DNA of 64,000 bases from an uncultured virus (IMG/VR IMGVR_UViG_3300042445_002020) (taxonomy: Duplodnaviria > Heunggongvirae > Uroviricota > Caudoviricetes), in the IMG/VR virus record IMGVR_UViG_3300042445_002020, one strand, 5' to 3'. Positions within the stretch are counted from its first letter, which is position 1. Each line of letters opens with the position of its first letter. Below the pieces are notes generated by a model. The model ran no database searches. It saw nothing but the letters and a program-made list of their open reading frames with translations, and was not told the origin of the DNA. Shown here one piece after another: positions 1 to 64,000 of the stretch. The translations under genes and the position numbers were made by a program.

Positions 1-470
1 CGGGGGTAATATCCGCAACAAGATTCACAACAAGTTCAGGACAAACCGGTACAATGAGTGGTAATGCATATCCAGTATCACCAAATAGTTATTTTGGTTT
101 AAGACACGGTTCGATGGGTGCAAGTTCTGCAGAATATATGATTATAAGTGCGAATGCAGATACATATATTTCTTGTGCAACGGGTTCTTCTGTTTATCTT
201 AGACCAAATGGTAATAATAGTGCCAGTGGAGTGCTTTCAGAAACAGGGGCATTTAGACCTGAAACAAATAACTCAATAAATTTAGGTACCGCGTCATATA
301 GATGGCAAACTGTTTATATGATGGATTTATCCTTATCAAATGGTATTGGTGATTATACAATAGTGGAAGGAGAAGAAAAATTATACTTATATAATAATAA
401 AAATAATAAGGTTTATTCTTTTGTTTTACAAGAAGAAGACCCGACAACCGCAACACCGAAAATGTCTTAA
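1..470 (+). CDS. Tail fibre-like protein, C-terminal part (5' end lies outside the window)
   Basis: Frame is open from position 3 (GVISATRFTTSSGQTGTM...). The C-terminus LGTASYRWQTVY...DLSLSN...DYTIVEGEEKLYLYNN is homologous to the end of 3185..7717. Confidence 0.7.
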   Translation, partial: GVISATRFTTSSGQTGTMSGNAYPVSPNSYFGLRHGSMGASSAEYMIISANADTYISCATGSSVYLRPNGNNSASGVLSETGAFRPETNNSINLGTASYRWQTVYMMDLSLSNGIGDYTIVEGEEKLYLYNNKNNKVYSFVLQEEDPTTATPKMS

Positions 471-473
471 TAT

Positions 474-722
474 ATGAATGAATTAAAATATGTAATTTTT
501 GAATGTAATGAAATCAATAAAATTGATTTTAATGAGGTTAGAGAAACATCTTCTGAAACTTTAAGAAAATCAATTGATGGAACAAAAACATTTATAAAAT
601 ATGAGGGAGAAATCCCAAACTCAATAATAAATTTATTAACAAAAAGTATTGAACATACACAACAAGAAATGTTGAACATCTTATCAACGGATGAATGGAC
701 AATATCACGAGAATTAAATTAA
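474..722 (+). CDS. Small hypothetical protein (82 aa), possible tail-fibre partner
   Basis: Fills the gap between tail fibre and LamG gene with 3 and 1 nt spacing. Confidence 0.7.
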   Translation: MNELKYVIFECNEINKIDFNEVRETSSETLRKSIDGTKTFIKYEGEIPNSIINLLTKSIEHTQQEMLNILSTDEWTISRELN

Positions 723-723
723 A

Positions 724-1407
724 ATGGCATTAGATTTAAGTACAAATACTGTAGATTCATTTGGTGCAAGGTTATTAAATTATAAAGGTTTAGTAACGGA
801 CGGATTATTATGTTTTTTGGATGCCGGTAATGGTTCATCATACGATGGTACTGGTAGTACATGGTATGATTTAACAGGAAATGGAAACAATGCAACATTT
901 GTTGGAAATGCGTCGTGGAATAATAGTAACGGTGGTACAATGGTAACAACTGCAACAAATGGTAGATTCACAACATCAACATTAAATTTATCGGCATCAA
1001 ATTTTACGGTTATTGCAGGTTCACGATATGCGGCAACAAAAGAAAGAATTGTTTCAGGTTTAAGTAATAATTGGTTGTTAGGACATTGGGGTAATAGTGT
1101 TGCAAATTATTACTCCGTAGGATGGATTACTGCTTCTGGTGCGGGTGGTTCTGACACCAATTGGAGAGTATATGCGGGTACGGGTGTTATTGGTGGGACG
1201 TATAATTTTTACATAAATGGAATTTTAAACGCGAGCGGTTCTGGAGGTACTGCGGGACCAAATAATTTTTCAATAGGTTCATATGGACCAGGAGGTAGTG
1301 AATATTCTGATGGTAATGTTGCATTTTTATTAGTTTATAATAGAGTATTAACATCTACGGAAATATTTAAAACGTATCAAAATTTTAGAAGGAGATTAGG
1401 AGTATGA
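724..1407 (+). CDS. LamG/concanavalin A-like lectin domain virion protein
   Basis: GLLCFLDAGNGSSYDGTGSTWYDLTGNGNN start and YNRVLT..EI end are typical of phage LamG-like proteins. Confidence 0.8.
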   Translation: MALDLSTNTVDSFGARLLNYKGLVTDGLLCFLDAGNGSSYDGTGSTWYDLTGNGNNATFVGNASWNNSNGGTMVTTATNGRFTTSTLNLSASNFTVIAGSRYAATKERIVSGLSNNWLLGHWGNSVANYYSVGWITASGAGGSDTNWRVYAGTGVIGGTYNFYINGILNASGSGGTAGPNNFSIGSYGPGGSEYSDGNVAFLLVYNRVLTSTEIFKTYQNFRRRLGV

Positions 1408-1532
1408 TAGTATATAACAATTTATTTCAAAACGACGAAGGAAAATGGTGCGTTGAGTATACAGAAAATAACGAAAAAATAACATCTTGTTTTGATAAAC
1501 ACGAAGATGCTGTAAAATTTTATATGAGTTAA
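1404..1532 (+). CDS. Small 42-aa protein (not in the ORF track)
   Basis: ATGA overlap with the upstream stop. MIVYNNLFQNDEGKWCVEYTENNEKITSCFDKHEDAVKFYMS. Resembles 10336..10506. Confidence 0.65.
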   Translation: MIVYNNLFQNDEGKWCVEYTENNEKITSCFDKHEDAVKFYMS

Positions 1533-1533
1533 T

Positions 1534-2283
1534 ATGCCAATAGATTTATCAAGTGAACAATTAAATTCGTTAGGTACTAAATTACTTAATAATGATAATA
1601 TAGTTAAGTCTGGATTAGTACTTTATTTAGATGCAACGATAAGTGATTCCTATCCTGGAACAGGAACTGTTTGGTATGATTTATCAGGTAATGGTAATAA
1701 TTTTAACATTGTTGCTACTGCATTTAATAAAACAAATCAAGGTTATATGGATTTTAATGGTTCTTATGGTTGTGCAAAAAATAGTACAGATTTATCTATA
1801 TCGGGTAACATAACATATGTTGTTTGGACAAGAATTAAAAACAGTACTGCAGAATGGAGAACATTAACGAGAGGATATGGTGGTGACCATAATGTTATTA
1901 TTTATTCTGGTGGTTGGGAAATTGGTATGTATGATAATGATAGTGCGGGATTTATGGGTACAGGTTATTCACAACAAAGTTTACCAAATTACGGAACATC
2001 GAATTGGATTTGTATGTATTGGAGGTGGCAAACAAGTAGTCCATACTATCAAATGTCATTTAATGACACACCAGGTACAATAAGAGGTTCATTAACAAAT
2101 TCAAACGCATATCATACTAGGGGATTTGGTAGTATAGGTGCGTACCATAATGGTAGTACCGACCCTAGTTCAGTTTCACAACCATGGGGTGATATTGGAT
2201 TATTCATGTGTTATAATCGGGTATTAACTGATAGTGAATTGTTACAAAATTATAATGCAACTAGAGGTAAATTCGCTTATTAA
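1534..2283 (+). CDS. LamG-like lectin domain virion protein
   Basis: GLVLYLDA...SYPGTGTVWYDLSGNGN...YNRVLTDSELLQNYNA; paralogue of 724..1407. Confidence 0.8.
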   Translation: MPIDLSSEQLNSLGTKLLNNDNIVKSGLVLYLDATISDSYPGTGTVWYDLSGNGNNFNIVATAFNKTNQGYMDFNGSYGCAKNSTDLSISGNITYVVWTRIKNSTAEWRTLTRGYGGDHNVIIYSGGWEIGMYDNDSAGFMGTGYSQQSLPNYGTSNWICMYWRWQTSSPYYQMSFNDTPGTIRGSLTNSNAYHTRGFGSIGAYHNGSTDPSSVSQPWGDIGLFMCYNRVLTDSELLQNYNATRGKFAY

Positions 2284-2295
2284 AAATAACATATT

Positions 2296-3123
2296 ATGCC
2301 ACTTGATATATCGGGACAAATTATAAATAATGTACAACTAAAGAATTATAATACAACATCTTTAGTTAGAACAAATCTAATGTTATATTTAGATGCTCAA
2401 GAACATGCGTCTTATCCTGGTTCGGGTTCTACATGGTACGATTTAAGTGGGAATGGTTATGATTTTACATTGGTTAATAGTCCTACTTGGGGTGTGTATA
2501 ATAGAGCAAGTGCTTTCCAATTTAGTGGTTCAAACGATTACGCAACGAGAGCGGGAAGTATATCACAAAATATAGGAGCTGCAGGTACAATTACATTAAT
2601 GATGTCAAGTATTGGTAACACAAACTTTGGTGCTTGTTCTAGATTGTTTAGTGTAAATGATGGTTCCTCAGTTAATAACGACCACAGTACATATTTCACT
2701 TTACCTTCATGTGATGAAACACGGTATGGTTTATGGTGGAATTCATCATTTGGTGGAATTGCTGGATTATATCCAACAACAGTATTAAAGGCGGCAAATG
2801 ACCCATACAGAATTATTACATATAAATGGACCGCAAATGGAACCGCATTTGTTTTTGTTAATGGAGTACAAGAGGCTAGTGGAGCAATTGGAAATGCATT
2901 TTCATATACAAATGTTGGTAGGATGACAGTTGCAATGAATTCGGCGTTAACTTTAGAAAATGCATATGTTAGGGTTGCTGCGGTTACTTTATATGATAGG
3001 GCGTTAAGTAATGCTGAGATTTTACAAAATTATCAATTTTTTAGAAGTAGATTTGAAAAATATTACGATTGTGGTTACGGATGTCAATTGTATAATTACG
3101 ACCCAGGTTGTATTGCCTGTTAA
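2296..3123 (+). CDS. LamG-like lectin domain protein with a Cys/Tyr-rich C-terminal extension
   Basis: LMLYLDA...SYPGSGSTWYDLSGNG...YDRALSNAEILQNY, followed by YYDCGYGCQLYNYDPGCIAC. Confidence 0.8.
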   Translation: MPLDISGQIINNVQLKNYNTTSLVRTNLMLYLDAQEHASYPGSGSTWYDLSGNGYDFTLVNSPTWGVYNRASAFQFSGSNDYATRAGSISQNIGAAGTITLMMSSIGNTNFGACSRLFSVNDGSSVNNDHSTYFTLPSCDETRYGLWWNSSFGGIAGLYPTTVLKAANDPYRIITYKWTANGTAFVFVNGVQEASGAIGNAFSYTNVGRMTVAMNSALTLENAYVRVAAVTLYDRALSNAEILQNYQFFRSRFEKYYDCGYGCQLYNYDPGCIAC

Positions 3124-3160
3124 AAACTTTCTTTTTTTTCCACATAACCCATTCCCTAAG

Positions 3161-3168
3161 TATTTATA
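3161..3168 (+). promoter_or_regulatory. Putative late-promoter motif TATTTATA
   Basis: Intergenic, 16 nt before the tail fibre ATG. Recurs before 32336, 40067 and 46543. Confidence 0.45.
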
Positions 3169-3184
3169 GTTAAACTATAAATTA

Positions 3185-6100
3185 ATGGAATTTTACGGTT
3201 CAATTGACTCGGTTTCAGGTTCGATAACAGCTTCCCTATTTACAGGTTCATTTAAAGGGGATGGTGGAGGTTTATATAACCTTCCAGCGTCAGGTGTTAC
3301 AGGTCTAAACCTATCACAAATAGCAAGCGGAAACGCCACAGCATCAATTTCATCAACGGGTTTTACCGTTAATAAAAGTACCCAAATTCAGGGTGATTTA
3401 TCCGTTACGGGGTCAATTATTGCAACCAACTACATTGTAAGTTCATCTGTAACTTATATGACCACAAGTTTTGCTAGTGGTTCATCTATGTTTGGTAACG
3501 ATGGTAATGATGTACACCAATTTACAGGTTCTGTTCAAATTACGGGTTCAATATCGTTAAATGGACAAGCAATTGGTACAGGTAAGTTAGATGAAACAAC
3601 GTTTCAATCATATACATCATCAATATCAAGTTCAATTGGCTCATTAAGTTCATCAATTGCTTTAACGGATGTTTCACAAAGTAATAGATTAACAACGATT
3701 GAAGGTAATTATGCAACGACTGGTAGTAATTTATTTAAAGGTAGTCAAACCATATCGGGTTCAATTATACCATCTGTAGATAACACATATGATTTAGGTA
3801 GTGTTACACATCAATGGAAAGACGTTTATATTTCTTCAGGGTCATTATATATTGATGGCACAAAAGTATTGGGAAGTACTTCACAGGAACTTACAATTAC
3901 AACTGACACAGGTCAATCAATTAAAATATTAGAAGCTGGTTCGGATTCAATTATATTACAATCTGCGGATGGTGATATCGAATTAAAATCATCAGGTGGT
4001 GGAGATATATTATTTGACCCAACAAACGGTATTATATCAATTAAGGGAACAACACAAATACAAGATGGTTTTAAAATAACTTCATCAGGTGGTAATAGTA
4101 TTGTGTTTGGTGATGCAGTAATTGTTAGTGGTTCAATAGATTTAACAGGTAATGTTGACGGTATTGATTTACAATCATTCAGTTCATCGGTATCTACAAG
4201 TATTAGTTCATTATTAGGTGGAAACACATCATTAAGTTCAAGTATTGCAACAACAACATCAGGATTAAGTTCTAGTATTGGTTCATTGAGTTCTAGTGTT
4301 GCTATAACAACATCAGGATTAACAAGTACCATAACAAGTGTGAGTTCATCATTGACATCCTCAATTGGTTCTCTATCGTCATCAGTAGCAACTACAACAT
4401 TTAGTTTAAGTTCTAGTATTGAAAGTTTATCTAGTTCAGTTGCAACCACAACAAGTGGACTGACCAGTACAATTACAAGTTTAAGTTCTTCTTTAACAAG
4501 TAGTATTGGAAGTATATCAAGTTCAATTAATTCAACAATAGGTTTGTTAAGTTCATCGGTATCTACAAGTATTGGAGGTTTATCTTCAAGTGTTGCAACA
4601 ACAACAAGTGAATTAAGTTCTTCTATTGGTTCTCTATCAAGTTCAATCGCAACAACAACTATAAGTGCAAAAAATCGGGTTGATTCAATTGAAACAACAA
4701 CAGGTAGTTTAAATACATTTAGTAGTTCAATTAATACTACCATTAAATCTAAATTAGATATTGAATCAGTTATATCTGGTTCGGTACAAGTTGTTATAAC
4801 AGGAACAACGGGTTATTCAACTTTTAGCTCTTCTGTCTCAACAAGTATTGGTGCGTTAAGTTCTTCAGTATCAACAACAACATCAGATTTATCTTCAAGT
4901 ATTGGAAGTTTAAGTTCTAGTGTAGCAACTACAACAAGTGGATTAAGTTCTTCTGTGGCCATCACCACAAGTGGATTGAGTTCTAGTATTGGTTCGTTAA
5001 GTTCTAGTATTGCAACAACAACATTAGAAACAAAAAATCGGGTAGATTCGATTGAATCCAAAACAGGAAGTTATGCAACTACTGGTAGTAACATATTTCA
5101 AGGCAGTCAAACAATTACTGGTTCACTTTATATATCACAAGATTTAATTGTTGCCGGTTCATCGTCAATTCAGAATATCAGCTCGTCAATTCTTAATATT
5201 GGTGATAATATTATTACAGTTAATGCATTAAACCCAAGCGTTAGATTCGGTGGACTTGCTGTAATTGATAGTGGTTCGTCTCCACAAGTTTCAGGTTCAA
5301 TGTTATTTGACTCGGTAAATGACCAATGGATTTTCATTCATCAAAACCAATCGTCGGTTACATCGTCGATATTATTGATGGGACCACAAACCTTTAATAA
5401 TGTAGGTAACGAGGCATTTCCAACAAATAACAGATTACTTAAATCGGTTAATGCCGAACATCTTGGTGATAGTAATGTTAGTGATGATGGAACAACCGTT
5501 ACCATTTTATCTAATGCTATTGTTAATGGAACATTTAGTTCAACGGGTACAACATTAGTTTCTGGTTCTTCACAAATAACTCACGATTCAACAACAGGAT
5601 ACGTTGCAAATAGACATATTGACCACACAGCAGTATCGATTAGTGCAGGTAATGGTTTAAGTGGAGGTGGTGATATCTCAACAACACGGACACTTACATT
5701 AGATACTGGTTCTGTACATTTCTTAGATGGTGTTAAAAAAGAATTAAATACCGAAGGGGTTATATCTGGTTCTTCACAAATATTAGCCGGAACAACAATA
5801 CATTCTGGTTCATTCTTTAATGGTATAAGTGTTGTTTCTGGGTCTGCACAAGTTTCCTTCAACGGAATCACAGATAAACCAACATTAGTATCAGGTTCAA
5901 GTCAAGTTTCCTTTAATGGAATTACAGATAAACCAACATTGGTTTCTGGTTCAAGTCAAATAACATACGGTAGTATATCTAGTATTCCAAGTGGAATAGT
6001 ATCCGGTTCGGGACAAATTGATTTAACCGCAACTACAAACTACGCTAGTGGTATATTAACAAGATTAAACGCTGTCGGTGTTTTTAGTGGATCCGCTCAA

Positions 6101-7717
6101 GTTGATTTAACAGCAACAACAAATTACGCTAGTGGTATATTAACAAGATTAAATGCGGTTGGTGTATTTTCTGGTTCAGCACAAGTTACCTTATCATCCA
6201 CTACTGGTTATGGTTCTGTTTTAAATCAAGCGGTTTTAACAACAAGTTCACCAACATTTAGTGCTGTTAGTGCAACAACATTTACTGGAGCATTAAGTGG
6301 TAATGCTTCAACAGCTAGTAGCACACCAACACTTTCTGCATCTGGTACATTAACAACGCAAGCGGGTAGTGGAACTTTAATACATAGTTCTCCAATTGTT
6401 AGTAGTGAGACAGGATTGTTTTCAACGGGTGATAATTCAAATAGTATTATAACATTTAATAGACATCCAGGTAATTACTATAGTCAATTAGGTTTTAATT
6501 CAACAGGAACAATTTTTTATAGGAGTTTTAATAACACCGCAATTAATACATCACAAGCCTGGAAAACAATTATAGATTCGAGTAACATCGGTTCACAATC
6601 TGTAACATACGCGACTACTGCAGGTGCGTTAACTAGTATGAATATTTCTCAATTCACCAATAATAGTGGGTATATTACTGGTATCTCGTTTGCAAACGTT
6701 TCTTCAAAACCAACAACACTTAGTGGTTATGGAATAACAGATGCATTAAATAATACTGTTACTTCTGAACAAACAATAGGATTTAGATATGCTCAAATAA
6801 ATAATAGTGACAAAACAATAAAATTTGACCCAAGATGGAATGAAAGTACCTATGATGCTGATCTTGGTACATTACACATTTATTCTACAACAGCAGCTGG
6901 TGCAAATTATGGTCGGGCCGGTATTGCATTATATAATGGTTCTGCATATCAATATCTAACAACAAAGGCATCAACAACAGGACTTTTTGCAAATAATAGT
7001 CTAATAGCAACTGCCGGAAGTACCCCAACTTTTGCGGGTGTTAATGGATCATCTTATTTTGATGCACAAGCAAGTAGTGGATTTAGAATAAGAAATTCAA
7101 ATGACACGGCAAACGCTGGTGGATACACAAGAAGAGGATTATGGGAAGGTAACGCTAATTACGACCCTGCACTTTGGGCTGAGACCGGATATGGATTGTA
7201 TTTTTATACAAACGGTAGTGGTACACCAAAAACAGTAATAACAACTAATGGTGCGTTTCTTCATGGACACACTGCAGCTCCAGATGTAAACGCTTGGTTA
7301 GGTACTGCAGTTTTCGGTGTTTCGGGTTATAATAAAGTCATTATAGGTAGCTTAAACTCAACCACTACAGGTGCGTATATTGGTGGACACAATTCAGCTT
7401 TAAGTGCTTGGGCAGATATAAACGTAGCGGGAGAAGCTATCATTTTTAGATACCAACAAACAGAAAGAGCAAGATTCGACACTTCCGGACATTTTATCCC
7501 CGGTGCAAATAATACATATGATTTAGGTTCAGCATCACTTGGATGGAGAAACGTTTATACAAACGACTTACACCTAAGCAACATGAATAAACCAGAGGGT
7601 AATGATGTTGATGGAACAAATGGTAATTGGACTATTCAAGAAGGTGCTGAACAATTATACATCATAAATAATAATAATGGAAAGAAATTCAAAATAGATT
7701 TAACAGAAATTATTTAA
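3185..7717 (+). CDS. Long tail fibre-like protein (1510 aa), Ser/Thr/Gly-rich
   Basis: Repeated GS/TGS motifs, YDLGS...W..VY motifs, Ser-rich repeats and a conserved C-terminal module shared with 1..470. Mosaic paralogue of 40067..45361. Confidence 0.8.
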   Translation: MEFYGSIDSVSGSITASLFTGSFKGDGGGLYNLPASGVTGLNLSQIASGNATASISSTGFTVNKSTQIQGDLSVTGSIIATNYIVSSSVTYMTTSFASGSSMFGNDGNDVHQFTGSVQITGSISLNGQAIGTGKLDETTFQSYTSSISSSIGSLSSSIALTDVSQSNRLTTIEGNYATTGSNLFKGSQTISGSIIPSVDNTYDLGSVTHQWKDVYISSGSLYIDGTKVLGSTSQELTITTDTGQSIKILEAGSDSIILQSADGDIELKSSGGGDILFDPTNGIISIKGTTQIQDGFKITSSGGNSIVFGDAVIVSGSIDLTGNVDGIDLQSFSSSVSTSISSLLGGNTSLSSSIATTTSGLSSSIGSLSSSVAITTSGLTSTITSVSSSLTSSIGSLSSSVATTTFSLSSSIESLSSSVATTTSGLTSTITSLSSSLTSSIGSISSSINSTIGLLSSSVSTSIGGLSSSVATTTSELSSSIGSLSSSIATTTISAKNRVDSIETTTGSLNTFSSSINTTIKSKLDIESVISGSVQVVITGTTGYSTFSSSVSTSIGALSSSVSTTTSDLSSSIGSLSSSVATTTSGLSSSVAITTSGLSSSIGSLSSSIATTTLETKNRVDSIESKTGSYATTGSNIFQGSQTITGSLYISQDLIVAGSSSIQNISSSILNIGDNIITVNALNPSVRFGGLAVIDSGSSPQVSGSMLFDSVNDQWIFIHQNQSSVTSSILLMGPQTFNNVGNEAFPTNNRLLKSVNAEHLGDSNVSDDGTTVTILSNAIVNGTFSSTGTTLVSGSSQITHDSTTGYVANRHIDHTAVSISAGNGLSGGGDISTTRTLTLDTGSVHFLDGVKKELNTEGVISGSSQILAGTTIHSGSFFNGISVVSGSAQVSFNGITDKPTLVSGSSQVSFNGITDKPTLVSGSSQITYGSISSIPSGIVSGSGQIDLTATTNYASGILTRLNAVGVFSGSAQVDLTATTNYASGILTRLNAVGVFSGSAQVTLSSTTGYGSVLNQAVLTTSSPTFSAVSATTFTGALSGNASTASSTPTLSASGTLTTQAGSGTLIHSSPIVSSETGLFSTGDNSNSIITFNRHPGNYYSQLGFNSTGTIFYRSFNNTAINTSQAWKTIIDSSNIGSQSVTYATTAGALTSMNISQFTNNSGYITGISFANVSSKPTTLSGYGITDALNNTVTSEQTIGFRYAQINNSDKTIKFDPRWNESTYDADLGTLHIYSTTAAGANYGRAGIALYNGSAYQYLTTKASTTGLFANNSLIATAGSTPTFAGVNGSSYFDAQASSGFRIRNSNDTANAGGYTRRGLWEGNANYDPALWAETGYGLYFYTNGSGTPKTVITTNGAFLHGHTAAPDVNAWLGTAVFGVSGYNKVIIGSLNSTTTGAYIGGHNSALSAWADINVAGEAIIFRYQQTERARFDTSGHFIPGANNTYDLGSASLGWRNVYTNDLHLSNMNKPEGNDVDGTNGNWTIQEGAEQLYIINNNNGKKFKIDLTEII
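4178..5025 (+). repeat. Coding tandem repeats SSSIGSLSSSVATTTSGL (7- and 11-residue units)
   Basis: Visible in both translation and DNA; boundaries approximate. Confidence 0.85.
5830..6190 (+). repeat. Coding duplications: VSGSxQVSFNGITDKPTL x2 and DLTATTNYASGILTRLNAVGVFSGSAQV x2
   Basis: Direct repeats in the translation of 3185..7717; boundaries approximate. Confidence 0.85.
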
Positions 7718-7718
7718 T

Positions 7719-8513
7719 ATGGCAGTATATGGTAACGGTGAATTATTCTCAATTTATACACACGATGGAAGCACAAAAGAAAGAGCTGCACCATCTTTAA
7801 ATCATTTGATTGAAATTGGAATTTCGACTAATGGTTTTTATTGGGTTAATCCAAGTTTAGGTTCAACAACACCGATTTACATTTATGTGAATTTCACATA
7901 TAGAACAAAAGAAGCGTGGGCTTTAGTACTCTCAAATAGAATTAATACAACAGGTGTTGCTAATAGTACAACAACCCCTGATGGTGTGAATAGTACATCT
8001 TCACAGGCATCAGTTACATATTCAAATGCAGTTAATAATGTTAATTACAAAGGTTCATATGGTAATACTAATTTAGATTTTAACTGTATGATTGGTGTTA
8101 AGTATTGGAAATTATTAGGAAGAAATGTTTGCCAATTTGTATCATCATCAGCGGTTCCAGTTTCATCAACAGGTAGTCATAATAAAAGATATCGTTGGGC
8201 ATTTATGGATATGAGCGGAACGTACGCATTTCAAAATGTTAGTGGAATTGCGGATGAAACGTCAACTGGAACACCAGGGTTTTATTCATATCACGCTGCA
8301 AACGGTTATTCATTAACGACCTTTGATAATGACCAAGACGCTAATGGTGGAGGAAACTGTGCCACATTTTATAATAATGCCCCAAATTGGTATGGTGCGT
8401 GTTGGAGTGGAAATCCGTGGGGTGGAATGGGTGCTGGATATGCGGATGCATATTTTTGGGATGGTTCTGGTGGTGACTACTATAATTACGGAGCAATTTA
8501 TATAGGAGGATAA
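7719..8513 (+). CDS. Fibrinogen C-terminal (FReD)-like domain protein
   Basis: YH..NGYSLTTFDNDQD...NCA...WYGACWSGN matches the fibrinogen/ficolin P-subdomain pattern. Confidence 0.75.
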   Translation: MAVYGNGELFSIYTHDGSTKERAAPSLNHLIEIGISTNGFYWVNPSLGSTTPIYIYVNFTYRTKEAWALVLSNRINTTGVANSTTTPDGVNSTSSQASVTYSNAVNNVNYKGSYGNTNLDFNCMIGVKYWKLLGRNVCQFVSSSAVPVSSTGSHNKRYRWAFMDMSGTYAFQNVSGIADETSTGTPGFYSYHAANGYSLTTFDNDQDANGGGNCATFYNNAPNWYGACWSGNPWGGMGAGYADAYFWDGSGGDYYNYGAIYIGG

Positions 8514-8517
8514 TATT

Positions 8518-9303
8518 ATGGCATTTTATATAGGAGGAAACAAATTTAGTGCAAGATTTCATGACGGGTCAACATCCGCCAAGGCCGCACCATCTCTACA
8601 ACATCTTGCGGAGTTGGGTATAAGAACTAATGGTTTCTATTGGGTGAATCCACAAGATGCATATTCACCAATTTATATTTATGTCGATTTCAATTATAGA
8701 AGAAATGAAGCATGGGCGTTGGTCCTCTCAAATAGAATTAATACAGGAGCATTAAATAGTGGTAGTGTTACTGCAGATGGAAACACAGGAGTATCAGCAC
8801 AAACATATGTTACATATTCAAATGCGGTTAATAACATAAATTATAAAGGATCTTATGGAAACACCAATTTAGATTTTAACTGTATGGTTGGTGTTAAGTA
8901 CTGGAAACAATTAGGTAAAAATATCTGTCAAATTGTTTCAACATCCGCACGGACATTATCCGATACGGGAAATCACACAAAAAGATTTCGTTGGGGATTT
9001 CGGGATATGTCTGGAACGTATGCGTTTCAAAACATTTATGCAATTAAAGATGAGGGTGGTGGAACACCCGGTTTTTATGGTTACCACGCATCAAATGGTT
9101 ACTCTTTATCAACATATGATAATGACCAAGATGCATATGGTGCTAGTTGCTCAGTAGCATATACTAATTACCCTTGGTGGTATGGTGCTTGTTGGGACGG
9201 CAATTACTTTGGAGGAAGTGGTCATGCGGATGGACCGTATTGGTCAGGGTCGGGTGGTGATTATCATAACTATGGAGGAATCTATATAGGTGGTTATATT
9301 TAA
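8518..9303 (+). CDS. Fibrinogen C-terminal (FReD)-like domain protein, tandem paralogue
   Basis: YHASNGYSLSTYDNDQD...C...PWWYGACWDGN; highly similar to 7719..8513. Confidence 0.75.
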   Translation: MAFYIGGNKFSARFHDGSTSAKAAPSLQHLAELGIRTNGFYWVNPQDAYSPIYIYVDFNYRRNEAWALVLSNRINTGALNSGSVTADGNTGVSAQTYVTYSNAVNNINYKGSYGNTNLDFNCMVGVKYWKQLGKNICQIVSTSARTLSDTGNHTKRFRWGFRDMSGTYAFQNIYAIKDEGGGTPGFYGYHASNGYSLSTYDNDQDAYGASCSVAYTNYPWWYGACWDGNYFGGSGHADGPYWSGSGGDYHNYGGIYIGGYI

Positions 9304-9314
9304 AATTTAATACT

Positions 9315-9545
9315 ATGGATACACAATTAAAAGAAATGAAATTATTCGTTAAAAAAATATCATCTGACAAATATGTTAGAACGATAAAAGACATGAATGG
9401 TTTAGAAATATGGAATGGTGGAGAACAATACTTCATATACATGGGAGACATTGTAATGGATAACGATAGAATGTCCCAATTAATAAACCAAATGCAACAA
9501 TTACCGGTTTGGAATATTGTTGACATTGAAAACGATTTTAGTTAA
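9315..9545 (+). CDS. Hypothetical protein (76 aa)
   Basis: Fits the operon spacing; no motif recognised. Confidence 0.6.
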   Translation: MDTQLKEMKLFVKKISSDKYVRTIKDMNGLEIWNGGEQYFIYMGDIVMDNDRMSQLINQMQQLPVWNIVDIENDFS

Positions 9546-9554
9546 ATTTAACGA

Positions 9555-10334
9555 ATGGCACCTTTATATATAGGAACAAAAACTATCACATCTTCAGACA
9601 CATTTGGGTCTACTGGTGCCTATAAAAATAAGTTTGAATTACCATTGGGTGGTTTAAAATTATATTTAAGTGGTGACTCATATCAGGCTGGTCCATATTG
9701 GACTGACATTGCTCAAAATATTGTATTTGAGGCTAGAACAACATCAGGCCCATATAATACAAGCCCAACCCCAAGAGCGAGTGTCGGTGGTGTAAACTGT
9801 ATTGACTTCAATGATGGTTCATATTGGGAATCAACACAAACTGGAGCGGATTTAGTTGATATGCGTTATGATTTTACATTGGTGATGATTTATTATTATG
9901 AAGGGTTTGCAGCAAGAAGAACAATATTTGAAAAGGCGGGCAATTCATATGCATCATACCAACAAGAGTTAGCCTGTACTATGGAAACTAATGGTACTAT
10001 GACATGGTATAGAGGACATACATCATACGATAGTTCAACAACAAAAACGTATTCAACAGGTGGATGGAGAATGGTTGCAATTAATGGTACAGGTGTCACA
10101 TCAAGAACCGGACAATATTACAATGGTTCAGATTGGGTTACAGATTATAGTAACCCAAACACAAACGCAATTACAGCTGCTGGTCCAATAAGAGTTGGTT
10201 TTGGTTATTCTGGAGTTGTTCAAGCGGGTTATATGCATGCTTGTTGTGTATGGGATAGAAAACTAACAACAGCGGAAATTAATAACACATATAGGTATTT
10301 TCAAACAAATTACGTAACAGGATTAACTGCATAA
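9555..10334 (+). CDS. LamG-like lectin domain protein
   Basis: GLKLYL...SY...WTD start and VWDRKLTTAEINNTY end. Confidence 0.7.
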   Translation: MAPLYIGTKTITSSDTFGSTGAYKNKFELPLGGLKLYLSGDSYQAGPYWTDIAQNIVFEARTTSGPYNTSPTPRASVGGVNCIDFNDGSYWESTQTGADLVDMRYDFTLVMIYYYEGFAARRTIFEKAGNSYASYQQELACTMETNGTMTWYRGHTSYDSSTTKTYSTGGWRMVAINGTGVTSRTGQYYNGSDWVTDYSNPNTNAITAAGPIRVGFGYSGVVQAGYMHACCVWDRKLTTAEINNTYRYFQTNYVTGLTA

Positions 10335-10335
10335 T

Positions 10336-10506
10336 ATGAATAGAAGATTTATAAATATGGATATGGATAACACCAATTATGGTTATTGGTGGGTGGATTT
10401 CATAAATGAAAATGGGGAAAGAGAAAGAAGAACATTTGAAAATGATTTATCCGCTAAATTATTCTATGATGAGTTAATTTTAGAAAGAAATACTCCACAA
10501 TCTTAA
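10336..10506 (+). CDS. Small 56-aa protein (not in the ORF track)
   Basis: Starts 1 nt after the LamG stop. MNRRFINMDMDNTNYGYWWVDFINENGERERRTFENDLSAKLFYDELILERNTPQS. Resembles 1404..1532. Confidence 0.65.
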   Translation: MNRRFINMDMDNTNYGYWWVDFINENGERERRTFENDLSAKLFYDELILERNTPQS

Positions 10507-10528
10507 TTTTTTTTCTTATATTAGTCAC

Positions 10529-11254
10529 ATGAATAATATAGGATTTGGAATATTTTGTTTTGGTGAAGACTATTATTATAGAGGAGCCAAAGAAAAAATC
10601 AAAGAATTATTGAAGGTGGGTTTATCTGTGTATGTACTGACAGATAAACCTGAAGAATTTACAGAAGTAACTGTGATTCAATATGATAGACATTTAAAAT
10701 CATATTCAGATAAGATGATATTACCAAAACACATCTTAAAAAATCATGACATCTGCATACTACTTGATGCAGACACACACGTCACAGATTATTCATTTTT
10801 AGAATCATTAAAAACATATAATTTTAAGAAAGGTGTATCATATATTGACACCTTATTAAATCATAATGCAAAGAAAGAATTTGTAAAAGACTTAGTGAAT
10901 GAAACAAATCCTGAATGGAAAACATATGTTGATTATGCGTCTAAATTACATCCACCATTCTTTAATTTCGAAACAATGTGGGAGTATTTTTTGGTAATCA
11001 ATAAAGATGGTTTTGATATGGATTCATTTTATTACTATTATGAGAAATTACAAGTGGTTAAAGAATATTCGGACTTACCTTTGAAAAAAGAAGTAAGTGG
11101 AGCGGGAGAAGGTATATCAATACAGATAAGTTGCAAATCCGCCAATATAGAAATACAAAGAGATACCGAATTGTATAAATTATTAGAAGGTAAGATGATA
11201 AGTATAAGTAGAAGACACACACCACGACATTTGTGGCCAAATTGGATGAAATGA
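10529..11254 (+). CDS. Putative GT-A fold glycosyltransferase-like protein
   Basis: VYVLTD strand and ICILLDAD (DxD) motif. Confidence 0.5.
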   Translation: MNNIGFGIFCFGEDYYYRGAKEKIKELLKVGLSVYVLTDKPEEFTEVTVIQYDRHLKSYSDKMILPKHILKNHDICILLDADTHVTDYSFLESLKTYNFKKGVSYIDTLLNHNAKKEFVKDLVNETNPEWKTYVDYASKLHPPFFNFETMWEYFLVINKDGFDMDSFYYYYEKLQVVKEYSDLPLKKEVSGAGEGISIQISCKSANIEIQRDTELYKLLEGKMISISRRHTPRHLWPNWMK

Positions 11255-11979
11255 TAACGAATAACGATTATATAAAAAACAATATTACCAACAATGGTGA
11301 TGAACCGGTACCATATCGTTGGACACATGGTGCAACCGATTTACACATGGGTGACGGACTTTTGGTGTATTCCATCATCCAACACATGAGAGCTAAAATT
11401 TGCGTCTGTATAGGGTCAGGAGGAGGGTTTATACCAAGAATTATGACACAGGCTCGAATTGATTTACATAAACAAAACATATTTGAAGGAAATGGAGACT
11501 ATAACTGGGGTGACATTGGTACTAGCTATGTTGTTGATGCTTGTAATGGTATTGGTGGCCCAAACGATTTGGATAATGAAGAATCATTCTACAGGACGAA
11601 TTTTTATCCGAGGTTTATTAAATCGACTTCTGTCGATGCGTATTATGATTTTTTTGTTAGACAAGATATTAAAATAGATGTACTATTCATTGATGGTGAC
11701 CATTCATATGAAGGAGTTAAAACCGATTTTGAACTATATTCAAAGATAATGTCAGATAATGGTATAATCATTATACATGACACAGATGATAACTACGAGG
11801 AAACGTTAATCGTTACCGAAGATTCAAAAAAAGACCACCATAGGTTCGATGGTCCGGCAAAGTTCATTAAAGAACTTGAAAAAAATACCGACTATAATTT
11901 GATTAATTTACATAATTTTCGTATATTAATGGATAAACCATCATCAAGTGGTATAACCATTATTAATAAGAAAAAATGA
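11251..11979 (+). CDS. Class I SAM-dependent methyltransferase (Methyltransf_24-like)
   Basis: CIGSGGG, DVLFIDGDHSYEGV...IIIHD. Start moved to the ATG at 11251 (ATGA overlap). Confidence 0.8.
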   Translation: MITNNDYIKNNITNNGDEPVPYRWTHGATDLHMGDGLLVYSIIQHMRAKICVCIGSGGGFIPRIMTQARIDLHKQNIFEGNGDYNWGDIGTSYVVDACNGIGGPNDLDNEESFYRTNFYPRFIKSTSVDAYYDFFVRQDIKIDVLFIDGDHSYEGVKTDFELYSKIMSDNGIIIIHDTDDNYEETLIVTEDSKKDHHRFDGPAKFIKELEKNTDYNLINLHNFRILMDKPSSSGITIINKKK

Positions 11980-12827
11980 TTCGTTTAGTTACAGTTATAG
12001 GTCACGGAACAAATTTACTACCACATTTTATTAATCACTATAAAAAATATGTTGATGAAATCAACATTGCCGTTTATGAAACCGACATGCACCCATTATT
12101 AGGTAATGAAGTTAAAGAACTCATTGATAATCATGATAATGTAAAAATTGTTAAGGTTATTAAGAATAGAGTTTTCGATTGGGAGAAGGTTACACAATTA
12201 TATAATTTTGTTAAGAACACACAACCAAATGATTGGTGGGTAGTTGCCGACATTGATGAATTCCATTTATATCCTGAAGATGATTTAAGAAAATTAATTA
12301 GTAATTGTGATGAGAATGGATGGGACGTTGTGAGAGGTGGATTCATTGATAGAATAGGTGAAGATGGAAAGTTCTCTGAAATAAAAGAAGACAAACCGAT
12401 ATTTGAGCAGTTTCCTGTTATGGGATTTTTTAGATACCCGATGAGTAAGGCATGTCCTAATAAGATATGTGTAATGAAAGGACATATTGAAATTACATCC
12501 GGCCAACATTATGCTAAAATTGATGGACAAACAACTTGGAAATGGCAAGGATGGAACCACCCACTAATTAATCCAAATGAATATGTGCAAGTACACCACT
12601 TCAAGTGGGATAAGACTTGCATTGATAGGATTAAACAAGTTGCAGATATAAAACAAGAATACGCACACTCAAATGAATATGCAACGATGTTTCTTAATCT
12701 AAGAAAAAGTAAATTTAAAATCGATGTTAGTCATAAAGATTTTATGATTGAACATTCATACGGGGAGCCTGAATTTAAAAGATATAAACAATGGAATAAA
12801 TTAATTAAAAAAATCATATCAATATGA
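11976..12827 (+). CDS. Glycosyltransferase family 2-like protein
   Basis: LLPHFINHY, WWVVADIDEF and HHFKW motifs. Confidence 0.7.
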   Translation: MIRLVTVIGHGTNLLPHFINHYKKYVDEINIAVYETDMHPLLGNEVKELIDNHDNVKIVKVIKNRVFDWEKVTQLYNFVKNTQPNDWWVVADIDEFHLYPEDDLRKLISNCDENGWDVVRGGFIDRIGEDGKFSEIKEDKPIFEQFPVMGFFRYPMSKACPNKICVMKGHIEITSGQHYAKIDGQTTWKWQGWNHPLINPNEYVQVHHFKWDKTCIDRIKQVADIKQEYAHSNEYATMFLNLRKSKFKIDVSHKDFMIEHSYGEPEFKRYKQWNKLIKKIISI

Positions 12828-13027
12828 CAGCAAAAGAAGAAAAAAACGAACAATTACTTTTAGAACAACGCAAAGTAAAGGCATTAGAAAAAATTGCTAA
12901 TTCAATGGATGCTTTAACCACATGGTTTGAAGACATCGATAAAGAAGAATGGAGTCAGAGAGCACAATATTACTTGGCCGAATTCCATACCATTGCAAAA
13001 CCAAAAGACCCAACTATAAATGGATAG
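12824..13027 (+). CDS. Hypothetical protein (67 aa)
   Basis: Overlaps both neighbours in operon fashion. Confidence 0.6.
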   Translation: MTAKEEKNEQLLLEQRKVKALEKIANSMDALTTWFEDIDKEEWSQRAQYYLAEFHTIAKPKDPTING

Positions 13028-14444
13028 CCATAAATTAGGTGTTATTGTACCTTATCGAGATAGACCTCATCATTTAAAAAAATTTTTATTTGATATTGAG
13101 GAATATCTAACTGAAAAAAATATTAACTATGAAATAATTGTGGTTAATCAAGATGGTGCAAAACAATTTAATAGAGGTATGTTGTTAAACATTGGATTTA
13201 AAGAATCCATCAAATTAAATTGTGACTATGTTGTTTTTCACGATGTAGATATGTTACCAGTTAATGTTGATTATTCGTACTCAGATATCCCACTACATTT
13301 AGCGACCAATTTTCAATTACAAGAGAACGAAAAAAAAAGAGAAGTGTTTGACCAATATTTTGGTGGAGTTACAATGTTTCCTGTTGGGTCTTTTATTAAA
13401 GTCGATGGATACTCTAACAAATATTGGGCATGGGGTTACGAAGATACTGATTTATTATTAAGATGTGAACGTAAAGGAATCGAATTAGATACGTTACGTT
13501 TAAAAAATCATGGTAGAAAGGGAAAGACATTAAAATTTAATGGTGTAGATGCTTATGTTGAATGTGAGAACGTTATTGATTTAAATCAAAACGCAACTTT
13601 CTTTATTTCATTTTGTCCTGATAAATTATTTTTAAATCACAAAAAGGAATCCGACGAGTTTACATCTTTTAGTATTCCTGGTTGGGATTTTGCTATATGT
13701 TACAATTCATTCTCGAGATATAATTTTTGTGCGTTCGACACCTTACACAATTCACTATATGTTAACTCTAATATCAAACCAAATTATAAAACAAATATGG
13801 TTGTGGTTTTAGACAGAATGAATAACAACATCAAGGTTTACCAAGATGGTTATTTTATTGGGGAAACACCTACATTTAGAAAATTATATTTCTATAAAAA
13901 AGAGAAGAATTTTTATTTAGGGGCGGGTAGACCTGATAGAGAAATCATACCAAATTATTTTAGAGGAACCATAGATAGTTTTGCATATTATAATGAAATT
14001 CTTAGTGAAAATGAAATCATAGAAATCTCACATAACGAAACGGAATTACTAACTAAAGATTTTGGTCATTATAAATCATCTAACTCACTAATAACTTATT
14101 ACGATGCTAATTTTATTAAAGATTATAATTTAGTTGATTTAGTTGGTGGGAATAATGGTAAAATAAAAAATTGTGAAGTTGTAAACACAGATTACAAAGA
14201 TATTACTGAAGTTAAAATACCATATAGAAGAAAATCAATATTTAAATCACTTTCACATGAAGAAAATGGGTTTTTAGGTAATAAATGGAAGGACCAAGCA
14301 ACTAGATGGAACCAATTAAGGTTTCATAACGAAGTTTCCTTAAACAAAGAACTATTAGATAATGATGGGTTATCAACACTAACGTTTCATGTCCATGGTA
14401 AAAATAAAGAAAATAAAATAACACAAATTAACGTAGGAATATGA
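13020..14444 (+). CDS. GT7 (beta-1,4-galactosyltransferase-like) glycosyltransferase with an inserted LamG-like domain
   Basis: IVPYRDR, FNRGMLLNIGF, FHDVD, YFGGV, GYSNKYWAWGYEDTD; central LKFNGVDAYV...FRGTIDSFAYYNEILS insert. Confidence 0.85.
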   Translation: MDSHKLGVIVPYRDRPHHLKKFLFDIEEYLTEKNINYEIIVVNQDGAKQFNRGMLLNIGFKESIKLNCDYVVFHDVDMLPVNVDYSYSDIPLHLATNFQLQENEKKREVFDQYFGGVTMFPVGSFIKVDGYSNKYWAWGYEDTDLLLRCERKGIELDTLRLKNHGRKGKTLKFNGVDAYVECENVIDLNQNATFFISFCPDKLFLNHKKESDEFTSFSIPGWDFAICYNSFSRYNFCAFDTLHNSLYVNSNIKPNYKTNMVVVLDRMNNNIKVYQDGYFIGETPTFRKLYFYKKEKNFYLGAGRPDREIIPNYFRGTIDSFAYYNEILSENEIIEISHNETELLTKDFGHYKSSNSLITYYDANFIKDYNLVDLVGGNNGKIKNCEVVNTDYKDITEVKIPYRRKSIFKSLSHEENGFLGNKWKDQATRWNQLRFHNEVSLNKELLDNDGLSTLTFHVHGKNKENKITQINVGI

Positions 14445-15847
14445 GTCATAAATTAGGTATATGTATACCATATAGAAATAGAAAGGAACACGTAGAAAGA
14501 TTAATACCTCACCTTTCAAAACATTTAACAAATCAAGGAATTGAACATACATTTTATGTCGGTCATCAAGTAGACGATAAGTTATTCAATAGAGGTGCAA
14601 TGAAAAATATTGCGGCTCACTATGCGTTTGAAGATGGTTGTGATTATATTGCTTGGCATGACGTTGATATGTTAACAACAGATGAAGGTGGTCAAATAAT
14701 TGGAGACTACTCATATCCAGAAGAAACACCGATACATATTGCAACTAAATTATCAAAATACCAATATGGATTAGGATATGATCAATACTTTGGTGGAGTT
14801 GTTTTATTCACTAAAGAACAGGCGTATAAAACTAACGGATACTCAAATGAATATTGGGATTGGGGTCAAGAAGACGATGATTTGTTTTGGAGATGTTACT
14901 TTGAAAATTATACCACCGGTAAACTCTTTAAGAAATATGAAAATAAAAATGTGGGAATATTCAATGGGGAGAACACATTGGTTGCCTTACCAACAAATAG
15001 AGAAATTAGTTCTTGTTTACATAATGACCATACAATATCAATACTTTTTAATGCGGAGCAACAACCAGAAAAAGTTCCGATTTGGTTAGTTGGGGATACC
15101 GAAAAACGTTTTATTGAATATCCATTAATCAGAAAAGATGGGTCTTGGACATGGGGATTATCGTTTAATAATTCAAGAGCGGTCACAATGCAATTGTTCG
15201 ATAGGGACAACATGAGACATTATAATTGGGGGAAGAGGTTTGAGGGTTTATGGACATGGGCAACAATGGCTTTTAAAAGTGAAACAAACGAAGTGTTCTT
15301 CTATATTAACGATACTTTGACAACACAAATGAATGGCATTAAGAACAATTCTTCGTTTATTGTTAATCCATTGAGATTGCACGATGCGGTTAGACCATTT
15401 TTACTTGGATTTTGTGGACAAACAAACACAAGATACAAAGGAAAAATAGCAGATTTTAAAGTTTTTAATACATTCAAAGAAAATGTAATGGATGCCATTG
15501 ATGGTGATGAAGATTTAGTATTAAGATATGATTTTAAAACACATACTGATATATCGAACATAAGTATTGAAGAAGAAAACATTGAGGTTGTTGAAAATAT
15601 ATTACCATATAGAAGAGAAGGTAGTTTTTATTGTTTACCACACATTGATGAAGGATTTATGAATGGTACATGGGCAAAAGGTGAAACAACTGCAAGAAAC
15701 GAGAAAAGATTTGTTACCGAAATGCAACAAAGAAAGATAGATTATAAGGTTGATGGATTAAATAACATTCTAAACGTAATGGATATTGATAATATTGATG
15801 TATCTTTATATTCAAATACTAAGTTTATTAATGTAAAAATGAAATAA
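14441..15847 (+). CDS. GT7 glycosyltransferase with an inserted LamG-like domain (paralogue)
   Basis: IPYRNR, FNRGAMKN, WHDVD, YFGGV, GYSNEYWDWGQEDDD; insert ends YKGKIADFKVFN. Confidence 0.85.
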   Translation: MSHKLGICIPYRNRKEHVERLIPHLSKHLTNQGIEHTFYVGHQVDDKLFNRGAMKNIAAHYAFEDGCDYIAWHDVDMLTTDEGGQIIGDYSYPEETPIHIATKLSKYQYGLGYDQYFGGVVLFTKEQAYKTNGYSNEYWDWGQEDDDLFWRCYFENYTTGKLFKKYENKNVGIFNGENTLVALPTNREISSCLHNDHTISILFNAEQQPEKVPIWLVGDTEKRFIEYPLIRKDGSWTWGLSFNNSRAVTMQLFDRDNMRHYNWGKRFEGLWTWATMAFKSETNEVFFYINDTLTTQMNGIKNNSSFIVNPLRLHDAVRPFLLGFCGQTNTRYKGKIADFKVFNTFKENVMDAIDGDEDLVLRYDFKTHTDISNISIEEENIEVVENILPYRREGSFYCLPHIDEGFMNGTWAKGETTARNEKRFVTEMQQRKIDYKVDGLNNILNVMDIDNIDVSLYSNTKFINVKMK

Positions 15848-15848
15848 T

Positions 15849-17234
15849 ATGTTTGACGATATATTCGATAAAACAAAAGAAAAGTTAAACTCCGTTGGGT
15901 GTGGATTTTGTTTGGCAAAGTGGACACAGGTTACTCTACATCTACAAGTGGGTCAAACACACTCATGCCATCACCCCGCACCACATGATGTGTCTTTAAA
16001 TGAATTGGCTTTAAATCCATCTGCACTACATAATAGTGTCTTTAAAAAGAGACAGAGAAAAACTATGATGGAGGGAGGAAGACCAGATGAATGTAACTAT
16101 TGTTGGAACGTCGAAGATAATTCAAATTCATTCTCAGATAGAGTTTTTAAATCATCAGAACCATGGTCAATAAAACATCTTGATGAAATAAAGGATTTAC
16201 ATTGGAGAGATAACTTCAACCCAAGATATGTTGAAGTGTCTTTTAGTAATCAATGTAATTTTAAATGTTCATATTGTGGACCAACCTTTTCATCTCAATG
16301 GGTTCAAGAAATTGAACAACATGGAGGTTATCCAACATCAACTAATTTTAATAATTTAGATTTGGCATTTGGTAAAAGACAAAACCCTTTACCATATTTA
16401 CATTCTGAAGTTAATCCATATGTAAATGGATTTTGGGAATGGTGGCCCGATTTATATAAGGATTTACACACATTTAGAATCACGGGAGGAGAACCTCTAT
16501 TATCAAAAGACACCTTTAAAGTGTTTGATTATATTTTAGATTCTAAAGAACCTAATAGGAATTTGAATTTATCCATAAACACTAACTTAGGTACACCAAA
16601 TAAATTATTCGATGATTTTGTTATCAAAATAAAAAGATTGATTGATGAGAATAGGGTAAATGAACTTATTGTTTTTACAAGTGCCGATACGTGGGGTCCA
16701 CAAGCGGAATACATTAGAGATGGTATGGTTTTTAATTTATGGTGGGATAGGATTAATATTTTGTTAAACGAAATACCACAATTAACGGTTATCATTATGT
16801 CAACATATAATGCACTATCAGTTCCAAATTATAAAGAACTAATAAAGAATGTTTATAAGTTGAAAGAAGAATACCACAATCCATATCGATACTATGGTTC
16901 ATCTGTTATGTTAGATTCATCTTATTTAAGGTGGCCAAAACATCAGTCAGTTAAAATTTTAGGAGATGAGTGGAAAGGTGTGGTTAAAGAACAGATGCAA
17001 TTAATGGACTTCTATGAGCAAACAAGAGTTGGGTTAGATGGATATGGTTTTACCGAAATTGAAATTAATAAATTGAATAGAATTTATGATTGGATGTCGG
17101 TTGAAAAAACAGAAGAAGATTTAACAACCAATAAATGGGACTTTAAAAAATTCATAACCGAATATGATTTAAGAAGAAGTAAAGATTTTGTTAAAACATT
17201 TCCAGAGTTAGCTGAATTTTATAAAAATATATAA
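15849..17234 (+). CDS. Radical SAM protein with N-terminal Twitch-like Cys cluster
   Basis: CNFKCSYC, ITGGEP; N-terminal FCLAKW..SCHH..CNYCW. Confidence 0.9.
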   Translation: MFDDIFDKTKEKLNSVGCGFCLAKWTQVTLHLQVGQTHSCHHPAPHDVSLNELALNPSALHNSVFKKRQRKTMMEGGRPDECNYCWNVEDNSNSFSDRVFKSSEPWSIKHLDEIKDLHWRDNFNPRYVEVSFSNQCNFKCSYCGPTFSSQWVQEIEQHGGYPTSTNFNNLDLAFGKRQNPLPYLHSEVNPYVNGFWEWWPDLYKDLHTFRITGGEPLLSKDTFKVFDYILDSKEPNRNLNLSINTNLGTPNKLFDDFVIKIKRLIDENRVNELIVFTSADTWGPQAEYIRDGMVFNLWWDRINILLNEIPQLTVIIMSTYNALSVPNYKELIKNVYKLKEEYHNPYRYYGSSVMLDSSYLRWPKHQSVKILGDEWKGVVKEQMQLMDFYEQTRVGLDGYGFTEIEINKLNRIYDWMSVEKTEEDLTTNKWDFKKFITEYDLRRSKDFVKTFPELAEFYKNI

Positions 17235-17236
17235 TA

Positions 17237-17887
17237 ATGAAGTTTAATAAAACAACATACTACATCCCCAATTTTACCACATATAAAACTAATACTAAAA
17301 GTTTTGAAAACTTAAAAAGTGGTTACACGTTTTATGTTGATTTTAAATTAGATAATTTCATCGATAACGAGGCGTGTGTTATCGGTAGACAAGATGAACA
17401 TTATATGGGATTATTTTTACAAAAACCAAACGCAATTAAGTTTTGTTGGCACAATGATAAGAATGTATATAATGATATTTTTATTGAATTAGATAACATA
17501 TATGACCAAATGAAAATATTGGTTACAATATCGGATGAAATTAGAATTTATAAAGATGGTTTTTTCTTAGGTTCTAAAAAATGTAACGATATATTAAATT
17601 ACCACGATAAGAACATTCTTATTGGATCAATTAATCCACATTTTGAACAATGGGAATGTGCATTTGATGGTGCAATTAACGAAGTGAAAATTTTTGATGA
17701 AATTATTACAAACCCAAATGGTACGGATAATCTATACTCACACTTAACATTTGAAGATATATCTAGATTTAAGACATTAGATTCTAGCGGTAACGGTAAT
17801 CATGGTATATATTACGAAGATCCGGTTTATAGAAATGAAAAGATAAACGAATACACTAAAATGGGACCTAAACAAAAAATAGTTTAA
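17237..17887 (+). CDS. LamG-like domain protein
   Basis: ILIGS...FDGAINEVKIFD...LDSSGNGNHG. Confidence 0.65.
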   Translation: MKFNKTTYYIPNFTTYKTNTKSFENLKSGYTFYVDFKLDNFIDNEACVIGRQDEHYMGLFLQKPNAIKFCWHNDKNVYNDIFIELDNIYDQMKILVTISDEIRIYKDGFFLGSKKCNDILNYHDKNILIGSINPHFEQWECAFDGAINEVKIFDEIITNPNGTDNLYSHLTFEDISRFKTLDSSGNGNHGIYYEDPVYRNEKINEYTKMGPKQKIV

Positions 17888-17888
17888 T

Positions 17889-19256
17889 ATGAGTGATTTT
17901 AATGAAGTAAAAAAACAATTGAATGGTGTTGGATGTGGATTTTGTTTAGCAAAGTGGACACAAGTAACTATACATCTATTGAATGGTACAACACATTCTT
18001 GTCACCACCCTATACCCCATAAAATACCTTTAGAAGAAATAAAAAACAACCCAAAGGCGTTACACAATACTAATTTTAAGAAACAGCAAAGAAAAACTAT
18101 GCTAGAGGGTGGTAGACCTGGAGAATGTGATTATTGTTGGAATGTTGAGGATAACTCTAATTCATTTTCCGATAGAGTTTTTAAATCGGCGGAACAATGG
18201 TCAATCGACCAATACGACACCATTAAAAATTTAGATTGGAGAGAAGATTATAACCCAAGGTATTTGGAAATTTCTTTTGGAAATACTTGTAATTTAAAAT
18301 GTGCTTATTGTAGTCCACCATATTCATCAAAATGGGTTGAGGAGATTAAGAAGTTTGGACCATATACGGAAAATCATAATTTTAATTCATTAGATTTTGT
18401 AGATAATAGAATTGATACAACATATAAACTTACCGATGAAAATCCTTATACCGAAGCATTTTGGAAATGGTGGCCTGATTTATATAAGGATTTACATACG
18501 TTTAGAATAACAGGAGGAGAACCTCTATTAATGAATGATACGTTTAAAGTTTTAGAATACATTCAAGAACATTGGAGAGAGAATCCAAATTTATCATTGG
18601 CAATTAATACGAACCTATCCGTACCAAGACAATTAATTGATAAGTTGATTACAATTTGTAAAGATTTAACCAACAACAATAAAGTTAGGGAATTAATTAT
18701 ATTCACATCGGTAGAGGCCGCTAAAGAACAGGCTGAATATACAAGATTTGGTTTAGATTACAATCAACTTTGGGTTAATATACACGATATATTAGAACAA
18801 CTACCAAAGGTCGTCGTTAATATTATGGCAACATTTAATGCGTTGTCCGTATTTTCATATGGTGATTTAATTGAGAGGGTTTTTGAATATAAAAAGAAAT
18901 TTCATAATGACATTCGTTATTGGGAAGGAGCTTTATTGTTAGATACATCTTATTTAAGATACCCATCATTTCTTTCAGTTAACATTCTTGAGTCAGAACA
19001 TAAAGAATTGATTTTGGAATCGGCAAAGAAGGCATTATATTATGGTAAGTTTGAAAATGGGTATGGATTCTCTGATAGTCAAATTCAAAAAATTAAAAGG
19101 ACATATGATTATGCACTTACAACTAATAATGTTGATATGACATACGTAAGACAACAGTTTGCAAAATATATAACTGAATATGATAGAAGAAGAGAAACTA
19201 ATTTCATCAAAACATTCCCACAATTAAAAGAATTCTATGAAAAATATAAAGACTAG
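17889..19256 (+). CDS. Radical SAM protein with N-terminal Twitch-like Cys cluster
   Basis: CNLKCAYC, ITGGEP; close paralogue of 15849..17234. Confidence 0.9.
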   Translation: MSDFNEVKKQLNGVGCGFCLAKWTQVTIHLLNGTTHSCHHPIPHKIPLEEIKNNPKALHNTNFKKQQRKTMLEGGRPGECDYCWNVEDNSNSFSDRVFKSAEQWSIDQYDTIKNLDWREDYNPRYLEISFGNTCNLKCAYCSPPYSSKWVEEIKKFGPYTENHNFNSLDFVDNRIDTTYKLTDENPYTEAFWKWWPDLYKDLHTFRITGGEPLLMNDTFKVLEYIQEHWRENPNLSLAINTNLSVPRQLIDKLITICKDLTNNNKVRELIIFTSVEAAKEQAEYTRFGLDYNQLWVNIHDILEQLPKVVVNIMATFNALSVFSYGDLIERVFEYKKKFHNDIRYWEGALLLDTSYLRYPSFLSVNILESEHKELILESAKKALYYGKFENGYGFSDSQIQKIKRTYDYALTTNNVDMTYVRQQFAKYITEYDRRRETNFIKTFPQLKEFYEKYKD

Positions 19257-19830
19257 CGACACATGGGTATTATGGCCAACCAAAATATGTCCATCGTTTT
19301 TCGACTTAGGTGGAAACCAAGTTATATCGGGAAAGTATAATTTTAGTTTTGAGTTTGATTTCAAAATTAATGAAATCAGTAAGAATAGTGGAGAGAGAGG
19401 AACAATACTATCTATTAACCCAAATTACTTTGTACTTCACTATTATAATGAAAATCTAAGTGCCATACATATGAGCACCGAAGGTAGTGAAACACATAAC
19501 GTACATAAAGATATTCGAGACATAATTAAAATTGGTAAAGTTCATAAACTAAAGGTTGAGAATGTTGATTTTACTAAATTTAATGTTTATATTGACGATA
19601 AAATGGTATTGTCAACACATAATTTTAATCACACTAATGACCCACAAATATTCTTTGGTTCGGAGACGTTTCCTTGGAATTCACCTGATTTAAATTCGTG
19701 TGACATGGATTTAATTAATTTTAAATTATATCATGAGGATACTTTAATATCACATCACGATTTTAATAACATAATACATAATAAATTTGTTGATTTAACA
19801 AATAATTGTAACTTTATACACAAACTATAG
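19237..19830 (+). CDS. Divergent LamG-like domain protein
   Basis: FEFDFKI, VYIDD, IFFGSE, DLINFKLY and FVDLTNN resemble 17237..17887. Confidence 0.5.
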   Translation: MKNIKTSDTWVLWPTKICPSFFDLGGNQVISGKYNFSFEFDFKINEISKNSGERGTILSINPNYFVLHYYNENLSAIHMSTEGSETHNVHKDIRDIIKIGKVHKLKVENVDFTKFNVYIDDKMVLSTHNFNHTNDPQIFFGSETFPWNSPDLNSCDMDLINFKLYHEDTLISHHDFNNIIHNKFVDLTNNCNFIHKL

Positions 19831-19833
19831 AAA

Positions 19834-21288
19834 ATGTCAGAAGACTTAAAAATTTGGAGAGATAGTAGGCTTAATAGCATTAGTAAGAGTTTCTGTGCCG
19901 CTAAATGGTATAACGCAAGTTTACATTTAGGTCATGGTTATACTAATTCATGTCATTTACCATTACCACATCCTATTGATTTAGAAGAGATTAAAACAAA
20001 TCCATCAGCATTACACAATACAAAGATAAAAAAAGAGGCACGTAAAATGATGCAAGAAGGTATTAGACCTGCCGAATGTTCTTATTGTTGGAAAGTAGAA
20101 GATGTTGGTAGAAATAACATTTCAGATAGAGTTTTTAAAAGTAAAATATATTCTGATGAAGATTTATTGGCACTTAAAGATAGACCATGGGACCAGGATA
20201 TTAATTTAAAGACGGTAGAGGTTTCTTTTGATAGGACTTGTAATTTTGCTTGTTCATATTGTAATTCGGGATATTCCACTACGTGGGGTCAGGACATTAG
20301 AAAGAACGGACCCTATCAAAAATTTAAATCATCATCTGCAGGAGCATATCATTCCGATGGTTCTTGGTCCGAAGTTTATGGTAAAAATGGTGATGATAAT
20401 CCATACGTTCAAGCATTTATGGAGTGGTGGCCCGAATTATCACAAACATTACAAGAGGTTAGAATTACTGGCGGAGAACCATCAACGTCGTTTAACTTTT
20501 GGAACTTTATGGATGTAATGAAGATGAATTCATCACCAAACTTAAACCTAGCAATTAACTCTAACTTAGGAGTTGAAGATAAACTAATTGATAAACTAAT
20601 TCAAACATCACACGAAATTGATGTTAAGAATTTTGATTTATACACAAGTTGTGAGGCGTATGGGGACCAAGCTGAATATATCAGAGACGGATTAAAGTAC
20701 GATGTGTGGAGAAAAAATGTGGTTCGTATTATTGAAGAGGCTAAGTGTAGACAATTAATCATTATGATGACCATCAATAGTTTATGTTTATTTAGTATCA
20801 CCGAATTCTTGGATGATATGATATTATTAAAGAAAAAGTATGGTCAATACAAATTGGTGGTTGATTTAAACATATTAAGATGGCCAGCATTTATGTCGCC
20901 AGTATCTTTACCGAATGATTTAAAAAAATTAGCTCATGATAAATTAAAAACATGGTATCAAAATAAAGATAACTTGTCTTTATTACATGAAGGTGAGATT
21001 GCACAAATATTACGTCTGATTGATTATGTTGAGGTAGTTGAGAAGGGACATATTGCAACTGAAAATGATTTAGATAAACATTTTCACGATTTTAAAAGTT
21101 TCTATGAACAATATGACATTAGAAGAAATAAAGACTTCCGTAAAACTTTTCCTGAGTTGGTTGAATGGTATGATAGTATCGTAGTTGATTATAGTATACC
21201 AAACGTACCGATTAGTGATGGTAGAATTACCAATTACGAATTGGGTGAATATAAAGGTACTAATAATGGAAATGGTAAATTAATATAA
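19834..21288 (+). CDS. Radical SAM protein with N-terminal Twitch-like Cys cluster
   Basis: CNFACSYC, ITGGEP, FCAAKW..SCH..CSYCW; C-terminal extension ending GKLI. Confidence 0.9.
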   Translation: MSEDLKIWRDSRLNSISKSFCAAKWYNASLHLGHGYTNSCHLPLPHPIDLEEIKTNPSALHNTKIKKEARKMMQEGIRPAECSYCWKVEDVGRNNISDRVFKSKIYSDEDLLALKDRPWDQDINLKTVEVSFDRTCNFACSYCNSGYSTTWGQDIRKNGPYQKFKSSSAGAYHSDGSWSEVYGKNGDDNPYVQAFMEWWPELSQTLQEVRITGGEPSTSFNFWNFMDVMKMNSSPNLNLAINSNLGVEDKLIDKLIQTSHEIDVKNFDLYTSCEAYGDQAEYIRDGLKYDVWRKNVVRIIEEAKCRQLIIMMTINSLCLFSITEFLDDMILLKKKYGQYKLVVDLNILRWPAFMSPVSLPNDLKKLAHDKLKTWYQNKDNLSLLHEGEIAQILRLIDYVEVVEKGHIATENDLDKHFHDFKSFYEQYDIRRNKDFRKTFPELVEWYDSIVVDYSIPNVPISDGRITNYELGEYKGTNNGNGKLI

Positions 21289-22694
21289 TGAGTAAGGATA
21301 AAAAATTTAATAGTGCTGGAGATAAGGTAAGTGATACGTTTTGTATTATGCCTTGGACACATTTACACACGTGGCCAAACGGAAACGTATATCCATGTTG
21401 TTTGGCGGATTCAGACCATCCAGTGGGTAATTTAAAGAAGAACACATTGGAGGAGATATGGAATTCCAAAGATTTAAAGAAAATTAGAACTGAACTATTA
21501 AATGGAGAAAAACCCAATGTTTGTCATAGATGTTATATGCAAGAAGATATGGGTACACCATCATTTAGAGTTAGTTCAAATGATCAATGGCGACATCACA
21601 TTGATAATGCAATTGAAACAACATCGGAAGATGGGACCAGCAGTAATTTTAAATTAAATTATTGGGATTTTAGATTTTCAAATGTTTGTAATTTAAAATG
21701 TAGAATGTGTGGTCCCGAATTAAGTTCAAGTTGGTACGATGACCAAATTAATATGTTTGGAGAATCATCAACACCAAAAGCACTAATACATTGTAATGAT
21801 TTAGCACATGAAGACATTATGATATATGTTGATAGGTTCATTAATGACGTTGAGGAGATATATTTTGCAGGTGGAGAACCATTCATCATGGAAGAACATT
21901 ACATAATATTGGAGAAATTAATTAAAGCGGGGAACACGAAGTGTAGAATAAGATATAATACAAACTTTACATCTCTTAAATTTAAAAAATGGGATTTAAT
22001 TAAATTATGGAAACCATTTGTTAAATTTAATAAAGATAATGTTAGAGTTTTTGCTTCTTTGGATGCAATTGGAGAAGTTGCGGAATATGCTAGAAAAAAT
22101 ACTAAGTGGTCTGCAGTCGAAGGTAACATTAAAAGATTACATGAAAATAATATGAATGTGTGGACAAGTACCACCGTTAGTATTTTTAATTTATTTGAAT
22201 TACCCAAATTTGTTGAAAGAATGTCTGAGTTAGGAATCCCAATGAGTAAAATGCAGATGAATAATGTGTTGACATTTCCAGACTATTATTGTATCAATAT
22301 TTTACCAGACAAATTAAAAGAATATGCAATCACAATATTAGATAACCACATTAAATCTATAGAGGGTAACGAAGAATCAATACACATTAAAAATTATTAT
22401 GATGTAATTAAAAAATATCTTTACATGGAACCCCATAAATCAAAAGAAGAAATTAATAAAGATCTTATAAAATTTACTGAGATTAAGGATAAATGGAGAA
22501 ATGAAACGTTCGTGAATGTATTTCCATATTATAAAGAATGGTATGAATCTAAGGAAATAAAATCATTAAATGAAACGTTCCCAAATTATGTTGAATTTAT
22601 TAAACCACCAGATCCAACACCGACACCAACTCCAGAACTTAAAGAAATAAATTTAATACAAGAAAACAAAAAACCATGGCGAAAGTTGATTTAA
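21288..22694 (+). CDS. Radical SAM protein with N-terminal Twitch/SPASM-like domain
   Basis: FCIMPW...GNVYPCC...CHRC; CNLKCRMC; FAGGEP; Pro/Thr linker, then RKLI. Confidence 0.9.
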   Translation: MSKDKKFNSAGDKVSDTFCIMPWTHLHTWPNGNVYPCCLADSDHPVGNLKKNTLEEIWNSKDLKKIRTELLNGEKPNVCHRCYMQEDMGTPSFRVSSNDQWRHHIDNAIETTSEDGTSSNFKLNYWDFRFSNVCNLKCRMCGPELSSSWYDDQINMFGESSTPKALIHCNDLAHEDIMIYVDRFINDVEEIYFAGGEPFIMEEHYIILEKLIKAGNTKCRIRYNTNFTSLKFKKWDLIKLWKPFVKFNKDNVRVFASLDAIGEVAEYARKNTKWSAVEGNIKRLHENNMNVWTSTTVSIFNLFELPKFVERMSELGIPMSKMQMNNVLTFPDYYCINILPDKLKEYAITILDNHIKSIEGNEESIHIKNYYDVIKKYLYMEPHKSKEEINKDLIKFTEIKDKWRNETFVNVFPYYKEWYESKEIKSLNETFPNYVEFIKPPDPTPTPTPELKEINLIQENKKPWRKLI

Positions 22695-23743
22695 CAAAAT
22701 ATTATTGTGAACATCCATTTGTTTACACGGAATTTCACAGAAAATTCACACATGAAGGAATAAAAGAAACACAATTTTTATGTTGTCCCGATTGGAATGA
22801 CGTAGATATTCATGTTTCAGATAACCTAATGGATAACTGGGAGTCTGAACCGGCTAAAAGAGTTAGAGAAGGACATCTTAGTGGTAATTTTGTGGGATGT
22901 AATCCGATAAATTGTCCTGCGTATAATACATTATTAAACACAGGTAAACCAGCCGGTAACATTAGACCAATTAGTGAATTTGATGCTGAAAGATACAATC
23001 ATAAAGGACCAAGAAGAATTAAAATATGTTCTGACGATGCTTGTAATTTCCGTTGTCCAACTTGTCGAATTGATTTATATCCTAACACACCTGAAAAAAC
23101 CGAAAGAACTAACAAATTACTTGATAGTATTGCGGAATATTATGGACCAACATTAAAAGAAATTTATGTAAGCGGTGGAGGTGATCCTTTCTATAGTATA
23201 CCAATGAGAAACTTCCTAACCAATCTTAATGATAAAGATTTTCCGGCAATTGAAAGTGTTATTCTTCATACAAATGCATCGTTATGGACTGACAAAGTGT
23301 GGAGTCAAATGATTGGTATTCATCCATACGTTAGAATGGCGGAGATATCTATTGATGCGGCGACAAAAGACACGTATGAGAATAAAACAAGACTTGGAGG
23401 TAAGTGGGAAGTATTGATGGAGAATCTCGAATTCATTCGAACAATCGATACTATAGAAACAATTATTTTCTCATTTGTTGTTCAACAGAATAACTTTAGA
23501 GAAATGGAGGCGTTTGTTTTAATGATAGACGATTTATTTAAGGATTCAAAAATTAAAACTGTCATTCAACTCCAAAAAGTGGTTCAATGGCCGAGTATAT
23601 CGGATGAGAGATATGTGCAAATGAAAATATGGGAACCAACCAATCCAGAGTATAGTGATTTTGTAAAAGAATTGGTAAAAATTAAAAAATACAAAAACAT
23701 ATTACATAATCTAAACGAACACGACGAACAAAATTTGATATAA
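22676..23743 (+). CDS. Radical SAM protein
   Basis: CNFRCPTC, GGGDPF, HTNA, ISIDA; paralogue of 34067..35116. Confidence 0.9.
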   Translation: MAKVDLTKYYCEHPFVYTEFHRKFTHEGIKETQFLCCPDWNDVDIHVSDNLMDNWESEPAKRVREGHLSGNFVGCNPINCPAYNTLLNTGKPAGNIRPISEFDAERYNHKGPRRIKICSDDACNFRCPTCRIDLYPNTPEKTERTNKLLDSIAEYYGPTLKEIYVSGGGDPFYSIPMRNFLTNLNDKDFPAIESVILHTNASLWTDKVWSQMIGIHPYVRMAEISIDAATKDTYENKTRLGGKWEVLMENLEFIRTIDTIETIIFSFVVQQNNFREMEAFVLMIDDLFKDSKIKTVIQLQKVVQWPSISDERYVQMKIWEPTNPEYSDFVKELVKIKKYKNILHNLNEHDEQNLI

Positions 23744-24462
23744 TGAAAAAAATGTTATTAGCGGGATGTAGTCATTCTGCGGGTTTTGGTTTAGATGACA
23801 TTAATAAATCTTGGGGTAATATATTTGCTAAAAATAACAACCACACGTTAGTTAATGTATCCCAACCTGCAAGTTCATTACAATATGCAATTCAAAAAAT
23901 TGTTGATGAGATATCAAAAGAAGAATATACGACGATAATTCTACAATTAACCACATTTGACAGATATCCAATAACATATAATGGTGAAAATAGATTTCTA
24001 AACAATAACATAACCGATGTTGACACTTCAGTTGCGGATATTTTTCATTTAGTACCCGCCAATTATTTAGAGGCGGTAAATGGAGATAAAATGCCGTTAG
24101 ATAACGACGCAATTAGATTCTTTAATGAAAAAGTAATGCTCTCAACATTTTACCTAAACACCATTATGAATGAAATCTATTTGTTACAACAATTATTAAA
24201 ACATAAAGGAATTTATTTAATCTTAATCCCATATGACGATTATTTTTGGGGTGAGGAAAGTAACATGAGTATATGGAAATTTGAACAATCTAAAAAAATT
24301 GATAAAACTAATTACATAAAATATCCATTTATGAAATGGTTACGAGATAACTATAATCCAGATGATTATTACATGGATAAAGGATTTCATTTAAATGAGG
24401 CAGGACATAAACTTTTCGCTGAAGAATATCTACCAACTCTTCTTAACTCAAATCAATATTAA
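23743..24462 (+). CDS. SGNH/GDSL-hydrolase-like protein
   Basis: LAGCSHSAG block I and D..H(LNEAGH) block V. Confidence 0.7.
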   Translation: MKKMLLAGCSHSAGFGLDDINKSWGNIFAKNNNHTLVNVSQPASSLQYAIQKIVDEISKEEYTTIILQLTTFDRYPITYNGENRFLNNNITDVDTSVADIFHLVPANYLEAVNGDKMPLDNDAIRFFNEKVMLSTFYLNTIMNEIYLLQQLLKHKGIYLILIPYDDYFWGEESNMSIWKFEQSKKIDKTNYIKYPFMKWLRDNYNPDDYYMDKGFHLNEAGHKLFAEEYLPTLLNSNQY

Positions 24463-24463
24463 T

Positions 24464-25264
24464 ATGAAAGTAGTTTTTGGATTTACCCATGTTGTTAACC
24501 ACTACAAACCAATAAACGACAATTTTTTTAGGTTGGCTAAATTGTCCGTTAAATCGGCGAAGAAGTTTTATAAAACTAAAATATATTGCGATAACATATC
24601 CTTAAATCTTTTTAAGGAAAAGGGAATTACATTTGATGAGGTTATTATAATTGATGAGTTTATATTAAAATATACGGATAACTATGAGTATAATAGTAAT
24701 CAATATTCAATATCTAAAATATATGCTATGATGAATGAAACAGAACCATATATTTTGATGGATTTTGACGTGATATTGATGGAAAAATTGGAATCTACCC
24801 ACTCAATTACTTATGGACAACCAGAAGAGAAGTTTGATGGAGATCGTATAACTTTAAATCAATTGTTGTGGGCGTACGATGCTTATATAAACCCATTCAA
24901 TACCCATATGAAGAAATACTTTAATGATGAGGATATTAAGAATTTCAATTGGACAACGTTTCCATCTTTTTGTGTGATAATGGTTAAATTACCATATTTT
25001 GTAAGTACAATTTTTAAGGAAATAATGGATATAGTACCAAGAGAAGAAGTATATAAAATACCACCAACATTATTAGAACAATTCATATTTCACCAATATG
25101 TGTTAAAACATAATGTTGATTTTGGGTTTTTTATCCCACATATTTATAAAGATTATAGTACAAATTTTGAATCATTAGATTTGATATCACAAAAATTTTT
25201 ACACATAAATACGAATAAAAGAGACAGTAGAAAAAACATAGGCTATTTAGAAAATATTGTATGA
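24464..25264 (+). CDS. Putative glycosyltransferase-like protein
   Basis: SKIYA...EPYILMDFDV (DxD), LLEQ. Start moved to the ATG at 24464. Confidence 0.5.
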   Translation: MKVVFGFTHVVNHYKPINDNFFRLAKLSVKSAKKFYKTKIYCDNISLNLFKEKGITFDEVIIIDEFILKYTDNYEYNSNQYSISKIYAMMNETEPYILMDFDVILMEKLESTHSITYGQPEEKFDGDRITLNQLLWAYDAYINPFNTHMKKYFNDEDIKNFNWTTFPSFCVIMVKLPYFVSTIFKEIMDIVPREEVYKIPPTLLEQFIFHQYVLKHNVDFGFFIPHIYKDYSTNFESLDLISQKFLHINTNKRDSRKNIGYLENIV

Positions 25265-26928
25265 AATATATATTAGGGATATCGGCATTTTATCATGATT
25301 CATCGGCCTGTCTATTCAAAGACGGACAATTAATATATGCTTGCGAAGAAGAAAAATTCACAGGCATAAAACATGATAGTGAATTTCCCTTTAATAGTAT
25401 TGGATATATCGTAAAAAAATATAAACTATCAAAAGACAACATTGAGGCGGTTTGTTATTATGAAGACCCTAAATTAAAATTAGAGAGGGTCATTAATAAC
25501 ATAAAACCACAAATTTTTAAAAATACCATTTATTCTTTATCATCTTTCATTAAGATTAAAAGAAATACATATAAATTAAAGAAACTATTGTCTCAATATT
25601 CGGATAATGTTTTTTATTCAACACATCACGAATCACATCTTTATTATTCCTTCTATACATCAAATTTTGAAAACGCAATATGTCTTTCTATCGATGGTGT
25701 TGGTGAGGTTGACACAATGTCTTTAGGGTTAGGTGATAGAGTGGGTATTGATTATATATCAATGGCAAAATACCCACATTCAGTTGGGTTATTCTATTCC
25801 GCAATGACATCGTTTTTAGGGTTTAGACCCAATGAAGGAGAATATAAGGTAATGGGTTTAGCACCATACGGAAACCCCGATATCTATATCGATAAAGTTA
25901 GGAAACTCATTTCGTTTAAAAATAGTAAATTAACATGTAATATGGATGTATTTTGTTGGGATAAATCCAACAAAACAATGTTTAATGACCAACTATGTGA
26001 ACTACTTGAGATGGAACCTCGAGCAATGGATGGTGGATTGGAACCTCACCACAAAGATTTAGCGGCTGCAGTTCAAAAAAGATATGAAGAGATATTATTT
26101 GAAGTGATAAAATCAATATCGTTAATAAACGATAATAGGAATCTTTGTTTAGGTGGAGGATGTGCGTACAATGGAACGGCAAACGGTAAGATTGTAAGAA
26201 ATTCACATTTTAATAATTTATGGATACCTCCCGCACCATCAGATGCCGGATCGGCAATTGGTGCATGTATACACTACTTAGTTAAAAATCGTAAATTAAT
26301 TGGTCGAGTAAATAAATCACCATTTATAGGTCCACATTTTCTTCATAACGATATTTTAGAGGCGATTAAAGGTAAACGATATATTAAATTTAATTTGGAG
26401 GATTCCTTATTACGTAATGTGGCTAAAAAATTAAAAGAGGGTAAAGTAATAGGATGGTACAACGGTTATTGTGAATTTGGGTCCAGGGCTTTAGGAAACA
26501 GGTCAATTTTAGCTGATCCCACTATAGATGGTATGAAAGATAGGATTAATAAATTAATCAAAAAAAGAGAGGGTTTTAGACCATTTGCCCCAATGGTAAT
26601 AAAAGATAAACAACATCTATTTTTTGACGTTACAGATGATGTACCATATATGAATCAAGTTGTACAGGTTAAACCTGAATATAGGGATAAATTACCCGCA
26701 GTTACACACGTCGACGGTAGTGCTAGAATACAAACCGTTTACAAACACACGTTAATATATAAACTATTAGTTAAATTTGAAGAACTATCGGGATACCCTA
26801 TTTTACTTAATACGTCATTTAATGTTAAAGATAAAACTATGGTCCTAACACCAAAAGATGCGGTTGATACGTTTTTTAAAACAGACATGGATTTACTTGT
26901 TATGGGTAATTATTTAATATATAAATAA
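25261..26928 (+). CDS. O-carbamoyltransferase (NodU/CmcH/TobZ family)
   Basis: ILGISAFYHDS, HHESH, DGVGE, GEYKVMGLAPYG, EFGSRALGNRSILA, FRPFAP, THVDGSARIQ, LLNTSFN. Confidence 0.95.
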   Translation: MKYILGISAFYHDSSACLFKDGQLIYACEEEKFTGIKHDSEFPFNSIGYIVKKYKLSKDNIEAVCYYEDPKLKLERVINNIKPQIFKNTIYSLSSFIKIKRNTYKLKKLLSQYSDNVFYSTHHESHLYYSFYTSNFENAICLSIDGVGEVDTMSLGLGDRVGIDYISMAKYPHSVGLFYSAMTSFLGFRPNEGEYKVMGLAPYGNPDIYIDKVRKLISFKNSKLTCNMDVFCWDKSNKTMFNDQLCELLEMEPRAMDGGLEPHHKDLAAAVQKRYEEILFEVIKSISLINDNRNLCLGGGCAYNGTANGKIVRNSHFNNLWIPPAPSDAGSAIGACIHYLVKNRKLIGRVNKSPFIGPHFLHNDILEAIKGKRYIKFNLEDSLLRNVAKKLKEGKVIGWYNGYCEFGSRALGNRSILADPTIDGMKDRINKLIKKREGFRPFAPMVIKDKQHLFFDVTDDVPYMNQVVQVKPEYRDKLPAVTHVDGSARIQTVYKHTLIYKLLVKFEELSGYPILLNTSFNVKDKTMVLTPKDAVDTFFKTDMDLLVMGNYLIYK

Positions 26929-26929
26929 T

Positions 26930-27046
26930 ATGAAAAAACTATTGAATTGGATTAAATCAAAAATTGAGGATTATAAACGTAAAAAACGTTTTAAGAAGAA
27001 ATTAGAAGAATTACGTAAAAAAGACCCATTTATTTACAATCATTAA
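26930..27046 (+). CDS. Small basic 38-aa protein ending DPFIYNH (not in the ORF track)
   Basis: MKKLLNWIKSKIEDYKRKKRFKKKLEELRKKDPFIYNH; starts 1 nt after the carbamoyltransferase stop. Confidence 0.65.
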   Translation: MKKLLNWIKSKIEDYKRKKRFKKKLEELRKKDPFIYNH

Positions 27047-27071
27047 TATGATAAAAATCATTTAAATATAT

Positions 27072-27100
27072 TTGATATTTTCAAATATATTGATTATATT
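27072..27100 (+). promoter_or_regulatory. Sigma70-like promoter TTGATA-17-TATATT
   Basis: Same architecture as at 47653 and 52540. The -10 ends 7 nt before ATG 27108. Confidence 0.5.
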
Positions 27101-27107
27101 AATGGTA

Positions 27108-27542
27108 ATGATATATTGGTTAACTGGTCAGCCTGGTGCCGGAAAAACAACCTTGGCAAAATACTTAGTGGAATACTTTCCGAAAGATGAGGTTACCCAC
27201 ATCGATGGAGATGACCTAAGGGACATCTTTAAAAACAAGGACTATTCCATTACAGGAAGAAGATTAAACATCCAAAGAGCACAATACATTGCACAATTCA
27301 TGCATAGTAAAGGACATAATGTTATTGTATCCCTAGTTTCACCATATAGAGACCAAAGAGAGGCTTTTAAATTCAGCACATCGGTTGTTGAGATTTATGT
27401 ACACACTACAGAGGATAGAGGTAGGAATCAATTCCACGTTGAGGAATATGAACCACCATTAGAAAATTTTATAGATATAGACACAACAATAAAAAACGAA
27501 ACAGATTCATATTATGAACTGTTAAAAAAATTATCATTATGA
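27108..27542 (+). CDS. cysC: Adenylyl-sulfate (APS) kinase
   Basis: WLTGQPGAGKTT P-loop, IDGDDLR, GRRLNI, VSLVSPY, YEPP. Confidence 0.85.
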   Translation: MIYWLTGQPGAGKTTLAKYLVEYFPKDEVTHIDGDDLRDIFKNKDYSITGRRLNIQRAQYIAQFMHSKGHNVIVSLVSPYRDQREAFKFSTSVVEIYVHTTEDRGRNQFHVEEYEPPLENFIDIDTTIKNETDSYYELLKKLSL

Positions 27543-27919
27543 GTAAAAAATACGCAATGTACATCGGAAGATGGCAGAACTGGCATAAGGGGCATGAATG
27601 GTTAATCAATCAACAACTTGATAAGGGTAAGGACATTTGGTTGGCAATCAGGAATGTCCCAATTGATGAAAATAACCCAAAAAGTGCACAAGAGGTTATG
27701 ATGGAATTAGTTGACACCCAATTTTTTAAAGATAATTCACATAAGATTCAAATATCTATTATTCCTGATATTGAATCTGTTAATTATGGTAGAGGTGTTG
27801 GGTACGATGTTATATATCATGAACCTCCCGCTGATGTGGCGGTTATTAGTGGAACGGCTATTAGAACCGGACATATGACGCCAGATGGTACAATAACATA
27901 TGACCAAACTAAAGGATAA
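27539..27919 (+). CDS. HIGH-class nucleotidyltransferase (cytidyltransferase-like)
   Basis: IGRWQNWHKGH, YGRGVGY, ISGTAIR. Confidence 0.75.
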   Translation: MSKKYAMYIGRWQNWHKGHEWLINQQLDKGKDIWLAIRNVPIDENNPKSAQEVMMELVDTQFFKDNSHKIQISIIPDIESVNYGRGVGYDVIYHEPPADVAVISGTAIRTGHMTPDGTITYDQTKG

Positions 27920-28578
27920 TGAAAATTTGTATAATGGCCACTGGTAGGTGTGGATCCGGATCACTTTTTAATTGTATAGACAAACATTTACCTAAGTTTT
28001 ATTATTCTATGAATGAACCATTTCATAAATTAAACAAAATGATAGATGTAAATGGTATCTTTTTAGAATTAAATAAAAAGAAAAATGTGTTTATCAAAAC
28101 ATTAATTGGACAAGGAACCGAAAGATTCACCATAAAGGATAGTGAACTTATACAAACTGATATTAATGAAAAGATAGAATTTAACAATTGGTTTTATAAC
28201 ACTTTTGATAAAATAATTCTATTGGATAGAAGAGAAGAGAGATTGCAAATTGAAAGTATGGCATATCATGATTATTTAAATAATGACCTTGTTTGGAGCA
28301 AAAAAAAATATTACGAAATAAATAAAATACCACCAACATTATTAGAACACACTAAAAAAACATTAGAGTACACTAAAAATGATTTGAAAAATTTTGGTTT
28401 AAAACACAATATAAAAACATATTATTACGAAGATATTTTCATTGATAAAAATATGGATATCATTAATGAGATTTTTGATTACATTGGAATTGTACCAAAC
28501 AAAGAGGTTATTGAAACCTATATTTTATCGGAAGAATTTAAAGTTAGGTTAGATAAAAGACGTAATAAAATACTATGA
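27919..28578 (+). CDS. Sulfotransferase-like protein
   Basis: ATGRCGSGSL (5'-PSB-like loop), NEPF, IILLDR, YYED. Confidence 0.6.
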   Translation: MKICIMATGRCGSGSLFNCIDKHLPKFYYSMNEPFHKLNKMIDVNGIFLELNKKKNVFIKTLIGQGTERFTIKDSELIQTDINEKIEFNNWFYNTFDKIILLDRREERLQIESMAYHDYLNNDLVWSKKKYYEINKIPPTLLEHTKKTLEYTKNDLKNFGLKHNIKTYYYEDIFIDKNMDIINEIFDYIGIVPNKEVIETYILSEEFKVRLDKRRNKIL

Positions 28579-28784
28579 TTGTAGAAAGAAAAAGACACAT
28601 CGCTAAAACCATATCATATCGAATTGTGAGTACCTTGGTTGGTTTCATAATAATGTGGTGGATAAGTGGCTCAATTAAAGTTGGAGTGGCTTTTGGTGTT
28701 GCTGAGTTAGTATATAAACCCATTCAATATTACATCCACGAAAGAGTGTGGTATAGATGGATTAAGTATGGATTAAAAAAATAA
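28575..28784 (+). CDS. DUF2061-like small membrane protein
   Basis: RHIAKTISYRIVST...YYIHERVW. Confidence 0.8.
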   Translation: MIVERKRHIAKTISYRIVSTLVGFIIMWWISGSIKVGVAFGVAELVYKPIQYYIHERVWYRWIKYGLKK

Positions 28785-28790
28785 GATAGT

Positions 28791-29354
28791 ATGATTGACA
28801 ACATAGACATATTTGAAAATTTCTTATCACCTGAAGAGTGTGATTCTATTTTAAATAAATGTAAAGAAGAATTAACATTATCAGATGCTAAAGTATATCA
28901 CGACGATTCTAATAATACACCCACTAAGAAAACTAGAAAATCATCAATCGGTTGGATATCCGATTTAGGGTTTTTAAATGAAAGATTAACAAATAAATTA
29001 ATAGAAACCTTCAATATAAATGGTATGGAAGTTACTGGTCTTGGGGATTTTCAATTTACTGAATATAAAGAAGGTGAATATTTTGATTGGCACACCGATA
29101 GTACCGATACCATATATAGAGACAGGTTTACATCAATAGTAATTCAATTAAACGACACATACGAAGGCGGCATATTAGAAATTAAAAATATTAAAAATGA
29201 ATTAGCGCTAATAGAAAATAAAATTGGAACATTGTATATTTTTAATTCAAGATTACTTCATAGAGTAACCCCAATAGTGAAAGGGATTAGGTATTCATTA
29301 GTAAATTGGGTTTCATTAGTTAAAACAAATTTAGGTAAACAAAATTTAATATAG
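28791..29354 (+). CDS. 2OG-Fe(II) oxygenase (prolyl-hydroxylase-like)
   Basis: FLSPEEC, FDWHTD, YEGG, HRVTP...RYSLV. Confidence 0.9.
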   Translation: MIDNIDIFENFLSPEECDSILNKCKEELTLSDAKVYHDDSNNTPTKKTRKSSIGWISDLGFLNERLTNKLIETFNINGMEVTGLGDFQFTEYKEGEYFDWHTDSTDTIYRDRFTSIVIQLNDTYEGGILEIKNIKNELALIENKIGTLYIFNSRLLHRVTPIVKGIRYSLVNWVSLVKTNLGKQNLI

Positions 29355-29355
29355 T

Positions 29356-29871
29356 ATGATTTCAATCGATAATAATAGTAAAATCTTAAATGATGATGAT
29401 ATGGAATTTTTACAAAAAAAATGTAATAATTTTATTTCATCCCAATCACCAACATTAGAGAAAGATAACATAAATTTTTATTTTAGACAATATATAGATA
29501 TAAAAGACTCCTTAATACATAATATTGTTATGGGATTGGAATCTTACATGAAAACTAAATTATATACTAATTTAGAATTAAAATCAATGTGGATTAATAA
29601 AATTGATATTAACTCTAATAAAGATGATAATTTTCATAAAGATATCTCGCCGTATTCATTAATATTATATTTAAATGATGATTATATAGGAGGAGAGTTA
29701 GAATACATTAATGATACTAATAATAGAATTAAAATTATTCCAGAAAAAAATTTAGCGGTTATTATGGATAATCAGTTAAAACATAGAGTACTACCCATTA
29801 CTAGTGGAGTAAGATATAGTTTGGTGGCTTTTTTTGGTTTTATAGATAAACAAACTAAAAGTATAATTTAA
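29356..29871 (+). CDS. 2OG-Fe(II) oxygenase
   Basis: HKD, LYLNDDYIGG, HRVLP...RYSLV. Confidence 0.85.
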   Translation: MISIDNNSKILNDDDMEFLQKKCNNFISSQSPTLEKDNINFYFRQYIDIKDSLIHNIVMGLESYMKTKLYTNLELKSMWINKIDINSNKDDNFHKDISPYSLILYLNDDYIGGELEYINDTNNRIKIIPEKNLAVIMDNQLKHRVLPITSGVRYSLVAFFGFIDKQTKSII

Positions 29872-29874
29872 AGT

Positions 29875-30513
29875 ATGGAAAAAATATATTTTGATGAAAC
29901 CACATACGTTTGGAAAACTAAACTAAATCGTATAAGTGATAAACAATCGTTTTTAAAAGAAGCATACTCTCTTATAGAATCCCAACCTAAAGTTAAATCA
30001 GATGGATTTGGATATAAAAGAGTATGGAACGAACATTTAAATTTTATTGGTAATATTAAGGTTGAAACAAAATTAGACCAGATTTTTCAAATCGGTATTA
30101 ATAAATGTAAAGAAATTTATAATGAAAAAAATATAAATTACAATAAAATTAATGCAGAATCTTGGATTAATGTTGTTCGATCAAAAAATCCAGTACAAGA
30201 CAATTTTTACAATGGTAAAAAATATCATACACATACCGAAATTAATAAAGGAAACGAACAATTTATTCCGCACTATACATATGTTTATTATATTCAAATG
30301 CCAGATGTAATGAATGGTGATGATGGTGTATTATATTTTAAAGGACAAAATAGTAAGGAATATTGGATAAGGCCGGAAGAAGATGATTTGATAATAATGG
30401 AAGGAGATATACCACACTCACCAAATAGTGCCCCTAATTCAACTATCGATAGAATCGTTATGGCGGGAAATGTTGGGTTTGATTTTATTAAGAAGGAAAA
30501 ATCGTTAATATAA
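29875..30513 (+). CDS. Putative 2OG-Fe(II) oxygenase-like protein
   Basis: SWIN, HTH, YVYYIQMP, PH, RIVMAGN. Confidence 0.65.
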   Translation: MEKIYFDETTYVWKTKLNRISDKQSFLKEAYSLIESQPKVKSDGFGYKRVWNEHLNFIGNIKVETKLDQIFQIGINKCKEIYNEKNINYNKINAESWINVVRSKNPVQDNFYNGKKYHTHTEINKGNEQFIPHYTYVYYIQMPDVMNGDDGVLYFKGQNSKEYWIRPEEDDLIIMEGDIPHSPNSAPNSTIDRIVMAGNVGFDFIKKEKSLI

Positions 30514-31274
30514 TGTTAGTGGATAATAATTTTATATATGTGAATTTACCAAGATGTGGATCAACCTCATTTCACTATTCATGTATATTACACGATTTAG
30601 AAATAAAAAGTCTAAATCCGGAATGGGGAAAAATAAACTCTAAAATTAATTTTAAAAATATAGATGAAAAACATATAATGCATTTAATTACACATGGACA
30701 TGAGGAGTTACAATTGCTTAGAGAAAAGTTTGGATTTCAATATCCCGTAATTGCTGTTAAAAGGGATAGACACGATACTTTTTATTCATTATATAAACAT
30801 ATTCTTTTTGATTTGAAAAGGGCTAACGCACACAAGGTTTATGATTTTTTTAAAAATATAAGTTTAGATGAATTATTTTTTTTTAAAACAAAAGATTTAT
30901 ACTCTAATGAGAATAGACTTAACATAATAAACGATTTTTTATTAAAAAACGAATTTATTAAAAATCCTGCTAGGCCATCTAAACTTATAGACTTATATTC
31001 CGAAGAATATATAGTAAACGTAATTAATATATTAATAACCCCATCATCATATTGGCACAATCACAATAAGGACATTATTTGGTTTGACATTAAAGAATTA
31101 AATCTTATGGAAAAATGGGTTTCAGATAAAATTGGAAAAGAATTTAAGTTAAAACAAGTTAATTCTAGTCAACATATGGAGTGCTCTTTAAAATTAAACC
31201 AAAATTTCAAAGAAAGATACAATAGTATATATGATTTCTACGATACACCAAAAACTAATAAGACACTAATATGA
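30513..31274 (+). CDS. Sulfotransferase family 2-like protein
   Basis: FIYVNLPRCGSTS, AVKRD...FYSLY, VNSS. Confidence 0.65.
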   Translation: MLVDNNFIYVNLPRCGSTSFHYSCILHDLEIKSLNPEWGKINSKINFKNIDEKHIMHLITHGHEELQLLREKFGFQYPVIAVKRDRHDTFYSLYKHILFDLKRANAHKVYDFFKNISLDELFFFKTKDLYSNENRLNIINDFLLKNEFIKNPARPSKLIDLYSEEYIVNVINILITPSSYWHNHNKDIIWFDIKELNLMEKWVSDKIGKEFKLKQVNSSQHMECSLKLNQNFKERYNSIYDFYDTPKTNKTLI

Positions 31275-31891
31275 TAAAAAATTACTATATATTTGATGAT
31301 ATAATATCAACTGAAGAACAAAAAATTATAAACGATTATGTAAATCGTTCTAATATAGAATGGGTATCAATCAAAAATGTCACTGGTGAATACGGAGGAA
31401 AAAAAGAAACACGCAAATTTCCAGCAAAAGTTCATCCAAAACTCAAATGTAAAGACAAAGAAATTAATCGTATAATTGATGGTATAGAATTGGTTGTTAC
31501 AAAAAAACTAAATTTAGAATTTATTAAAAATTATAGATGGAAAATTAATTGGACTTCACCAATTGGTGAGTATAATCCTATGGATTTACTACATTACGAT
31601 GATGCTACCGAACACATTGCTATGGTTTATTATATTAACAATTCAACCGGAGATACCTGCATTTATAATAATACTAATGGAAATAACGCCGAAACATTTC
31701 AAAAAAATTTTAATAATGTAGATTATGACTCATACTCTCTATTGGGTAGTGTATCTCCTAAAATGGGTAGATGTCTTGTATTTGATGGAAAATTAGCACA
31801 TCTTGGAAATTATCCATCAAATGGAGATAGGTTTATTATAAATTTTAATTTTGTAGCAAAATTAAAAAACTCACGAAACTCATTGATATAA
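31271..31891 (+). CDS. 2OG-Fe(II) oxygenase-like protein
   Basis: HYD, VYYINNSTGDT, PKMGRCLVFDG..H...RFIINFN. Confidence 0.75.
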   Translation: MIKNYYIFDDIISTEEQKIINDYVNRSNIEWVSIKNVTGEYGGKKETRKFPAKVHPKLKCKDKEINRIIDGIELVVTKKLNLEFIKNYRWKINWTSPIGEYNPMDLLHYDDATEHIAMVYYINNSTGDTCIYNNTNGNNAETFQKNFNNVDYDSYSLLGSVSPKMGRCLVFDGKLAHLGNYPSNGDRFIINFNFVAKLKNSRNSLI

Positions 31892-31977
31892 TATTAGTAG
31901 ATGAAAAATTCATAAAAAGATATTATAATATTTATGATTATTACGATAATCAAAAAACTAATAAGACACTAATATAA
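31891..31977 (+). pseudogene. Internally deleted remnant of a paralogue of 30513..31274
   Basis: Translates ILVDEKFIKRYYNIYDYYDNQKTNKTLI*, i.e. the start (MLVDNNFI) joined to the end (RYNSIYDFYDTPKTNKTLI) of the sulfotransferase-like gene. Start codon is ATA. Confidence 0.75.
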
Positions 31978-31978
31978 G

Positions 31979-32281
31979 ATGTTTAAAATACCCGCAATTA
32001 ATTATAAAGAAATATTTGAAGCTTGGAAAATTTCACGTAATCCGACACCAAAACAAGAGGAGTTAGCTAAATTAAGACTCGAAGTATGTTTGGGGTGTGA
32101 ATTTAGAAAAGAAACAATAAAAGGGTTAAAATGGAGTGCTCTTTGTGGAAAATGTGGGTGTCCTCTGAATAAGAAAGTGTTCTCAACAAACTACAACGCT
32201 TGTCCAGCAAAAAAATGGGAAAATACCGATTTTGGGTATATAGAACCAAAGGAAGATAAAAAAAATAAGACATTAATCTGA
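31979..32281 (+). CDS. Small Cys-rich (probable metal-binding) protein
   Basis: RLEVCLGC...CGKCGCPL...CPAKKW; ends KTLI. Confidence 0.7.
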   Translation: MFKIPAINYKEIFEAWKISRNPTPKQEELAKLRLEVCLGCEFRKETIKGLKWSALCGKCGCPLNKKVFSTNYNACPAKKWENTDFGYIEPKEDKKNKTLI

Positions 32282-32308
32282 GATTTTGATTAAAATCATT
32301 AATTCACC

Positions 32309-32316
32309 TATTTATA
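32309..32316 (+). promoter_or_regulatory. Putative late-promoter motif TATTTATA
   Basis: Intergenic, 19 nt before ATG 32336; same motif as before the tail fibre genes. Confidence 0.45.
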
Positions 32317-32335
32317 TATAAACGGAATAAAATTT

Positions 32336-33811
32336 ATGAAAGCAACGATAATTGGTAGTGATTTACTACAAAAAGACGGATCAGTTAAAATTATAGAAAT
32401 AAACACTAATACCTGTATCACCAACGATGGTGCAAACTTATTAGATTATACAGCGTTATTCAGCATGTTAACGGATAATAATATTACAGAATTTCATTAT
32501 ATATTGACTGAAGGAAAAGCGTATTCCCCTTTAGATGAACCACATAAGTTTCGTAATATATTACAAACTAAATGTTTAGAAAACGACATATCTTTTAACG
32601 AACACGTTGTACCCGCTAATTCAGTTACGGTGCCATATATAGAAGATGCATCTCATAAATTTATTTTAAGACAAGCATTTGATACCACGGCATTAGTGGA
32701 TGATTTATATTGTGCCGACAAATTTGAGTTTTTTAATTTAATGAGTGGATCCACATATATTCCAAAAACATATTTTACATCTGAAGAATTAAATTTAAAT
32801 ACTTTAGATGAAGTAGATTACGACACAACCAAACCAAATCTTTTGATAAAATCAAAACAGGTTTCGTATGATGTTATGGCATATCCGGCAATATATAATG
32901 TTACCGATTCAAACCAACTATCTGAAGTTATTGGTTCCGTTGAAAGTGGTCATTTAGTTCAAGAATTCATATTTTCTGAGGATAATGTGGTGGATGGAAG
33001 ATATTCAACAATAAGAAGTATTGATATTATATATGGTCCTAATTTAGATATCATTAATATGGGTGGATATACTCACTCGAGTAGATTACCACTCACATTT
33101 AGTGAGGATGAACTTATTTCCGATACTAGAAAGTTTAATCAAAAAACTAGACATAAGTATATTACAAAATCTATTAGGAATCGAGTAGAAGGAAACGAAT
33201 ACCATACAGATGACGATTCAAATATTTTAAAATATGATGGTACTTTAGTGGATGTTGACACTATTCAATTAGGTGACTTTATTCGTTCTATTAATTTTAC
33301 CGATACTAATGAAAATGAAGCGGCTTCATTTACAAATAATATAGCCACATATGGATGGACTGGTACACTATCACAATTAAACAATACGTTAACACCAATG
33401 CAATCTGAATTAGTGGGTATGGTATCAACATCACTAGAAATGGTAATGATAAAGGTAACTTTATCGGATGGACGAACTTGGACAGAAGCTCCAAATTCTA
33501 CTTTTTTTATTGAAGAAAAAGACTCTACCGAAACCAGATGGGAGGTAATAAATAATTGTTATATTGGTGATAAAATAGTTGTTACAGATTCTAATACAAC
33601 CGAATTAACGGCGGTAGCGATTTCTAATTTAGAGATGGTATACGAAACTAAAACAATATATACTTTAGATTTTGCACCATCCGATTTATTCTTAGTGGAT
33701 GTTGGAGATAGTGATTTTGCTGTAATGCACAATGGTTGTTGGTGTAGTTATTGGTATTGTGGTAACTATTGTTATCAACAATATTGCCCAACTTGTTTCT
33801 CCGAAAAATAA
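32336..33811 (+). CDS. Circularly permuted ATP-grasp-like domain + degenerate Hint domain + 25-aa Cys/aromatic-rich C-terminal peptide
   Basis: GSDLL..GSVKIIEINTN at the N-terminus, then DKFEF, IPKTY, LLIK, LVQEFI. Hint-like ILKYDGTLVDVDTIQLGDFI...IGDKIV...IYTLDFAPSDLFLV...MHN, then GCWCSYWYCGNYCYQQYCPTCFSEK. Confidence 0.7.
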   Translation: MKATIIGSDLLQKDGSVKIIEINTNTCITNDGANLLDYTALFSMLTDNNITEFHYILTEGKAYSPLDEPHKFRNILQTKCLENDISFNEHVVPANSVTVPYIEDASHKFILRQAFDTTALVDDLYCADKFEFFNLMSGSTYIPKTYFTSEELNLNTLDEVDYDTTKPNLLIKSKQVSYDVMAYPAIYNVTDSNQLSEVIGSVESGHLVQEFIFSEDNVVDGRYSTIRSIDIIYGPNLDIINMGGYTHSSRLPLTFSEDELISDTRKFNQKTRHKYITKSIRNRVEGNEYHTDDDSNILKYDGTLVDVDTIQLGDFIRSINFTDTNENEAASFTNNIATYGWTGTLSQLNNTLTPMQSELVGMVSTSLEMVMIKVTLSDGRTWTEAPNSTFFIEEKDSTETRWEVINNCYIGDKIVVTDSNTTELTAVAISNLEMVYETKTIYTLDFAPSDLFLVDVGDSDFAVMHNGCWCSYWYCGNYCYQQYCPTCFSEK

Positions 33812-33874
33812 ACTATATAAGTAATATATAGTTCTAATCTCAAAGTATTAATAATTCAAATAAAAAATAAAATT

Positions 33875-34024
33875 ATGGCAAAGGTAGAAAAAATAAGAGT
33901 ATCAAGACCCGCACAGGTAGTTAAAGTAATTACTGGTCCATTATCTAATGATTTAAAAACAAAAGTAGCAACTGCATTTGAATCTGTCGTATCTGCAATT
34001 AAAGTTAAACATTTAGGAGAATAA
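33875..34024 (+). CDS. Small basic 49-aa protein (not in the ORF track)
   Basis: MAKVEKIRVSRPAQVVKVITGPLSNDLKTKVATAFESVVSAIKVKHLGE, preceded by an A-rich leader. Confidence 0.65.
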   Translation: MAKVEKIRVSRPAQVVKVITGPLSNDLKTKVATAFESVVSAIKVKHLGE

Positions 34025-34066
34025 TATCTACTAAGTATTTGATTTCATTAGTTAAATTGTTATAAG

Positions 34067-35116
34067 ATGAAATCTAAAATAGATTTAAAGAATTATTTTT
34101 GTGGTGTTCCCTTTAATTCATTAGAAATACATAATAATGTTTGTTTTGTTTGTTGCCCATCATGGGTACCAAATAAAATAGAACTTAGTGAAATACCACT
34201 AAAAGATGTTTATAATAGTGAACCTGTAGTTGATATTAGAAATTCAATATTAGATGGTTCGTTTAAGTATTGTAATAAAGAACTTTGTCCTTATTTAAGT
34301 AAATTAGTAAACTATGGGGTAACATCTGGTCCAGTTACTTTAAAATCCAATTCAACCATCAATGACCCAATTGTAAAGAATGGTACTCCAGATAATATTG
34401 TGATGAACTTTGATAGGACTTGTAATTACAAATGTCCTTCATGTAGAGTTGATTTAATTGTTGAAAATAGTGAAGGTATAAAACGAGTTGAAAAAACAAT
34501 TGAGGAGATTGATAATTACTTTTCACAACACGTTAAGACTTTATACATTACAGGATCGGGAGACCCATTTGTTTCCGTTGGGTTTAGAAACTATCTTAGA
34601 AACTTTAACCCCAAAAAATATCCAAACTTAAAATCAATACACTTACATACTAACGCATCGATGTGGAATAAAGAAATGTGGGATAGTATGCCTAACATAC
34701 ACAAATACGTTCATACCTGTGAAATCAGTATAGACGCCGGTACCAAAGATACGTATGAAAATAAAACAAGATTAGGAGGTAATTGGAAGAACTTATTAAG
34801 TAATCTTAAATTCATAAGTACGTTACCAATAAATGTGAAAACATCCTTTGTTGTACAAGATTCTAACTATATGGAAATGGGAGAATTTTATAACCTGATG
34901 TATTCTATTTTTGGTAAAAAAGTAAACGTGTTCTTTGGTAAGATAACTAATTGGGGGACATTTTCTGAAGGAGAATTTAAATTAAAACAAGTATGGGACA
35001 CGGACCATCCCGAGCATCAACTATTTAAAAATGAATTTAATAAAATATGGAAAAATCAAAATCTATTTCATAATTTATATGAGTTTATTGACACCACAAA
35101 TAAAACTTTAATTTAA
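34067..35116 (+). CDS. Radical SAM protein
   Basis: CNYKCPSC, GSGDPF, HTNA, ISIDAG; N-terminal C..CC..C..C cluster. Confidence 0.9.
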   Translation: MKSKIDLKNYFCGVPFNSLEIHNNVCFVCCPSWVPNKIELSEIPLKDVYNSEPVVDIRNSILDGSFKYCNKELCPYLSKLVNYGVTSGPVTLKSNSTINDPIVKNGTPDNIVMNFDRTCNYKCPSCRVDLIVENSEGIKRVEKTIEEIDNYFSQHVKTLYITGSGDPFVSVGFRNYLRNFNPKKYPNLKSIHLHTNASMWNKEMWDSMPNIHKYVHTCEISIDAGTKDTYENKTRLGGNWKNLLSNLKFISTLPINVKTSFVVQDSNYMEMGEFYNLMYSIFGKKVNVFFGKITNWGTFSEGEFKLKQVWDTDHPEHQLFKNEFNKIWKNQNLFHNLYEFIDTTNKTLI

Positions 35117-35637
35117 TGAAAATCTCATTTAGTAAAGAAGAATGTGATTATATAATCAATTTATCCAAAGAATTAGATAAAATAAATCCGTTTGATAAAC
35201 CTGACCATATGAGTAAAGATAAAACTTTTAAGGTAAACTATGATGTGTGGTTAATTAATAGAAACGAAAAAACTCAATGGATATTTGATAAAATTCACAT
35301 GTATTTTACGAATAAAACTGATTTAAAAATAAAAAAAGAATTAGATAAAATATACATACACAAATATATTGAAGGACAACAATTTTCAAAACACGCTGAC
35401 ACATATTATAAAACACAAATACACAATGTGGGTGTTTGTTTAAATAATGATTATGATGGAGGTGAATTTGTTCTTTATAATCCAGAAGAACCGTTACCAA
35501 AAGAGACGGGTATTATATATACTTTCCCTAGTCAAAGAATACATGAAGTAAAAAAAATAATAAAAGGTGAAAGATGGAGTATAATTGGATTTTTACATAT
35601 TGACAATTTAGATCTTCAAAAAAAATCACTAATATGA
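35116..35637 (+). CDS. 2OG-Fe(II) oxygenase
   Basis: FSKEEC, HAD, LNNDYDGG, HEVK...RWS. Confidence 0.85.
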   Translation: MKISFSKEECDYIINLSKELDKINPFDKPDHMSKDKTFKVNYDVWLINRNEKTQWIFDKIHMYFTNKTDLKIKKELDKIYIHKYIEGQQFSKHADTYYKTQIHNVGVCLNNDYDGGEFVLYNPEEPLPKETGIIYTFPSQRIHEVKKIIKGERWSIIGFLHIDNLDLQKKSLI

Positions 35638-36191
35638 AAATTGGTATAACAGGTCATTCAGAAGGAATTGGAAACGATATCTATTTGAATTTAATAAAAG
35701 AATATGATGTCACAGGATTTAGTAGAAGTAATGGATTTGATATAAAAAATACAGATGAAATTATTGAGCAATTAGAAAATTGTGATGTTTTTATAAACAA
35801 TGTATACGAAAAAAATCACCAAACAATATTATTTGAATTAATTTTTGATAAATGGAAGTTTTTACCAAAAACAATTATTAATATGAATAGTAGTTGTGTT
35901 TATCATTCATCCGATTGGTCACCAGAATATGCAAATAATAAAAAAGAGTTAAAAGAAGTATCTTTAAATGCAATTAGAAATAATAAAAATAAAAAAGTTA
36001 GAGTCATAAATTTATATCCATCCACCTTATCAACTCATATGGGGTTTGAAAGTTTAAATAAATTAGATACTGAAAATCTTGCAAAAATGATAAATTGGTT
36101 AATAAAACAACCACAGGAAGTTGAAATTAGGGAAATGAGTATATACTGTACAACAGTGGAGAAAGAATTCAAAATAGATAAATTAATATAA
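35634..36191 (+). CDS. Short-chain dehydrogenase/reductase-like protein
   Basis: ITGHSEGIG, VFINN, IINMNS, YANNK (YxxxK). Confidence 0.75.
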   Translation: MKIGITGHSEGIGNDIYLNLIKEYDVTGFSRSNGFDIKNTDEIIEQLENCDVFINNVYEKNHQTILFELIFDKWKFLPKTIINMNSSCVYHSSDWSPEYANNKKELKEVSLNAIRNNKNKKVRVINLYPSTLSTHMGFESLNKLDTENLAKMINWLIKQPQEVEIREMSIYCTTVEKEFKIDKLI

Positions 36192-37361
36192 ATGGAAATA
36201 CAATTTTGGTATTGTGGTAATCTACCAAACACGAATATTAAAAACTCAATTGAAAAAATAGATAATACCATTTTATTCAAAAACATTTATATTGATGAAA
36301 TAGACCTCACAAAATTAAATTTTTTAGTTTTATTGTTAGAAACAGAATGGACTAATTCTTCAAATTATGGTGTGGTACATACACACACTAACAAATTTAT
36401 GGAATTGATAATTAAATTACAGAGTAATAATTTTTATTTTATGTTGGATAATTCAGGAGAAGCCGAACTTTGGGTTGATGGACTATCCTCAAAATTCTTT
36501 GATTTATTAAATAAAAATAAAATTGATTTCAACAGATTAATCGTAATTAATAATGACTCATCTAAAATTGGGTTGAATAAAACAAGGTATGGTAATTTTA
36601 TATTAAATACGTGTTTCTTCCCTAATTTTTTCTTATCGACCTATAATCAAATGAATGAGTATGTTACTATTAATGAGGGAATTAAACCAGATAAAAAGTT
36701 TTTATGTTTGAATAGAAGAATGAATTTTCAAAAATATCAAATTATTGAAGAATTATTTAATAAAGGGTTATTAAAAGATACTCGATTTACATGGGTACGC
36801 AACTCGGTACCCAACAATAAGATAAGTAAAGAATTAATACTAGAATACAATATAGATGTAAATAACTTCAAATCAATTCAATTGGAGGGTGATGTAATGT
36901 ACGGAAGTGATTTATCGCGTCACGATGAGTTTCTATTCACAATAAACCCTAATTGGTACTATAAAAGTAAAGTTAATATTATAACCGAAACAACGTTATA
37001 TAAAAATTCAATACATCTTACAGAAAAAACATGGAAAGCCATATATCTAGGTGTTCCATTTGTTATATATTCTCCATCACGAAATTATCTTAACACCTTG
37101 AGAGATATGGGGTTTAAGACGTTTAATTCGGTGATAAATGAGGATTATGACAGTATTATAGGTAATGATAAGATAACTCAAATTATAAATAGTGCGGAGG
37201 AATTAGTTACCATTTATAACACACCGGAAGTGTTGGATATATGTAAATTTAACCAAGAATTATATTTTAATTTTGAGCATCGAAAAAGAATATATGAAGA
37301 AGTTTTTTTAAATAAAATTCACGATGCTCAAAATTTAACAAACCCTAAAACATTAATATAA
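36192..37361 (+). CDS. Conserved hypothetical protein, possibly GT-B glycosyltransferase-like
   Basis: KFLCLNRR, NIITET, LTEKTWKAI...PF...GFKTF...EDYD. Confidence 0.5.
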   Translation: MEIQFWYCGNLPNTNIKNSIEKIDNTILFKNIYIDEIDLTKLNFLVLLLETEWTNSSNYGVVHTHTNKFMELIIKLQSNNFYFMLDNSGEAELWVDGLSSKFFDLLNKNKIDFNRLIVINNDSSKIGLNKTRYGNFILNTCFFPNFFLSTYNQMNEYVTINEGIKPDKKFLCLNRRMNFQKYQIIEELFNKGLLKDTRFTWVRNSVPNNKISKELILEYNIDVNNFKSIQLEGDVMYGSDLSRHDEFLFTINPNWYYKSKVNIITETTLYKNSIHLTEKTWKAIYLGVPFVIYSPSRNYLNTLRDMGFKTFNSVINEDYDSIIGNDKITQIINSAEELVTIYNTPEVLDICKFNQELYFNFEHRKRIYEEVFLNKIHDAQNLTNPKTLI

Positions 37362-37915
37362 TGCGAGTTCTGGTTTTATCCCATACGAGATGTGGATCTA
37401 CCACGTTATGTAAATGGTTAAGTAAAGAGTTAGATATTGTTTTGGACGAAAGACCATACGATTTTAAAACATTTAATTCGATAACTAAATCTAATAATGT
37501 TATAAAAAAAATTGTTGTTGAGGAATATTACCCAACAAAAGAGGACATTATTAAATTTGATAAAGTTGTGTGCTTAACAAGGGAAAATAGTACAGAAGCG
37601 TCGATTAGTTTTACACAATCCAAAAATATTGATAAATGGCACGATCAATATGAAATAACAACGGAATGGATTGGTGAAAATAAAAATGAAATATTGAAAC
37701 AAATATACAAATATGACGAGATGAAATTAAGGTTAAAAGAATATAAGGTTTTTCAAACAACATATGAAAGTATCTATGTTAGTAAATCTGATATTAATAA
37801 AATTTTAAACTATATGGATATTGATTCACCAAAATATTTAGATATGTTAAATTATGATAAAAAATATAGAAAAGATAATAATGTTTTTATTAAAAAACAT
37901 ATTGGAATTATATGA
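37361..37915 (+). CDS. Sulfotransferase-like protein
   Basis: SHTRCGSTTL, ERP, CLTR, TYE; similar to 27919..28578. Confidence 0.6.
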   Translation: MRVLVLSHTRCGSTTLCKWLSKELDIVLDERPYDFKTFNSITKSNNVIKKIVVEEYYPTKEDIIKFDKVVCLTRENSTEASISFTQSKNIDKWHDQYEITTEWIGENKNEILKQIYKYDEMKLRLKEYKVFQTTYESIYVSKSDINKILNYMDIDSPKYLDMLNYDKKYRKDNNVFIKKHIGII

Positions 37916-38565
37916 TAAGAATATATTACCATATTTACGCAATTGATGGGGTTGAGTCGATTATAGAAGAACAACTTTCTTTAATGGAAACCCATTTTAA
38001 TTTTAAACATATAATAAACATTGGAATATGTTTATCGGAAGAAAACATACCAATAGATAATATTATTAAATTAATCGACAAGTACAATAAATCAAATCAT
38101 ATAGTTGTTTGTGATATTAAAAATGAATGCAATGAGTTTGTAACTTTAGACTTAATAGAAACACATAAATCAACATTTGATGATAACGATTTAATTTTTT
38201 ACCTACACACTAAGGGAGCATCTAAACAAAAAAGTGATGATTATAAAGAAAATGTAATTTGGAGAAACAGAATGCAAGATGTTAACATAAAAAACCACAA
38301 TCATGTTTTTAATTTGTTTAATAGTACCGATTTTAACACATATGGTTTATTATTAGAAAATGTAAACAATTTAATTTATTCAGGAAATTTTTGGTGGGTT
38401 AAAGGAAAATATATTAAAACAATTAATATTGAAGATGTTGAAAAGAATAGATGGAATGCGGAGTCACAATACATACAAAATGGAACTAATTGGAACCCAT
38501 ATTCGGAGTATGTTAAAATGATAAAAACAAAACCTCCATATTATAAAAAAAACAAATTAATATAA
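37912..38565 (+). CDS. Hypothetical protein, possibly glycosyltransferase-related
   Basis: IYYHI, NEFVTL, FYLHTKG, YSGNFWW. Confidence 0.5.
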   Translation: MIRIYYHIYAIDGVESIIEEQLSLMETHFNFKHIINIGICLSEENIPIDNIIKLIDKYNKSNHIVVCDIKNECNEFVTLDLIETHKSTFDDNDLIFYLHTKGASKQKSDDYKENVIWRNRMQDVNIKNHNHVFNLFNSTDFNTYGLLLENVNNLIYSGNFWWVKGKYIKTINIEDVEKNRWNAESQYIQNGTNWNPYSEYVKMIKTKPPYYKKNKLI

Positions 38566-38574
38566 TTATAAAAT

Positions 38575-39375
38575 ATGAATCCATTAAAATATTGGACATT
38601 GGAGGGATTTGAAATATCTTCATTTCAATTTAATTTAAATGAAAGAAAGGGAAAAACACATAAAACATCGGGTTCCGATAATACGAGGTTGTGTACATAT
38701 ACATATAATGAATTAGGATTTAGAGGTGATAGTGTAAAAAAAGAGGGGTTTAAAGTAATGTCATTAGGTTGTTCACATACCGAAGGTGTTGGTGTTGATT
38801 ACAATAATACGTGGCCAACGCAATTTACAAATCTTATACCAAACGGTGTTAATATGAATTTTGGTGTGGGTGGTAGAAGTAATGATTTTATTGTTAGATG
38901 TTTGATGTCATATTATGATGTGATAAAACCGGATTTAGTGTTAGTAATGTACCCATCACCATTAAGAAGGGAAGTGTATACAAAAGATGGAGGAGTGGAA
39001 CCATTTGTGCCAACTCATTCATGGGGATATATGAATGGAACCGAAGACGGTAAACAAACACAAAATTATTTAACCGAGTTACAAAACGATAATGAAGATT
39101 TTATTAATTGGTATAAAAATCACCAACTAATAAAATTATTTTTAGAATCTAAAAATTGTAATTGGATTTGGAATGGGTCATTCGGTATACCAATCGAATA
39201 TAGTGAATATAATAGATTTGATGGGGAATACCTATTTTTTATTGATAAGGGTGTTGATGGTGGTCATCCAGGACCCAAACAAAATAAAAGTTACGCCAAT
39301 AAATTACACGATTATATTTTATTAAATTTCCCAAATTACATACCATTTGATAATTTTAAATCAAAATTAATATAA
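38575..39375 (+). CDS. SGNH-hydrolase-like protein
   Basis: NELGFRG, LGCSHTEGVG, NFGVGG, DGGHPG. Confidence 0.7.
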   Translation: MNPLKYWTLEGFEISSFQFNLNERKGKTHKTSGSDNTRLCTYTYNELGFRGDSVKKEGFKVMSLGCSHTEGVGVDYNNTWPTQFTNLIPNGVNMNFGVGGRSNDFIVRCLMSYYDVIKPDLVLVMYPSPLRREVYTKDGGVEPFVPTHSWGYMNGTEDGKQTQNYLTELQNDNEDFINWYKNHQLIKLFLESKNCNWIWNGSFGIPIEYSEYNRFDGEYLFFIDKGVDGGHPGPKQNKSYANKLHDYILLNFPNYIPFDNFKSKLI

Positions 39376-39992
39376 TGTTTACAATAGAAGAATTTGAGGG
39401 GATATATGAACAATTTATGTGTGGTAATATTAATGCCATTGTTGATTGTTTAAATGAGGGTGACGTATTGGTTGATATTGGTGCAAATACTGGATTAATA
39501 TCAAAACGAATTATGGAGAAAGTTAACCTAAGTAAAGTTATTCTAATTGAACCGATAAAACCATACTATGAGGAATGTCTAAGGAAATTTGAAGGTAACC
39601 CAATAGTGGAGTTTGAAAATATCGGGTTTAGTAATGAAAACGGATTTAAAAGGTTTTTATGTTCTGAACAAAATTTTGGTTACAATAAGATTTATACAGA
39701 AGGTATGGAAATTCACCCACATTTTGTGGAAGACATATATTGTATAAAATTTAGTGATTGGGTCAAAGATAGAAAGATTGATTTCATTAAGATAGATGCC
39801 GAGGGACACGACACCAACATCATTAATGGCATGGTTGAATGGTTAGATGTGATAGAAAAAAAACCATATATTTTATTTGAGGGAGATTGGTATGAAGATT
39901 TGGAGGTTACCACCTCAAACATGATGAAAAATAGGTATTCTTACAATATAACACACCTTGGAAGAGACATTTTACTTCTACCCCAATTATAA
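39375..39992 (+). CDS. FkbM-family methyltransferase
   Basis: VDIGANTG, IEP, IDFIKIDAEGHD. Confidence 0.9.
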   Translation: MFTIEEFEGIYEQFMCGNINAIVDCLNEGDVLVDIGANTGLISKRIMEKVNLSKVILIEPIKPYYEECLRKFEGNPIVEFENIGFSNENGFKRFLCSEQNFGYNKIYTEGMEIHPHFVEDIYCIKFSDWVKDRKIDFIKIDAEGHDTNIINGMVEWLDVIEKKPYILFEGDWYEDLEVTTSNMMKNRYSYNITHLGRDILLLPQL

Positions 39993-40037
39993 TATACCCC
40001 TTTTAAAAATAATAGGATTCCGGTTCAATAATTTGAG

Positions 40038-40045
40038 TATTTATC
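40038..40045 (+). promoter_or_regulatory. Putative late-promoter motif TATTTATC
   Basis: AGTATTTAT context as at 3159; 21 nt before the tail fibre ATG. Confidence 0.4.
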
Positions 40046-40066
40046 TAAGTATAATACCATATTTAG

Positions 40067-43000
40067 ATGAAAATATTTGACGCACACATATCGGGGAGTT
40101 TATCAGTATCCTCATCAGCCGAAATTTCCAATGATTTACTCGTTTCGGGTAACTTAAACGTACTCGGCACCATTAATGGTAGTGTTTCTGGTAATATTAC
40201 CAGTGCAGATACCGCTTCCTTTGCTCCAAAATACACTTTAACCTCTAGCTTCAACACATTTACCTCCTCTTATAACACAGGTTCATTTACGGGTTCTTTT
40301 ATGGGTAGTGGTACTGGTTTGTATGGTATTCCCGCAAGTGGAATTACAGGGTTAAACCTATCTCAAATCGCTGAAGGTTCATCTACCGCATCAATTTCAA
40401 GTACGGATGGTTTAAGAGTTAATACAAATACCGAAATTACAGGGACATTAACGGCCACAGGACAGATATCGGGTTCATTTAAGGGAGATGGTACAAATCT
40501 ATACAATATTCCTGCAAGTGGAGTTACGGGTCTTAATTTAACACGGATTGCAGATGGTAGTGCAACAGCATCAATCTCCTCAGCAAATGGTTTAAGAGTT
40601 AATTCAAATACCGAAATTACAGGAACATTAAAACTTAATAAAGTCGAATTGGGTGGTAACAACATTGTTGATATGACCCTAACAGATGGAGGTGGAAAAT
40701 ATTTCATCAACGGAGTTAAGAACCCAAGGTTATCCTTCATTAGGGGATTCAAATATAGATTTTATTATAATAACATAGGGCAGCATCCATTACGTTTCTC
40801 TTTAATTGACAACGGGAGACACAATGGAGGTACGGAATATACCACCGGAGTAACAACTAATGCCGACCCTTTTTATATTGAAGTTGAGGTTACCGATGCT
40901 ACCGCAGCAACACTCTATTATTACTGCGACTTTCATGTTGGTATGGGTAATTCTATAACAGTGTATTCGGATTTTCTACATGGTCAATCTAGTATTGGTC
41001 TCATTAACGTAGATACAACTGCACTTGCCACAACCGGGTCAAATAACTTTACAAATATTCAAAGAACAAGTGGGTCCTTAGTGGTGACCGGTTCCGTTGA
41101 TATCACAGGTTCAATTACATTGAATGGTCAAGCAATTGGAACAGGAAAATTGGATGAAACAACATTTCAATCATATACAAGTTCAAACGATTCAACCAAC
41201 TCAACACAAAATAGTCGGTTAACATCAATCGAGTCTGCAACGAGTAGTTTGAATTCATTTACTAGTTCCATCGATAATACAATTAAAAATAAACTTAATA
41301 CAGAAGCTGTTATAACTGGAAGCGTTCAAGTTATAATAACGGGAACAACGGGATATTCAACATTCAGCTCAAGTATATCTACAAGTATAGGTTCATTATC
41401 AAGTTCCGTTGCAACTACAACAAGTGGATTATCAAGTTCAGTAGCTACAACCACATCTGGTTTAAGTTCTAGTATTGGTAGTTTATCAAGTTCAGTAGCT
41501 ACAACCACATCTGGTTTAAGTTCTAGTATTGGTAGTTTATCTTCTTCTGTTGAGGCTACAACAAGTGGTTTAAGTTCTTCAGTTTCTAGCTCAATCGGAA
41601 ATTTATCATCTTCTGTTGCGGCTACAACAAGTGGTTTAAGTTCTTCAGTTTCTAGCTCAATCGGAAATTTATCATCTTCTGTTGCAACAACAACATTAGA
41701 TACTAAAAATAGAGTTGACTCTATTGAAACAAGTACCGGTTCATTAAATTTATTTACTAGTTCTATTAATACAACTATAAAAGATAAGATGAACTTAGAT
41801 GGTGTCTTATCTGGCTCAATACAAGTCACTATAACGGGCACAACGGGTTATAGTACGTTTAGTTCATCAATTGCAACTACAACATCTGGATTAAGTTCTA
41901 GTATCGGTTCATTAAGTTCTAGTGTAGCAACAACCACATCTGGTTTAAGTTCTAGTATCGGTTCATTAAGTTCTAGTGTAGCAACAACCACATCTGAATT
42001 AAGTTCTAGTATTGGAAGTTTATCATCCTCAGTTGCAACAACCACATCTGGATTAAGTTCTAGTGTCGGTTCATTAAGTTCATCAATTGCAACAACTACA
42101 TCTGGATTAAGTTCTAGTTTTGCAACAACAACAAGTGGATTATCATCTAGTATTGGAAGTTTAAGTTCTAGTGTTGCAACCACAACATTAGGTACAAAAA
42201 ATCGGGTAGATTCAATTGAAGCAAAAACTGGAAGTTATGCAACAACAGGTAGTAATAATTTTCAAGGAACACAAACAATAACAGGTTCACTTTACATTAG
42301 TCAAAATTTAATTGTACAGGGTTCATCATCTTTAGAAAATATTACTGCATCTGCAGTGTCAATTGGAACCAATACAATTGTATTAAACACAGATAGTCCA
42401 GCATTTAGATATGCGGGTATTTCCGTTTTTGATTCTGGTTCAACAAACATTACCGCTTCATTATTTTATGATTCATTAACAAATCAATGGAAATTTAAAC
42501 ATGCGGATACGGGTACCAATGATGCTAGCATCATGTTATTTGGTCCTTTAGGTAATGATATTGACAACGCACCACTATTAGATGGGAATTACCTAACAAA
42601 GGTAGAAAATAACGGACACGGTCACCATTTAACAACTTCAAGTATATTCGATAATGGTTCTAAGGTATCCATTAATTCAAATACAGAAGTAACGGGTACT
42701 TTAAAAGTAACCGGGGTTATTACTAATCCTAATATAACTGCAATTGAGTCGGCAACAGGAAGTTTAAATACTTTTACGTCATCATTATTAACCGCAATAG
42801 AATTAACAGGTTCGAATTTAACCGTTAGAGGTAACTTCTTAGTTAAAGGTACAACAACAAATGTTAATACAACAACATTAGATGTTGATAATAATCTTAT
42901 TAATTTAAATGGTAGTGGTGCATCCTTTGCGGGTTTAAGAGTTAAAGACACCACAGCCCCTAATCAAATTTCAGGATCATTACTATGGGACGCAGCAAAT

Positions 43001-45361
43001 GACTATTGGGTTGCGGGTCAGATAGGTTCAGAACAAAGATTAGTAAGAGAAACTGAGTTTAACAATGCCGTTACAAGAATAGGTAATGTCGAAACTTCAA
43101 CAGGTTCATTAAATTCTTTCACTAGTTCAATTAATACAACCATTAAAACAAAATTAAATACTGAAGGTGTTTTAAGTGGTTCTATTCAAGTTAATCATAA
43201 TGCAACTACAAATTACGTTGCGAATCAACATATTGACCACACGGCAGTTTCAATTACTGCGGGTAGTGGTTTAACGGGCGGTGGTGATATATCAACAACA
43301 CGGACAATTAATGTAGGTGCGGGTAATGGTATAACAGTAAACGCTGATGATATTGCAATTGACACGGCGTCGGCGACATTTACCACAGGTGTTAAAACAA
43401 AAATGAACACCGACACAGTAATGAGTGGTTCTTATTTAGGAACCGCAACTACTGCAAATTTAAGTGAGAACGCATCATATTTGTATTATACCGATGCAAG
43501 AGTAAAAACAAAACTTAACGCTGAAGGTGTAGTATCTGGTTCTTCACAAGTTACGGGATTAAGTAATTCACAATTAACGAATTCATCAATAACAATAGGT
43601 TCCACGTCAACATCTTTAGGGGCAACTTCAACATCCTTGGCTGGATTAATTTCGGTTACATCAACAGCATTTACAGGTTCTTTACAGGGATTGGCAACAA
43701 GTGAAACATTGTCAACAGTTACAGGTAGAGGAGCCTCAACAAGTAATGCAATAACAATTAACTACTCAACAGGAGGGTTGAATTTAAACAGACCTGCAAC
43801 ATCAAATTACGTTGGTTTATATTATCAAACCGCGGGTAGTTCTAAATGGTTTATAGGTTTAAGAGAAAATTTAACATCTAACAATTATATATGTTATAGT
43901 GAAACACTTGCAGTGGATGTCTTAACGTTAAACCAAACAACCGGTGTAGCAACCTTTGGTTATAACATGACGGCAGCAAACTTTAGCGGAACATCATCAG
44001 GAACAAATACAGGAGATGAAACATTAACAAGAATAAATGCATTGGCTATCACAACTGTTGGTACAATTGGTACGGGTGTTTGGAATGGTTCATCGATTAG
44101 TACAACATACACCGCAGCTAAAGTTACAAGTGTAAGTTCAGGAACTGGTATTAGTGTTGATACAACAACAGGTGCCGTTACAGTCACAAATAGTGGTGTG
44201 ACATCTTTAACAGGAACAAGTAATCAAGTAACGGTTAGTGCAAGTACAGGTGGAGTTACATTAAGTTTACCACAAAGTATTGCAACAACATCAACACCAA
44301 CATTTGCCGGAGTAACTGCAACTTATTTAAGAAGTGGCACCGCGACATCAAACCTTGTTAAATTTTCATCTGGCGCGAGTAGTGTAACATTTGGTAATTC
44401 ATTTGGTGGAAATGCAACAGACACAAGTAGAACAGTATATTTTAGAGGTACATCAACCGCATCAGTTTGGTGGGGAGCACCAGATGCAAATGGAGATAAC
44501 GTTCCACATGGTGCAATTGATAGTCTTAGCACCGGTGGTTTAACCCACTGGTATAACTCAGCGGGAACCGGTGGTGGTACTTGGACTAAAATAATGACTG
44601 TTGACAATTCGGGAGTAACAATGAACTCTGGTAATTTTATCGGTACATTAACTGGAAATGCAACAAACATTACAGCAAGTTCAAATACATCATTAACGTC
44701 ATTATCGAATTTAGCAACGGTTGGTACAATTACAAGTGGTACTTGGAATGGTAGTTCAATATCAACAACATATACCGCGGCTAAAGTAACTGCGGTTAAT
44801 GCGGGAACGGGTGTTGGTGTTGACACAACAACAGGTTCGGTTACCGTATCCATAGGACAATCAGTTGCAACATCGGCAGTACCTACATTTAAGGCTGCGA
44901 TATTTACCAGTGATACCGATAGTCGGGTTTTAAAATTAAGAGAGTTGACCTCAACTAGTGGTAACATTATTCAATTTCAAGACTCTGCAGGAAATAACAA
45001 ATGGGAAATAGTTGGTAGATCTAATACAGATACAACGCCATTTTACATTTATAAAAATGATGGAACAAATACCGGGTATATATTTTCAATTAGTGGAGGT
45101 GGTATACCAAATTTCCACACCGCATTAACTATCGGTGGAAGTACCGCTAAATCAATTTCAAACTCATCATATTCAACATCATTTAGTAGTGTATCATCAG
45201 TAACAGTTACACATAGTTTAGGAACAAAAGACGTGGCGGTATTTGTTTATGACAGTTCAGATAATATGTTCTGGCCATCATCAATTGTTACAACAAGTAC
45301 AAGTGTTGTTACAATAACTTTTGCATCTTCTAGGTCAGGTAGGGTTGTAGTTGTAAGATAA
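40067..45361 (+). CDS. Long tail fibre-like protein (1764 aa) with a cupredoxin-like insert
   Basis: Shares several modules with 3185..7717. Ser-rich repeats, HP...YYYCDFHVGMG, and a C-terminal VTHSLGTKDVAVFVYD module. Confidence 0.8.
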   Translation: MKIFDAHISGSLSVSSSAEISNDLLVSGNLNVLGTINGSVSGNITSADTASFAPKYTLTSSFNTFTSSYNTGSFTGSFMGSGTGLYGIPASGITGLNLSQIAEGSSTASISSTDGLRVNTNTEITGTLTATGQISGSFKGDGTNLYNIPASGVTGLNLTRIADGSATASISSANGLRVNSNTEITGTLKLNKVELGGNNIVDMTLTDGGGKYFINGVKNPRLSFIRGFKYRFYYNNIGQHPLRFSLIDNGRHNGGTEYTTGVTTNADPFYIEVEVTDATAATLYYYCDFHVGMGNSITVYSDFLHGQSSIGLINVDTTALATTGSNNFTNIQRTSGSLVVTGSVDITGSITLNGQAIGTGKLDETTFQSYTSSNDSTNSTQNSRLTSIESATSSLNSFTSSIDNTIKNKLNTEAVITGSVQVIITGTTGYSTFSSSISTSIGSLSSSVATTTSGLSSSVATTTSGLSSSIGSLSSSVATTTSGLSSSIGSLSSSVEATTSGLSSSVSSSIGNLSSSVAATTSGLSSSVSSSIGNLSSSVATTTLDTKNRVDSIETSTGSLNLFTSSINTTIKDKMNLDGVLSGSIQVTITGTTGYSTFSSSIATTTSGLSSSIGSLSSSVATTTSGLSSSIGSLSSSVATTTSELSSSIGSLSSSVATTTSGLSSSVGSLSSSIATTTSGLSSSFATTTSGLSSSIGSLSSSVATTTLGTKNRVDSIEAKTGSYATTGSNNFQGTQTITGSLYISQNLIVQGSSSLENITASAVSIGTNTIVLNTDSPAFRYAGISVFDSGSTNITASLFYDSLTNQWKFKHADTGTNDASIMLFGPLGNDIDNAPLLDGNYLTKVENNGHGHHLTTSSIFDNGSKVSINSNTEVTGTLKVTGVITNPNITAIESATGSLNTFTSSLLTAIELTGSNLTVRGNFLVKGTTTNVNTTTLDVDNNLINLNGSGASFAGLRVKDTTAPNQISGSLLWDAANDYWVAGQIGSEQRLVRETEFNNAVTRIGNVETSTGSLNSFTSSINTTIKTKLNTEGVLSGSIQVNHNATTNYVANQHIDHTAVSITAGSGLTGGGDISTTRTINVGAGNGITVNADDIAIDTASATFTTGVKTKMNTDTVMSGSYLGTATTANLSENASYLYYTDARVKTKLNAEGVVSGSSQVTGLSNSQLTNSSITIGSTSTSLGATSTSLAGLISVTSTAFTGSLQGLATSETLSTVTGRGASTSNAITINYSTGGLNLNRPATSNYVGLYYQTAGSSKWFIGLRENLTSNNYICYSETLAVDVLTLNQTTGVATFGYNMTAANFSGTSSGTNTGDETLTRINALAITTVGTIGTGVWNGSSISTTYTAAKVTSVSSGTGISVDTTTGAVTVTNSGVTSLTGTSNQVTVSASTGGVTLSLPQSIATTSTPTFAGVTATYLRSGTATSNLVKFSSGASSVTFGNSFGGNATDTSRTVYFRGTSTASVWWGAPDANGDNVPHGAIDSLSTGGLTHWYNSAGTGGGTWTKIMTVDNSGVTMNSGNFIGTLTGNATNITASSNTSLTSLSNLATVGTITSGTWNGSSISTTYTAAKVTAVNAGTGVGVDTTTGSVTVSIGQSVATSAVPTFKAAIFTSDTDSRVLKLRELTSTSGNIIQFQDSAGNNKWEIVGRSNTDTTPFYIYKNDGTNTGYIFSISGGGIPNFHTALTIGGSTAKSISNSSYSTSFSSVSSVTVTHSLGTKDVAVFVYDSSDNMFWPSSIVTTSTSVVTITFASSRSGRVVVVR
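41360..42190 (+). repeat. Coding tandem repeats SSSIGSLSSSVATTTSGL, including near-exact 54-bp and 66-bp DNA duplications
   Basis: 54-bp unit at 41429 and 41483; 66-bp unit at 41554 and 41620. Confidence 0.9.
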
Positions 45362-45380
45362 AATACGTATATTATAGAAT

Positions 45381-46523
45381 ATGTTAAGAGAGAATGTAAT
45401 AGTAAGTGGTTCATTAACGACTGGAGGTTCAACAGGACAATTAATTGTTCCTGCTGGTGATAGAAGTAATAGACCCGCAACACCCGATACGGGTTCATTA
45501 TATTTAGAAACTTCATCAAGTGGTAGTATCATTATGGTTTATAATGGTATCAATAACATTGATGCGGGATGGGAACCAATCGGTTCACAAGATGATTCAA
45601 GAATTGCTTTCAAATATAGAACAATCATTACAACATCATATACTGCGGGTGGATACAAAGATGCTTCACCTTGGAAAACAGTACAAAGAACAATCAATTC
45701 AACCGACCAAACGGTTAGTGTTGGTGATATAATGGATTATCCATCATCATATTCTTCAGGCGGATGTAGTCAAACAATATTATTCATGTGGTCAGTTAAT
45801 ACAGATAACGCGTGGCACTCAGCAACAGATGTTAATAGTACATACACCACAGGTATTAATATGGTTAATGAAACAGGGTACGCTCATCAAACAAAATGGG
45901 ACTTAACAAACGCAAGAGACCAACCAGGTACTTTATTCCAAGAAACATTATTTGCGTGGATATTTGGAGGGGCGGTTGCAGCAGTTGAGAAGTTTAATTT
46001 CACTAATGAAACTATGTATCTCAATTTATATAATGCATATACAAGTACCAATGTACAGAATTCATCTATTACAAGTAGTTTAGGTGCCGCAGGATTCTCA
46101 GATGAAAATTATGGATATGGATATGGTTCTGAAAGTGGAATGAAATTATTCTTTGCCACAGATACAATGAACGTTAAACAACAATGGGGTGCTAGTGGTC
46201 AACAAAAAGGTATCAGTTCCAAAGTAGGTAAAGGTTACGCCGGTAATGAAGGAACATATAATGGGGGTTATAATTTAAGAAGATGGGATTATGCGACTGA
46301 AACCAATATAGGTAACGTAGCTAAACCTTATCCAAATTGTGGAGAAGAGAATTTTACGATGGGGCAAGACCATCAGTATATGATTGGAAATTATGATGGT
46401 TTACAAAATAATGGTAGTTGGAAATTCTATTATGGAACGGATACAGGGTCATCAAGTGTGTCGGGATTAAACCCAACAACCCATGGTGGAATGTCGTCTG
46501 GTCACTGCGGATGGAGAGCATAA
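45381..46523 (+). CDS. Putative virion protein with a repeat (beta-propeller-like) domain
   Basis: N-terminal VSGSL...NRPATP..GSLYLE motif; repeated Y.AGG, GY.G and F.TET units. Confidence 0.6.
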   Translation: MLRENVIVSGSLTTGGSTGQLIVPAGDRSNRPATPDTGSLYLETSSSGSIIMVYNGINNIDAGWEPIGSQDDSRIAFKYRTIITTSYTAGGYKDASPWKTVQRTINSTDQTVSVGDIMDYPSSYSSGGCSQTILFMWSVNTDNAWHSATDVNSTYTTGINMVNETGYAHQTKWDLTNARDQPGTLFQETLFAWIFGGAVAAVEKFNFTNETMYLNLYNAYTSTNVQNSSITSSLGAAGFSDENYGYGYGSESGMKLFFATDTMNVKQQWGASGQQKGISSKVGKGYAGNEGTYNGGYNLRRWDYATETNIGNVAKPYPNCGEENFTMGQDHQYMIGNYDGLQNNGSWKFYYGTDTGSSSVSGLNPTTHGGMSSGHCGWRA

Positions 46524-46530
46524 AAGAAAA

Positions 46531-46538
46531 TATTTATA
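46531..46538 (+). promoter_or_regulatory. TATTTATA motif
   Basis: Intergenic copy but only 4 nt from ATG 46543, so a weaker case. Confidence 0.25.
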
Positions 46539-46542
46539 AGAT

Positions 46543-47652
46543 ATGATATACGAAAATATGGAAGTAAGTGGTTCTTTGAGGGCTGCACAAATTATTGCCG
46601 GACCAAAGAACACAAGAGCTAATAGACCAACGAGTCCAGCAATCGGGTCACTATTTTTAGAGACAGCGTCAAGTGGTAGTTATATGATGGTATATACCGC
46701 AATTTCAAATAACGATGACGGATGGGAAAGAATTTCATCACAACAAAGTGCGAATACAGCGTTCAAGTATCGCACAATAATTAATTATGCATATTTGGCT
46801 GGTGGTTATAAAGACTCATCACCATGGAAGAATGTTCATAGAACGGTGGTATCCACAGACCAAACAACCCACATGGGTGCATTATTGGACTATCCGGCAA
46901 ACTACACAAAAGCGGCATGTAGTAAAACTATCTTATTTGTTTTTTCAGCAAATACTGACAATGCTCATAAAGGTCCCTCCGATGTACAGGGAACATATAC
47001 AACTGCGGTTAATATGTCAAATGAAACTAACTATGCACATCAATCTAAATTTGATATTACGAGTGCAAGATCTGATTTGGCTGTTATGTTTAAAGAAACA
47101 GAGGCCGCTTGGATTGTTGCTGGTGGACAAACAAGTGTTGATAAATTTAATTTATCTAATGAGGCTATAGTTACTGGTTATAATTTATCTAGTTTTAATT
47201 CTTCTGAAGGTGCTGGGGCGTTCTGTGATGAAAATTACGGATATGCTTTTAATTCGGGTAATGGTGTTAAATTTAATTTTTCAACCGAAACATTTACAAA
47301 TGGTTCATTATGGAGCGCACACGGACAACAAAAGGGTATTAGTTCTAAGGTAGGTAAAGGATATGCGGGCAATGAAGGTTCGTACAATGGTGGTTATAAC
47401 TTAAGAAGATGGACAACATCAAACGACACTAATATTGGTACGGTTGCTAAACCACACCCTAATTGTGGAGAAGAAAACTTTACCATGGGGCAAGATTGGC
47501 AATATATGTTAGGAGTTTATGATGGCACGGGTCAAACAAATAACAGTTGGAAATTCTATTATGCAACTGATAGTGGTTCCAATAGTGTATCGGGATTAAA
47601 TCCTGGTGTTAATGCGGGAACATCTTCAGGTGCAAATGGTTGGAGGGGGTAG
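46543..47652 (+). CDS. Putative virion protein, tandem paralogue of 45381..46523
   Basis: Shares GGYKD.SPWK, GQQKGISSKVGKGYAGNEG, NCGEENFTMGQD. Confidence 0.65.
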   Translation: MIYENMEVSGSLRAAQIIAGPKNTRANRPTSPAIGSLFLETASSGSYMMVYTAISNNDDGWERISSQQSANTAFKYRTIINYAYLAGGYKDSSPWKNVHRTVVSTDQTTHMGALLDYPANYTKAACSKTILFVFSANTDNAHKGPSDVQGTYTTAVNMSNETNYAHQSKFDITSARSDLAVMFKETEAAWIVAGGQTSVDKFNLSNEAIVTGYNLSSFNSSEGAGAFCDENYGYAFNSGNGVKFNFSTETFTNGSLWSAHGQQKGISSKVGKGYAGNEGSYNGGYNLRRWTTSNDTNIGTVAKPHPNCGEENFTMGQDWQYMLGVYDGTGQTNNSWKFYYATDSGSNSVSGLNPGVNAGTSSGANGWRG

Positions 47653-47681
47653 TTGACATTATCAAAAATTTTATTTATATT
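47653..47681 (+). promoter_or_regulatory. Sigma70-like promoter TTGACA-17-TATATT
   Basis: Perfect -35, 17-nt spacer, intergenic. Confidence 0.65.
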
Positions 47682-47700
47682 TTAATAAATTGAAAATATT

Positions 47701-48465
47701 ATGGACAAAAAATTTGAATACAAAAGAGCATCAGATACGTTAAACGAAGAAGATAGAAAACTATTGGACGTTGCTGAAGGATTAAGTTTTGCATTACCAA
47801 AGTATAAAGCGGAAAACTTTGTTGGTGGAGCACAAATAACTCCATATGCTAAATTAAGACAATGGTTAATGGAGTTAAGATCAAGAGAGGATGCTGCAGA
47901 ACACATGGAATATCTTCTTAGAAAAAAAGAAATTGAAATTCAATTAGAACACGAGAAAATGGAATTCTTAACTGAACCATTAAGAAAGGAATTAGTTGAA
48001 TTGGGTATTAAAGATATGCACATCGACTTAAGAAAATACCAAAGAAATTTAAAGGATGCATATAGAGAAAGACAAATTTTTATTGACTTGATTAAAGATT
48101 TTTTAGAAAGTGACGATAGTAAAATGCCAGATGGTAGGTCTCTTATGGAAGTTTTTAATAACCAACTACTTGAGGATAAATATGAGAAAGATTATTGGAG
48201 TGTTCGTATGGCTAAACAGGCGATGTTGGATATGATATCTTACGGTAGAGTCGGTACAGGTAATTTAGATTCAATTTTAATGATGTCACCCGAACAACAA
48301 AAAGAAGTTATGGCGTTAGCGTCAACATATACTGTTACCATAGATAGAAACATTAACACATTAATGGGTATGGCAGCAACTAATCAAGATATGATTTCAA
48401 ATGAATTAAAGGACCAATTTAAAATTGGAACATCTAATGAAACTATAAACGAAAAATTATTATAA
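47701..48465 (+). CDS. Hypothetical coiled-coil protein
   Basis: Charged helical sequence; first gene after the promoter. Confidence 0.7.
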   Translation: MDKKFEYKRASDTLNEEDRKLLDVAEGLSFALPKYKAENFVGGAQITPYAKLRQWLMELRSREDAAEHMEYLLRKKEIEIQLEHEKMEFLTEPLRKELVELGIKDMHIDLRKYQRNLKDAYRERQIFIDLIKDFLESDDSKMPDGRSLMEVFNNQLLEDKYEKDYWSVRMAKQAMLDMISYGRVGTGNLDSILMMSPEQQKEVMALASTYTVTIDRNINTLMGMAATNQDMISNELKDQFKIGTSNETINEKLL

Positions 48466-49205
48466 TGAAACACATTATTTTTAAAATGGGGGTAGAGTCT
48501 CCTGGGTATGTAACTAAGTTAAGTAGTTATTTAAACTACACCGTTGGTAGAATACATGCTGACTATGACGATAACAGAGTTGAATTAATAAAAATGAATG
48601 CAGTTGTTGTTCCCGAGGAATTTGCTAGAGGATATATCTTCGCAGATATCTATAAGGAATATGTTTCAATTAGAACTAATTCTAACGTTATAGATGAGTT
48701 CCCACAATTTGCAAACTCGGGAGAACTTGAAACTGAAAAAGTAAAATATTTTTTAACAGATGAGGATAGAGAATTGGCAGTTAAGTTTAATAAGTTCGTA
48801 ATGTTAAAAGTCATCGCCGATAGATTTTCTGAAAGAATGAAAAATCTAATTGTTGATGCTTCTAACTTAGAGGTTGCAACTTGGGAAGAACAAAAAAGAG
48901 AGGCGTTACTTTACCAATCAGATAATACCGCCAGTACGCCATTGATTGATATATTGGCAACAGGTAGAGGTGTAACTAAACAAGAGTTAGTTACTAAAAT
49001 TTTAACAAATGTTGAGTCATATAAAATAAAATTAGCTAATTTACTTGTTGAACAACAACAATTAGAACAAAGAGTTAAAGCATGTCAAAACGTTCCTGAT
49101 TGTCATAGATTGAAACATGAGAAATTTGGTGTTAGTATGAGTTACCAACAACAATTAGATGAGAATGTTGAGACTTCACCTTTAACATTAGCAATGGATT
49201 TTTAA
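48465..49205 (+). CDS. Hypothetical protein, tail-fibre-assembly-like
   Basis: E..TWEEQKREA...TPLIDILATGRG...ELVTKIL resembles phage tail accessory proteins. Confidence 0.5.
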   Translation: MKHIIFKMGVESPGYVTKLSSYLNYTVGRIHADYDDNRVELIKMNAVVVPEEFARGYIFADIYKEYVSIRTNSNVIDEFPQFANSGELETEKVKYFLTDEDRELAVKFNKFVMLKVIADRFSERMKNLIVDASNLEVATWEEQKREALLYQSDNTASTPLIDILATGRGVTKQELVTKILTNVESYKIKLANLLVEQQQLEQRVKACQNVPDCHRLKHEKFGVSMSYQQQLDENVETSPLTLAMDF

Positions 49206-49206
49206 T

Positions 49207-49851
49207 ATGATTGAAAATTATTTAGAAACTTATGAATATGGTATCATAACATCAGACTTCATAGATTCTACAACAACTAATTCCCTTTCTGATAAAATAT
49301 TGGAAAGGGAATCTTACATTAAGGGACTTAACGATGGAACAAAGTTACACATGAACATTGTAAACCATAGTAATATAACAAATTATCACACATATTATAA
49401 TTTAATTGATTTAGAAATCCCTGAAACTGACATTTTAATATCTAAGATTAAAGAATTGATTTTCAATACATTAGGATGGGAAAATTTCTATATTAAAATG
49501 TGGGCAAACATTTTTAGACAAGGTGATTATCTTGGACTACACAAACATATGGATAATATGAGTAAAAAGAAATTTCCATATGCACTTAGCGGTCATTGCT
49601 TTCTTTACTCATCAGAAAAAACACATACAACATATTTGTTTAAACAAAAAAAAATTGGTATATTTGATAGTAGTATCAATGTAGTCGACCTCCCAAACAT
49701 TCCTGGAGAAGTTTCAATATTTTCATCATATATTGAACATGAATTTAAACAATGGAATGGTGATTTAAGAGTGGGAATCGCATTTGATATTAATAACGAA
49801 CCTGACGCCAATCCAAATTGGCTCAAGACTAAACAATTTAGATACGTTTAA
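49207..49851 (+). CDS. Putative 2OG-Fe(II) oxygenase-like protein
   Basis: MWANIFRQGD...HKH, LSG, PGEVSIFSSYIEH, RVGIAFD. Confidence 0.7.
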   Translation: MIENYLETYEYGIITSDFIDSTTTNSLSDKILERESYIKGLNDGTKLHMNIVNHSNITNYHTYYNLIDLEIPETDILISKIKELIFNTLGWENFYIKMWANIFRQGDYLGLHKHMDNMSKKKFPYALSGHCFLYSSEKTHTTYLFKQKKIGIFDSSINVVDLPNIPGEVSIFSSYIEHEFKQWNGDLRVGIAFDINNEPDANPNWLKTKQFRYV

Positions 49852-50859
49852 ATGAACTTTGTAATTAATGGTACATGTGCTAAAGGATGTTCTTTTTGTT
49901 TCACAAAGGAAGAAGCTAGAGTACAACATACTTTAGGTGAAATGACTTTATCTAAAGTAGATGAGTTAATTGACCACTACCAACTTAACAATAGTAAAGA
50001 AGAGATTACCATATTAGGTGGTGAACCAACACAACATTCGAACTTCACAGGAATTGTTGAACATATCATATCTAAAGGATTAAAAATCAATCTTGTAAGT
50101 AACTTTCTGTTTAGTAAAACCACAAGAGAATTCATCATTAAAAACATTAGACACATTCGATGGGTATTCCCAAACGCTGCTGAGTTAGATGAGAAGAATA
50201 GAATGGTTATATTCAAAAAGAATTACACTGAAATTTACAACGCTTATCTTAACACATGGGGGTTTGATAATCACCCAAGATTATATTTGGCAATTACAAT
50301 GTCAAGTAATTGGAAAGAAAAGAATTTCTATGAGTACATTAAATGGTTGTACCATCAATTGGATGGTAAGATTAATGCCATTAGAGTTGGGTTAGATTTA
50401 ACAAACATATATCTTGTTAACAACAAAGAAATGGGTTCGGAGATTACTAAGATACTTAAATTTGGTAAGTATAATGATATTAGAATTACTTCCGATTGCC
50501 AAGTACCACCATGTTTATGGGAAGGTAAATCAAAAGAATCTGTAATGGAAAATTCATTAGGGTTTGCCACATTTAAAATACCGGAGTATAAAACAATATG
50601 TGGATTTATGCCCTTAGATGTTTTCCCTGACGGAAGTTCAATACATTGTTATCCATTGGAAGATAAAGTTAAAATCGATAATGTATTGAATATTACGGGA
50701 GAAAGTAATATATTATCATTAAGAGAAGAGTTCGATAAATTATACACAGAAAATCATAAAAATTATACATTACCAAAAGACTGTTTAGATTGTCATTTCT
50801 ATGACACGTTATGTAACGGAATTTGTGGTGGATGTTTAGAAGGAAACCAACATGAGTAA
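49852..50859 (+). CDS. Radical SAM protein with C-terminal SPASM-like domain
   Basis: CAKGCSFC, LGGEP, C-terminal C..C..CLDC..C.GICGGC. Confidence 0.9.
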   Translation: MNFVINGTCAKGCSFCFTKEEARVQHTLGEMTLSKVDELIDHYQLNNSKEEITILGGEPTQHSNFTGIVEHIISKGLKINLVSNFLFSKTTREFIIKNIRHIRWVFPNAAELDEKNRMVIFKKNYTEIYNAYLNTWGFDNHPRLYLAITMSSNWKEKNFYEYIKWLYHQLDGKINAIRVGLDLTNIYLVNNKEMGSEITKILKFGKYNDIRITSDCQVPPCLWEGKSKESVMENSLGFATFKIPEYKTICGFMPLDVFPDGSSIHCYPLEDKVKIDNVLNITGESNILSLREEFDKLYTENHKNYTLPKDCLDCHFYDTLCNGICGGCLEGNQHE

Positions 50860-51877
50860 AATATTTTCAATACCATTAAATCCAATGTTATCTGAGGAAG
50901 ATTTCATTGGTAGATTCGTACCATTCTTACAAGAACATAAAGATTGGATATATGATGTTTACTTTACATGTAGAATCCCACCATTCACCCAAGATGCAAT
51001 GGGTTCTGTATTTACACCGGAAGATAGAAACGTTGTAATAGAGAACGCGCTTCAAATACAGGATGTGTTGGGTATTAGAGTTAGCGCAACATTTAATAAT
51101 ATTAACATATCCCCTAATTTCAATAACTATCAAATGTTTATTGAGAACCTTAAACCATTATATGAAAAGGGATTAAGATGTATAACCATACCACACGCAC
51201 ATTGGGTTGCTATGGGTCTTAAGAAACACTTTCCTGATATGGAAATTAAGAATACTATTCTTAGGAAGGTAGCAACAGCACAAGACTTCTGGTACAATGC
51301 GGAGCAAGGATTTGATTACATCAACATCGATAGAATTTTAATGAGAGATGTTGAAGAATTAAAAAACATTAGACGAGCTCAATTACAATTCCAACAGAAA
51401 TATGGTAGGTATGTAAACATTGCATTATTAACGAATGAAGGTTGTTTAGGTAGATGTCCAATGATGGATGAACACTATTCATACAATAACTTAAAGACTG
51501 ATAATGAGTTACCATATTTTAGACACGAGATATCAAAAGTAACTTGTGAATATAAATGGGAAAAAGAAATTAATGCGTTCTTTTTTAAAGCTGCAACCAT
51601 ACCACCATTTAAGAAAGACTATGATGAATTTCTTAACTATGTTGATGTATTCAAAATGCACGGAAGAGATAGTTTCAATAAGTTAGATGATACTATGAGT
51701 GTAATTAAAGCATATGCAAAGGGAAATGAAATATTAGGACCAACATCTGAAATATATTTAGATGGTGTACCATCAGATGAATTAGATGGTTGGAGAAATA
51801 AAATTAAAAAATGTAAATTTCAATGTTGGGATTGTAATTACTGCGACATTGTTGCGGACCATAAAAAAGGAAAGTGA
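50852..51877 (+). CDS. U32 peptidase-family (Fe-S hydroxylase-like) protein
   Basis: INIDRILMRD, NEGCLGRCP..H, FKMHGR, CKFQCWDCNYC. Confidence 0.7.
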   Translation: MSKIFSIPLNPMLSEEDFIGRFVPFLQEHKDWIYDVYFTCRIPPFTQDAMGSVFTPEDRNVVIENALQIQDVLGIRVSATFNNINISPNFNNYQMFIENLKPLYEKGLRCITIPHAHWVAMGLKKHFPDMEIKNTILRKVATAQDFWYNAEQGFDYINIDRILMRDVEELKNIRRAQLQFQQKYGRYVNIALLTNEGCLGRCPMMDEHYSYNNLKTDNELPYFRHEISKVTCEYKWEKEINAFFFKAATIPPFKKDYDEFLNYVDVFKMHGRDSFNKLDDTMSVIKAYAKGNEILGPTSEIYLDGVPSDELDGWRNKIKKCKFQCWDCNYCDIVADHKKGK

Positions 51878-52539
51878 TGGATTATATTAAACATATTGAA
51901 GACTCAATACATTGGGCAGAATTAGAAGTATCTAAATTAACCTTAGATATTATAAACATCCAAGGAATCACAAGTAATAAAGTGAAGTGTTTACTCAATA
52001 ACATATGTAATATTGATGGTGCACATTATTTAGAAATTGGTGTATTCAGGGGTTCCACATTTTGTTCTGCAATTTATGGTAATGATATTAAAGCAACTGG
52101 TATTGATAATTGGAGTTCACCATTTTTAATGCCAAACGGAATTAGTCAAAAGATGACATCTTATTTAAGAAGTCAACCCAACGACCCGAAAGAAGAGTTC
52201 TTATCGAACGTAAAGAAATTTGGTAACGTGGAAAACATGAATGTGTATCGTGCAAATTATTTAGAGTTTGATTATTCAACCATAGAACCATTAGATATTA
52301 TATTCTATGATGGGGAAACAAAATACTATGACCAATACACAACAATTAAGAAATTAATTCCACATATGTCAGATAAATGTATTCTCATTGTAGATGATTG
52401 GAATTGGCAAAAAGAGGGTGCAATTAAAGCATTAGAAGAAAGTAATTCTATTATCACATATCAAAAAAATATACATACAAGTGGAGAAGATTCTAAAGAC
52501 TTTTGGAATGGTCTTGGAATATTTTTAATTGAAAGGTAA
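51874..52539 (+). CDS. Class I SAM-dependent methyltransferase
   Basis: YLEIGVFRGST, GIDNW, DIIFYDG, IVDDWNW. Confidence 0.85.
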   Translation: MMDYIKHIEDSIHWAELEVSKLTLDIINIQGITSNKVKCLLNNICNIDGAHYLEIGVFRGSTFCSAIYGNDIKATGIDNWSSPFLMPNGISQKMTSYLRSQPNDPKEEFLSNVKKFGNVENMNVYRANYLEFDYSTIEPLDIIFYDGETKYYDQYTTIKKLIPHMSDKCILIVDDWNWQKEGAIKALEESNSIITYQKNIHTSGEDSKDFWNGLGIFLIER

Positions 52540-52568
52540 TTGATTATCTGATATTTTTTGTTTATATT
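52540..52568 (+). promoter_or_regulatory. Sigma70-like promoter TTGATT-17-TATATT
   Basis: Lies directly upstream of the tRNA; same pattern as 47653 and 27072. Confidence 0.55.
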
Positions 52569-52582
52569 ATAATATATTGTAA

Positions 52583-52672
52583 GGGGAGGTGGGTGAGTGG
52601 TTTAAACCGACAGCCTCCGAAGCTGCTATTGGACTTAACATTCAATCGAGAGTCCGAATCTCTTCCTCCCCG
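52583..52672 (+). tRNA. Type II (long variable arm) tRNA with Ser-like body and CCG (Arg) anticodon
   Basis: Acceptor GGGGAGG/CCTCCCC, D arm GGTG-AGTGGTTTA-AACC, anticodon arm ACAGC-CTCCGAA-GCTGC, variable stem ATTGGA/TTCAAT, T arm GAGAG-TCCGAAT-CTCTT, discriminator G, no encoded CCA. Confidence 0.85.
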
Positions 52673-52705
52673 CAATTTTATAAACTTTTCTTAAACAAAA
52701 ACAAA

Positions 52706-53590
52706 ATGAGAAAAACAATCACAATGCTATCGCTAATGTTAGCACTATTGTTTACTACCACTATGTCATTTGGACAATACAGTAGTAGTGCAATTCAGAA
52801 AGGTTCAGAACAATCCTTAAAAGTTCAAACGGACACAGTCCCTAATCAATTACAAGAAATTGTTGTTACAGCAAAGAAGGTACCTTTAATGACCAAGGTA
52901 GGTCCTTACGGTCAACCACTTTGGACAACAATGAGAATGTTTGCATCCACTAGAGTTTATGTGATGAACCCACCAGGTACCGCAATGTACGAGAAGTGGT
53001 TTGATATCAGACAAAGAAGAAACGGACCGGCACAAATCAGAATGAGGGATGAGTTCACATTCGGTTTGGGTAAAAGACTTCAGTTAGACTTATATTCACA
53101 TACGGTTTATGATGGATACAATGGAGACAAAGAATTCAAATGGAGAGGGTTCTCTTGGGAATTTCGTTATGCTCTTGCCGATTGGGGTAAGTTATGGGGT
53201 AACCCAACTCTTTATTGGGAAACAAAAATGTTAGATGGTCGTTGGGGTATCGAACCAAAATTATTATTGGGTGACAGAATCGGAGAAAGAGGTATTTGGG
53301 GATTCAACGCAATTTATGAAGGTAATTTATCAAGAGTCAAAGAACTTCGTGAAGACGAATACGCTTACACTGCATCGTACGCTAACATCATCAATAATGA
53401 TTTAACTTTAGGTGTGTCACATATGTTTAGATACAACGATTTTGATGGAGGTTCACAAGAGTGGTATCTTGGGCCACTACTTCAATATCGATTTAATAAC
53501 AAGGCTTATTTGAATGTTGAGCACATGCCAGGTCTTAATCAAGACGCAAAACAATCAAGAACCACAATTATATTTGCATGGAGATTTTAA
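52706..53590 (+). CDS. Outer-membrane beta-barrel protein with signal peptide
   Basis: True start MRKTITMLSLMLALLF... (the track start lies inside the tRNA). LQEIVVTA TonB-box-like motif, amphipathic strands, ends IFAWRF. Confidence 0.75.
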   Translation: MRKTITMLSLMLALLFTTTMSFGQYSSSAIQKGSEQSLKVQTDTVPNQLQEIVVTAKKVPLMTKVGPYGQPLWTTMRMFASTRVYVMNPPGTAMYEKWFDIRQRRNGPAQIRMRDEFTFGLGKRLQLDLYSHTVYDGYNGDKEFKWRGFSWEFRYALADWGKLWGNPTLYWETKMLDGRWGIEPKLLLGDRIGERGIWGFNAIYEGNLSRVKELREDEYAYTASYANIINNDLTLGVSHMFRYNDFDGGSQEWYLGPLLQYRFNNKAYLNVEHMPGLNQDAKQSRTTIIFAWRF

Positions 53591-54585
53591 TCAAAGGACA
53601 AGAGTTTCTTGTCTACTTAATATTCATTATGTTCGTAACAGGTATCCTCAAAGAAAGAGGATACCTTATGGACATATTCAGACTACTTGAACAAAAAGTT
53701 AAGTCTAAGAGGATGGTAGTGTTTTTAGTATCACTCTTTGGTGGTATCCTACCTATTCCTGGACGTGTTGCATTATCGGCATCAATGTTAAACAGCATTG
53801 CTCCTGTTGATAATAAGAAACGTAAGAAGTTTGGTATCATCGATTACTTAGCAACACATCATTACTATCTATGGTCTCCATTAGAGAAAACGGTTATCAT
53901 TCCAATGGCTGTGTTAAGTTTAACTTATATGCAATTCATGTCATATATTTGGCCATTACTTTTAATATCGGTATTGTATGTTACATATTATATCTTATCA
54001 TTAAATGACGATGAGATTGATATTGAAGTTAAAGATGGACCAATTAATATGCAAAACATAACGATGGTGGTTATACCATTTTTAGTAACCATATTAATGT
54101 GTGTGTTTTTTACTAAATACTATTTTGGTTTCTTCACAGGATTCACAATATGGTTAGTTTATTACTCTAAAAGTTGGAGTAAAATATTGGGGTATATCGA
54201 TTGGGAACTAATATGGATCGTTGCTTTAGTTATTATTTTAGGTAACTTGGTTGGTTCATATTATAATGTGATTGAAGGGTACATTAAACAATATAGTAAA
54301 CCCGAACACATTTTAGTTGTTGCAATGATATCATTTCTTTCATCATTTATGTTGGGGTCATCCGCAAAATATGCAAGTATCGTTAGTTTATTAACAAGTG
54401 TCTTTGGGATGCATTATTTCGTATTATTCTTTACATTAGAATATTCAGCATATTTGATATCCCCATCACATAAATGTCTACCAATCGGTCAAAAGTATTT
54501 CCATACTGGATTTATGACCTACTTGAAGGCTTTAATTGTGTGGATATCTCTTATGATTACTTATGCACTATTGACAATAATTTAA
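53578..54585 (+). CDS. Multi-pass inner-membrane permease (DUF401/ion-transporter-like)
   Basis: Many hydrophobic helices; GGILPIPGRVALSA and YLISPSHKCL. Confidence 0.7.
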   Translation: MEILIKGQEFLVYLIFIMFVTGILKERGYLMDIFRLLEQKVKSKRMVVFLVSLFGGILPIPGRVALSASMLNSIAPVDNKKRKKFGIIDYLATHHYYLWSPLEKTVIIPMAVLSLTYMQFMSYIWPLLLISVLYVTYYILSLNDDEIDIEVKDGPINMQNITMVVIPFLVTILMCVFFTKYYFGFFTGFTIWLVYYSKSWSKILGYIDWELIWIVALVIILGNLVGSYYNVIEGYIKQYSKPEHILVVAMISFLSSFMLGSSAKYASIVSLLTSVFGMHYFVLFFTLEYSAYLISPSHKCLPIGQKYFHTGFMTYLKALIVWISLMITYALLTII

Positions 54586-54636
54586 TCTTTACATTTTTAA
54601 AATTAAGATATATATTATAAAAGATAATTAAAAAAT

Positions 54637-55107
54637 ATGGAAAAAATTACGTTAAAATTGGGAGACGTTCTACAATTAGAAAGTGAAATAAACGGATATA
54701 TTGAACCACAAACCGGAGAACAAGTGTTTGAGGGATTCAGTAAACAAAACCTATCAATCATTTTGAAATATGAATTGAGTGACTTCTCAACAGAACTTAA
54801 AGGTGAGAGAACTAAGGTTGAAGCATTAAGAGATGAGTTAATCAAAAAATATGGTGAAGAAGATGGTAAGGGTGGTGTCTTAGTTAAAATGTATAATGAA
54901 TTGAAAGATGAGGAAGGTAACGTAACTGGTAAAGTTATTAACCCACAATACATCGAATTTGATAATGAATATGGTGTACTTTTAAATCAAGAAATTGAAA
55001 TCGAATACCCTGAAATTACCAAAGAAGATTTAAAGGATGCAGGTAAAACGAAAGACAAATATCAGGTCTTATTTAAATTAATCAAAAAAGAAAAAGGGAC
55101 TTTATAG
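54637..55107 (+). CDS. Hypothetical acidic/helical protein
   Basis: Clean ORF with an AT-rich upstream region; no motif recognised. Confidence 0.7.
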   Translation: MEKITLKLGDVLQLESEINGYIEPQTGEQVFEGFSKQNLSIILKYELSDFSTELKGERTKVEALRDELIKKYGEEDGKGGVLVKMYNELKDEEGNVTGKVINPQYIEFDNEYGVLLNQEIEIEYPEITKEDLKDAGKTKDKYQVLFKLIKKEKGTL

Positions 55108-55119
55108 TCCCTTTTTTTT
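55091..55119. terminator. Bidirectional rho-independent terminator
   Basis: AAAAAGGGACT-TTAT-AGTCCCTTTTTTTT at the junction of convergent genes; both stop codons lie in the hairpin. Confidence 0.85.
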
Positions 55120-55950
55120 ATACTCATCTATATAATCGTATAGATTTACAATTGGTTTCCAATCTAAAATTAGTCTAGCCAATGTACTTTCACATAAAGT
55201 TTCTTGAGCCTCTCCTGGTTTATCTTTCATATAAACTCTATCTTTTTTAAACATATCAGCAACTTCATTTAAAGAAAAATTTTGACCCCTACCTAATTCA
55301 AATGTGTGTCCCCACGATTCCTTATCACATATCTTAATTAATGCGTTAACAATATCATCAATGTGTGTGAAGTCCCTTCTTTTAGAACCATCACCATATA
55401 TTGTTAAAGGATTACCATCATCATATTGTTTCTCCCATCTACCGATTACCGTACTATAACCACCATCTCTTAAATGATGTGGACCATATACGTTATAAAA
55501 ACGAGTTATGGATGACTTTAAATCAAAATGTTCTTGATAAAGTTTAATAATCTCCTCACCAATATCCTTACTGAAAGTGTACGGATTTTTAAACTTACCA
55601 CTATGGTGTGAACTACTTCCGGCATAAATTAATGGTATGTCATTCTTAACACAATATTGTGCCACGTTCAATGTACCATTTGTATTCGTTTCAAAATATT
55701 CAACGGGATGTTTAAATGATGGTTGTATTCTTGCAATTGCTGCAAGGTGAAATATAATGTTATATCTCACGTTATCTAATATTCCTAGATTTCTAACATC
55801 ACCACATATATAATTTGCACCATCTTGGTGATTGGAACTAAAACCACTTAAGTAGTTATCTAACGATGTAACATCGTGACCATCTTTTAAAAGTCTTTTA
55901 ATTAAATTGGTACCAACAAATCCGGCACCTCCTGTTACAAGTATATTCAT
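55102..55950 (-). CDS. NAD-dependent nucleotide-sugar epimerase/dehydratase
   Basis: VTGGAGFVG, HLAA, YTFSK, RFYNVYGP, GDGSKRRDFTH. Confidence 0.92.
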   Translation of the reverse strand: MNILVTGGAGFVGTNLIKRLLKDGHDVTSLDNYLSGFSSNHQDGANYICGDVRNLGILDNVRYNIIFHLAAIARIQPSFKHPVEYFETNTNGTLNVAQYCVKNDIPLIYAGSSSHHSGKFKNPYTFSKDIGEEIIKLYQEHFDLKSSITRFYNVYGPHHLRDGGYSTVIGRWEKQYDDGNPLTIYGDGSKRRDFTHIDDIVNALIKICDKESWGHTFELGRGQNFSLNEVADMFKKDRVYMKDKPGEAQETLCESTLARLILDWKPIVNLYDYIDEYKKKGL

Positions 55951-57059
55951 TAAATAGTTTTTTTAATAACTATCATCATATTTCCTATTTGGTATTCACC
56001 AGGTTCGTAGTAAGGTATTGATAACCTTATTTTATGTAAAGTTCTAATGTCATCATCTGTAAACTGGTCAACTTCTGTAATCATCACGTCAACCGTGTCT
56101 GTAAGGGTAAATTTTGACCTTAAATCGTATCGTGTATTCTTTTGTTCATTCTCAATATAAGTCTCAGGAATCTCCCCTAAATCGATTTTATCAAAGAATG
56201 GTTCCACTTCCATTAATCTATTTCTATTACGAGTGGTTAAACCCATATTAAAAGTCTTATAAGTAAAGTTATCCTCTTCCCAATACCTAAGTTCGTTAAA
56301 TGCTGAGATTGGTACACCCCACTTTCTAATAAAGTTTCTATTAGATGAAACCTCATATAACATTCTATCTTTTTTAAACTCATCACTAAATCTCGATGTC
56401 TGCGAAACAAAATGATAGGTGATTGCAGAATCACAGGTTTTTAAATTATAACCTTTTAGTTTCGCACGGATTAAGAAATCGTCATCCTCACAAAATGCAG
56501 GTACAAAACTGAAACCATCAAACCCACCAACATCTTCAAACATTTTTTTAGTTCCACTCATAAAGAACACCGCACCATTGTATAAATTCTTACTATCTTT
56601 CCATTGGTCCACATAAACATTAAAATGATATTGGTCAAAGTTATCAAACCCTGAACCTAAATCTAATAATACTTTACCTGCTCTTTGATGTCCTCTAAAA
56701 ATTGGGGGTTCGATAGTTGTATATGATAATAAAGTATTTGGATTCTCATCTAATAATCTATCTAAGTTCTCTAAGAATTGTTCACCGATTACCATATCGT
56801 TGTGAATCAATACAAGTTTTTCTGTATCAACAAGTTTAATGGCGGCATTATACGTTTCAGAAAATGTTAACCTATCATCATCATGAATAAAAGAAAGGTT
56901 CTTATCTTCCAATGATTCTAACCATTCTTTGGTTCCGTCATATGAACCACCACTACTAATCACCAAAGGTGCTGTTGGATATACGTTACGTAAACGATTA
57001 TAACATTCTTGTGTTAAATCTAATTTATTGTAAACTGCCAATACGAAGGTTATGTTCAT
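55950..57059 (-). CDS. Glycosyltransferase family 2
   Basis: VLAVYN, IHND, VGGFD, CEDDDF. Confidence 0.85.
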   Translation of the reverse strand: MNITFVLAVYNKLDLTQECYNRLRNVYPTAPLVISSGGSYDGTKEWLESLEDKNLSFIHDDDRLTFSETYNAAIKLVDTEKLVLIHNDMVIGEQFLENLDRLLDENPNTLLSYTTIEPPIFRGHQRAGKVLLDLGSGFDNFDQYHFNVYVDQWKDSKNLYNGAVFFMSGTKKMFEDVGGFDGFSFVPAFCEDDDFLIRAKLKGYNLKTCDSAITYHFVSQTSRFSDEFKKDRMLYEVSSNRNFIRKWGVPISAFNELRYWEEDNFTYKTFNMGLTTRNRNRLMEVEPFFDKIDLGEIPETYIENEQKNTRYDLRSKFTLTDTVDVMITEVDQFTDDDIRTLHKIRLSIPYYEPGEYQIGNMMIVIKKTI

Positions 57060-57820
57060 CTGTAAATTTTTGAAAATGTTTGTAATGAAGATATTAAATC
57101 AAGGGATTTCATTACCTCGTATGTTATGGTTTTATTATATCCAGAATCTTTAATCGTTTTGGAAAAGTTCTTATGAAACTCATCTTCTTTAATTACCACT
57201 AACTTTGGTTCAGATACGTGTATATGTTCAATATAATTAAAATACTCTACAAGTTCAACATTAGGGTCCACATTCTCCAATATAGAGTTGTGAGTGTCAA
57301 TCATTGTCTTAATATTTTTTAACTCGTTAGAATCAATAAATTTAACAATATCACTAACCGTGTGAAAAAATTCACCACCGTATGATGATGTGTTAGGTTC
57401 AATTAATACTTTAATATCTGTACCAATCAAGATATTATCCACATAGGTAAAGATTTCAATTAAGGAATCTTCCCATCCATTAGTTTTCTTTCTTAATCCT
57501 GGTGAACCAAACACCAATACCTTAACACCCAATAGTTTAGAATAATAAATTAACTTATCAAAATGTGATTTAATAACATCAACATCGGTTATATCAACAC
57601 ATTTAACACCATAGAATAGTGATTGAATTGAGTATGGAATAATCCCATTGTCATCCAAATATTTTTTATAACTAACAATGTCTTTGGTTTCTAATTCGGA
57701 CCAGTCTTTAATTTTAGTTAAAACGGATTCAATATTATTAATACCATTCTCTTTTAAAGATTTAAATATAGTTTCGGAATCTTGGTTATCCCAAGCAAAA
57801 TTACTTAACGCTAAATTCAT
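57056..57820 (-). CDS. Sugar-phosphate isomerase/epimerase (xylose-isomerase-like TIM barrel)
   Basis: LALSNFAW, LVFGSPGLR, IEPN, DTHN, HIHVSEP, TYE. Confidence 0.85.
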   Translation of the reverse strand: MNLALSNFAWDNQDSETIFKSLKENGINNIESVLTKIKDWSELETKDIVSYKKYLDDNGIIPYSIQSLFYGVKCVDITDVDVIKSHFDKLIYYSKLLGVKVLVFGSPGLRKKTNGWEDSLIEIFTYVDNILIGTDIKVLIEPNTSSYGGEFFHTVSDIVKFIDSNELKNIKTMIDTHNSILENVDPNVELVEYFNYIEHIHVSEPKLVVIKEDEFHKNFSKTIKDSGYNKTITYEVMKSLDLISSLQTFSKIYR

Positions 57821-58559
57821 TGATAAATTGTTTTATTTCTTTTAATACGTTATGTTTATTCGAAATGTACCCACCAAATTTGGTATGGTAATCATATGTC
57901 ACTTTACTTCCATTTTGAACTTTATCTGTATATTCAGAAAATAACTCAACAATTTCTGATGTGTGTATTGGTTCCGTAAATAAATTGAATACCACTTCCT
58001 CAGGGTACTCCGTTGAAAACTTATCTATGTCAGATTTTAGATTATCTAAATTATACCATTGGAAAAATGAATTTTGATTAATTTGTTCCACGTTATTATT
58101 GTGTATTAAATCATATAAAACATTTTTCTTGATGTTTTTATTAAACAATGCTGGTAATCTGAATATTTTTAAATCATCTGTCTTCACCATTTCTTTAACC
58201 ATCAATTCAAATATATAACGGTTATTACCGTAACTCAATTTACTGATATTAGGTGAATATGTTTCATCTGAAAAAATAGGAGAATCATTATAAACATCAA
58301 TTGTTGAAATAAGAGTTACTTTAGAATATTTTAATATCGATATTGTCTCAATTATTTTATGAATATTATTCATATCATCCTTTAGATTCTTATTCACCAT
58401 CCATTTCGTTGCGGGTAGACAAGTTAAGAACAACTCATCTCCGTTTTGTGCAAAGTCCGTAAATGTATCTAAATTTTTACTGTTAAAAGTGTGGTCGTAT
58501 GATTCACTTTCTAAAATAGTGGATCCAACAAGACCCGTGTTACCTATTATTAATTTCAT
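57801..58559 (-). CDS. NAD(P)-binding Rossmann-fold sugar-nucleotide enzyme
   Basis: IIGNTGLVG, PATKW, LISTIDVY, YGNNR, RLPALF. Confidence 0.8.
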   Translation of the reverse strand: MKLIIGNTGLVGSTILESESYDHTFNSKNLDTFTDFAQNGDELFLTCLPATKWMVNKNLKDDMNNIHKIIETISILKYSKVTLISTIDVYNDSPIFSDETYSPNISKLSYGNNRYIFELMVKEMVKTDDLKIFRLPALFNKNIKKNVLYDLIHNNNVEQINQNSFFQWYNLDNLKSDIDKFSTEYPEEVVFNLFTEPIHTSEIVELFSEYTDKVQNGSKVTYDYHTKFGGYISNKHNVLKEIKQFINEFSVK

Positions 58560-59529
58560 TTTGTATGTATTTTTCGATTATATAAATTCCTTGTATTTTA
58601 CCCGTAAAGCAGTTTATTATGTTACCGTCCTTGGAAATCACTGGATATCTTTCATCGGAGGTACTAACAATTTTAGATTTTGTTGATAAAAAATAACCAT
58701 TATATTCATAATGGGATAAAAAATCAGGTAAATAATGTTTAACTTTCTTTTCCATTAGAATCAATTTTTTATTAACAAAATCTTGATCGATGGTTTTTAT
58801 GTAATTTTTTAATTTTCTAACACTACTAAATTTTTTTACTGGAGTATGTTCCACATCAGTTAGCGTATATATATCGTCTTTATATGGGTATATTGAAAAG
58901 AACTCACCATCTACCATAGTTAACGCGTCAAAATTTGTATGTTTTATTTTTTTATATAATAAAGAAATTGTTAATTCATAAAAAGAATTTTTACAAGTGG
59001 AATGTTTAATATGGTTATTTGTTGCGTTAATAACTAAATCGTATTCTTTGGATATTCTACCCAACTCTTTTTTATCTATATTAATATTGGTTGTTATATT
59101 TTTTAATTTATCATTAAAAAACTTATGTGCCTTATCGAAATCAATATGTCTTTCATTAGTATTCACACAACCCTCAACATCCTCAAATTTTATATCGGAT
59201 AATTCTTTATCAAACTCACGGAATATTTGAAGATAAGTTACATAATCGATAACGGATTTAGTGTTGGGAACACAATATAAATTATTTGGAACCTCCTTCG
59301 TTAAAAAACCATAATCAGACATAAACTGATTAAATGTATTTTTACACATTTGTCTGGTTTTATTGTTTCTGGCATAGTGAAATCCTAAATGTAATCTATT
59401 TTGATTATTATAAGAAGTTTCAGTAAATAACAAATTATTTTTGTCAAACAAAGTTACATTGTGATTACCTTTTAACTTATATGCTAAATGACATCCCACC
59501 CAACCACCTCCAATAATTGCAATTTTCAT
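58540..59529 (-). CDS. FAD-dependent oxidoreductase
   Basis: MKIAIIGGGWVG, NQNRLHLGFHY, GKI. Start moved to 59529 (TAATG overlap). Confidence 0.85.
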   Translation of the reverse strand: MKIAIIGGGWVGCHLAYKLKGNHNVTLFDKNNLLFTETSYNNQNRLHLGFHYARNNKTRQMCKNTFNQFMSDYGFLTKEVPNNLYCVPNTKSVIDYVTYLQIFREFDKELSDIKFEDVEGCVNTNERHIDFDKAHKFFNDKLKNITTNINIDKKELGRISKEYDLVINATNNHIKHSTCKNSFYELTISLLYKKIKHTNFDALTMVDGEFFSIYPYKDDIYTLTDVEHTPVKKFSSVRKLKNYIKTIDQDFVNKKLILMEKKVKHYLPDFLSHYEYNGYFLSTKSKIVSTSDERYPVISKDGNIINCFTGKIQGIYIIEKYIQNEINNR

Positions 59530-60191
59530 TAAATTGTTCTTTGTAATATTGGTGATTGGCCCCAATTGGATTTATTTTTATATAGGTCTAATGAAAAGTA
59601 ATATTCAGTTCTTCTTTGTGTATTAGTACCAAACCAATTATCATTATCCGCAACCTCCCATCTAGCATCATCATTATAAATTAGTGGCATTGGTTCTGTC
59701 ATCCACATAATGTAATCTTCATATGGAACACCCCAATTTTTCCAATGATTCATTGACTCTTCAGAATAATCGGTATTTCTAATTGACATTATTTTTTCTT
59801 TAACTGACAATAAGTAATCATACTTATATGTACCCATAGTCATTGCGGGTTTATTATTCAAAGAAAGTTTAATAGCACCTTCGGGAATGTTATATAATAA
59901 TTTTTTAAAATCTGGTCCAAATTTACAAGTGTCATGTACGAGGAACCAATATTCAGATTCCAATTGCTTATCGACAATCTCAATAAGCGGACTATACTCA
60001 TATGAATTGTGGTCTAATCTATGGTGATGAATACCATCAATTACTTGGTACTCGTAATTATCAAATCCAGCATTAAATACATGTATATTGTCACGTTCAA
60101 TACCTCTCTCAATTAAAGATGGAATTATAATTGGTAGTGTTGATTTATAAAAATTTATATTTGTTGCTATTGCTATTTTAATTGTGTACAT
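59529..60191 (-). CDS. Hypothetical glycosyltransferase-like protein
   Basis: NSYEY, YWFLVHDTC; operon context. Confidence 0.5.
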   Translation of the reverse strand: MYTIKIAIATNINFYKSTLPIIIPSLIERGIERDNIHVFNAGFDNYEYQVIDGIHHHRLDHNSYEYSPLIEIVDKQLESEYWFLVHDTCKFGPDFKKLLYNIPEGAIKLSLNNKPAMTMGTYKYDYLLSVKEKIMSIRNTDYSEESMNHWKNWGVPYEDYIMWMTEPMPLIYNDDARWEVADNDNWFGTNTQRRTEYYFSLDLYKNKSNWGQSPILQRTI

Positions 60192-60762
60192 ATAGTGTTT
60201 TTGGTAAATAAATTATGCTTGACGGGAATTTAGTAACATACTCTTCAATGAATAACCAATCCGATTGTGCAATGGTGGTGTCTAATTTTAATTGTTTCGC
60301 GAATTTAGTTTTAGAAGCAAAATTACCAATATCAATTCTACCGTATTTAACCATGGATTTTACATGAATATACTCAAAATTTACCCAATTGTGAACCATA
60401 TCACAAAAAATAAAATTAGATTCAGGATGTTCATTTGTTGCGGATAAAAAATTATCAACAAAAACAGGGACATAATAATTATCTTCGCCGGTCATAACAA
60501 CCCATTCTTCTGTGGCTAATTCTAAACCTATATTTCTAGGTGTATGCCCCCAATCATTATGTCTTTCGGGTAAAATAGTAAATCTTATTCTTTCATCATC
60601 CTTAAAGTATTTCATAATTTTATCTAACGTACCTTGTGGTGGGCAGTCTGCAATAACATGTGCCACCCATTCGTTACTTGTTTGCGCACATAAAGAATTC
60701 AATAAACACATTAAGTGATCTGGTCTATTATATGTTGGTATTATAAATTCTATTTTGCTCAT
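60178..60762 (-). CDS. Glycosyltransferase family 2
   Basis: IIPTYNR, WGHTPRNIGL, GEDNYY. Confidence 0.85.
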   Translation of the reverse strand: MSKIEFIIPTYNRPDHLMCLLNSLCAQTSNEWVAHVIADCPPQGTLDKIMKYFKDDERIRFTILPERHNDWGHTPRNIGLELATEEWVVMTGEDNYYVPVFVDNFLSATNEHPESNFIFCDMVHNWVNFEYIHVKSMVKYGRIDIGNFASKTKFAKQLKLDTTIAQSDWLFIEEYVTKFPSSIIYLPKTLYVHN

Positions 60763-60764
60763 AA

Positions 60765-61496
60765 TTAATTTCTTTTATCAAATAACATGTACCAATTCCA
60801 ACTTGTTATTAATTTATCATCCATTTCAGATTCAGAACTTTCTTTAGGTGAATAATTACATTTTAGTGGTGATTCATAAAGACCACTAATTTGAAATCCA
60901 TGTGTATACATAAAATATACAAAATTATCATAATCAAATAAACCCTTATAAATAAATGTGTGCCCCATTCTCCAATTAGGAACGCTTACAAACATTTTAC
61001 CACCATTTTTTACAAGTTTATAACATTCTTGAACAACAATTGACGGGTTATATATGTGTTCCAAAAAATCATTTGTAATTAAAAAATCATAATCATTTGA
61101 CAAATCATTGGTGTCAAATGAATTCATCAAATCTTTTACAAAAAAATTACCTTTATAATTTCTATCTTGAAATATTTTTTGGGCTCCTGGTTGATCGATA
61201 AATGTGTAATCTAAATCAATAGATTTATCAATTATTTTTTGACCTAATAATCCGGGACCCGAACCTAACTCTATGATTTTTTTAAAGTTATTTTCATTAA
61301 CAATTTTACACAATATATTTGACTCATATTCATATCTTTCTTGCCAAGTTGGTATATCAATTCTGCATTCAATGTCAACTAAATTTAGTTCGGTTTTTTC
61401 ATTGACCCATTCATTGTCATTTTCAAATTGATGTTTATATTGTTCATTTTTAAAAAATGTAACGTCGTGTTCACCATTTGTTCTAAAGATTGCCAT
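60765..61496 (-). CDS. Class I SAM-dependent methyltransferase
   Basis: IIELGSGPG, DFLEHI, GGKMFVSVPN. Confidence 0.85.
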   Translation of the reverse strand: MAIFRTNGEHDVTFFKNEQYKHQFENDNEWVNEKTELNLVDIECRIDIPTWQERYEYESNILCKIVNENNFKKIIELGSGPGLLGQKIIDKSIDLDYTFIDQPGAQKIFQDRNYKGNFFVKDLMNSFDTNDLSNDYDFLITNDFLEHIYNPSIVVQECYKLVKNGGKMFVSVPNWRMGHTFIYKGLFDYDNFVYFMYTHGFQISGLYESPLKCNYSPKESSESEMDDKLITSWNWYMLFDKRN

Positions 61497-61499
61497 AAG

Positions 61500-62120
61500 T
61501 TAAATTGTTTTATAAAAATTGTTTTGTTTTTCTTGACGTTCTATTGTCTTATGGTGTTGTATACAATAATCGTCGTCATCGGTTGGTAATGATGAAAATT
61601 TTTGACCACCTAAAATTCGTTCGTGAACCTTACCATACCAACTCATTCCTTTCTTATAGATTCTTCCCTGTGCATCAGGATAGTTAACCCATCCCTTATT
61701 GTTTACATTCCACCCCCACTTTTTAATATGTTCATCGGTTAAACCTTGAACTGTATTAATTCTTGGAACAAATATTAAGTCCACACCAGGATTCATTTCT
61801 AATATTTGATGTAAGTTTTGTACCATATACTCACTAATCATTTCATCTGCATCAAGTTGGTAAATGTAATTACCTTTACAATAACCATTTAATATGTTTT
61901 TAAAATCTGCAAAATTATTATTCCAATCAAAACATTTCCACGTTTGAACATTGGGTAATTTATTGTATGGTAATAAGAAATCTAATACTTCAGGGTTACC
62001 ATTTTTTTCATCATATAGAATCACAATCTCGTCTTGAGCTCTCTTGTGTTTCAATATGAATGGTACCAACTTCTTGATTTCCTCCAACTCGTTGCAAACT
62101 GTTATCGCAAAACTTATCAT
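61500..62120 (-). CDS. Glycosyltransferase family 2
   Basis: MISFAITVCNE, QLDADE, VPRIN, GKVHE. Start is 62120 or 62138. Confidence 0.85.
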   Translation of the reverse strand: MISFAITVCNELEEIKKLVPFILKHKRAQDEIVILYDEKNGNPEVLDFLLPYNKLPNVQTWKCFDWNNNFADFKNILNGYCKGNYIYQLDADEMISEYMVQNLHQILEMNPGVDLIFVPRINTVQGLTDEHIKKWGWNVNNKGWVNYPDAQGRIYKKGMSWYGKVHERILGGQKFSSLPTDDDDYCIQHHKTIERQEKQNNFYKTI

Positions 62121-62211
62121 ATTTCTTTTTGTTTTCATTTATTGTTAATTCCTCACACCTCCAACACCACTCTTTATTTTCCGTATCCCAAATATGTCTT
62201 TCACATTTCAT
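62011..62211 (-). CDS. Possible small Cys/His protein
   Basis: ATGA overlap with the upstream gene and CERH..CWRC, but it overlaps the GT2 gene by more than 100 nt. Confidence 0.35.
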   Translation of the reverse strand: MKCERHIWDTENKEWCWRCEELTINENKKKYDKFCDNSLQRVGGNQEVGTIHIETQESSRRDCDSI

Positions 62212-62459
62212 GCTCTATTATCTCCTATATTCATCCACCAATCAAGATAATTAAAATTATCACCACCATTTATTTTTCTTGTTAGTCTTTCTATTATATC
62301 CTCATCAATACTTCTTGAAATTTCTTCCGACATCACTCTAATTAATTCTGCTTCAACATCGACACGTCTTTCATTAAAACCATCAAGATCCCAAACCGCA
62401 CGAAGTCTTCTAGCCCCCTTTTTTGATATCCCATGAAAAAATTTAAATTCACTAACCAT
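62208..62459 (-). CDS. Small protein containing a T4 gp23-like major-capsid segment
   Basis: MVSEFKFFHG...RRLRAVW...DVEAELIRVMSEEISRSIDEDII. Start moved to 62459. Confidence 0.55.
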   Translation of the reverse strand: MVSEFKFFHGISKKGARRLRAVWDLDGFNERRVDVEAELIRVMSEEISRSIDEDIIERLTRKINGGDNFNYLDWWMNIGDNRA

Positions 62460-62712
62460 TTTGTCTCTCCCTCGCAAATAATTTAAACTCTCTACCATTA
62501 TTGTTGAATGCAATATTACTATCTGAAGTTGGACTTAATTGGATTGAACATTCATTAGGACCTGTGGCAAAGACAACCGGTTCTTCCTCATCAAATTGAA
62601 AACAAAACTCAACATCTTCAGAAATAAACATTGGTCGAGTTAACGTTAATAGTTGTGTTGGTTCCAATTCTAAAAACAAGTTAGTCTTCCCTTGAAAAAA
62701 TTTAAAGTTCAT
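62452..62712 (-). CDS. Hypothetical protein
   Basis: MNFKFFQG N-terminus shared with the downstream ORF. Confidence 0.6.
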   Translation of the reverse strand: MNFKFFQGKTNLFLELEPTQLLTLTRPMFISEDVEFCFQFDEEEPVVFATGPNECSIQLSPTSDSNIAFNNNGREFKLFARERQNG

Positions 62713-62716
62713 CACC

Positions 62717-63964
62717 TTATTTTATTTTAGTAAGTTTAGGTAGTATAAGTTTTTGTTCTTTTGGTTGTACTGAGAATGGATTAATAATATCTTTAAACTT
62801 TTCTTTCATTTTTTCCATTGAGAATTTTTCTTTATTCTCATCACCCAACATCATAGACTTCTCTAAAAATTTATCGTAGTCTTTATAAACCAATTTAAAA
62901 ACTTCAGTCACTTCGTTGTAGTTTGCGGTAAACCATTTAGAATCTTTCAATATAAAAGTATCAACCGCACTTTCATGAACCTCGGTTAATTTACCACCAA
63001 TCATAATTGCTTTATCCATTGGTAGGAAATCCTTATGTCCTGACCAGTTTGATGCAATTACGGGTTTACCTGTCATTGTAAATTCTAATAAAGGTCTACC
63101 AAACCCTTCACCTTTTGTAATCGTTACCATTGATTTAACTTTAGGATGATTATATAAATTATTCATCTCATCATTAGTTAAATCACCAAACAACAAATAG
63201 ATTGACGGTGGATTTTTATAATCACTCACTAACCCTTCTATCTTCTTTCTAAAACTTTCTCTTTCTTTAATTGAGAACGATGCGGATGATGTTTTAAGGA
63301 TAAGTGCGGGTCTATCTTCAACATCTTTAAATGCTTCTGCGAAACATCTAATCAACATACCAACATCTTTTCTATCTTGACCTGTGTCACCCTTTAACCA
63401 ATGACCAACAAACAAGTAAGCAAAATCTTCTTTGATGTCAATGTCAATATTGTTATAAACGTTGTTGTATATTTTGGTATCAACACCTTCAAATAGAACT
63501 TCAATTTGTCTTTCAATCTTATGTTGTTTAATTAACTTACCAGTATTTTGTTCATTCTCATTGTAAACTGTTTGTAACAAAACATCTTTTGAAAACGTGG
63601 ACGTTGTAATGATTAAATCCATTCTATTACAACCATCAATCCAATCCTTAGGTGCAATAGTCGTTTCAATGCCAGCAGTAATCCCGATATTAAATTTACC
63701 AACTCTTTGGAATTCATTTGGAACAGTTACTTGAACGTAAATGTCTGGTGTTTTTTCTAATTGATTAACAATATTAGACTCAATCCATTTATGAAATAAA
63801 TTATCTTCCAATGCCGTCATCGGGGTTGAACCCCACATACAACTATCAATCTTGATTTCAAACAAATCCATTTCATAAAGTGCTTGTAACAAATCTCTTG
63901 AGTGGGCACCATATCCACTTCTTGTTTTAACTGGTCCTCTAAATAATAAAAATGGTTTGTTCAT
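62717..63964 (-). CDS. GT-B (family 4-like) glycosyltransferase
   Basis: SGYG, FVGHW...RKDVG, KGEGFGRPLLE...PVIASNWSGH. Confidence 0.9.
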   Translation of the reverse strand: MNKPFLLFRGPVKTRSGYGAHSRDLLQALYEMDLFEIKIDSCMWGSTPMTALEDNLFHKWIESNIVNQLEKTPDIYVQVTVPNEFQRVGKFNIGITAGIETTIAPKDWIDGCNRMDLIITTSTFSKDVLLQTVYNENEQNTGKLIKQHKIERQIEVLFEGVDTKIYNNVYNNIDIDIKEDFAYLFVGHWLKGDTGQDRKDVGMLIRCFAEAFKDVEDRPALILKTSSASFSIKERESFRKKIEGLVSDYKNPPSIYLLFGDLTNDEMNNLYNHPKVKSMVTITKGEGFGRPLLEFTMTGKPVIASNWSGHKDFLPMDKAIMIGGKLTEVHESAVDTFILKDSKWFTANYNEVTEVFKLVYKDYDKFLEKSMMLGDENKEKFSMEKMKEKFKDIINPFSVQPKEQKLILPKLTKIK

Positions 63965-64000
63965 ATTATATAATCTTGTATAAATTAAATTTACTTCTTG

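Follow-up and report, generated by a model that had tools for sequence, protein, structure and literature searches.

A Leu-Ile C-terminal tag on unrelated tailoring enzymes of a T4-like phage island, with a possible role in docking to a conserved 491-aa protein

In an uncultured T4-like phage and hundreds of its relatives, enzymes of unrelated folds end in a common short tag, which always co-occurs with an untagged 491-aa protein (80/80 related loci) and may dock these enzymes onto the module built around it. The consensus of the tail is a flexible Lys-rich linker followed by [K/N]-[T/S/K]-Leu-Ile-COOH, with LL, II, IL, ML or FL accepted in place of LI, and comparison of homologous sequences indicates that it is selected at the protein level. 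A literature search found no publication on this tag.

The window (the whole 64,000-nt stretch analysed here) contains 14 ORFs that end in Leu-Ile-stop, all within 19834-39375 (ends at 21288, 22694, 23743, 29354, 30513, 31274, 31891, 32281, 35116, 35637, 36191, 37361, 38565 and 39375). A preliminary description of this DNA had listed the same ORFs, and each was recovered at its listed end with its listed pentapeptide; so were the conservative variants KQKIV (17887), RNKIL (28578), TKSII (29871) and HIGII (37915), whose dipeptides IV, IL, II and II stand beside the 14 LI tails, and the added linkers PDPTPTPTP and GTNNGNG that precede two tails. Codons vary as had been claimed, for Leu (TTA 9, TTG 3, CTA 2), Ile (ATA 11, ATT 2, ATC 1) and stop (TAA 10, TGA 3, TAG 1), and the final codons of 21288-22694, which encode its tail, indeed fall within the first part of gene 22676-23743 (19-nt overlap). 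Terminal LI occurs in 14/25 ORFs of at least 40 aa inside the island vs 0/46 elsewhere in the window (Fisher P = 1.9e-8), and in 14/27 vs 0/41 ORFs of at least 60 aa, in agreement with the earlier statement that no LI ends lie outside; for the 14/25 count, a binomial test with LI expected at its internal dipeptide frequency (0.0099) gives P = 3.5e-22. The same confinement is found in two relatives surveyed over 95-102 kb, with terminal LI in 14/47 island ORFs vs 0/71 others in G002 and 5/9 vs 0/148 in G003. The island, which is flanked by fibre-like structural genes, comprises the following features; hub loci are the 80 loci around the 491-aa protein.

19834..21288, + strand: radical SAM-like enzyme, 484 aa (weak Pfam Radical_SAM match); tail GTNNGNGKLI on a Gly/Asn linker
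21288..22694, + strand: SPASM/radical SAM enzyme, 468 aa (Pfam SPASM 1.4e-15, Radical_SAM 4.5e-12); tail PDPTPTPTPELKEINLIQENKKPWRKLI, its final codons overlapping the next gene
22676..23743, + strand: radical SAM enzyme, 355 aa (Pfam 8.9e-10); tail EQNLI; orthogroup ends LI 8/9, LL 1/9
25261..28784, + strand: untagged supply genes (Pfam: carbamoyltransferase, APS kinase, kinase-like protein, DUF2061 membrane protein), whose families accompany the module and are untagged in relatives too
27919..28578, + strand: sulfotransferase-like P-loop protein, 219 aa (N-terminal RCGSGS motif); variant tail RNKIL
28791..29354, + strand: 2OG-Fe(II) oxygenase, 187 aa (Pfam 5.9e-14); tail KQNLI; 15/15 orthogroup members end in two hydrophobic residues
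29356..29871, + strand: 2OG-Fe(II) oxygenase, 171 aa (Pfam 2.6e-9); variant tail TKSII; the L016 orthologue ends in KTLI
29875..30513, + strand: 2OG oxygenase-like protein, 212 aa (weak Pfam match); tail EKSLI
30513..31274, + strand: sulfotransferase-like P-loop protein, 253 aa (RCGSTS motif); tail NKTLI; orthologues end in KTLL or KTIL; family (cluster 3, with a representative of identical length) tagged 77/77 in hub loci
31271..31891, + strand: 2OG oxygenase-like protein, 206 aa (Pfam search and ORF list); tail RNSLI
31849..31977, + strand: remnant 3' end from a duplicate of gene 30513-31274, still ending YDYYDNQKTNKTLI-stop; 50/60 final nt identical to the end of that gene
31979..32281, + strand: small Cys-rich protein, 100 aa; tail NKTLI; orthologues end in KTML, KTFL or KTII; a family of 95-101 aa is tagged 73/73 in hub loci
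32336..33811, + strand: untagged 491-aa protein with an N-terminal domain, a Hint-like domain and a six-Cys C-terminal peptide
33875..34024, + strand: 49-aa partner ORF, directly 3' of the 491-aa gene (tblastn)
34067..35116, + strand: radical SAM enzyme, 349 aa (Pfam 3e-8); tail NKTLI
35116..35637, + strand: 2OG-Fe(II) oxygenase, 173 aa (Pfam 3e-9); tail KKSLI
35634..36191, + strand: SDR-like protein, 185 aa (sub-threshold adh_short match); tail IDKLI; LI ends in 3/3 orthologues
36192..37361, + strand: GT-B fold glycosyltransferase, 389 aa (AF2 and Foldseek, 142 PDB matches at E<=0.001 with GT-B enzymes on top); tail PKTLI
37361..37915, + strand: sulfotransferase-like protein, 184 aa (RCGSTT motif); variant tail HIGII; orthologues end in KTLI, NKLI, KDII or NKMI
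37912..38565, + strand: protein with no family assigned, 217 aa; tail KNKLI
38575..39375, + strand: protein with no family assigned, 266 aa; tail KSKLI

The fold labels proposed earlier hold to different degrees. Pfam supports radical SAM and 2OG oxygenase, and SDR corresponds to a sub-threshold match; the SGNH-like ORF of the window (23743-24462) is untagged, whereas relatives have an SGNH family that always carries the tag. The sulfotransferase-like label is based on the N-terminal RCGS(T/G)S motif, together with one weak Stf0 match, found in the G002 orthologue of 37361..37915.

Across the hub loci, terminal LI is seen in 418 of 1483 ORFs and a terminal pair of hydrophobic residues in 791, with at least one LI end in 79/80 loci. 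The tag is all-or-none by family: among the 51 families present in at least 5 of the 80 loci, the tag is constant in 16, absent from 28 and variable in 7. The tag is found on enzyme types that modify polymers or peptides, which in relatives also include tryptophan halogenases, SGNH proteins and O-methyltransferases. No tag is carried by structural genes, kinases or nucleotide-sugar enzymes. This survey bears out the proposal that interchangeable tailoring enzymes of unrelated folds carry the tag, and the order of genes in the array varies among relatives through whole-gene moves. In some tagged families the tag can be lost, as in the orthologues of 38575..39375 (cluster 1: 8 LI, 3 LF, 4 truncated YIP), four of which, closely related, lack the final nine residues. 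In relatives, genes for IscU, an IscA-like protein, ferredoxin and Hsp20 adjoin the array, and DnaJ is encoded elsewhere.

Selection on the protein, already advocated in the preliminary description, is borne out by orthologues, which keep the two terminal hydrophobic residues as codons and upstream residues diverge. In 204 homologous pairs with both members tagged (mean identity 53%), identity is 0.75 at the last and 0.82 at the penultimate residue, vs 0.15-0.28 at positions -6 to -13, and the same residue is encoded by a different codon in 84/152 pairs at the last and 53/168 at the penultimate position. When both members were not required to be tagged, homologues of LI-tailed proteins ended, over 304 pairs, in LI (210), another hydrophobic pair (55) or neither (39). 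Orthologous tails interchange KTLI, KTML, KTFL and KTII, and KKTLL is encoded with CTC, CTT, TTG or TTA. Among the matches listed, 117/120 homologues of the 2OG oxygenase 35116..35637 (39-95% identity) and 120/120 of the GT-B protein 36192..37361 (53-95% identity) are tagged, in the sense of ending in two hydrophobic residues. AlphaFold (AF2) models of these two proteins predict that the tag is disordered and exposed: the former has a pLDDT of 90.7 with its last 3 residues below 50, and the latter a pLDDT of 86.5, the average falling to 60 over its nine terminal residues (381-389), which follow the final helix.

The strongest lead, absent from the preliminary description, is the co-occurrence of the tag with 32336-33811 and its 49-aa neighbour. 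The 491-aa protein is surrounded by tagged genes in 80/80 loci, and the 49-aa partner has a tblastn match in 76/80 of these; in L090 and L140, which contain a lone tagged GT-B gene, the 491-aa gene and a tagged array lie elsewhere on the same contig. The Hint-like domain terminates in an invariant His-Asn, which is the only point where it could cut, and is predicted to be self-cutting; the C-terminus that follows is a six-Cys, Trp/Tyr-rich peptide. The conserved N-terminal domain is ATP-grasp-like on weak evidence (RimK matches at E 0.018 or worse in 6/39 members; GSP_synth in 1/70 members and 0/3 records; Atlas scores 0.87-0.88).

We suggest, at slightly less than even confidence, that the tag is a docking signal by which tailoring enzymes are recruited to the 491-aa module; the docking event, its reader and the substrate are all inferred. 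The tag is a short linear protein label, borne by the accessory tailoring enzymes that belong to a single conserved phage module built around the 491-aa protein and its 49-aa partner. One common reader, which may be either of these two proteins or another factor, would bind the free hydrophobic C-terminus and the basic linker, so that any tag-bearing enzyme is delivered to a common substrate or assembly, for which the likeliest candidates are the Cys/Trp/Tyr-rich peptide and a fibre protein nearby. Such an arrangement would allow single-gene cassettes encoding enzymes of any fold to be gained, lost or reshuffled.

In RiPP biosynthesis, each tailoring enzyme has recognition elements that read a leader peptide. 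Docking to the 491-aa module would likewise gather radical SAM enzymes, oxygenases, methyltransferases and halogenases on one ribosomal peptide substrate, but with inverted logic: here the short peptide is on the enzymes, and the reader would sit on the precursor (the 491-aa protein with its Hint domain) or on a different protein. The same enzyme types are found beside tail-fibre genes of T4-like marine and freshwater phages, in the tandem dioxygenase/halogenase arrays of cyanophages such as Syn9 and the bacterial 2OG, sulfotransferase, PAPS and tail-collar neighbourhoods of Iyer et al. 2010 (PMC2938197), and in the host recognition cluster of pelagimyophages (PMC7029224); the available parts of these two papers do not mention a shared C-terminus. 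Unlike the island, the halogenase/dioxygenase array of Syn9 has 0/17 LI ends, and a tblastn search of 50,697 deposited phage records, Syn9 included, gave no match to the 491-aa protein; both tag and 491-aa protein are absent from the enzyme arrays of cultured cyanophages.

A class I PDZ ligand has the form X-[S/T]-X-hydrophobic-COOH, with no requirement for a penultimate Leu. The earlier interpretation of a selected, island-confined tag on interchangeable enzymes stands, but its likening of the tail to such a ligand is not supported: the last residue is hydrophobic, yet Ser/Thr occupies -2 in only 219/356 distinct tails, Lys or Asn replacing it in many, and the penultimate position is a nearly fixed Leu. 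No PDZ domain scored above cut-off in three partial relatives.

The main rival, to which we assign a rather low likelihood, is that the tag is a degron or unfoldase handle through which a host AAA+ machine (ClpX, FtsH, Lon) sets a short lifetime or remodels the enzymes. Nonpolar C-termini destabilise bacterial proteins, and the tag, at the extreme, disordered C-terminus, places two aliphatic residues after Lys, with on average 1.88 basic residues at -7 to -3 vs 0.55 expected. A basic stretch followed by two aliphatics also fits a known ClpX degron class, so that sequence alone cannot separate docking from proteolysis. A close likeness is C-motif-2 of MuA, which ends QNRRKKAI (RRKKAI-COOH; PMC12723719) and shares the basic residues, the two aliphatics and the unstructured extreme C-terminus; it differs in having Ala-Ile rather than Leu-Ile, and the phage tag prefers Ser/Thr before the pair and is carried by at least 16 enzyme families co-occurring with one protein. 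Degradation leaves unexplained the tie to the 491-aa module (80/80 loci), the all-or-none family pattern and the tagless similar arrays of Syn9, and there is no evident gain from destabilising at least 14 enzymes.

RimK, GspS, TTL and similar ATP-grasp ligases target the C-terminal carboxylates of peptides, and the ATP-grasp-like domain of the 491-aa protein could use the terminal Ile alpha-carboxylate as a substrate, joining or capping the enzyme C-termini, for example with the released peptide, the 49-aa partner or an amine. The co-occurrence evidence serves this reading as it does docking, and a Lys plus Leu/Ile/Val ending that resembles the tag is found on the 491-aa protein itself in 57/78 relatives. 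We nevertheless consider it improbable, given the weak ATP-grasp assignment, the lack of a known acceptor and the lack of precedent for covalent capture of 14 enzymes.

Less probable still, the tag might pass apo-enzymes on to a helper that supplies iron or Fe-S or assists folding. The PTS1/PEX5 system and the tripeptide of the eukaryotic CIA targeting complex are signals of the same C-terminal kind. The latter, [LIM]-[DES]-[WF]-COOH, recruits Fe-S clients (PMC10245660) and is likewise a very short free-C-terminal motif that brings unrelated folds to one machine; in the phage, however, the tag consists of a basic linker, Ser/Thr and Leu-Ile, and its clients are the tailoring enzymes of one island. 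Iron enzymes account for nine of the 17 tagged proteins in the window (4 radical SAM, 5 2OG), and IscU, IscA-like, ferredoxin, Hsp20 and DnaJ genes are present in relatives as described above; but GT-B glycosyltransferase, sulfotransferase-like, methyltransferase and flavin halogenase families are tagged too, whereas the radical SAM and 2OG genes at 15849-17234, 17889-19256, 49207-49851 and 49852-50859, which lie beyond the island, are not.

Short C-terminal address labels such as PTS1 and KDEL exist, and the position of the island between fibre-like structural genes could point to a label for a place (membrane, phage-made compartment or virion) rather than for a module partner; this we regard as very unlikely, as a pair of aliphatic residues would not suffice for membrane insertion, no genes for a compartment were found in about 260 kb of sequence from relatives, and oxygen-sensitive radical SAM enzymes would be useless in virions.

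Least credible of all is that the tail is a nucleotide-level junction, a TTAATATAA-like DNA or RNA element for translational coupling or cassette-shuffling microhomology with the residues as by-product: many TAATG or ATGA overlaps, whole-gene moves between arrays and a relic 3' end (31849..31977) that retains the tag are in its favour, but hydrophobicity is kept via unrelated codons (ATG TTA, TTT CTT, ATT ATA), there is no frame-independent conservation of the motif as DNA, TAATG and ATGA junctions also occur in untagged genes, the Leu-Ile-stop 9-mer class is present 114 times over both strands but at gene ends in only 14 cases, and the tag is kept on last array genes and isolated genes. The distance from tail to next start is -19, -4, -1, 0, +1, +9, +54 or +87, and minus-strand genes of G002 have tails too; it is to the stop codon, rather than to the next gene's start, that the tail is anchored. 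Tail codons lean mildly to TTA (53/70 vs background 0.555, chi-square P 0.019) and ATA (43/70 vs 0.38, P 0.0003), with P values uncorrected for shared ancestry, and there may therefore be a small nucleotide-level component.

In summary, interchangeable enzymes are probably plugged into one pathway of these phages via a shared tag.

Proteins of unrelated fold encoded in one gene island of the window share a C-terminal tag, in which a basic linker and Ser/Thr are followed by Leu-Ile (LI) and the stop codon, with IL, II and IV variants also occurring. The island surrounds an untagged 491-residue protein, followed by a 49-residue ORF. The features of main concern are:

19834-39375, the tagged gene island
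32336-33811, gene of the untagged 491-residue protein
33875-34024, the 49-residue ORF
35116-35637, a tagged 2OG oxygenase
36192-37361, the tagged GT-B enzyme

Re-reading of the ORFs reproduced all 14 LI ends, terminal pentapeptides and four variant tails listed in the preliminary description, together with the variation in tail and stop codons that it had reported. LI ends are confined to the island, being found in 14 of the 25 ORFs inside 19834-39375 versus 0/46 outside (binomial P 3.5e-22 relative to the frequency of internal LI dipeptides; Fisher P 1.9e-8), and thus are not equally common elsewhere. Pfam places four or five of the tagged proteins among the radical SAM enzymes and another five or six among the 2OG oxygenases; three further ones share an N-terminal RCGS(T/G)S motif, which we take to be sulfotransferase-like. 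Judging by its predicted structure, another is a GT-B glycosyltransferase (pLDDT 86.5; 142 PDB matches at E ≤ 0.001, with GT-B enzymes leading); a profile search of its family against PDB sequences returned nothing useful. Comparison of the tagged proteins revealed no common N-terminal motif.

The window has a low GC content (25-38%), and its genes, most of which lie on the plus strand, overlap or are tightly packed. Its 28000-40000 segment is 100% identical to a 42.8-kb IMG/VR phage record; among deposited phages, DNA and protein searches gave no match for 28000-40000, 34067-37361, the GT-B protein or the 491-residue protein, and the 2OG oxygenase found distant matches only. The island is flanked by fibre-like or virion-like genes (PHROGs), and the product of 50852-51877 is ~45% identical to hypothetical proteins in 126 phage records, nearly all of them T4-like cyanophages (Kyanoviridae). 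As in cyanophage-type arrays, 2OG oxygenases stand in tandem with other tailoring enzymes, here close to the tail-fibre genes of a T4-like phage (Pfam, PHROGs). This arrangement agrees with the published host recognition cluster, a hypervariable region of pelagimyophage and cyanomyophage genomes that contains fibres, glycosyltransferases and radical SAM cassettes (PMC7029224), and with the tandem dioxygenase arrays carried by cyanophages (PMC2938197). A cluster look-up returned no informative names. Further along the window, 45381-46523 and 46543-47652 encode tandem paralogues (phrog_1417) with C-termini ...SSGHCGWRA and ...SSGANGWRG, adjoining a 1764-residue protein without a family match.

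The distribution of the tag was followed in 80 related viral loci fetched by the 491-residue protein. The 1483 ORFs of these loci include 418 with an LI end and 791 that end in two hydrophobic residues, and all loci except one (79/80) have at least one LI end. Among the 51 families present in at least five of these loci, 16 carry the tag throughout, 28 never do and 7 are mixed. The always-tagged class includes four 2OG oxygenase families (160/160, 65/65, 16/16 and 7/7), a small Cys protein (73/73), an SGNH-like family (46/46), tryptophan halogenase (35/35), a radical SAM family (24/24) and a CmcI-like methyltransferase (5/5), so that the tag is shared by DSBH, rSAM, GT-B, flavin halogenase, SGNH and methyltransferase folds; kinases, DUF2061, carbamoyltransferase, Hsp20 and structural genes are among the families that never carry it. 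The tagged halogenase (for example L152:5792-7036, L-numbers denoting loci fetched from relatives) lies near the Trp-rich peptide described below, and the window itself has no halogenase. In two relatives with a lone tagged GT-B gene, the same contig carries the 491-residue gene and a tagged array 40-50 kb away.

LI ends are likewise restricted to the island in two related viral records, G002 and G003, covered over 102 and 95 kb: they are found in 14/47 and 5/9 island ORFs, versus 0/71 and 0/148 elsewhere. No LI end was detected in a stretch of S-SSM2 (0/34 CDS), in the marine single-cell virus record Marine virus AG-345-E15 (0/56 ORFs) or in the halogenase/dioxygenase array gp40-gp61 of Syn9 (0/17). 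The tail is also absent from distant homologues of the GT-B enzyme on other viral contigs. Several of these (L038, L031, L041 and others) instead end recurrently in ...FLEFADS[RS]QV[SP]S, perhaps a further end motif specific to a lineage. Peptide deformylase, an IscA-like protein, ferredoxin, IscU (NifU_N) and Hsp20 adjoin the tagged array in L067 (G003 1-8000) and L061 (G002 13204-14118); elsewhere, these relatives encode full-length DnaJ, a sigma-70 factor, thioredoxin and glutaredoxin.

The family of the 491-residue protein, which amounts to 369 representative clusters at E ≤ 0.001, combines a conserved N-terminal domain of ~300 residues, a Hint-like domain without an N-terminal Cys and a Trp/Tyr-rich C-terminal peptide with six cysteines (C-W-C..W.Y-C-G..C..S..C-P.C). 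The C-terminal His-Asn of the Hint-like domain is invariant in 39 sequences, as befits a Hint domain, and canonical Hint Pfam matches were obtained for 31 of 70 divergent members and for the G002 form; the window copy has no Pfam match and lacks an N-terminal Cys in this domain. From this organization, the protein looks built to release the variable Cys/Trp/Tyr peptide via C-terminal cleavage. In L063:14913-17651 (G002) and L020:810-3548, the N-terminal domain precedes the half-Hint, after which come three tandem Hint modules of canonical type (Pfam Hint, Intein_splicing, AXH) that replace the Cys peptide. The N-terminal domain itself might be an ATP-grasp ligase: six of 39 members match RimK at E 0.018 or worse, and GSP_synth is matched by 1/70 members and by 0/3 records in the family search; Atlas leads for this domain score 0.87-0.88, and the family profile found no match among PDB sequences. 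No relative was recovered from prokaryotes, sampled as one genome for each of 185,579 species, and the protein therefore provides no lead to the host. The 49-residue ORF is present in 76 of the 80 loci, and its product is a candidate partner or reader of the tag. Of 78 copies of the 491-residue protein in relatives, 57 themselves finish with Lys and then Leu, Ile or Val, which echoes the enzyme tag in a single residue; the copy in the window finishes with FSEK.

That the tag is an add-on is evident from paralogues and orthologues. Some radical SAM paralogues carry it and others do not, in two it sits on the Gly/Asn or Pro/Thr linkers that had been noticed earlier, and four orthologues of the 38575-39375 product end nine residues before the tagged protein. 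Two AlphaFold models, based on alignments of 64 and 52 sequences, consist of confident folds with a non-confident tail, pLDDT being below 50 for the last three residues of the oxygenase and averaging 60 over the last nine of the GT-B enzyme. As defined from 356 distinct tails of always-tagged families, the consensus is rich in Lys (enriched 6.4-fold at position -7 and 6.9-fold at -4; mean K/R in positions -7 to -3 of 1.88 versus 0.55 expected), favors Thr (5.5-fold) or Ser (3.7-fold) at -3, and closes with Leu (277) or Ile (69) followed by Ile (265) or Leu (77).

A sulfotransferase-like gene has been duplicated, and a relic of the 3' end of the second copy remains at window position 31849-31977; 50 of the last 60 nt of this relic, which still ends in NKTLI-stop, are identical to the end of 30513-31274, evidence for cassette turnover. 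The starts of two paralogous rSAM genes (22676-22694 and 34067-34090; M.K[V/I]DL.) read K-L-I-stop in another frame, which at 22694 serves the upstream gene as its tag and at 34067 is a hidden, unused NQKLI-stop; this coincidence may reflect chance or a route of tag acquisition.

As in the class I PDZ ligands put forward for comparison in the preliminary description, the free C-terminus closes with a hydrophobic residue, being I, L, M, F or V in 356/356 tails. The Ser/Thr of such ligands at PDZ position -2, two residues before the last, has a mixed counterpart here, with T in 125, S in 94, K in 49 and N in 35 of the tails. As for a PDZ domain to read them, Pfam scans of the window and its relatives detected none, and in the 13-39% complete records G001-G003 PF13180 reached only a sub-threshold 11.6 bits and PF17820 was not found. 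Like the CIA TCR and PTS1 signals, the tag is a single C-terminal motif found on clients of unrelated fold and absent from non-clients; unlike them, it reads K-x-x-K-[T/S]-L-I rather than [LIM]-[DES]-[WF] or S-K-L. The readers of those signals, the CIA targeting complex and PEX5, are eukaryotic. A dilysine KKXX motif, a beta-clamp or gp45-clamp motif, an sHSP I-x-I motif and an amphipathic membrane helix were considered on the basis of sequence and dropped.

The tag may be best understood as a docking handle, recognized by one common reader, that assigns enzymes to the 491-residue module. This reading is favored because the tag is all-or-none by family, is restricted to enzymes that modify macromolecules and is present or absent jointly with the 491-residue module. 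The chief competing explanation is that the tag acts as a degron of the MuA/ClpX C-motif-2 type, which it resembles in having basic and then aliphatic residues at an extreme C-terminus that the models suggest is unstructured; degradation would leave the coupling of the tag to the 491-residue module unexplained. Delivery of a cofactor by the tag, covalent ligation of the tagged C-terminus and use of the tag as a compartment address label are less likely.

A role of the tail at the nucleotide level is also among the less likely explanations. The tail over-uses TTA and ATA mildly, in counts uncorrected for ancestry, which speaks against a purely protein-level reading. The tail is kept in relatives at 54-73% identity despite codon changes, so that the motif is not conserved only as DNA, the outcome that the preliminary description had named as fatal to its proposal. 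It is anchored on its own stop codon, with gaps of -19, -4, -1, 0, +1, +9, +54 and +87 to the next start rather than the fixed spacing expected of a DNA motif for coupling or recombination; TAATG and ATGA junctions are also used by untagged genes, and only 14 of the 114 occurrences of the Leu-Ile-stop 9-mer class, counted on both strands, are gene ends. All 14 members of the GT-B orthogroup end in LI, with Ile encoded by ATA, ATT or ATC; one oxygenase paralogue keeps KKTLL with CTC, CTT, TTG or TTA, and orthologues of the small Cys protein end in KTLI, KTML, KTFL or KTII. Across 204 homologous pairs, counted only where both members carry the tag, identity at the last two residues is 0.75 and 0.82, versus 0.15-0.28 at positions -6 to -13; the last residue is the same in 152 pairs, with a different codon in 84 of them, and all synonymous codons occur. 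When the both-tagged condition is lifted, the partners of LI proteins (304 pairs) end in LI in 210 cases; a different hydrophobic pair accounts for 55, and the remaining 39 have neither. In a large protein collection, a hydrophobic pair forms the C-terminus of 117/120 listed homologues of the 35116-35637 oxygenase and of 120/120 listed for the GT-B enzyme.

The tryptophan halogenases, hydroxylases, sulfotransferase-like and radical SAM enzymes would fit the tailoring of a Trp/Tyr/Cys-rich peptide or of a neighboring fibre protein. One possible, still rather doubtful, scheme inverts the usual direction of recognition: the substrate would have no leader for each enzyme, each enzyme instead carrying a C-terminal tag of five to seven residues. 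The precursor, that is the 491-residue protein, would read this tag through its ATP-grasp-like domain, possibly by a pocket for C-terminal carboxylates, or the 49-residue partner would do so in its place. Acquisition of the tag would then turn any enzyme into a plug-in cassette, allowing the phage to diversify the Cys/Trp/Tyr-rich peptide quickly within its host-recognition island. Complex prediction from alignments of the 491-residue protein and the tagged 2OG oxygenase gave a score of 0.00, which, being without controls, weighs neither way on binding.

The literature consulted, on the tag and on its eukaryotic analogue, did not describe tailoring enzymes of phages or bacteria that have a C-terminal tag in common. 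To our knowledge, if the tag is a docking handle, this would be the first phage or bacterial biosynthetic island in which one portable label is carried by enzymes of many folds. Such a handle would account for single-gene cassettes swapping in and out of the pathway, would provide a rule by which pathway members could be recognized in metagenomes (an ORF ending in K..K[T/S]LI near a Hint protein), and might offer a small tag for the scaffold assembly of enzyme sets. The finding also suggests that large T4-like phages of aquatic habitats have, in their host-recognition region, an abundant and as yet uncharacterised system for modifying peptides or proteins.

Follow-up and report, generated by a model that had tools for sequence, protein, structure and literature searches.

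The window (the whole 64,000-nt stretch of DNA that was analysed) comes from a large T4-like lake-water phage and was found to encode, on its plus strand, a protein of 491 aa (P0001; 32336..33811) in which an ATP-grasp domain, a Hint domain and a Cys-rich tail follow one another. The initial annotation had proposed this layout for a single ORF and had asked for a structure check of both domains. The layout was borne out by the stop-free translation, by homologues and by an AlphaFold2 model (pLDDT 90.5, pTM 0.85) consisting of two domains and a tail, from which a permuted ATP-grasp fold and a Hint fold were both recovered. Searches with the single P0001 sequence against Pfam, PHROGs and PDB sequences returned no significant match, so that the domains were assigned from structure prediction, fold search and a family profile. 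Directly 3' of the stop codon the sequence contains an 8-5-8 inverted repeat (33812..33832) without a T-run after it.

Upstream of P0001 on the same strand lie two conserved neighbours with KTLI ends, namely the sulfotransferase-like P0273 (30513..31274) and the 100-aa P0272 (31979..32281). P0272 is found upstream of the P0001 homologue in 28/30 loci, matches PHROG 13558 (a PHROG without assigned function) and has six Cys in a CxxC...CxxCxC...C arrangement (C37, C40, C56, C59, C61 and C75) which are invariant among 25 aligned sequences. A complex prediction for P0001 (with A2) and P0272 (with A3) gave a score of 0.01, which counts neither way. Immediately downstream, also on the plus strand, is an ORF of 49 aa (33875..34024) ending in K-H-L-G-E, for which no Pfam match was obtained. 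Of 80 close loci (L002-L081), tblastn placed it directly behind the homologue in 75, and of 17 distant loci (L098-L114) in none. It was considered as an immunity gene and rejected, being not hypervariable (64-70% identity where the body of the protein has ~62%, by inspection) and showing no co-variation with the tail.

A total of 566 homologues of P0001 were retrieved at E<=1e-3, corresponding to 271 cluster representatives; the alignments made of them include A1 with 18 close sequences and A2 with 136 sequences reaching down to ~22% identity. The recurrence of the P0001 features in these sequences is far from accidental. Members belong to viruses, namely T4-like jumbo phages, and 327 relatives were found in viral contigs. 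No match was obtained by tblastn against 50,697 records of cultured phages, a set that may lack entries very close to the genome to which the window belongs, and no relative was found in cellular genomes scanned with A1, the reach of which is close relatives. In four lake-water metatranscriptome runs, stretches of the ORF, the tail and the 49-aa ORF were matched by contigs at 90-96% similarity. These contigs belong to relatives and may stem from DNA carry-over, and they are not counted as proof of expression.

The N-terminal part of P0001 (residues 1-281; 32336..33178, plus strand) was assigned by VIA-align and Foldseek to the circularly permuted ATP-grasp amide ligases of the GspS/YgiC/eukaryotic-GS type. 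In keeping with the circular permutation claimed in the initial annotation, the best structural matches over these residues were YgiC (7uka, Z 10.0, 202 residues aligned, model residues 1-279), EcGspS (2io7, Z 9.2, model residues 1-281) and eukaryotic GS-type structures (Z 7-9); 5oeu, 3kaj, 2vpm and Cp1B (9cjn) scored 9.0, 8.5, 7.7 and 7.6, respectively. RimK, LysX and TTLL reached Z ~6 (RimK 6.2) and were aligned only from residue ~50. YgiC/YjfC were also matched by Foldseek at E ~3e-5, and the ATP-grasp Pfam models, including GSP_synth, gave no match to P0001 at E<=10.

The motif GSDLL...IIEINTN at residues 7-25 contains a putative Mg2+-ligand triad, D9...E21-x-N23 (32360..32404, plus strand), which is almost invariant in A2 (D9 in 134/136, E21 and N23 in 135/136 each), as are R112, K172 and R227 (135/136 each), which may include counterparts of the phosphate-binding Lys/Lys/Arg of these enzymes, and D122 (at least 134/136). 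The triad is in register with D102/E114/N116 of YgiC by VIA-align, in which model residue 1 corresponds to chain residue 94, and the same register was given by a weak hhalign match (E 0.035, probability 1.5%). In trypanothione synthetase, D330/E344/N346 are described as binding Mg2+, and an Arg that aligns the carboxylate stands two positions ahead of the first of these ligands (R328-x-D330) (PMC2427367). The position of this Arg is occupied by Gly, Ser or Ala in the P0001 family (position 7), which counts against the explanation favoured below.

P0001 has the same fold and the same permuted order, with the Mg-ligand strand N-terminal, as YgiC/YjfC, GspS, the trypanothione synthetases and eukaryotic GS, and the D...E-x-N triad is conserved. 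It is set apart from these enzymes by its fusion with a Hint domain and a peptide, by the missing Arg before the first Asp and by the absence of detectable sequence-family membership. On the basis of fold and conservation, residues 1-281 represent an intact permuted ATP-grasp enzyme of the GspS/YgiC/eukaryotic-GS branch, with amide-ligase activity predicted. In the characterised enzymes of this branch, a small peptide is phosphorylated at its C-terminal carboxylate and then coupled to an amine; YgiC and YjfC are named as peptide-spermidine ligases (RefSeq product name; PMC12568646). Graspetides combine a RimK-type ligase with a core peptide in which Thr/Ser/Lys and Asp/Glu partners are conserved, whereas the P0001 ligase is nearer to the GspS type (Z 10) than to RimK (Z 6.2), and no graspetide-like conserved acidic residue stands out among the listed tails, by inspection without a per-column count.

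Residues 289-466 (33200..33733, plus strand) correspond to a Hint domain, as judged from VIA-align, the family profile and column counts, and the Hint fold foreseen for this region was recovered with matches at Z 13-15. The matches include BIL2 (6tmm, Z 15.3), the NpuDnaB intein (15.2), a Clostridium BIL domain (2lwy, 14.9) and hedgehog (1at0, 14.4), and more than 20 inteins matched model residues 287-466 over their whole chains at Z 12-15. Foldseek matched the region to inteins at E 1e-7 to 1e-5, and with the family profile the KlbA intein (2jmz) was matched by positions 289-450 at E 6.9e-9. PT-HINT (PF07591) and the other Pfam Hint models gave no match to these residues. The structural alignments stop at residue 466, which corresponds to the last residue of inteins, and here the domain ends in H465-N466 (33728..33733, plus strand), with cleavage predicted after N466.

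H465 is present in 129 and N466 in 134 of the 136 sequences, and no other column of the Hint domain is kept in 90% or more. It had been claimed for P0001 that an N-terminal nucleophile and the block-B TxxH were lacking while His-Asn was kept, and this was found to hold family-wide: Cys occurs in at most 2/136 sequences at any of columns 286-295, where Cys1 was sought, and His in at most 6/136 at any of columns 372-395, where the block-B His was sought. P0001 itself reads YHTDDDS at residues 289-295, and position 290 is taken by His (55), Gly (23), Lys (18), Ser (10), Ile (8) or Thr (5). By fold and conservation, the P0001 Hint has lost its N-terminal thioester parts (Cys1 and block-B Thr/His) and kept its terminal His-Asn. 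The block-F His is described as assisting Asn cyclisation in class 1 inteins (PMC4031507). At the corresponding position 450 the family has Asp in 102/136 and His in 20/136, which counts against Asn cyclisation. Considered as an intein, P0001 is without a +1 nucleophile and its Hint domain, being near the C-terminus, interrupts no conserved host protein; across the family the commonest residues after His-Asn are Ala (28 of 136), Ser (17), Pro (12), Tyr (12) and Gly (10).

Type-A BIL (2lwy) and Tetrahymena BIL2 (6tmm/6y75), which are among the best structural matches, resemble P0001 in having a terminal His-Asn and needing no +1 nucleophile. BIL domains are said to auto-cleave, in work by Dassa from 2004 and Amitai from 2003. 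They begin with a Cys and are additionally capable of cleavage or ligation at the N-terminal end, whereas the P0001 family has His, Gly or Lys at this point; with the His-Asn of the C-terminal half present and the N-terminal Cys absent, P0001 is not placed among the type-A BIL domains. A second comparison is offered by polymorphic toxins, in which a HINT peptidase just before a recombining C-terminal toxin is described, with release inferred (PMC3482391). As in these proteins (PT-HINT, PF07591), the Hint of P0001 directly precedes a variable, recombining C-terminal module. The differences are that P0001 belongs to a phage and has an N-terminal enzyme instead of a secretion or filament stalk, that the variable module is a Cys peptide of 25-32 aa rather than a toxin domain, that its Hint is without Cys1 and block B and unmatched by PF07591, and that the downstream ORF is unlike an immunity gene co-varying with the tail.

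The tail after H465-N466 (residues 467-491; 33734..33808, plus strand) has the sequence GCWCSYWYCGNYCYQQYCPTCFSEK, with 6 Cys, 5 Tyr and 2 Trp in 25 aa, and is enriched in Tyr and Trp. It is the predicted released peptide. Its pLDDT of 30-50 means that it is not confidently placed in the model, so that the model does not support its reaching the ligase site, a point against the explanation favoured below. The Cys count was even in 179/179 homologue tails of 15-90 aa (0, 4, 6, 8, 10 or 12, never odd), although these counts are not independent because many close relatives are included (118 members of the family have 56% or more identity with P0001). The parity speaks for Cys paired in disulfides and against thioethers of the radical-SAM kind. 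Cyclotide/knottin-like peptides are marked by six Cys in ~25-35 aa forming three disulfides and by a cyclised backbone; the tail fits in composition, as far as can be told from sequence alone.

The tail was also found to change quickly. Among 45 pairs whose bodies are at least 97% identical, divergence was 8.7% in the tail compared with 1.0% in the body (~9x), and six pairs with identical 466-aa bodies nevertheless had 1-3 tail changes. For 12 very close DNA pairs, pS was 0.14 in the tail and 0.026 in the body, and pN was 0.032 and 0.002, respectively. Most of these differences fall in 3 of the pairs, which indicates segment exchange, the tail being swapped by recombination. Crude Nei-Gojobori dN/dS of the tail was 0.19-0.37 overall, never above 1; in the comparison with the body it was 0.19-0.27 against 0.10-0.12. 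With values below 1, positive selection on the tail is not demonstrated. A diversity-generating retroelement was rejected as the source of variation, as no repeat of the tail DNA was present in 31000-36000 and no reverse transcriptase among the 41 Pfam-scanned ORFs (13-54.6 kb). An invariant His-Asn followed by a variable Cys-rich tail, which the initial annotation had suggested looking for in homologues, was accordingly seen, although inside subfamilies the arrangement of the Cys residues is conserved. A conserved part joined to a variable C-terminal core, as required of a RiPP precursor, is likewise present, the tail diverging ~9x faster.

What follows His-Asn in the 136 sequences was classified by script and corrected by hand using Pfam results. 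A Cys-rich tail only is present in 85/136. In six, the Cys-rich tail is followed by a canonical Hint starting with Cys, and in eight by Peptidase_S74 (E <=0.011; 3/8 exceed the Pfam cut-off), so that 14/136 have their Cys-rich segment flanked by a self-cleaving module on either side. One or more Hints follow directly in 22, a long Cys-rich tail without Pfam match is found in six, and nine have a tail of 8 aa or less. Further self-cleaving domains thus follow the Asn in 36/136, and the extra Hints of the longer homologues match PT-HINT or Intein_splicing. The bracketing of the Cys segment by a second self-cleaving module (canonical Hint or Peptidase_S74) fits peptide release. As ~31/136 have no Cys-rich peptide to free (22 with direct Hints, nine with short tails), release cannot be all that the family does. 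The six homologues with Hint-HN, peptide and Cys-starting Hint have the C-intein–peptide–N-intein topology of SICLOPPS (5ol6 is among the P0001 fold matches). In contrast to SICLOPPS, both of their Hints are complete domains, the first residue of the peptide is not Cys or Ser, and cyclisation is putative. Single-protein locus scans with the tail-less P0191 and the triple-Hint P0261 yielded no loci; distant Hint-tandem loci were obtained with an alignment of the Hint-tandem group (A5).

P0001 is best read as a predicted ATP-driven amide ligase joined to a Hint domain able to cut only its own C-terminal end and to a fast-changing six-Cys peptide. No description of a ligase–Hint–Cys-peptide layout was found in a literature search on ATP-grasp enzymes, Hint and intein-like domains, phage and RiPP precursors. 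The ligase-Hint layout was not seen among the BFVD viral structures either, the best 50 matches being all Hint-containing, with TMq <=0.29 and none spanning the whole model. An enzyme with a C-terminal core peptide on one polypeptide does exist in the borosin OphMA-type methyltransferase-core and the BURP-domain cyclase-core proteins, which use other enzyme folds and need a separate protease for release. P0001 is similar to them in carrying an enzyme and a putative substrate peptide on one chain, and unlike them in that its built-in Hint would do the release.

The explanation of the protein as a whole that is favoured here, with a probability of roughly one half, is that P0001 is a single-use, self-processing phage protein that frees a variable disulfide peptide. 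After folding, N466 would cyclise to a succinimide and the N466-G467 bond would be broken, with cleavage at the C-terminal side only, as in inteins and BIL domains without an upstream nucleophile. This predicted autocleavage at N466 is rated quite probable. The cut would free a peptide of ~3 kDa with a free Gly amine, and the six Cys could form three disulfides once the peptide meets oxidising conditions, as it might after lysis. It is somewhat more probable than not that the putative released peptide is the functional product; by analogy with the variable C-terminal tips released by HINT in polymorphic toxins, it might act as a polymorphic effector. A role of the ligase on the released peptide is put forward more tentatively and is rated less likely than not. 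The fusion would hold a peptide carboxylate nearby, and the likeliest substrate would be the C-terminus of the tail itself, which could either take up an amine as an amide or be joined head-to-tail to the newly formed N-terminus.

The surroundings of the gene suggest other explanations. The window contains at least seven radical-SAM-like genes (one with SPASM), at least seven 2OG-Fe(II) oxygenase-like genes, an APS kinase and methyltransferases, and neighbours of P0001 share a C-terminal tag, ...[KN][TS]LI. In 30 close loci, [LI][ILM]-ended proteins make up 263/300 of the neighbours within +/-5 genes compared with 56/383 farther away, and P0273 and the 2OG oxygenases are syntenic in 30/30. Together with the Tyr and Trp of the tail, these features would suit a full RiPP pathway in which a Cys/Tyr/Trp-rich core, released or still attached, is tailored by the radical SAM, 2OG-oxygenase, sulfotransferase-like and other tagged enzymes, as the initial annotation had inferred. 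That claim was weakened by the distant tandem-Hint loci without a Cys-rich peptide, of which 15/19 have at least one tagged neighbour and 13/19 at least three (59/171 neighbours tagged), and where no separate Cys-rich small ORF was found. Since the island is also present at these 15/19 loci, it goes with the ligase-Hint body and not the peptide; an association of the tagged enzymes with the body, the weaker part of the favoured explanation, may accordingly be proposed from gene content.

The even Cys count weakens tailoring further, as it suits disulfides and not thioethers. The radical SAM gene at 34067-35116 is within five genes of the homologue in only 11/30 loci; in SCIFF and ranthipeptide systems, the six-Cys precursor has an adjacent SPASM radical SAM, whereas the SPASM-bearing gene here is ~10 kb upstream of P0001 and the radical SAM that follows begins at 34067. 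P0273 (model pLDDT 92.2; best 12 VIA rows all sulfotransferases; Foldseek alone E >=0.075) is nearer to the carbohydrate enzymes, with heparan-sulfate N-, 2-O-, 3-O- and 6-O-sulfotransferases at Z 8.5-7.2 against 4.7-4.8 for tyrosylprotein sulfotransferase, and the GT7 glycosyltransferases and NodU/NolO-like carbamoyltransferase of the island suit glycan chemistry. Tailoring of the core by these enzymes is therefore considered unlikely.

Given the loss of Cys1, of the block-B His and, in most members, of the block-F His, and the failure of Pfam Hint models to recognise residues 289-466, the Hint could also be dead. P0001 would then be an ATP-grasp enzyme of small-molecule metabolism, such as a peptide-polyamine ligase, in which a Hint-derived domain and a Cys knob stay as a structural, metal-binding or targeting module; the ligase residues are indeed the most strictly conserved part. 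Against this, His-Asn is kept in 129-134/136 where no other Hint column reaches 90%, new modules attach right after the Asn, including further self-cleaving domains in 36/136, and the ~9x faster evolution of the tail is unlike that of a structural knob. Such an inactive Hint is held to be distinctly improbable.

Finally, the ATP-grasp domain might activate the ...K-[TS]-L-I-COOH end of tagged neighbours and join it to an amine of its own tail (the near-end Lys or the new N-terminus), with the Hint releasing the conjugate, giving one peptide or cap per enzyme. The nearest characterised enzymes do act on peptide C-terminal carboxylates, and the tag accompanies the ligase-Hint body whatever comes after His-Asn. 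It is kept at the protein level, as its Leu, Ile and stop codons vary (TTA/TTG/CTA; ATA/ATT/ATC; TAA/TGA/TAG), and Lys occurs in the last four residues of 194/223 family members compared with 152/318 ORFs of a relative's genome. This conjugation is the least probable of the alternatives, being pure inference for which no precedent was found, costly in its single-turnover stoichiometry and at odds with a subclade of 28 representatives without the terminal Lys, while the DNA identity shared by the tag-coding ends could mainly serve as recombination sites. A broader version is also speculative and rated very unlikely: the ligase-Hint would be the hub of a new phage system in which at least a dozen interchangeable enzymes are addressed through ...K-[TS]-L-I and a tagged or tail C-terminus is joined, driven by ATP, to the Hint-exposed amine, the products being backbone-cyclised cyclotide-like peptides or enzyme-peptide conjugates. 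If such a hub existed, nature would have its own genetically encoded equivalent of the cyclisation or ligation of peptides by inteins.

If it cleaves as proposed, the self-processing protein favoured here would bring together three fields that are seldom treated jointly. The ligase-Hint protein anchors a conserved island of enzymes with a common C-terminal tag, and a compact Asn-only release module with a tolerant +1 position could serve protein engineering. A natural Hint cutting at its C-terminus only would be a link to Hint and intein chemistry, and the ligase would add to the ATP-grasp enzymes a new branch carrying its probable substrate on the same chain. Provided that the cleavage does occur, this family would represent a widespread phage device that makes and frees a fast-diversifying disulfide-rich peptide without a separate protease, and would provide a link to polymorphic effectors or RiPP-like peptides in viruses.

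The reading frame at 32336–33811 on the plus strand was found to be uninterrupted and to encode a protein of 491 aa (P0001). All the motifs named in the initial annotation were present in its translation, namely GSDLL...IIEINTN at residues 7–25, YHTDDDS at residues 289–295 and His465-Asn466 (codons at 33728–33733), the last followed by a 25-aa tail with six Cys, five Tyr and two Trp. Searches with the single sequence against Pfam, PHROGs and PDB sequences gave no meaningful match, so the domain calls of that annotation needed independent support. For this, P0001 was aligned with 24 close and 111 distant homologues (136 rows, all distant homologues being at least 440 aa, with identity down to about 22%). 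AlphaFold2 on this alignment gave a model with a pLDDT of 90.5 and a pTM of 0.85, poorly defined only at residues 470–491. Structure, profile and conservation together bore out the proposed succession of ligase, Hint domain and Cys-rich tail, with matches at Z 7–10 for a GspS/YgiC-type ATP-grasp and Z 14.4–15.3 for the Hint domain. One base past the stop codon begins an inverted repeat (33812–33832) whose 8-nt arms match perfectly around a 5-nt loop; no T-run comes after it.

Residues 1–281 were matched by VIA-align to two Escherichia coli proteins, YgiC (Z 10.0 over 202 residues) and glutathionylspermidine synthetase (Z 9.2). Enzymes of the eukaryotic glutathione-synthetase type scored Z 7–9, and Z-scores of 7.7 and 7.6 were obtained for trypanothione synthetase and the fungal ligase Cp1B, respectively. 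With the classical enzymes RimK, LysX/ArgX, TTLL and DcsG the alignment starts only at residue ~50 (Z 5.5–6.4), which agrees with a circular permutation of the P0001 ligase. Eukaryotic glutathione synthetase is itself a permuted ATP-grasp, and in P0001, as in the GspS/eukaryotic-GS branch, the metal-ligand strands come first in order. Residues D9, E21, N23, R112, D122, K172 and R227 are each conserved in 134–135 of the 136 rows. D9/E21/N23 fall on YgiC D102/E114/N116 in VIA-align, where model residue 1 corresponds to YgiC residue 94, and again in a weak hhalign match (E 0.035), so that two independent alignments give the same register. The match over the whole domain and the conserved D...E-x-N triad thus uphold the suggestion of a permuted ATP-grasp. 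The equivalent residues of trypanothione synthetase, D330/E344/N346, coordinate Mg2+ according to PMC2427367; that enzyme has a carboxylate-aligning Arg two residues before the first Asp, whereas the P0001 family has Gly, Ser or Ala. Among its characterised relatives, the group that becomes activated is a small peptide's C-terminal carboxylate; YgiC carries the product name 'peptide--spermidine ligase' in RefSeq (see also PMC12568646). We read residues 1–281 as a predicted active amide ligase.

Residues 283–468 matched Hint domains along their whole length (VIA-align), with Z-scores of 15.3 for Tetrahymena BIL2, 15.2 for the NpuDnaB intein, 14.9 for a Clostridium BIL and 14.4 for hedgehog; Foldseek matches to the region reached E-values as low as 2.5e-8. 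At the sequence level, the family profile matched the KlbA intein with an E-value of 6.9e-9 over profile positions 289–450. His290 superimposes on intein residue 1, a position occupied in the 136 rows by His (55), Gly (23), Lys (18), Ser (10), Ile (8) or Thr (5). Cys was found in at most two of the 136 rows in any of columns 286–295, and His in at most six in any of columns 372–395, so that the first nucleophile and the block-B His, already noted as missing from P0001, are absent across the family. Judged from these columns, the domain is therefore unable to splice or to perform an acyl shift at its N-terminus. In block F, the position of D445 carries Asp in 86 rows and Asn in 19, and the place of the His is taken by Asp in 102 rows, with His itself in 20. 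The terminal His-Asn, for which invariance had been proposed as a check, is the only part of the domain conserved at the level of 129–134 of 136 rows (His 129, Asn 134). Asn cyclisation with a cut after N466 is thus the one Hint reaction predicted to remain: N466 would cyclise and the bond following it would be cut, by the mechanism set out for inteins in PMC4031507.

The segments following His-Asn in the 136 rows were classified by script and then corrected by hand using Pfam results. A Cys-rich tail of 15–90 aa stands alone in 85 rows, a long Cys-rich tail with no Pfam match is present in six and a tail of at most 8 aa in nine, while one to three canonical Hints follow directly in 22. The Cys-rich segment is followed in six rows by a canonical Hint, which starts with Cys and ends in His-Asn plus Lys-rich residues, and in eight by a Peptidase_S74 self-cleaving chaperone domain (E 1e-6 to 0.011, three of the eight being above the Pfam cut-off). 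A Cys-rich segment placed between two self-cutting modules (14/136 rows) is hard to explain unless it is meant to be freed. About 31 of the 136 rows have no Cys-rich segment, so peptide release cannot be the sole purpose of the family.

Among 223 full-length members, 179 tails of 15–90 aa were counted, and Cys numbers of 0, 4, 6, 8, 10 and 12 were found in 1, 2, 140, 27, 7 and 2 tails, respectively. No odd number occurred in these 179, many of which are close relatives, and the rule also holds in diverse 50%-cluster representatives. Even parity with 6 and 10 common fits disulfide pairs, and does not fit Cys4 zinc sites or thioether cross-links. The tail is also variable, as had been expected of a peptide module: in 45 protein pairs with bodies (residues 1–466) at least 97% identical, divergence was 1.0% in the body and 8.7% in the tail, and six pairs with identical 466-aa bodies had tails differing at 1–3 residues. 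At the DNA level (75 loci; 50 pairs with body dS <0.5), tail and body had dN of 0.16 vs 0.03–0.04, dS of 0.85 vs 0.32 and dN/dS of 0.19–0.27 vs 0.10–0.12, both below 1. In the 12 closest pairs the tail excess was confined to three, where many synonymous and non-synonymous differences occur together, a pattern that reads as a signature of segment exchange. A diversity-generating retroelement is disfavoured as the source, as a search of 31000–36000 brought up no template repeat matching the tail-coding DNA. The pattern is similar to that of polymorphic toxins, with recombining C-terminal tips and inferred HINT release (PMC3482391). Taken together, the most likely reading is that a polymorphic peptide able to form disulfides is freed from its ligase-Hint carrier by an Asn-driven cut.

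Contigs from RNA libraries (runs X19 and X20) are about 91–96% alike to 33664–34063 and run unbroken from the Hint end through the tail and spacer to a small downstream ORF. Mismatches to the window are most closely packed in the codons of the tail, and an in-frame 3-nt loss is among them. The run labels of RNA libraries matching the P0001 region give lake water.

P0001 is, by sequence, a member of a large unnamed family, with 566 matches at E<=1e-3 among 90%-identity clusters, 271 among 50%-identity representatives and a functional name in none of the 120 90%-cluster matches listed. The nearest ESM Atlas clusters are 93–100% viral (Uroviricota). An identical gene lies on a 42.8-kb IMG/VR fragment, and relatives of 59–67% identity on phage records of 251–316 kb, one complete with terminal repeats. 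In the three phage records bearing relatives that were searched, the capsid gene is in every case a T4-type gp23, with no NCLDV capsid in any of them. A pattern scan of limited reach found no close relative in 185,579 prokaryote species genomes. No published description of the ligase-Hint-Cys-tail architecture was found in the literature on ATP-grasp, Hint/intein-like proteins, RiPP precursors and phages.

The most constant upstream neighbour, P0272 (31979–32281; 100 aa, CxxC...CxxCxC...C, KTLI end), is zinc-ribbon-like by pattern only, and its homologues (95–101 aa, six invariant Cys) lie upstream in 28/30 related loci. P0273 (30513–31274) has upstream homologues in 30/30, with 2OG-oxygenase genes alongside. 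Its model (pLDDT 92) gave only sulfotransferases among the best 12 VIA rows, led by heparan-sulfate enzymes (Z 8.5–7.2); tyrosylprotein sulfotransferases scored Z 4.7–4.8. With an APS kinase gene 3 kb away (27072–27542; Pfam E 3e-17), this suggests that the phage encodes both a PAPS supply and a sulfation step, the structural neighbours of P0273 being sulfotransferases that act on carbohydrates. Positions 31201–31272 and 31904–31975 form a direct repeat of 72 nt (83% identity), whose second copy, in the spacer before P0272, is a relic of a P0273-like 3' end with its C-terminal tag codons. The P0273-P0272 pair is adjacent in most of 30 loci examined, and from the relic the 2OG-oxygenase gene at 31271–31891 looks to have been inserted between them by recombination at tag-coding ends. 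Directly after the P0001 gene, a 49-aa ORF (33875–34024), below ordinary length cut-offs and with no Pfam match, recurs in 75/80 close loci; it has no Cys and a fixed C-terminus of ...IK.KHL plus 0–2 residues, and was absent at E<=1e-3 from 17 distant loci searched.

Five consecutive radical-SAM-like genes lie at 15849–23743. SPASM is usually C-terminal to the radical SAM core; in the protein of 21288–22694 the order looks reversed (SPASM at residues 19–83, core at 130–296). Two adjoining glycosyltransferases at 13020–15847 match Glyco_transf_7N/7C models (family-7 galactosyltransferase, a mainly eukaryotic type), one being fused to a Laminin_G_3 domain. A 91-nt tRNA-Arg(CCG) called by ARAGORN at 52583–52673 overlaps the GTG start of the ORF at 52589–53590, and one or other of these calls is probably mistaken.

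An [LI]-I ending, mostly ...[KN]-[TS]-L-I, was found in 16 of the 63 ORFs in the window, all within 19834–39375 and none beyond. These proteins have unrelated folds (radical SAM, 2OG oxygenase, sulfotransferase-like, SDR-like, unassigned) and end in ...[KN][TSK]-L-I or -I-I. The Leu, Ile and stop codons differ between genes, as does spacing to the next gene, which indicates that the ending is maintained at the protein level. In 30 close loci the tag was present in 263/300 neighbours within five genes vs 56/383 farther away, and in a complete relative of 288,673 bases (383 ORFs) 12 of the 23 tagged ORFs are gathered in a stretch of 23 kb surrounding the homologue. The initial annotation took these neighbours for tailoring enzymes of the peptide. 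That proposal is weakened by 19 loci of a distant Hint-tandem subfamily (22–27% identity to P0001) which lack a Cys-rich segment: 15 have at least one tagged neighbour within five genes and 13 at least three (59/171 neighbours, including 2OG-oxygenase-like and radical-SAM-like genes), and no separate Cys-rich small ORF was present at those examined. The tagged island thus travels with the ligase-Hint body and not with the peptide. Since its ligase branch handles peptide C-termini, the body may dock or act on the tagged C-termini. As a class, P0001 would belong with the already known systems of Hint-released polymorphic C-terminal modules, here with a permuted ATP-grasp, and the hub-and-tag system has a modest chance of being categorically new.

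Follow-up and report, generated by a model that had tools for sequence, protein, structure and literature searches.

A serine-type tRNA with a CCG anticodon in T4-like lake phages, a possible arginine-compatible decoder of CGG

The locus and its phage relatives

The window analysed here, a stretch of 64,000 nucleotides from an uncultured virus, has a GC content of ~31%, is densely coding and combines genes for tail-fibre-like and virion proteins with genes for many radical-SAM enzymes, 2OG oxygenases, glycosyltransferases, methyltransferases and a carbamoyltransferase. One tRNA was called in it by ARAGORN, at 52583-52673(+), as tRNA-Arg(ccg); this gene, its neighbours and genes containing the codon CGG are collected in Table 1. 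A T4-type gp23 in a 251-kb relative (G002), homologues of the gene adjoining the tRNA (45% identical, in 126 cyanomyovirus records), a 324-kb relative rated 97% complete (G006), which has no CCG tRNA, and the nature of the sequencing runs with the stretch, which are lake-water metagenomes, therefore point to a T4-like jumbo phage from lake water. Shine-Dalgarno-like cores occur within 20 nt of the start in 6 of 68 genes of the window, 8 of 260 in the 251-kb and 5 of 379 in the 324-kb relative, and the leaders at the gene starts of all three are A-rich; the scarcity of such motifs in the sequences hints at a Bacteroidota-like host and is no proof of one. A TAnnTTTG motif upstream of genes was not enriched in the window or in the 251-kb relative. 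Tailoring enzymes are packed very densely at 11000-39500 and 49200-50900 of the window, where there are at least seven radical-SAM/SPASM proteins and five 2OG-Fe(II) oxygenases, along with GT7-type galactosyltransferases that have lectin-like domains, a carbamoyltransferase, methyltransferases and a split P-loop kinase.

In both large relatives, 21-26 tRNA genes for most amino acids are clustered, at 45.6-50.6 kb in G002 (L054) and at 110.4-115.4 kb in G006 (L179). The 21 tRNAs called by ARAGORN in G002 include Arg(tct) and Arg(acg), and there is no CGG reader besides the CCG tRNA, which is located ~200 kb away; the arginine tRNAs of G006 are Arg(acg) and Arg(tct) only. ARAGORN misses three tRNAs of G006 that are found by Rfam, among them Asp GUC and a CAU tRNA, neither of which reads CGG. 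As the clusters of the relatives contain no other CGG reader, the CCG tRNA fills exactly the open codon.

Table 1. Features of the window around the CCG tRNA and genes with CGG codons
Feature	Coordinates	Strand	Remarks
Two small structural-type genes	1534..3123	+	one CGG each (2218, 2722)
Fibre gene, 1510 aa	3185..7717	+	4 CGG (4676, 5039, 5687, 6914)
261-aa gene	8518..9303	+	2 CGG (8950, 9001)
Fibre-like gene, 1764 aa	40067..45361	+	5 CGG (40544, 41216, 42203, 43301, 44924)
Cys-rich TIM-barrel protein, upstream	50852..51877	+	kept with or without tRNA
Methyltransf_24 methyltransferase, upstream	51874..52539	+	kept with or without tRNA
Promoter-like TTGATT-17-TATATT	52540..52568	+	conserved TTTTGTTTATATT core at 52556-52568
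Class II (Ser-type) tRNA, anticodon CCG, 90 nt	52583..52672	+	ARAGORN, Rfam RF00005, pairing in nine variants
Anticodon CCG, reads CGG	52617..52619	+	ARAGORN (tRNA position 35); invariant in relatives
Downstream gene, 294 aa	52706..53590	+	signal-peptide-like N terminus; tRNA in its leader
DUF401/TIGR00529-like membrane protein	53578..54585	+	next in the same gene run as 52706..53590

Insertion site and neighbouring genes

The CCG tRNA is a present/absent insertion between the promoter and the leader of the downstream gene. Among 80 loci recovered by a synteny search with the upstream protein, the junction between the methyltransferase and the downstream gene is covered in 58, of which 23 have the tRNA and 35 have not, with an intergenic gap of 163-172 nt in the former and mostly 36-91 nt in the latter. 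In the tRNA-less loci, a TTTTTTGTTTATATT motif is found directly before the A-rich leader of the downstream gene; in the tRNA-bearing loci, the tRNA lies between this motif and the leader. The tRNA had been credited with a promoter of its own and a promoter-like motif does exist in front of it; however, this motif also precedes the downstream gene in tRNA-less relatives and therefore is not a private promoter of the tRNA but belongs to the downstream gene. A scan for sigma-70 promoters stayed at chance level (4 found versus 2.7 expected), and the promoter core was discarded as a repeated phage promoter, having 2 matches in the window versus 2.16 expected. In a scan of the window, nothing resembling a terminator was found in the stretch from the tRNA to the downstream gene, and contigs from RNA libraries (four runs) bridge the two, such contigs being no proof of transcription, transcript ends or CCA addition.

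No family match was obtained for the downstream gene. Upstream, the Cys-rich TIM-barrel protein displays invariant cysteines at 198, 202, 232, 321, 325, 328 and 331, and in the cyanophages P-RSM1 and S-RIM14 the TIM barrel and the methyltransferase are fused in proteins of ~525-547 aa annotated as hypothetical. Its structural model is a TIM barrel with a mean pLDDT of 68.6, for which the U32 peptidase 5d88 ranks second in the fold matches, among generic TIM barrels of equal score; searches of Pfam, NCBIfam and PDB sequences, made with a U32 hydroxylase in mind, found no match. Speculatively, the proteins of 50852-52539 might form a TrhP/TrmR-like hydroxylase-methylase pair beside a tRNA.

Structure of the tRNA

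Searched alone as a region of 451 bases, the gene scores 50.0 bits against Rfam RF00005 in 'evalue' mode (gathering threshold 29, E 7e-10) with a span of 52583-52672. When the whole window was searched in 'gathering' mode, no family was reported, the CCG tRNA included, because the filters of that mode missed it; class II tRNAs in AT-rich sequence can fail to pass the fast filters of Rfam. The cloverleaf has a 7-bp acceptor stem and a 5-bp T stem, a 3-bp D stem with G13/A22, a D loop AGTGGTTTAA with a U after G18G19 (U20, in both alleles, hence no A20), an anticodon stem with A27.C43 and the loop CTCCGAA, a variable arm with a 6-bp stem and a 7-nt loop, a T loop TCCGAAT with C at position 55 and G73 at 52672; CCA is not encoded. 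C55 and the weak, A/U-rich variable stem are atypical. In all of its structural details, among them the 90-nt cloverleaf, the long variable arm, G73, the lack of A20 and the position of the CCG anticodon, the original prediction was correct. Allo-tRNAs and tRNA-Sec are defined by acceptor/T-stem lengths of 8/4, 9/3 or 8/5, and such an identity was rejected on the basis of the 7/5 stems. For four-bp anticodon stems with C34, reading of A-ending codons too by extended superwobble has been proposed (PMC13092985, available part); in the CCG tRNA such a stem is not fixed, because 3 of 27 copies have A-U and a second allele (allele B) has G.U at 27-43.

Serine ancestry

The serine-type body that had been proposed is supported by the D arm, pairwise comparison, profiles and a search of Bacteroidota genomes. 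The D loop is that of the phage's own Ser(tga) save one base, and the overall layout of the two tRNAs is alike. Of the 68 bacterial loci with the D-arm 21-mer, 64 coincide with a tRNA; 38 of these are tRNA-Ser (gct 27, tga 6, gga 3, cga 1, act 1), each with G73, and 26 are Dehalococcoidia tRNA-Tyr, each with A73; none of these 64 cellular tRNAs has a CCG anticodon. The best 24 pairwise matches among the tRNAs compared are all tRNA-Ser, mostly GCU, with 70-78% identity, and identity to nine Arg tRNAs is at most 58%. Equally, nhmmer profiles scored 51.3 bits for Ser, 22.7 for Tyr, 4.9 for Leu and 3.8 for Arg (Arg 3.8-5.0), with the Ser and Tyr sets chosen by the shared D arm. An unbiased search of 301 Bacteroidota genomes returned four full-length best matches, all four tRNA-Ser(gct), with 70-73% identity, a value too low to name a donor. 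With the tRNA as query, BLAST gave no match in E. coli genomes and, in GenBank phages, weak partial matches only, mostly to tRNA-Ser and tRNA-Tyr. The variable arm is flanked by one unpaired base on each side, as in the phage Ser(tga) and in cellular Ser; in phage Leu and cellular Tyr, three bases remain unpaired 3' of the variable stem. From these comparisons, descent from a gene of the tRNA-Ser(GCU) type, which differs by two changes in the anticodon, is concluded.

Compared with bacterial tRNA-Ser(GCU), the CCG tRNA has in common the long variable arm with its single unpaired bases, G73, a D loop in which GG is preceded by three bases and followed by five, G1-C72, G2-C71 and R4-Y69, and differs in CCG for GCU, C55, A27.C43, a variable stem that is rich in A/U and has a loop of 7-10 nt, and G3-C70, where the 38 cellular tRNA-Ser with the D-arm 21-mer have A or T at position 3. 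Together with the large variable region and G30-C40, the shared pairs and G73 are serine determinants. The C11-G24 pair of bacterial tRNA-Ser is absent, the CCG tRNA having G11-C24, which is not disqualifying because the same D arm occurs in the 38 cellular tRNA-Ser. A serine anticodon (NGA or GCU) is absent, as every copy has CCG.

Conservation and alleles

Conservation of the anticodon in related phages, a check put forward with the original prediction, turned out in its favour, with CCG in 27 of 27 IMG/VR contigs that have the same first 33 nt of the tRNA and in all of the 26 among the 80 syntenic loci that carry it. Over 95 nt, 17 of the 27 contigs, from many samples, are identical, and in three copies C43 is changed to T, restoring A27-U43. 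A pattern of Ser-type D loop, CCG loop and T loop matched 37 IMG/VR loci, 32 of them members of the CCG tRNA family, all with CCG, and the other five tRNA-Ser(cga). Within the tRNA, contigs from the four RNA-library runs do not differ.

Allele B (L115-L117, L142) is ~83% identical to the first allele. It has A-U instead of G-C at pair 30-40 and G-C instead of A-U at pair 52-62, and its pair 27-43 is G.U; one D-loop base is the only difference in the three loops, with CTCCGAA and TCCGAAT unchanged. Across nine variants, 95.7% of cells are paired, double changes are present in 2 of 26 pairs and the covariation score is reached by 4 of 500 shuffles, a modest signal because there is essentially one divergence event. 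These compensatory stem changes nevertheless argue against decay.

CGG codons and the sites they occupy

CGG is the rarest arginine codon in these records. With the tRNA present, 13 CGG occur among 20,830 codons of the window, 22 among 79,299 of G002, 42 among 55,057 of G003 and 16 among 54,484 of G004; with the tRNA absent, the 324-kb relative has 14 among 100,312 codons, mostly in short ORFs without homologues, some of them over the tRNA cluster. In the two fibre genes of the window, the CGN codons are CGG 9, CGT 1, CGA 0 and CGC 0. The 1764-aa fibre-like gene is located 7 kb upstream of the tRNA, and the C terminus of the 1510-aa protein resembles the fibre gp28 of cyanophage P-SCSP1u (8i4m_e, E 2e-19).

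That CGG still means arginine in this phage, as had been claimed, is supported and extended by ortholog pairs, by deep family alignments and by the comparison of single sites. In 78 ortholog pairs of CGG with another codon (inter-genome best-hit alignments of 40-99.5% identity, with G001 excluded as a near-duplicate of the window), the partner is R in 49%, N in 12%, K in 10%, Q in 8% and S in 6%; in the same genes, AGA pairs with R in 63% and serine codons pair with S in 66-72%. A reassignment of CGG to serine would need alignment with Ser at the codon positions, found in 6% versus 49% for Arg, and the log-likelihood of the meaning of CGG is best for Arg (-159.6) versus Lys (-232.1). In the deep families, the CGG site of the propeller protein has R 100, K 13 and S 2 in 121 rows, and the two CGG sites of the carbamoyltransferase have K 69, R 52 and T 1 and K 96, R 20, N 3, H 2 and Q 1, each in 122 rows, so that all three sites tested are 93-99% Lys/Arg columns with serine counts of 2, 0 and 0.

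Between diverged orthologs of 65-80% identity, CGG is kept as CGG in a share of 0.65 of conserved Arg positions, versus 0.25 and 0.24 for CGA and AGG, in fibre and propeller genes of tRNA-bearing relatives, the pairs being not independent; CGT is similarly sticky in some identity bins. The high retention of CGG can be absorbed by a reading as either arginine or serine.

Presence of the tRNA and use of CGG

In genes of at least 700 aa, 45 CGG were counted among 64,730 codons of five tRNA-bearing records and none among 31,016 codons of the tRNA-less G006, G007 and G009, of which G007 looks like the same phage as G006. For 33 loci, the tRNA status is known and at least 8.4 kb of upstream sequence is covered; 18 of them bear the tRNA and have 2-6 CGG per 10 kb of the fibre module, and the 15 without it have 0-1. 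Position 25 of the propeller protein is encoded by CGG in 16 and AGA in 6 tRNA-plus loci, with no Ser codon in any of them, and by AGA, AGG, CGT, CGC, AAG or AAA, never CGG, in ~32 tRNA-minus loci. At recurrent sites, CGG is the majority codon with the tRNA; without it, AGA, AGG, CGT or Lys codons are used and CGG never occurs.

A tree built from the adjacent 1.7 kb requires three changes in the state of the tRNA and contains two supported independent pairs (three on all branches); both supported pairs go in the same direction, and the sign test (p 0.5) cannot reach significance because there are only two to three independent contrasts. The more distant G008 (L202-L205), with 36% GC and no tRNA at the site, yet has 28 CGG among 19,085 codons, which is possibly due to a different host. 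A search for a partner gene co-occurring with the tRNA found only fibre-type genes and small ORFs.

A possible CGG decoder compatible with arginine

tRNAs in which body and anticodon do not match are the way by which genetic codes change, and natural cases caught in the act are few. The CCG tRNA is a natural test of what decides the meaning of a codon and comes with a built-in comparison, as close relatives with and without it differ in their tolerance of CGG at conserved virion-protein sites. A search of the literature found no report of a phage serine-type tRNA with a CCG anticodon.

Most likely, the CCG tRNA is a working decoder of CGG. More specifically, we tentatively prefer, with somewhat less than even confidence, a functional phage-borne CGG decoder that arose from a tRNA-Ser(GCU)-type gene and decodes in a way compatible with arginine. 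Structure, conservation, serine ancestry, insertion site and codon patterns are observed, whereas we infer expression, processing, decoding and, above all, the charging synthetase. Placed in the leader of a two-gene membrane-protein unit, the tRNA would probably be transcribed from the promoter of that unit, be cut out of the precursor transcript and travel with the tail-fibre module. In a phage group of ~31% GC, whose tRNA clusters provide Arg(ACG) and Arg(TCT) but nothing else that reads CGG, CGG would be almost unusable; the tRNA would make it readable, such that phages with the tRNA could keep CGG at Arg/Lys-constrained fibre and propeller sites where phages without have AGA or AGG, the product working as if arginine were inserted. 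The serine-shaped tRNA might have been recruited to arginine via C35, G36, G73 and G2-C71, despite U20 and the long arm.

C35, G36, G73 and G2-C71 are given as arginine determinants in Table 1 of PMC9976931, and all are present in the CCG tRNA. The tRNA-Arg combination of C35 with G36 or U36 and A/G73 is thus present as C35, G36 and G73, and the cognate codon stands at arginine positions in proteins; a class I body with a short variable loop is not found, as the variable arm is long. Arginine is further pointed to by the Arg/Lys constraint of the sites, by AGA/AGG at the same sites in tRNA-less orthologues, by the absence of Ser codons there in tRNA-bearing phages and by the persistence of CGG instead of its reversion. 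Against arginine stands the frame, fully serine-like by sequence, together with the lack of A20, the main bacterial arginine determinant (PMC9976931, as available), which is present in the phage's own Arg(tct) and Arg(acg) tRNAs. The serine frame finds no explanation under arginine decoding because an arginine-inserting CGG reader would be one mutation away from the phage tRNA-Arg(ACG), and the link between tRNA and CGG use with its two to three contrasts, as well as the CGG-rich G008 without tRNA at the site, equally weigh against it. As far as sequences can tell, the codon evidence favours delivery of arginine and the identity rules favour serine. Among five partial records, no phage ArgRS (PF00750) or class-II core domain (PF00587) was found, and fragments cannot show absence. 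Charging by ArgRS would mean that a class II tRNA lacking A20 had gone over to a class I synthetase; charging by SerRS would mean that a phage gives a sense codon a new meaning in structural proteins of its own.

Alternative readings

The anticodon is ignored by SerRS, and tRNA-Ser(GCU), in which C35 is already present, has to be protected from ArgRS in every bacterium. Charging by SerRS, with CGG read as serine either wholly or in competition with a host tRNA-Arg, is possible, though on balance unlikely, and would amount to phage-driven recoding of a sense codon or to statistical Arg/Ser decoding at a few fibre and propeller sites. The serine-type frame, consistent in D arm, the 24 best pairwise matches, profile scores and Bacteroidota matches, speaks for it, as do the serine determinants (G73, C72, G2-C71, R4-Y69, the large variable region and G30-C40) with the missing A20 (PMC9976931, available part). 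The retention of CGG above CGA and AGG fits a CGG that is not synonymous with other arginine codons, and the single mutation that separates tRNA-Arg(ACG) from an arginine-type CGG reader counts toward serine as well. The codon sites speak against it, as CGG pairs far more often with Arg codons than with Ser codons, true Ser codons behave differently, the three deep-family sites are Lys/Arg columns and tRNA-less orthologs have AGA/AGG at the same sites. If serine were wanted, AGT or AGC would be one step away from AGA, yet no Ser codon appears at propeller position 25 in tRNA-plus loci, and, if serine were harmful, CGG should revert to AGG or CGA, but instead it persists. In the more far-reaching form of this reading, which is equally doubtful, the seryl-charged tRNA would be the sole CGG reader in the infected cell, and the phage would set the meaning of a sense codon. 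A few conserved basic sites of fibre and propeller proteins would then become Ser or Arg/Ser only when the tRNA is expressed, which would give switchable or statistical receptor-binding proteins and the first phage-encoded recoding of a sense codon. Recoding of stop codons, to which this would be the counterpart, is known in other phages.

Precedents for a serine reading exist. According to the available parts of PMC8629427 and bioRxiv 10.64898/2026.04.02.715157, no other sense codon is reassigned as often as CGG in low-GC prokaryotes, and its reassignment is marked by a tRNA-CCG without A20. These bacteria, which read CGG as Gln, Trp or Ala, share with the phage an A20-less tRNA-CCG with foreign identity features, an AT-rich genome and a very rare CGG; in contrast, their CGG positions align with the new amino acid and those of the phage with Arg/Lys, and the tRNA is here phage-borne and polymorphic. 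A serine identity for CGG is absent from the available parts of both accounts. An engineered yeast tRNA-Ser (PMC8473984, available part) equally combines a serine body with an arginine anticodon and inserts serine at arginine codons; it is, however, synthetic, carries UCU and is harmful at 3.0% Arg-to-Ser mistranslation, whereas the phage tRNA is a conserved natural gene. The tRNA-Ser(CAG) of Candida with its ambiguous CUG (PMC3697807, available part) is likewise a serine-type tRNA with the anticodon of another amino acid, and the enrichment of CUG in surface proteins can be likened to that of CGG in the phage; the Candida case is, though, eukaryotic, nuclear and a long-settled reassignment, and phage CGG is still at ancestral arginine sites.

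A third possibility, that the tRNA-shaped insert does no bulk decoding and serves another purpose, appears improbable. It could be a signal for processing by RNase P/Z in the leader, a decoy for an anticodon nuclease or an aminoacyl donor for a tRNA-dependent enzyme, with the CGG link arising from linkage to the fibre module or from different hosts of tRNA-plus and tRNA-minus phages. Such roles would suit a tRNA placed between a pre-existing promoter and leader, continuous with the next gene in the absence of a terminator-like site and in the RNA-library contigs, with an atypical C55 and variable stem, and the CGG association with its few independent contrasts; an unchanged anticodon loop between alleles 83% alike is, in addition, expected by chance with ~0.3. 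Furthermore, the nev-tRNAs of nematodes are conserved class II tRNAs with foreign anticodons in organisms whose codons keep their standard meaning (PMC3333845, PMC4300185, available parts), with no detectable mistranslation (PMC4300185); they are, on the other hand, Leu-type and chromosomal, and a link of tRNA presence with codon use is not reported in these parts. Bulk decoding is favoured by CGG counts that split perfectly by tRNA status across the 33 loci, by single sites at which no tRNA-minus locus has CGG, by an anticodon that matches the one arginine codon the phage tRNA sets cannot read, and by a search for co-occurring partners in which fibre-type genes and small ORFs were the only ones to turn up.

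A decaying or neutral tRNA-Ser pseudogene, for which A27.C43, C55, the weak variable stem and the absence from 35 of 58 informative relatives might be quoted, or an assembly error or private mutation, is largely refuted and very improbable, since the gene is kept in 32 contigs and identical in 17 of 27 from many samples, has CCG in every related copy, compensatory changes between alleles, a restored A27-U43 in 3 of 27 copies and 50 bits in Rfam, agrees in contigs of four independent RNA-library runs and tracks the use of CGG with its presence.

The five tRNA-Ser(cga) that matched the search pattern are GC-rich and are found at 188-273 in five viral contigs (L288, L292, L293, L297, L305). They have the anticodon region CTCCGAAAC with a C.C closing mismatch, such that the loop could present either CGA or CCG, and may represent what looks like an intermediate in a change of this kind.
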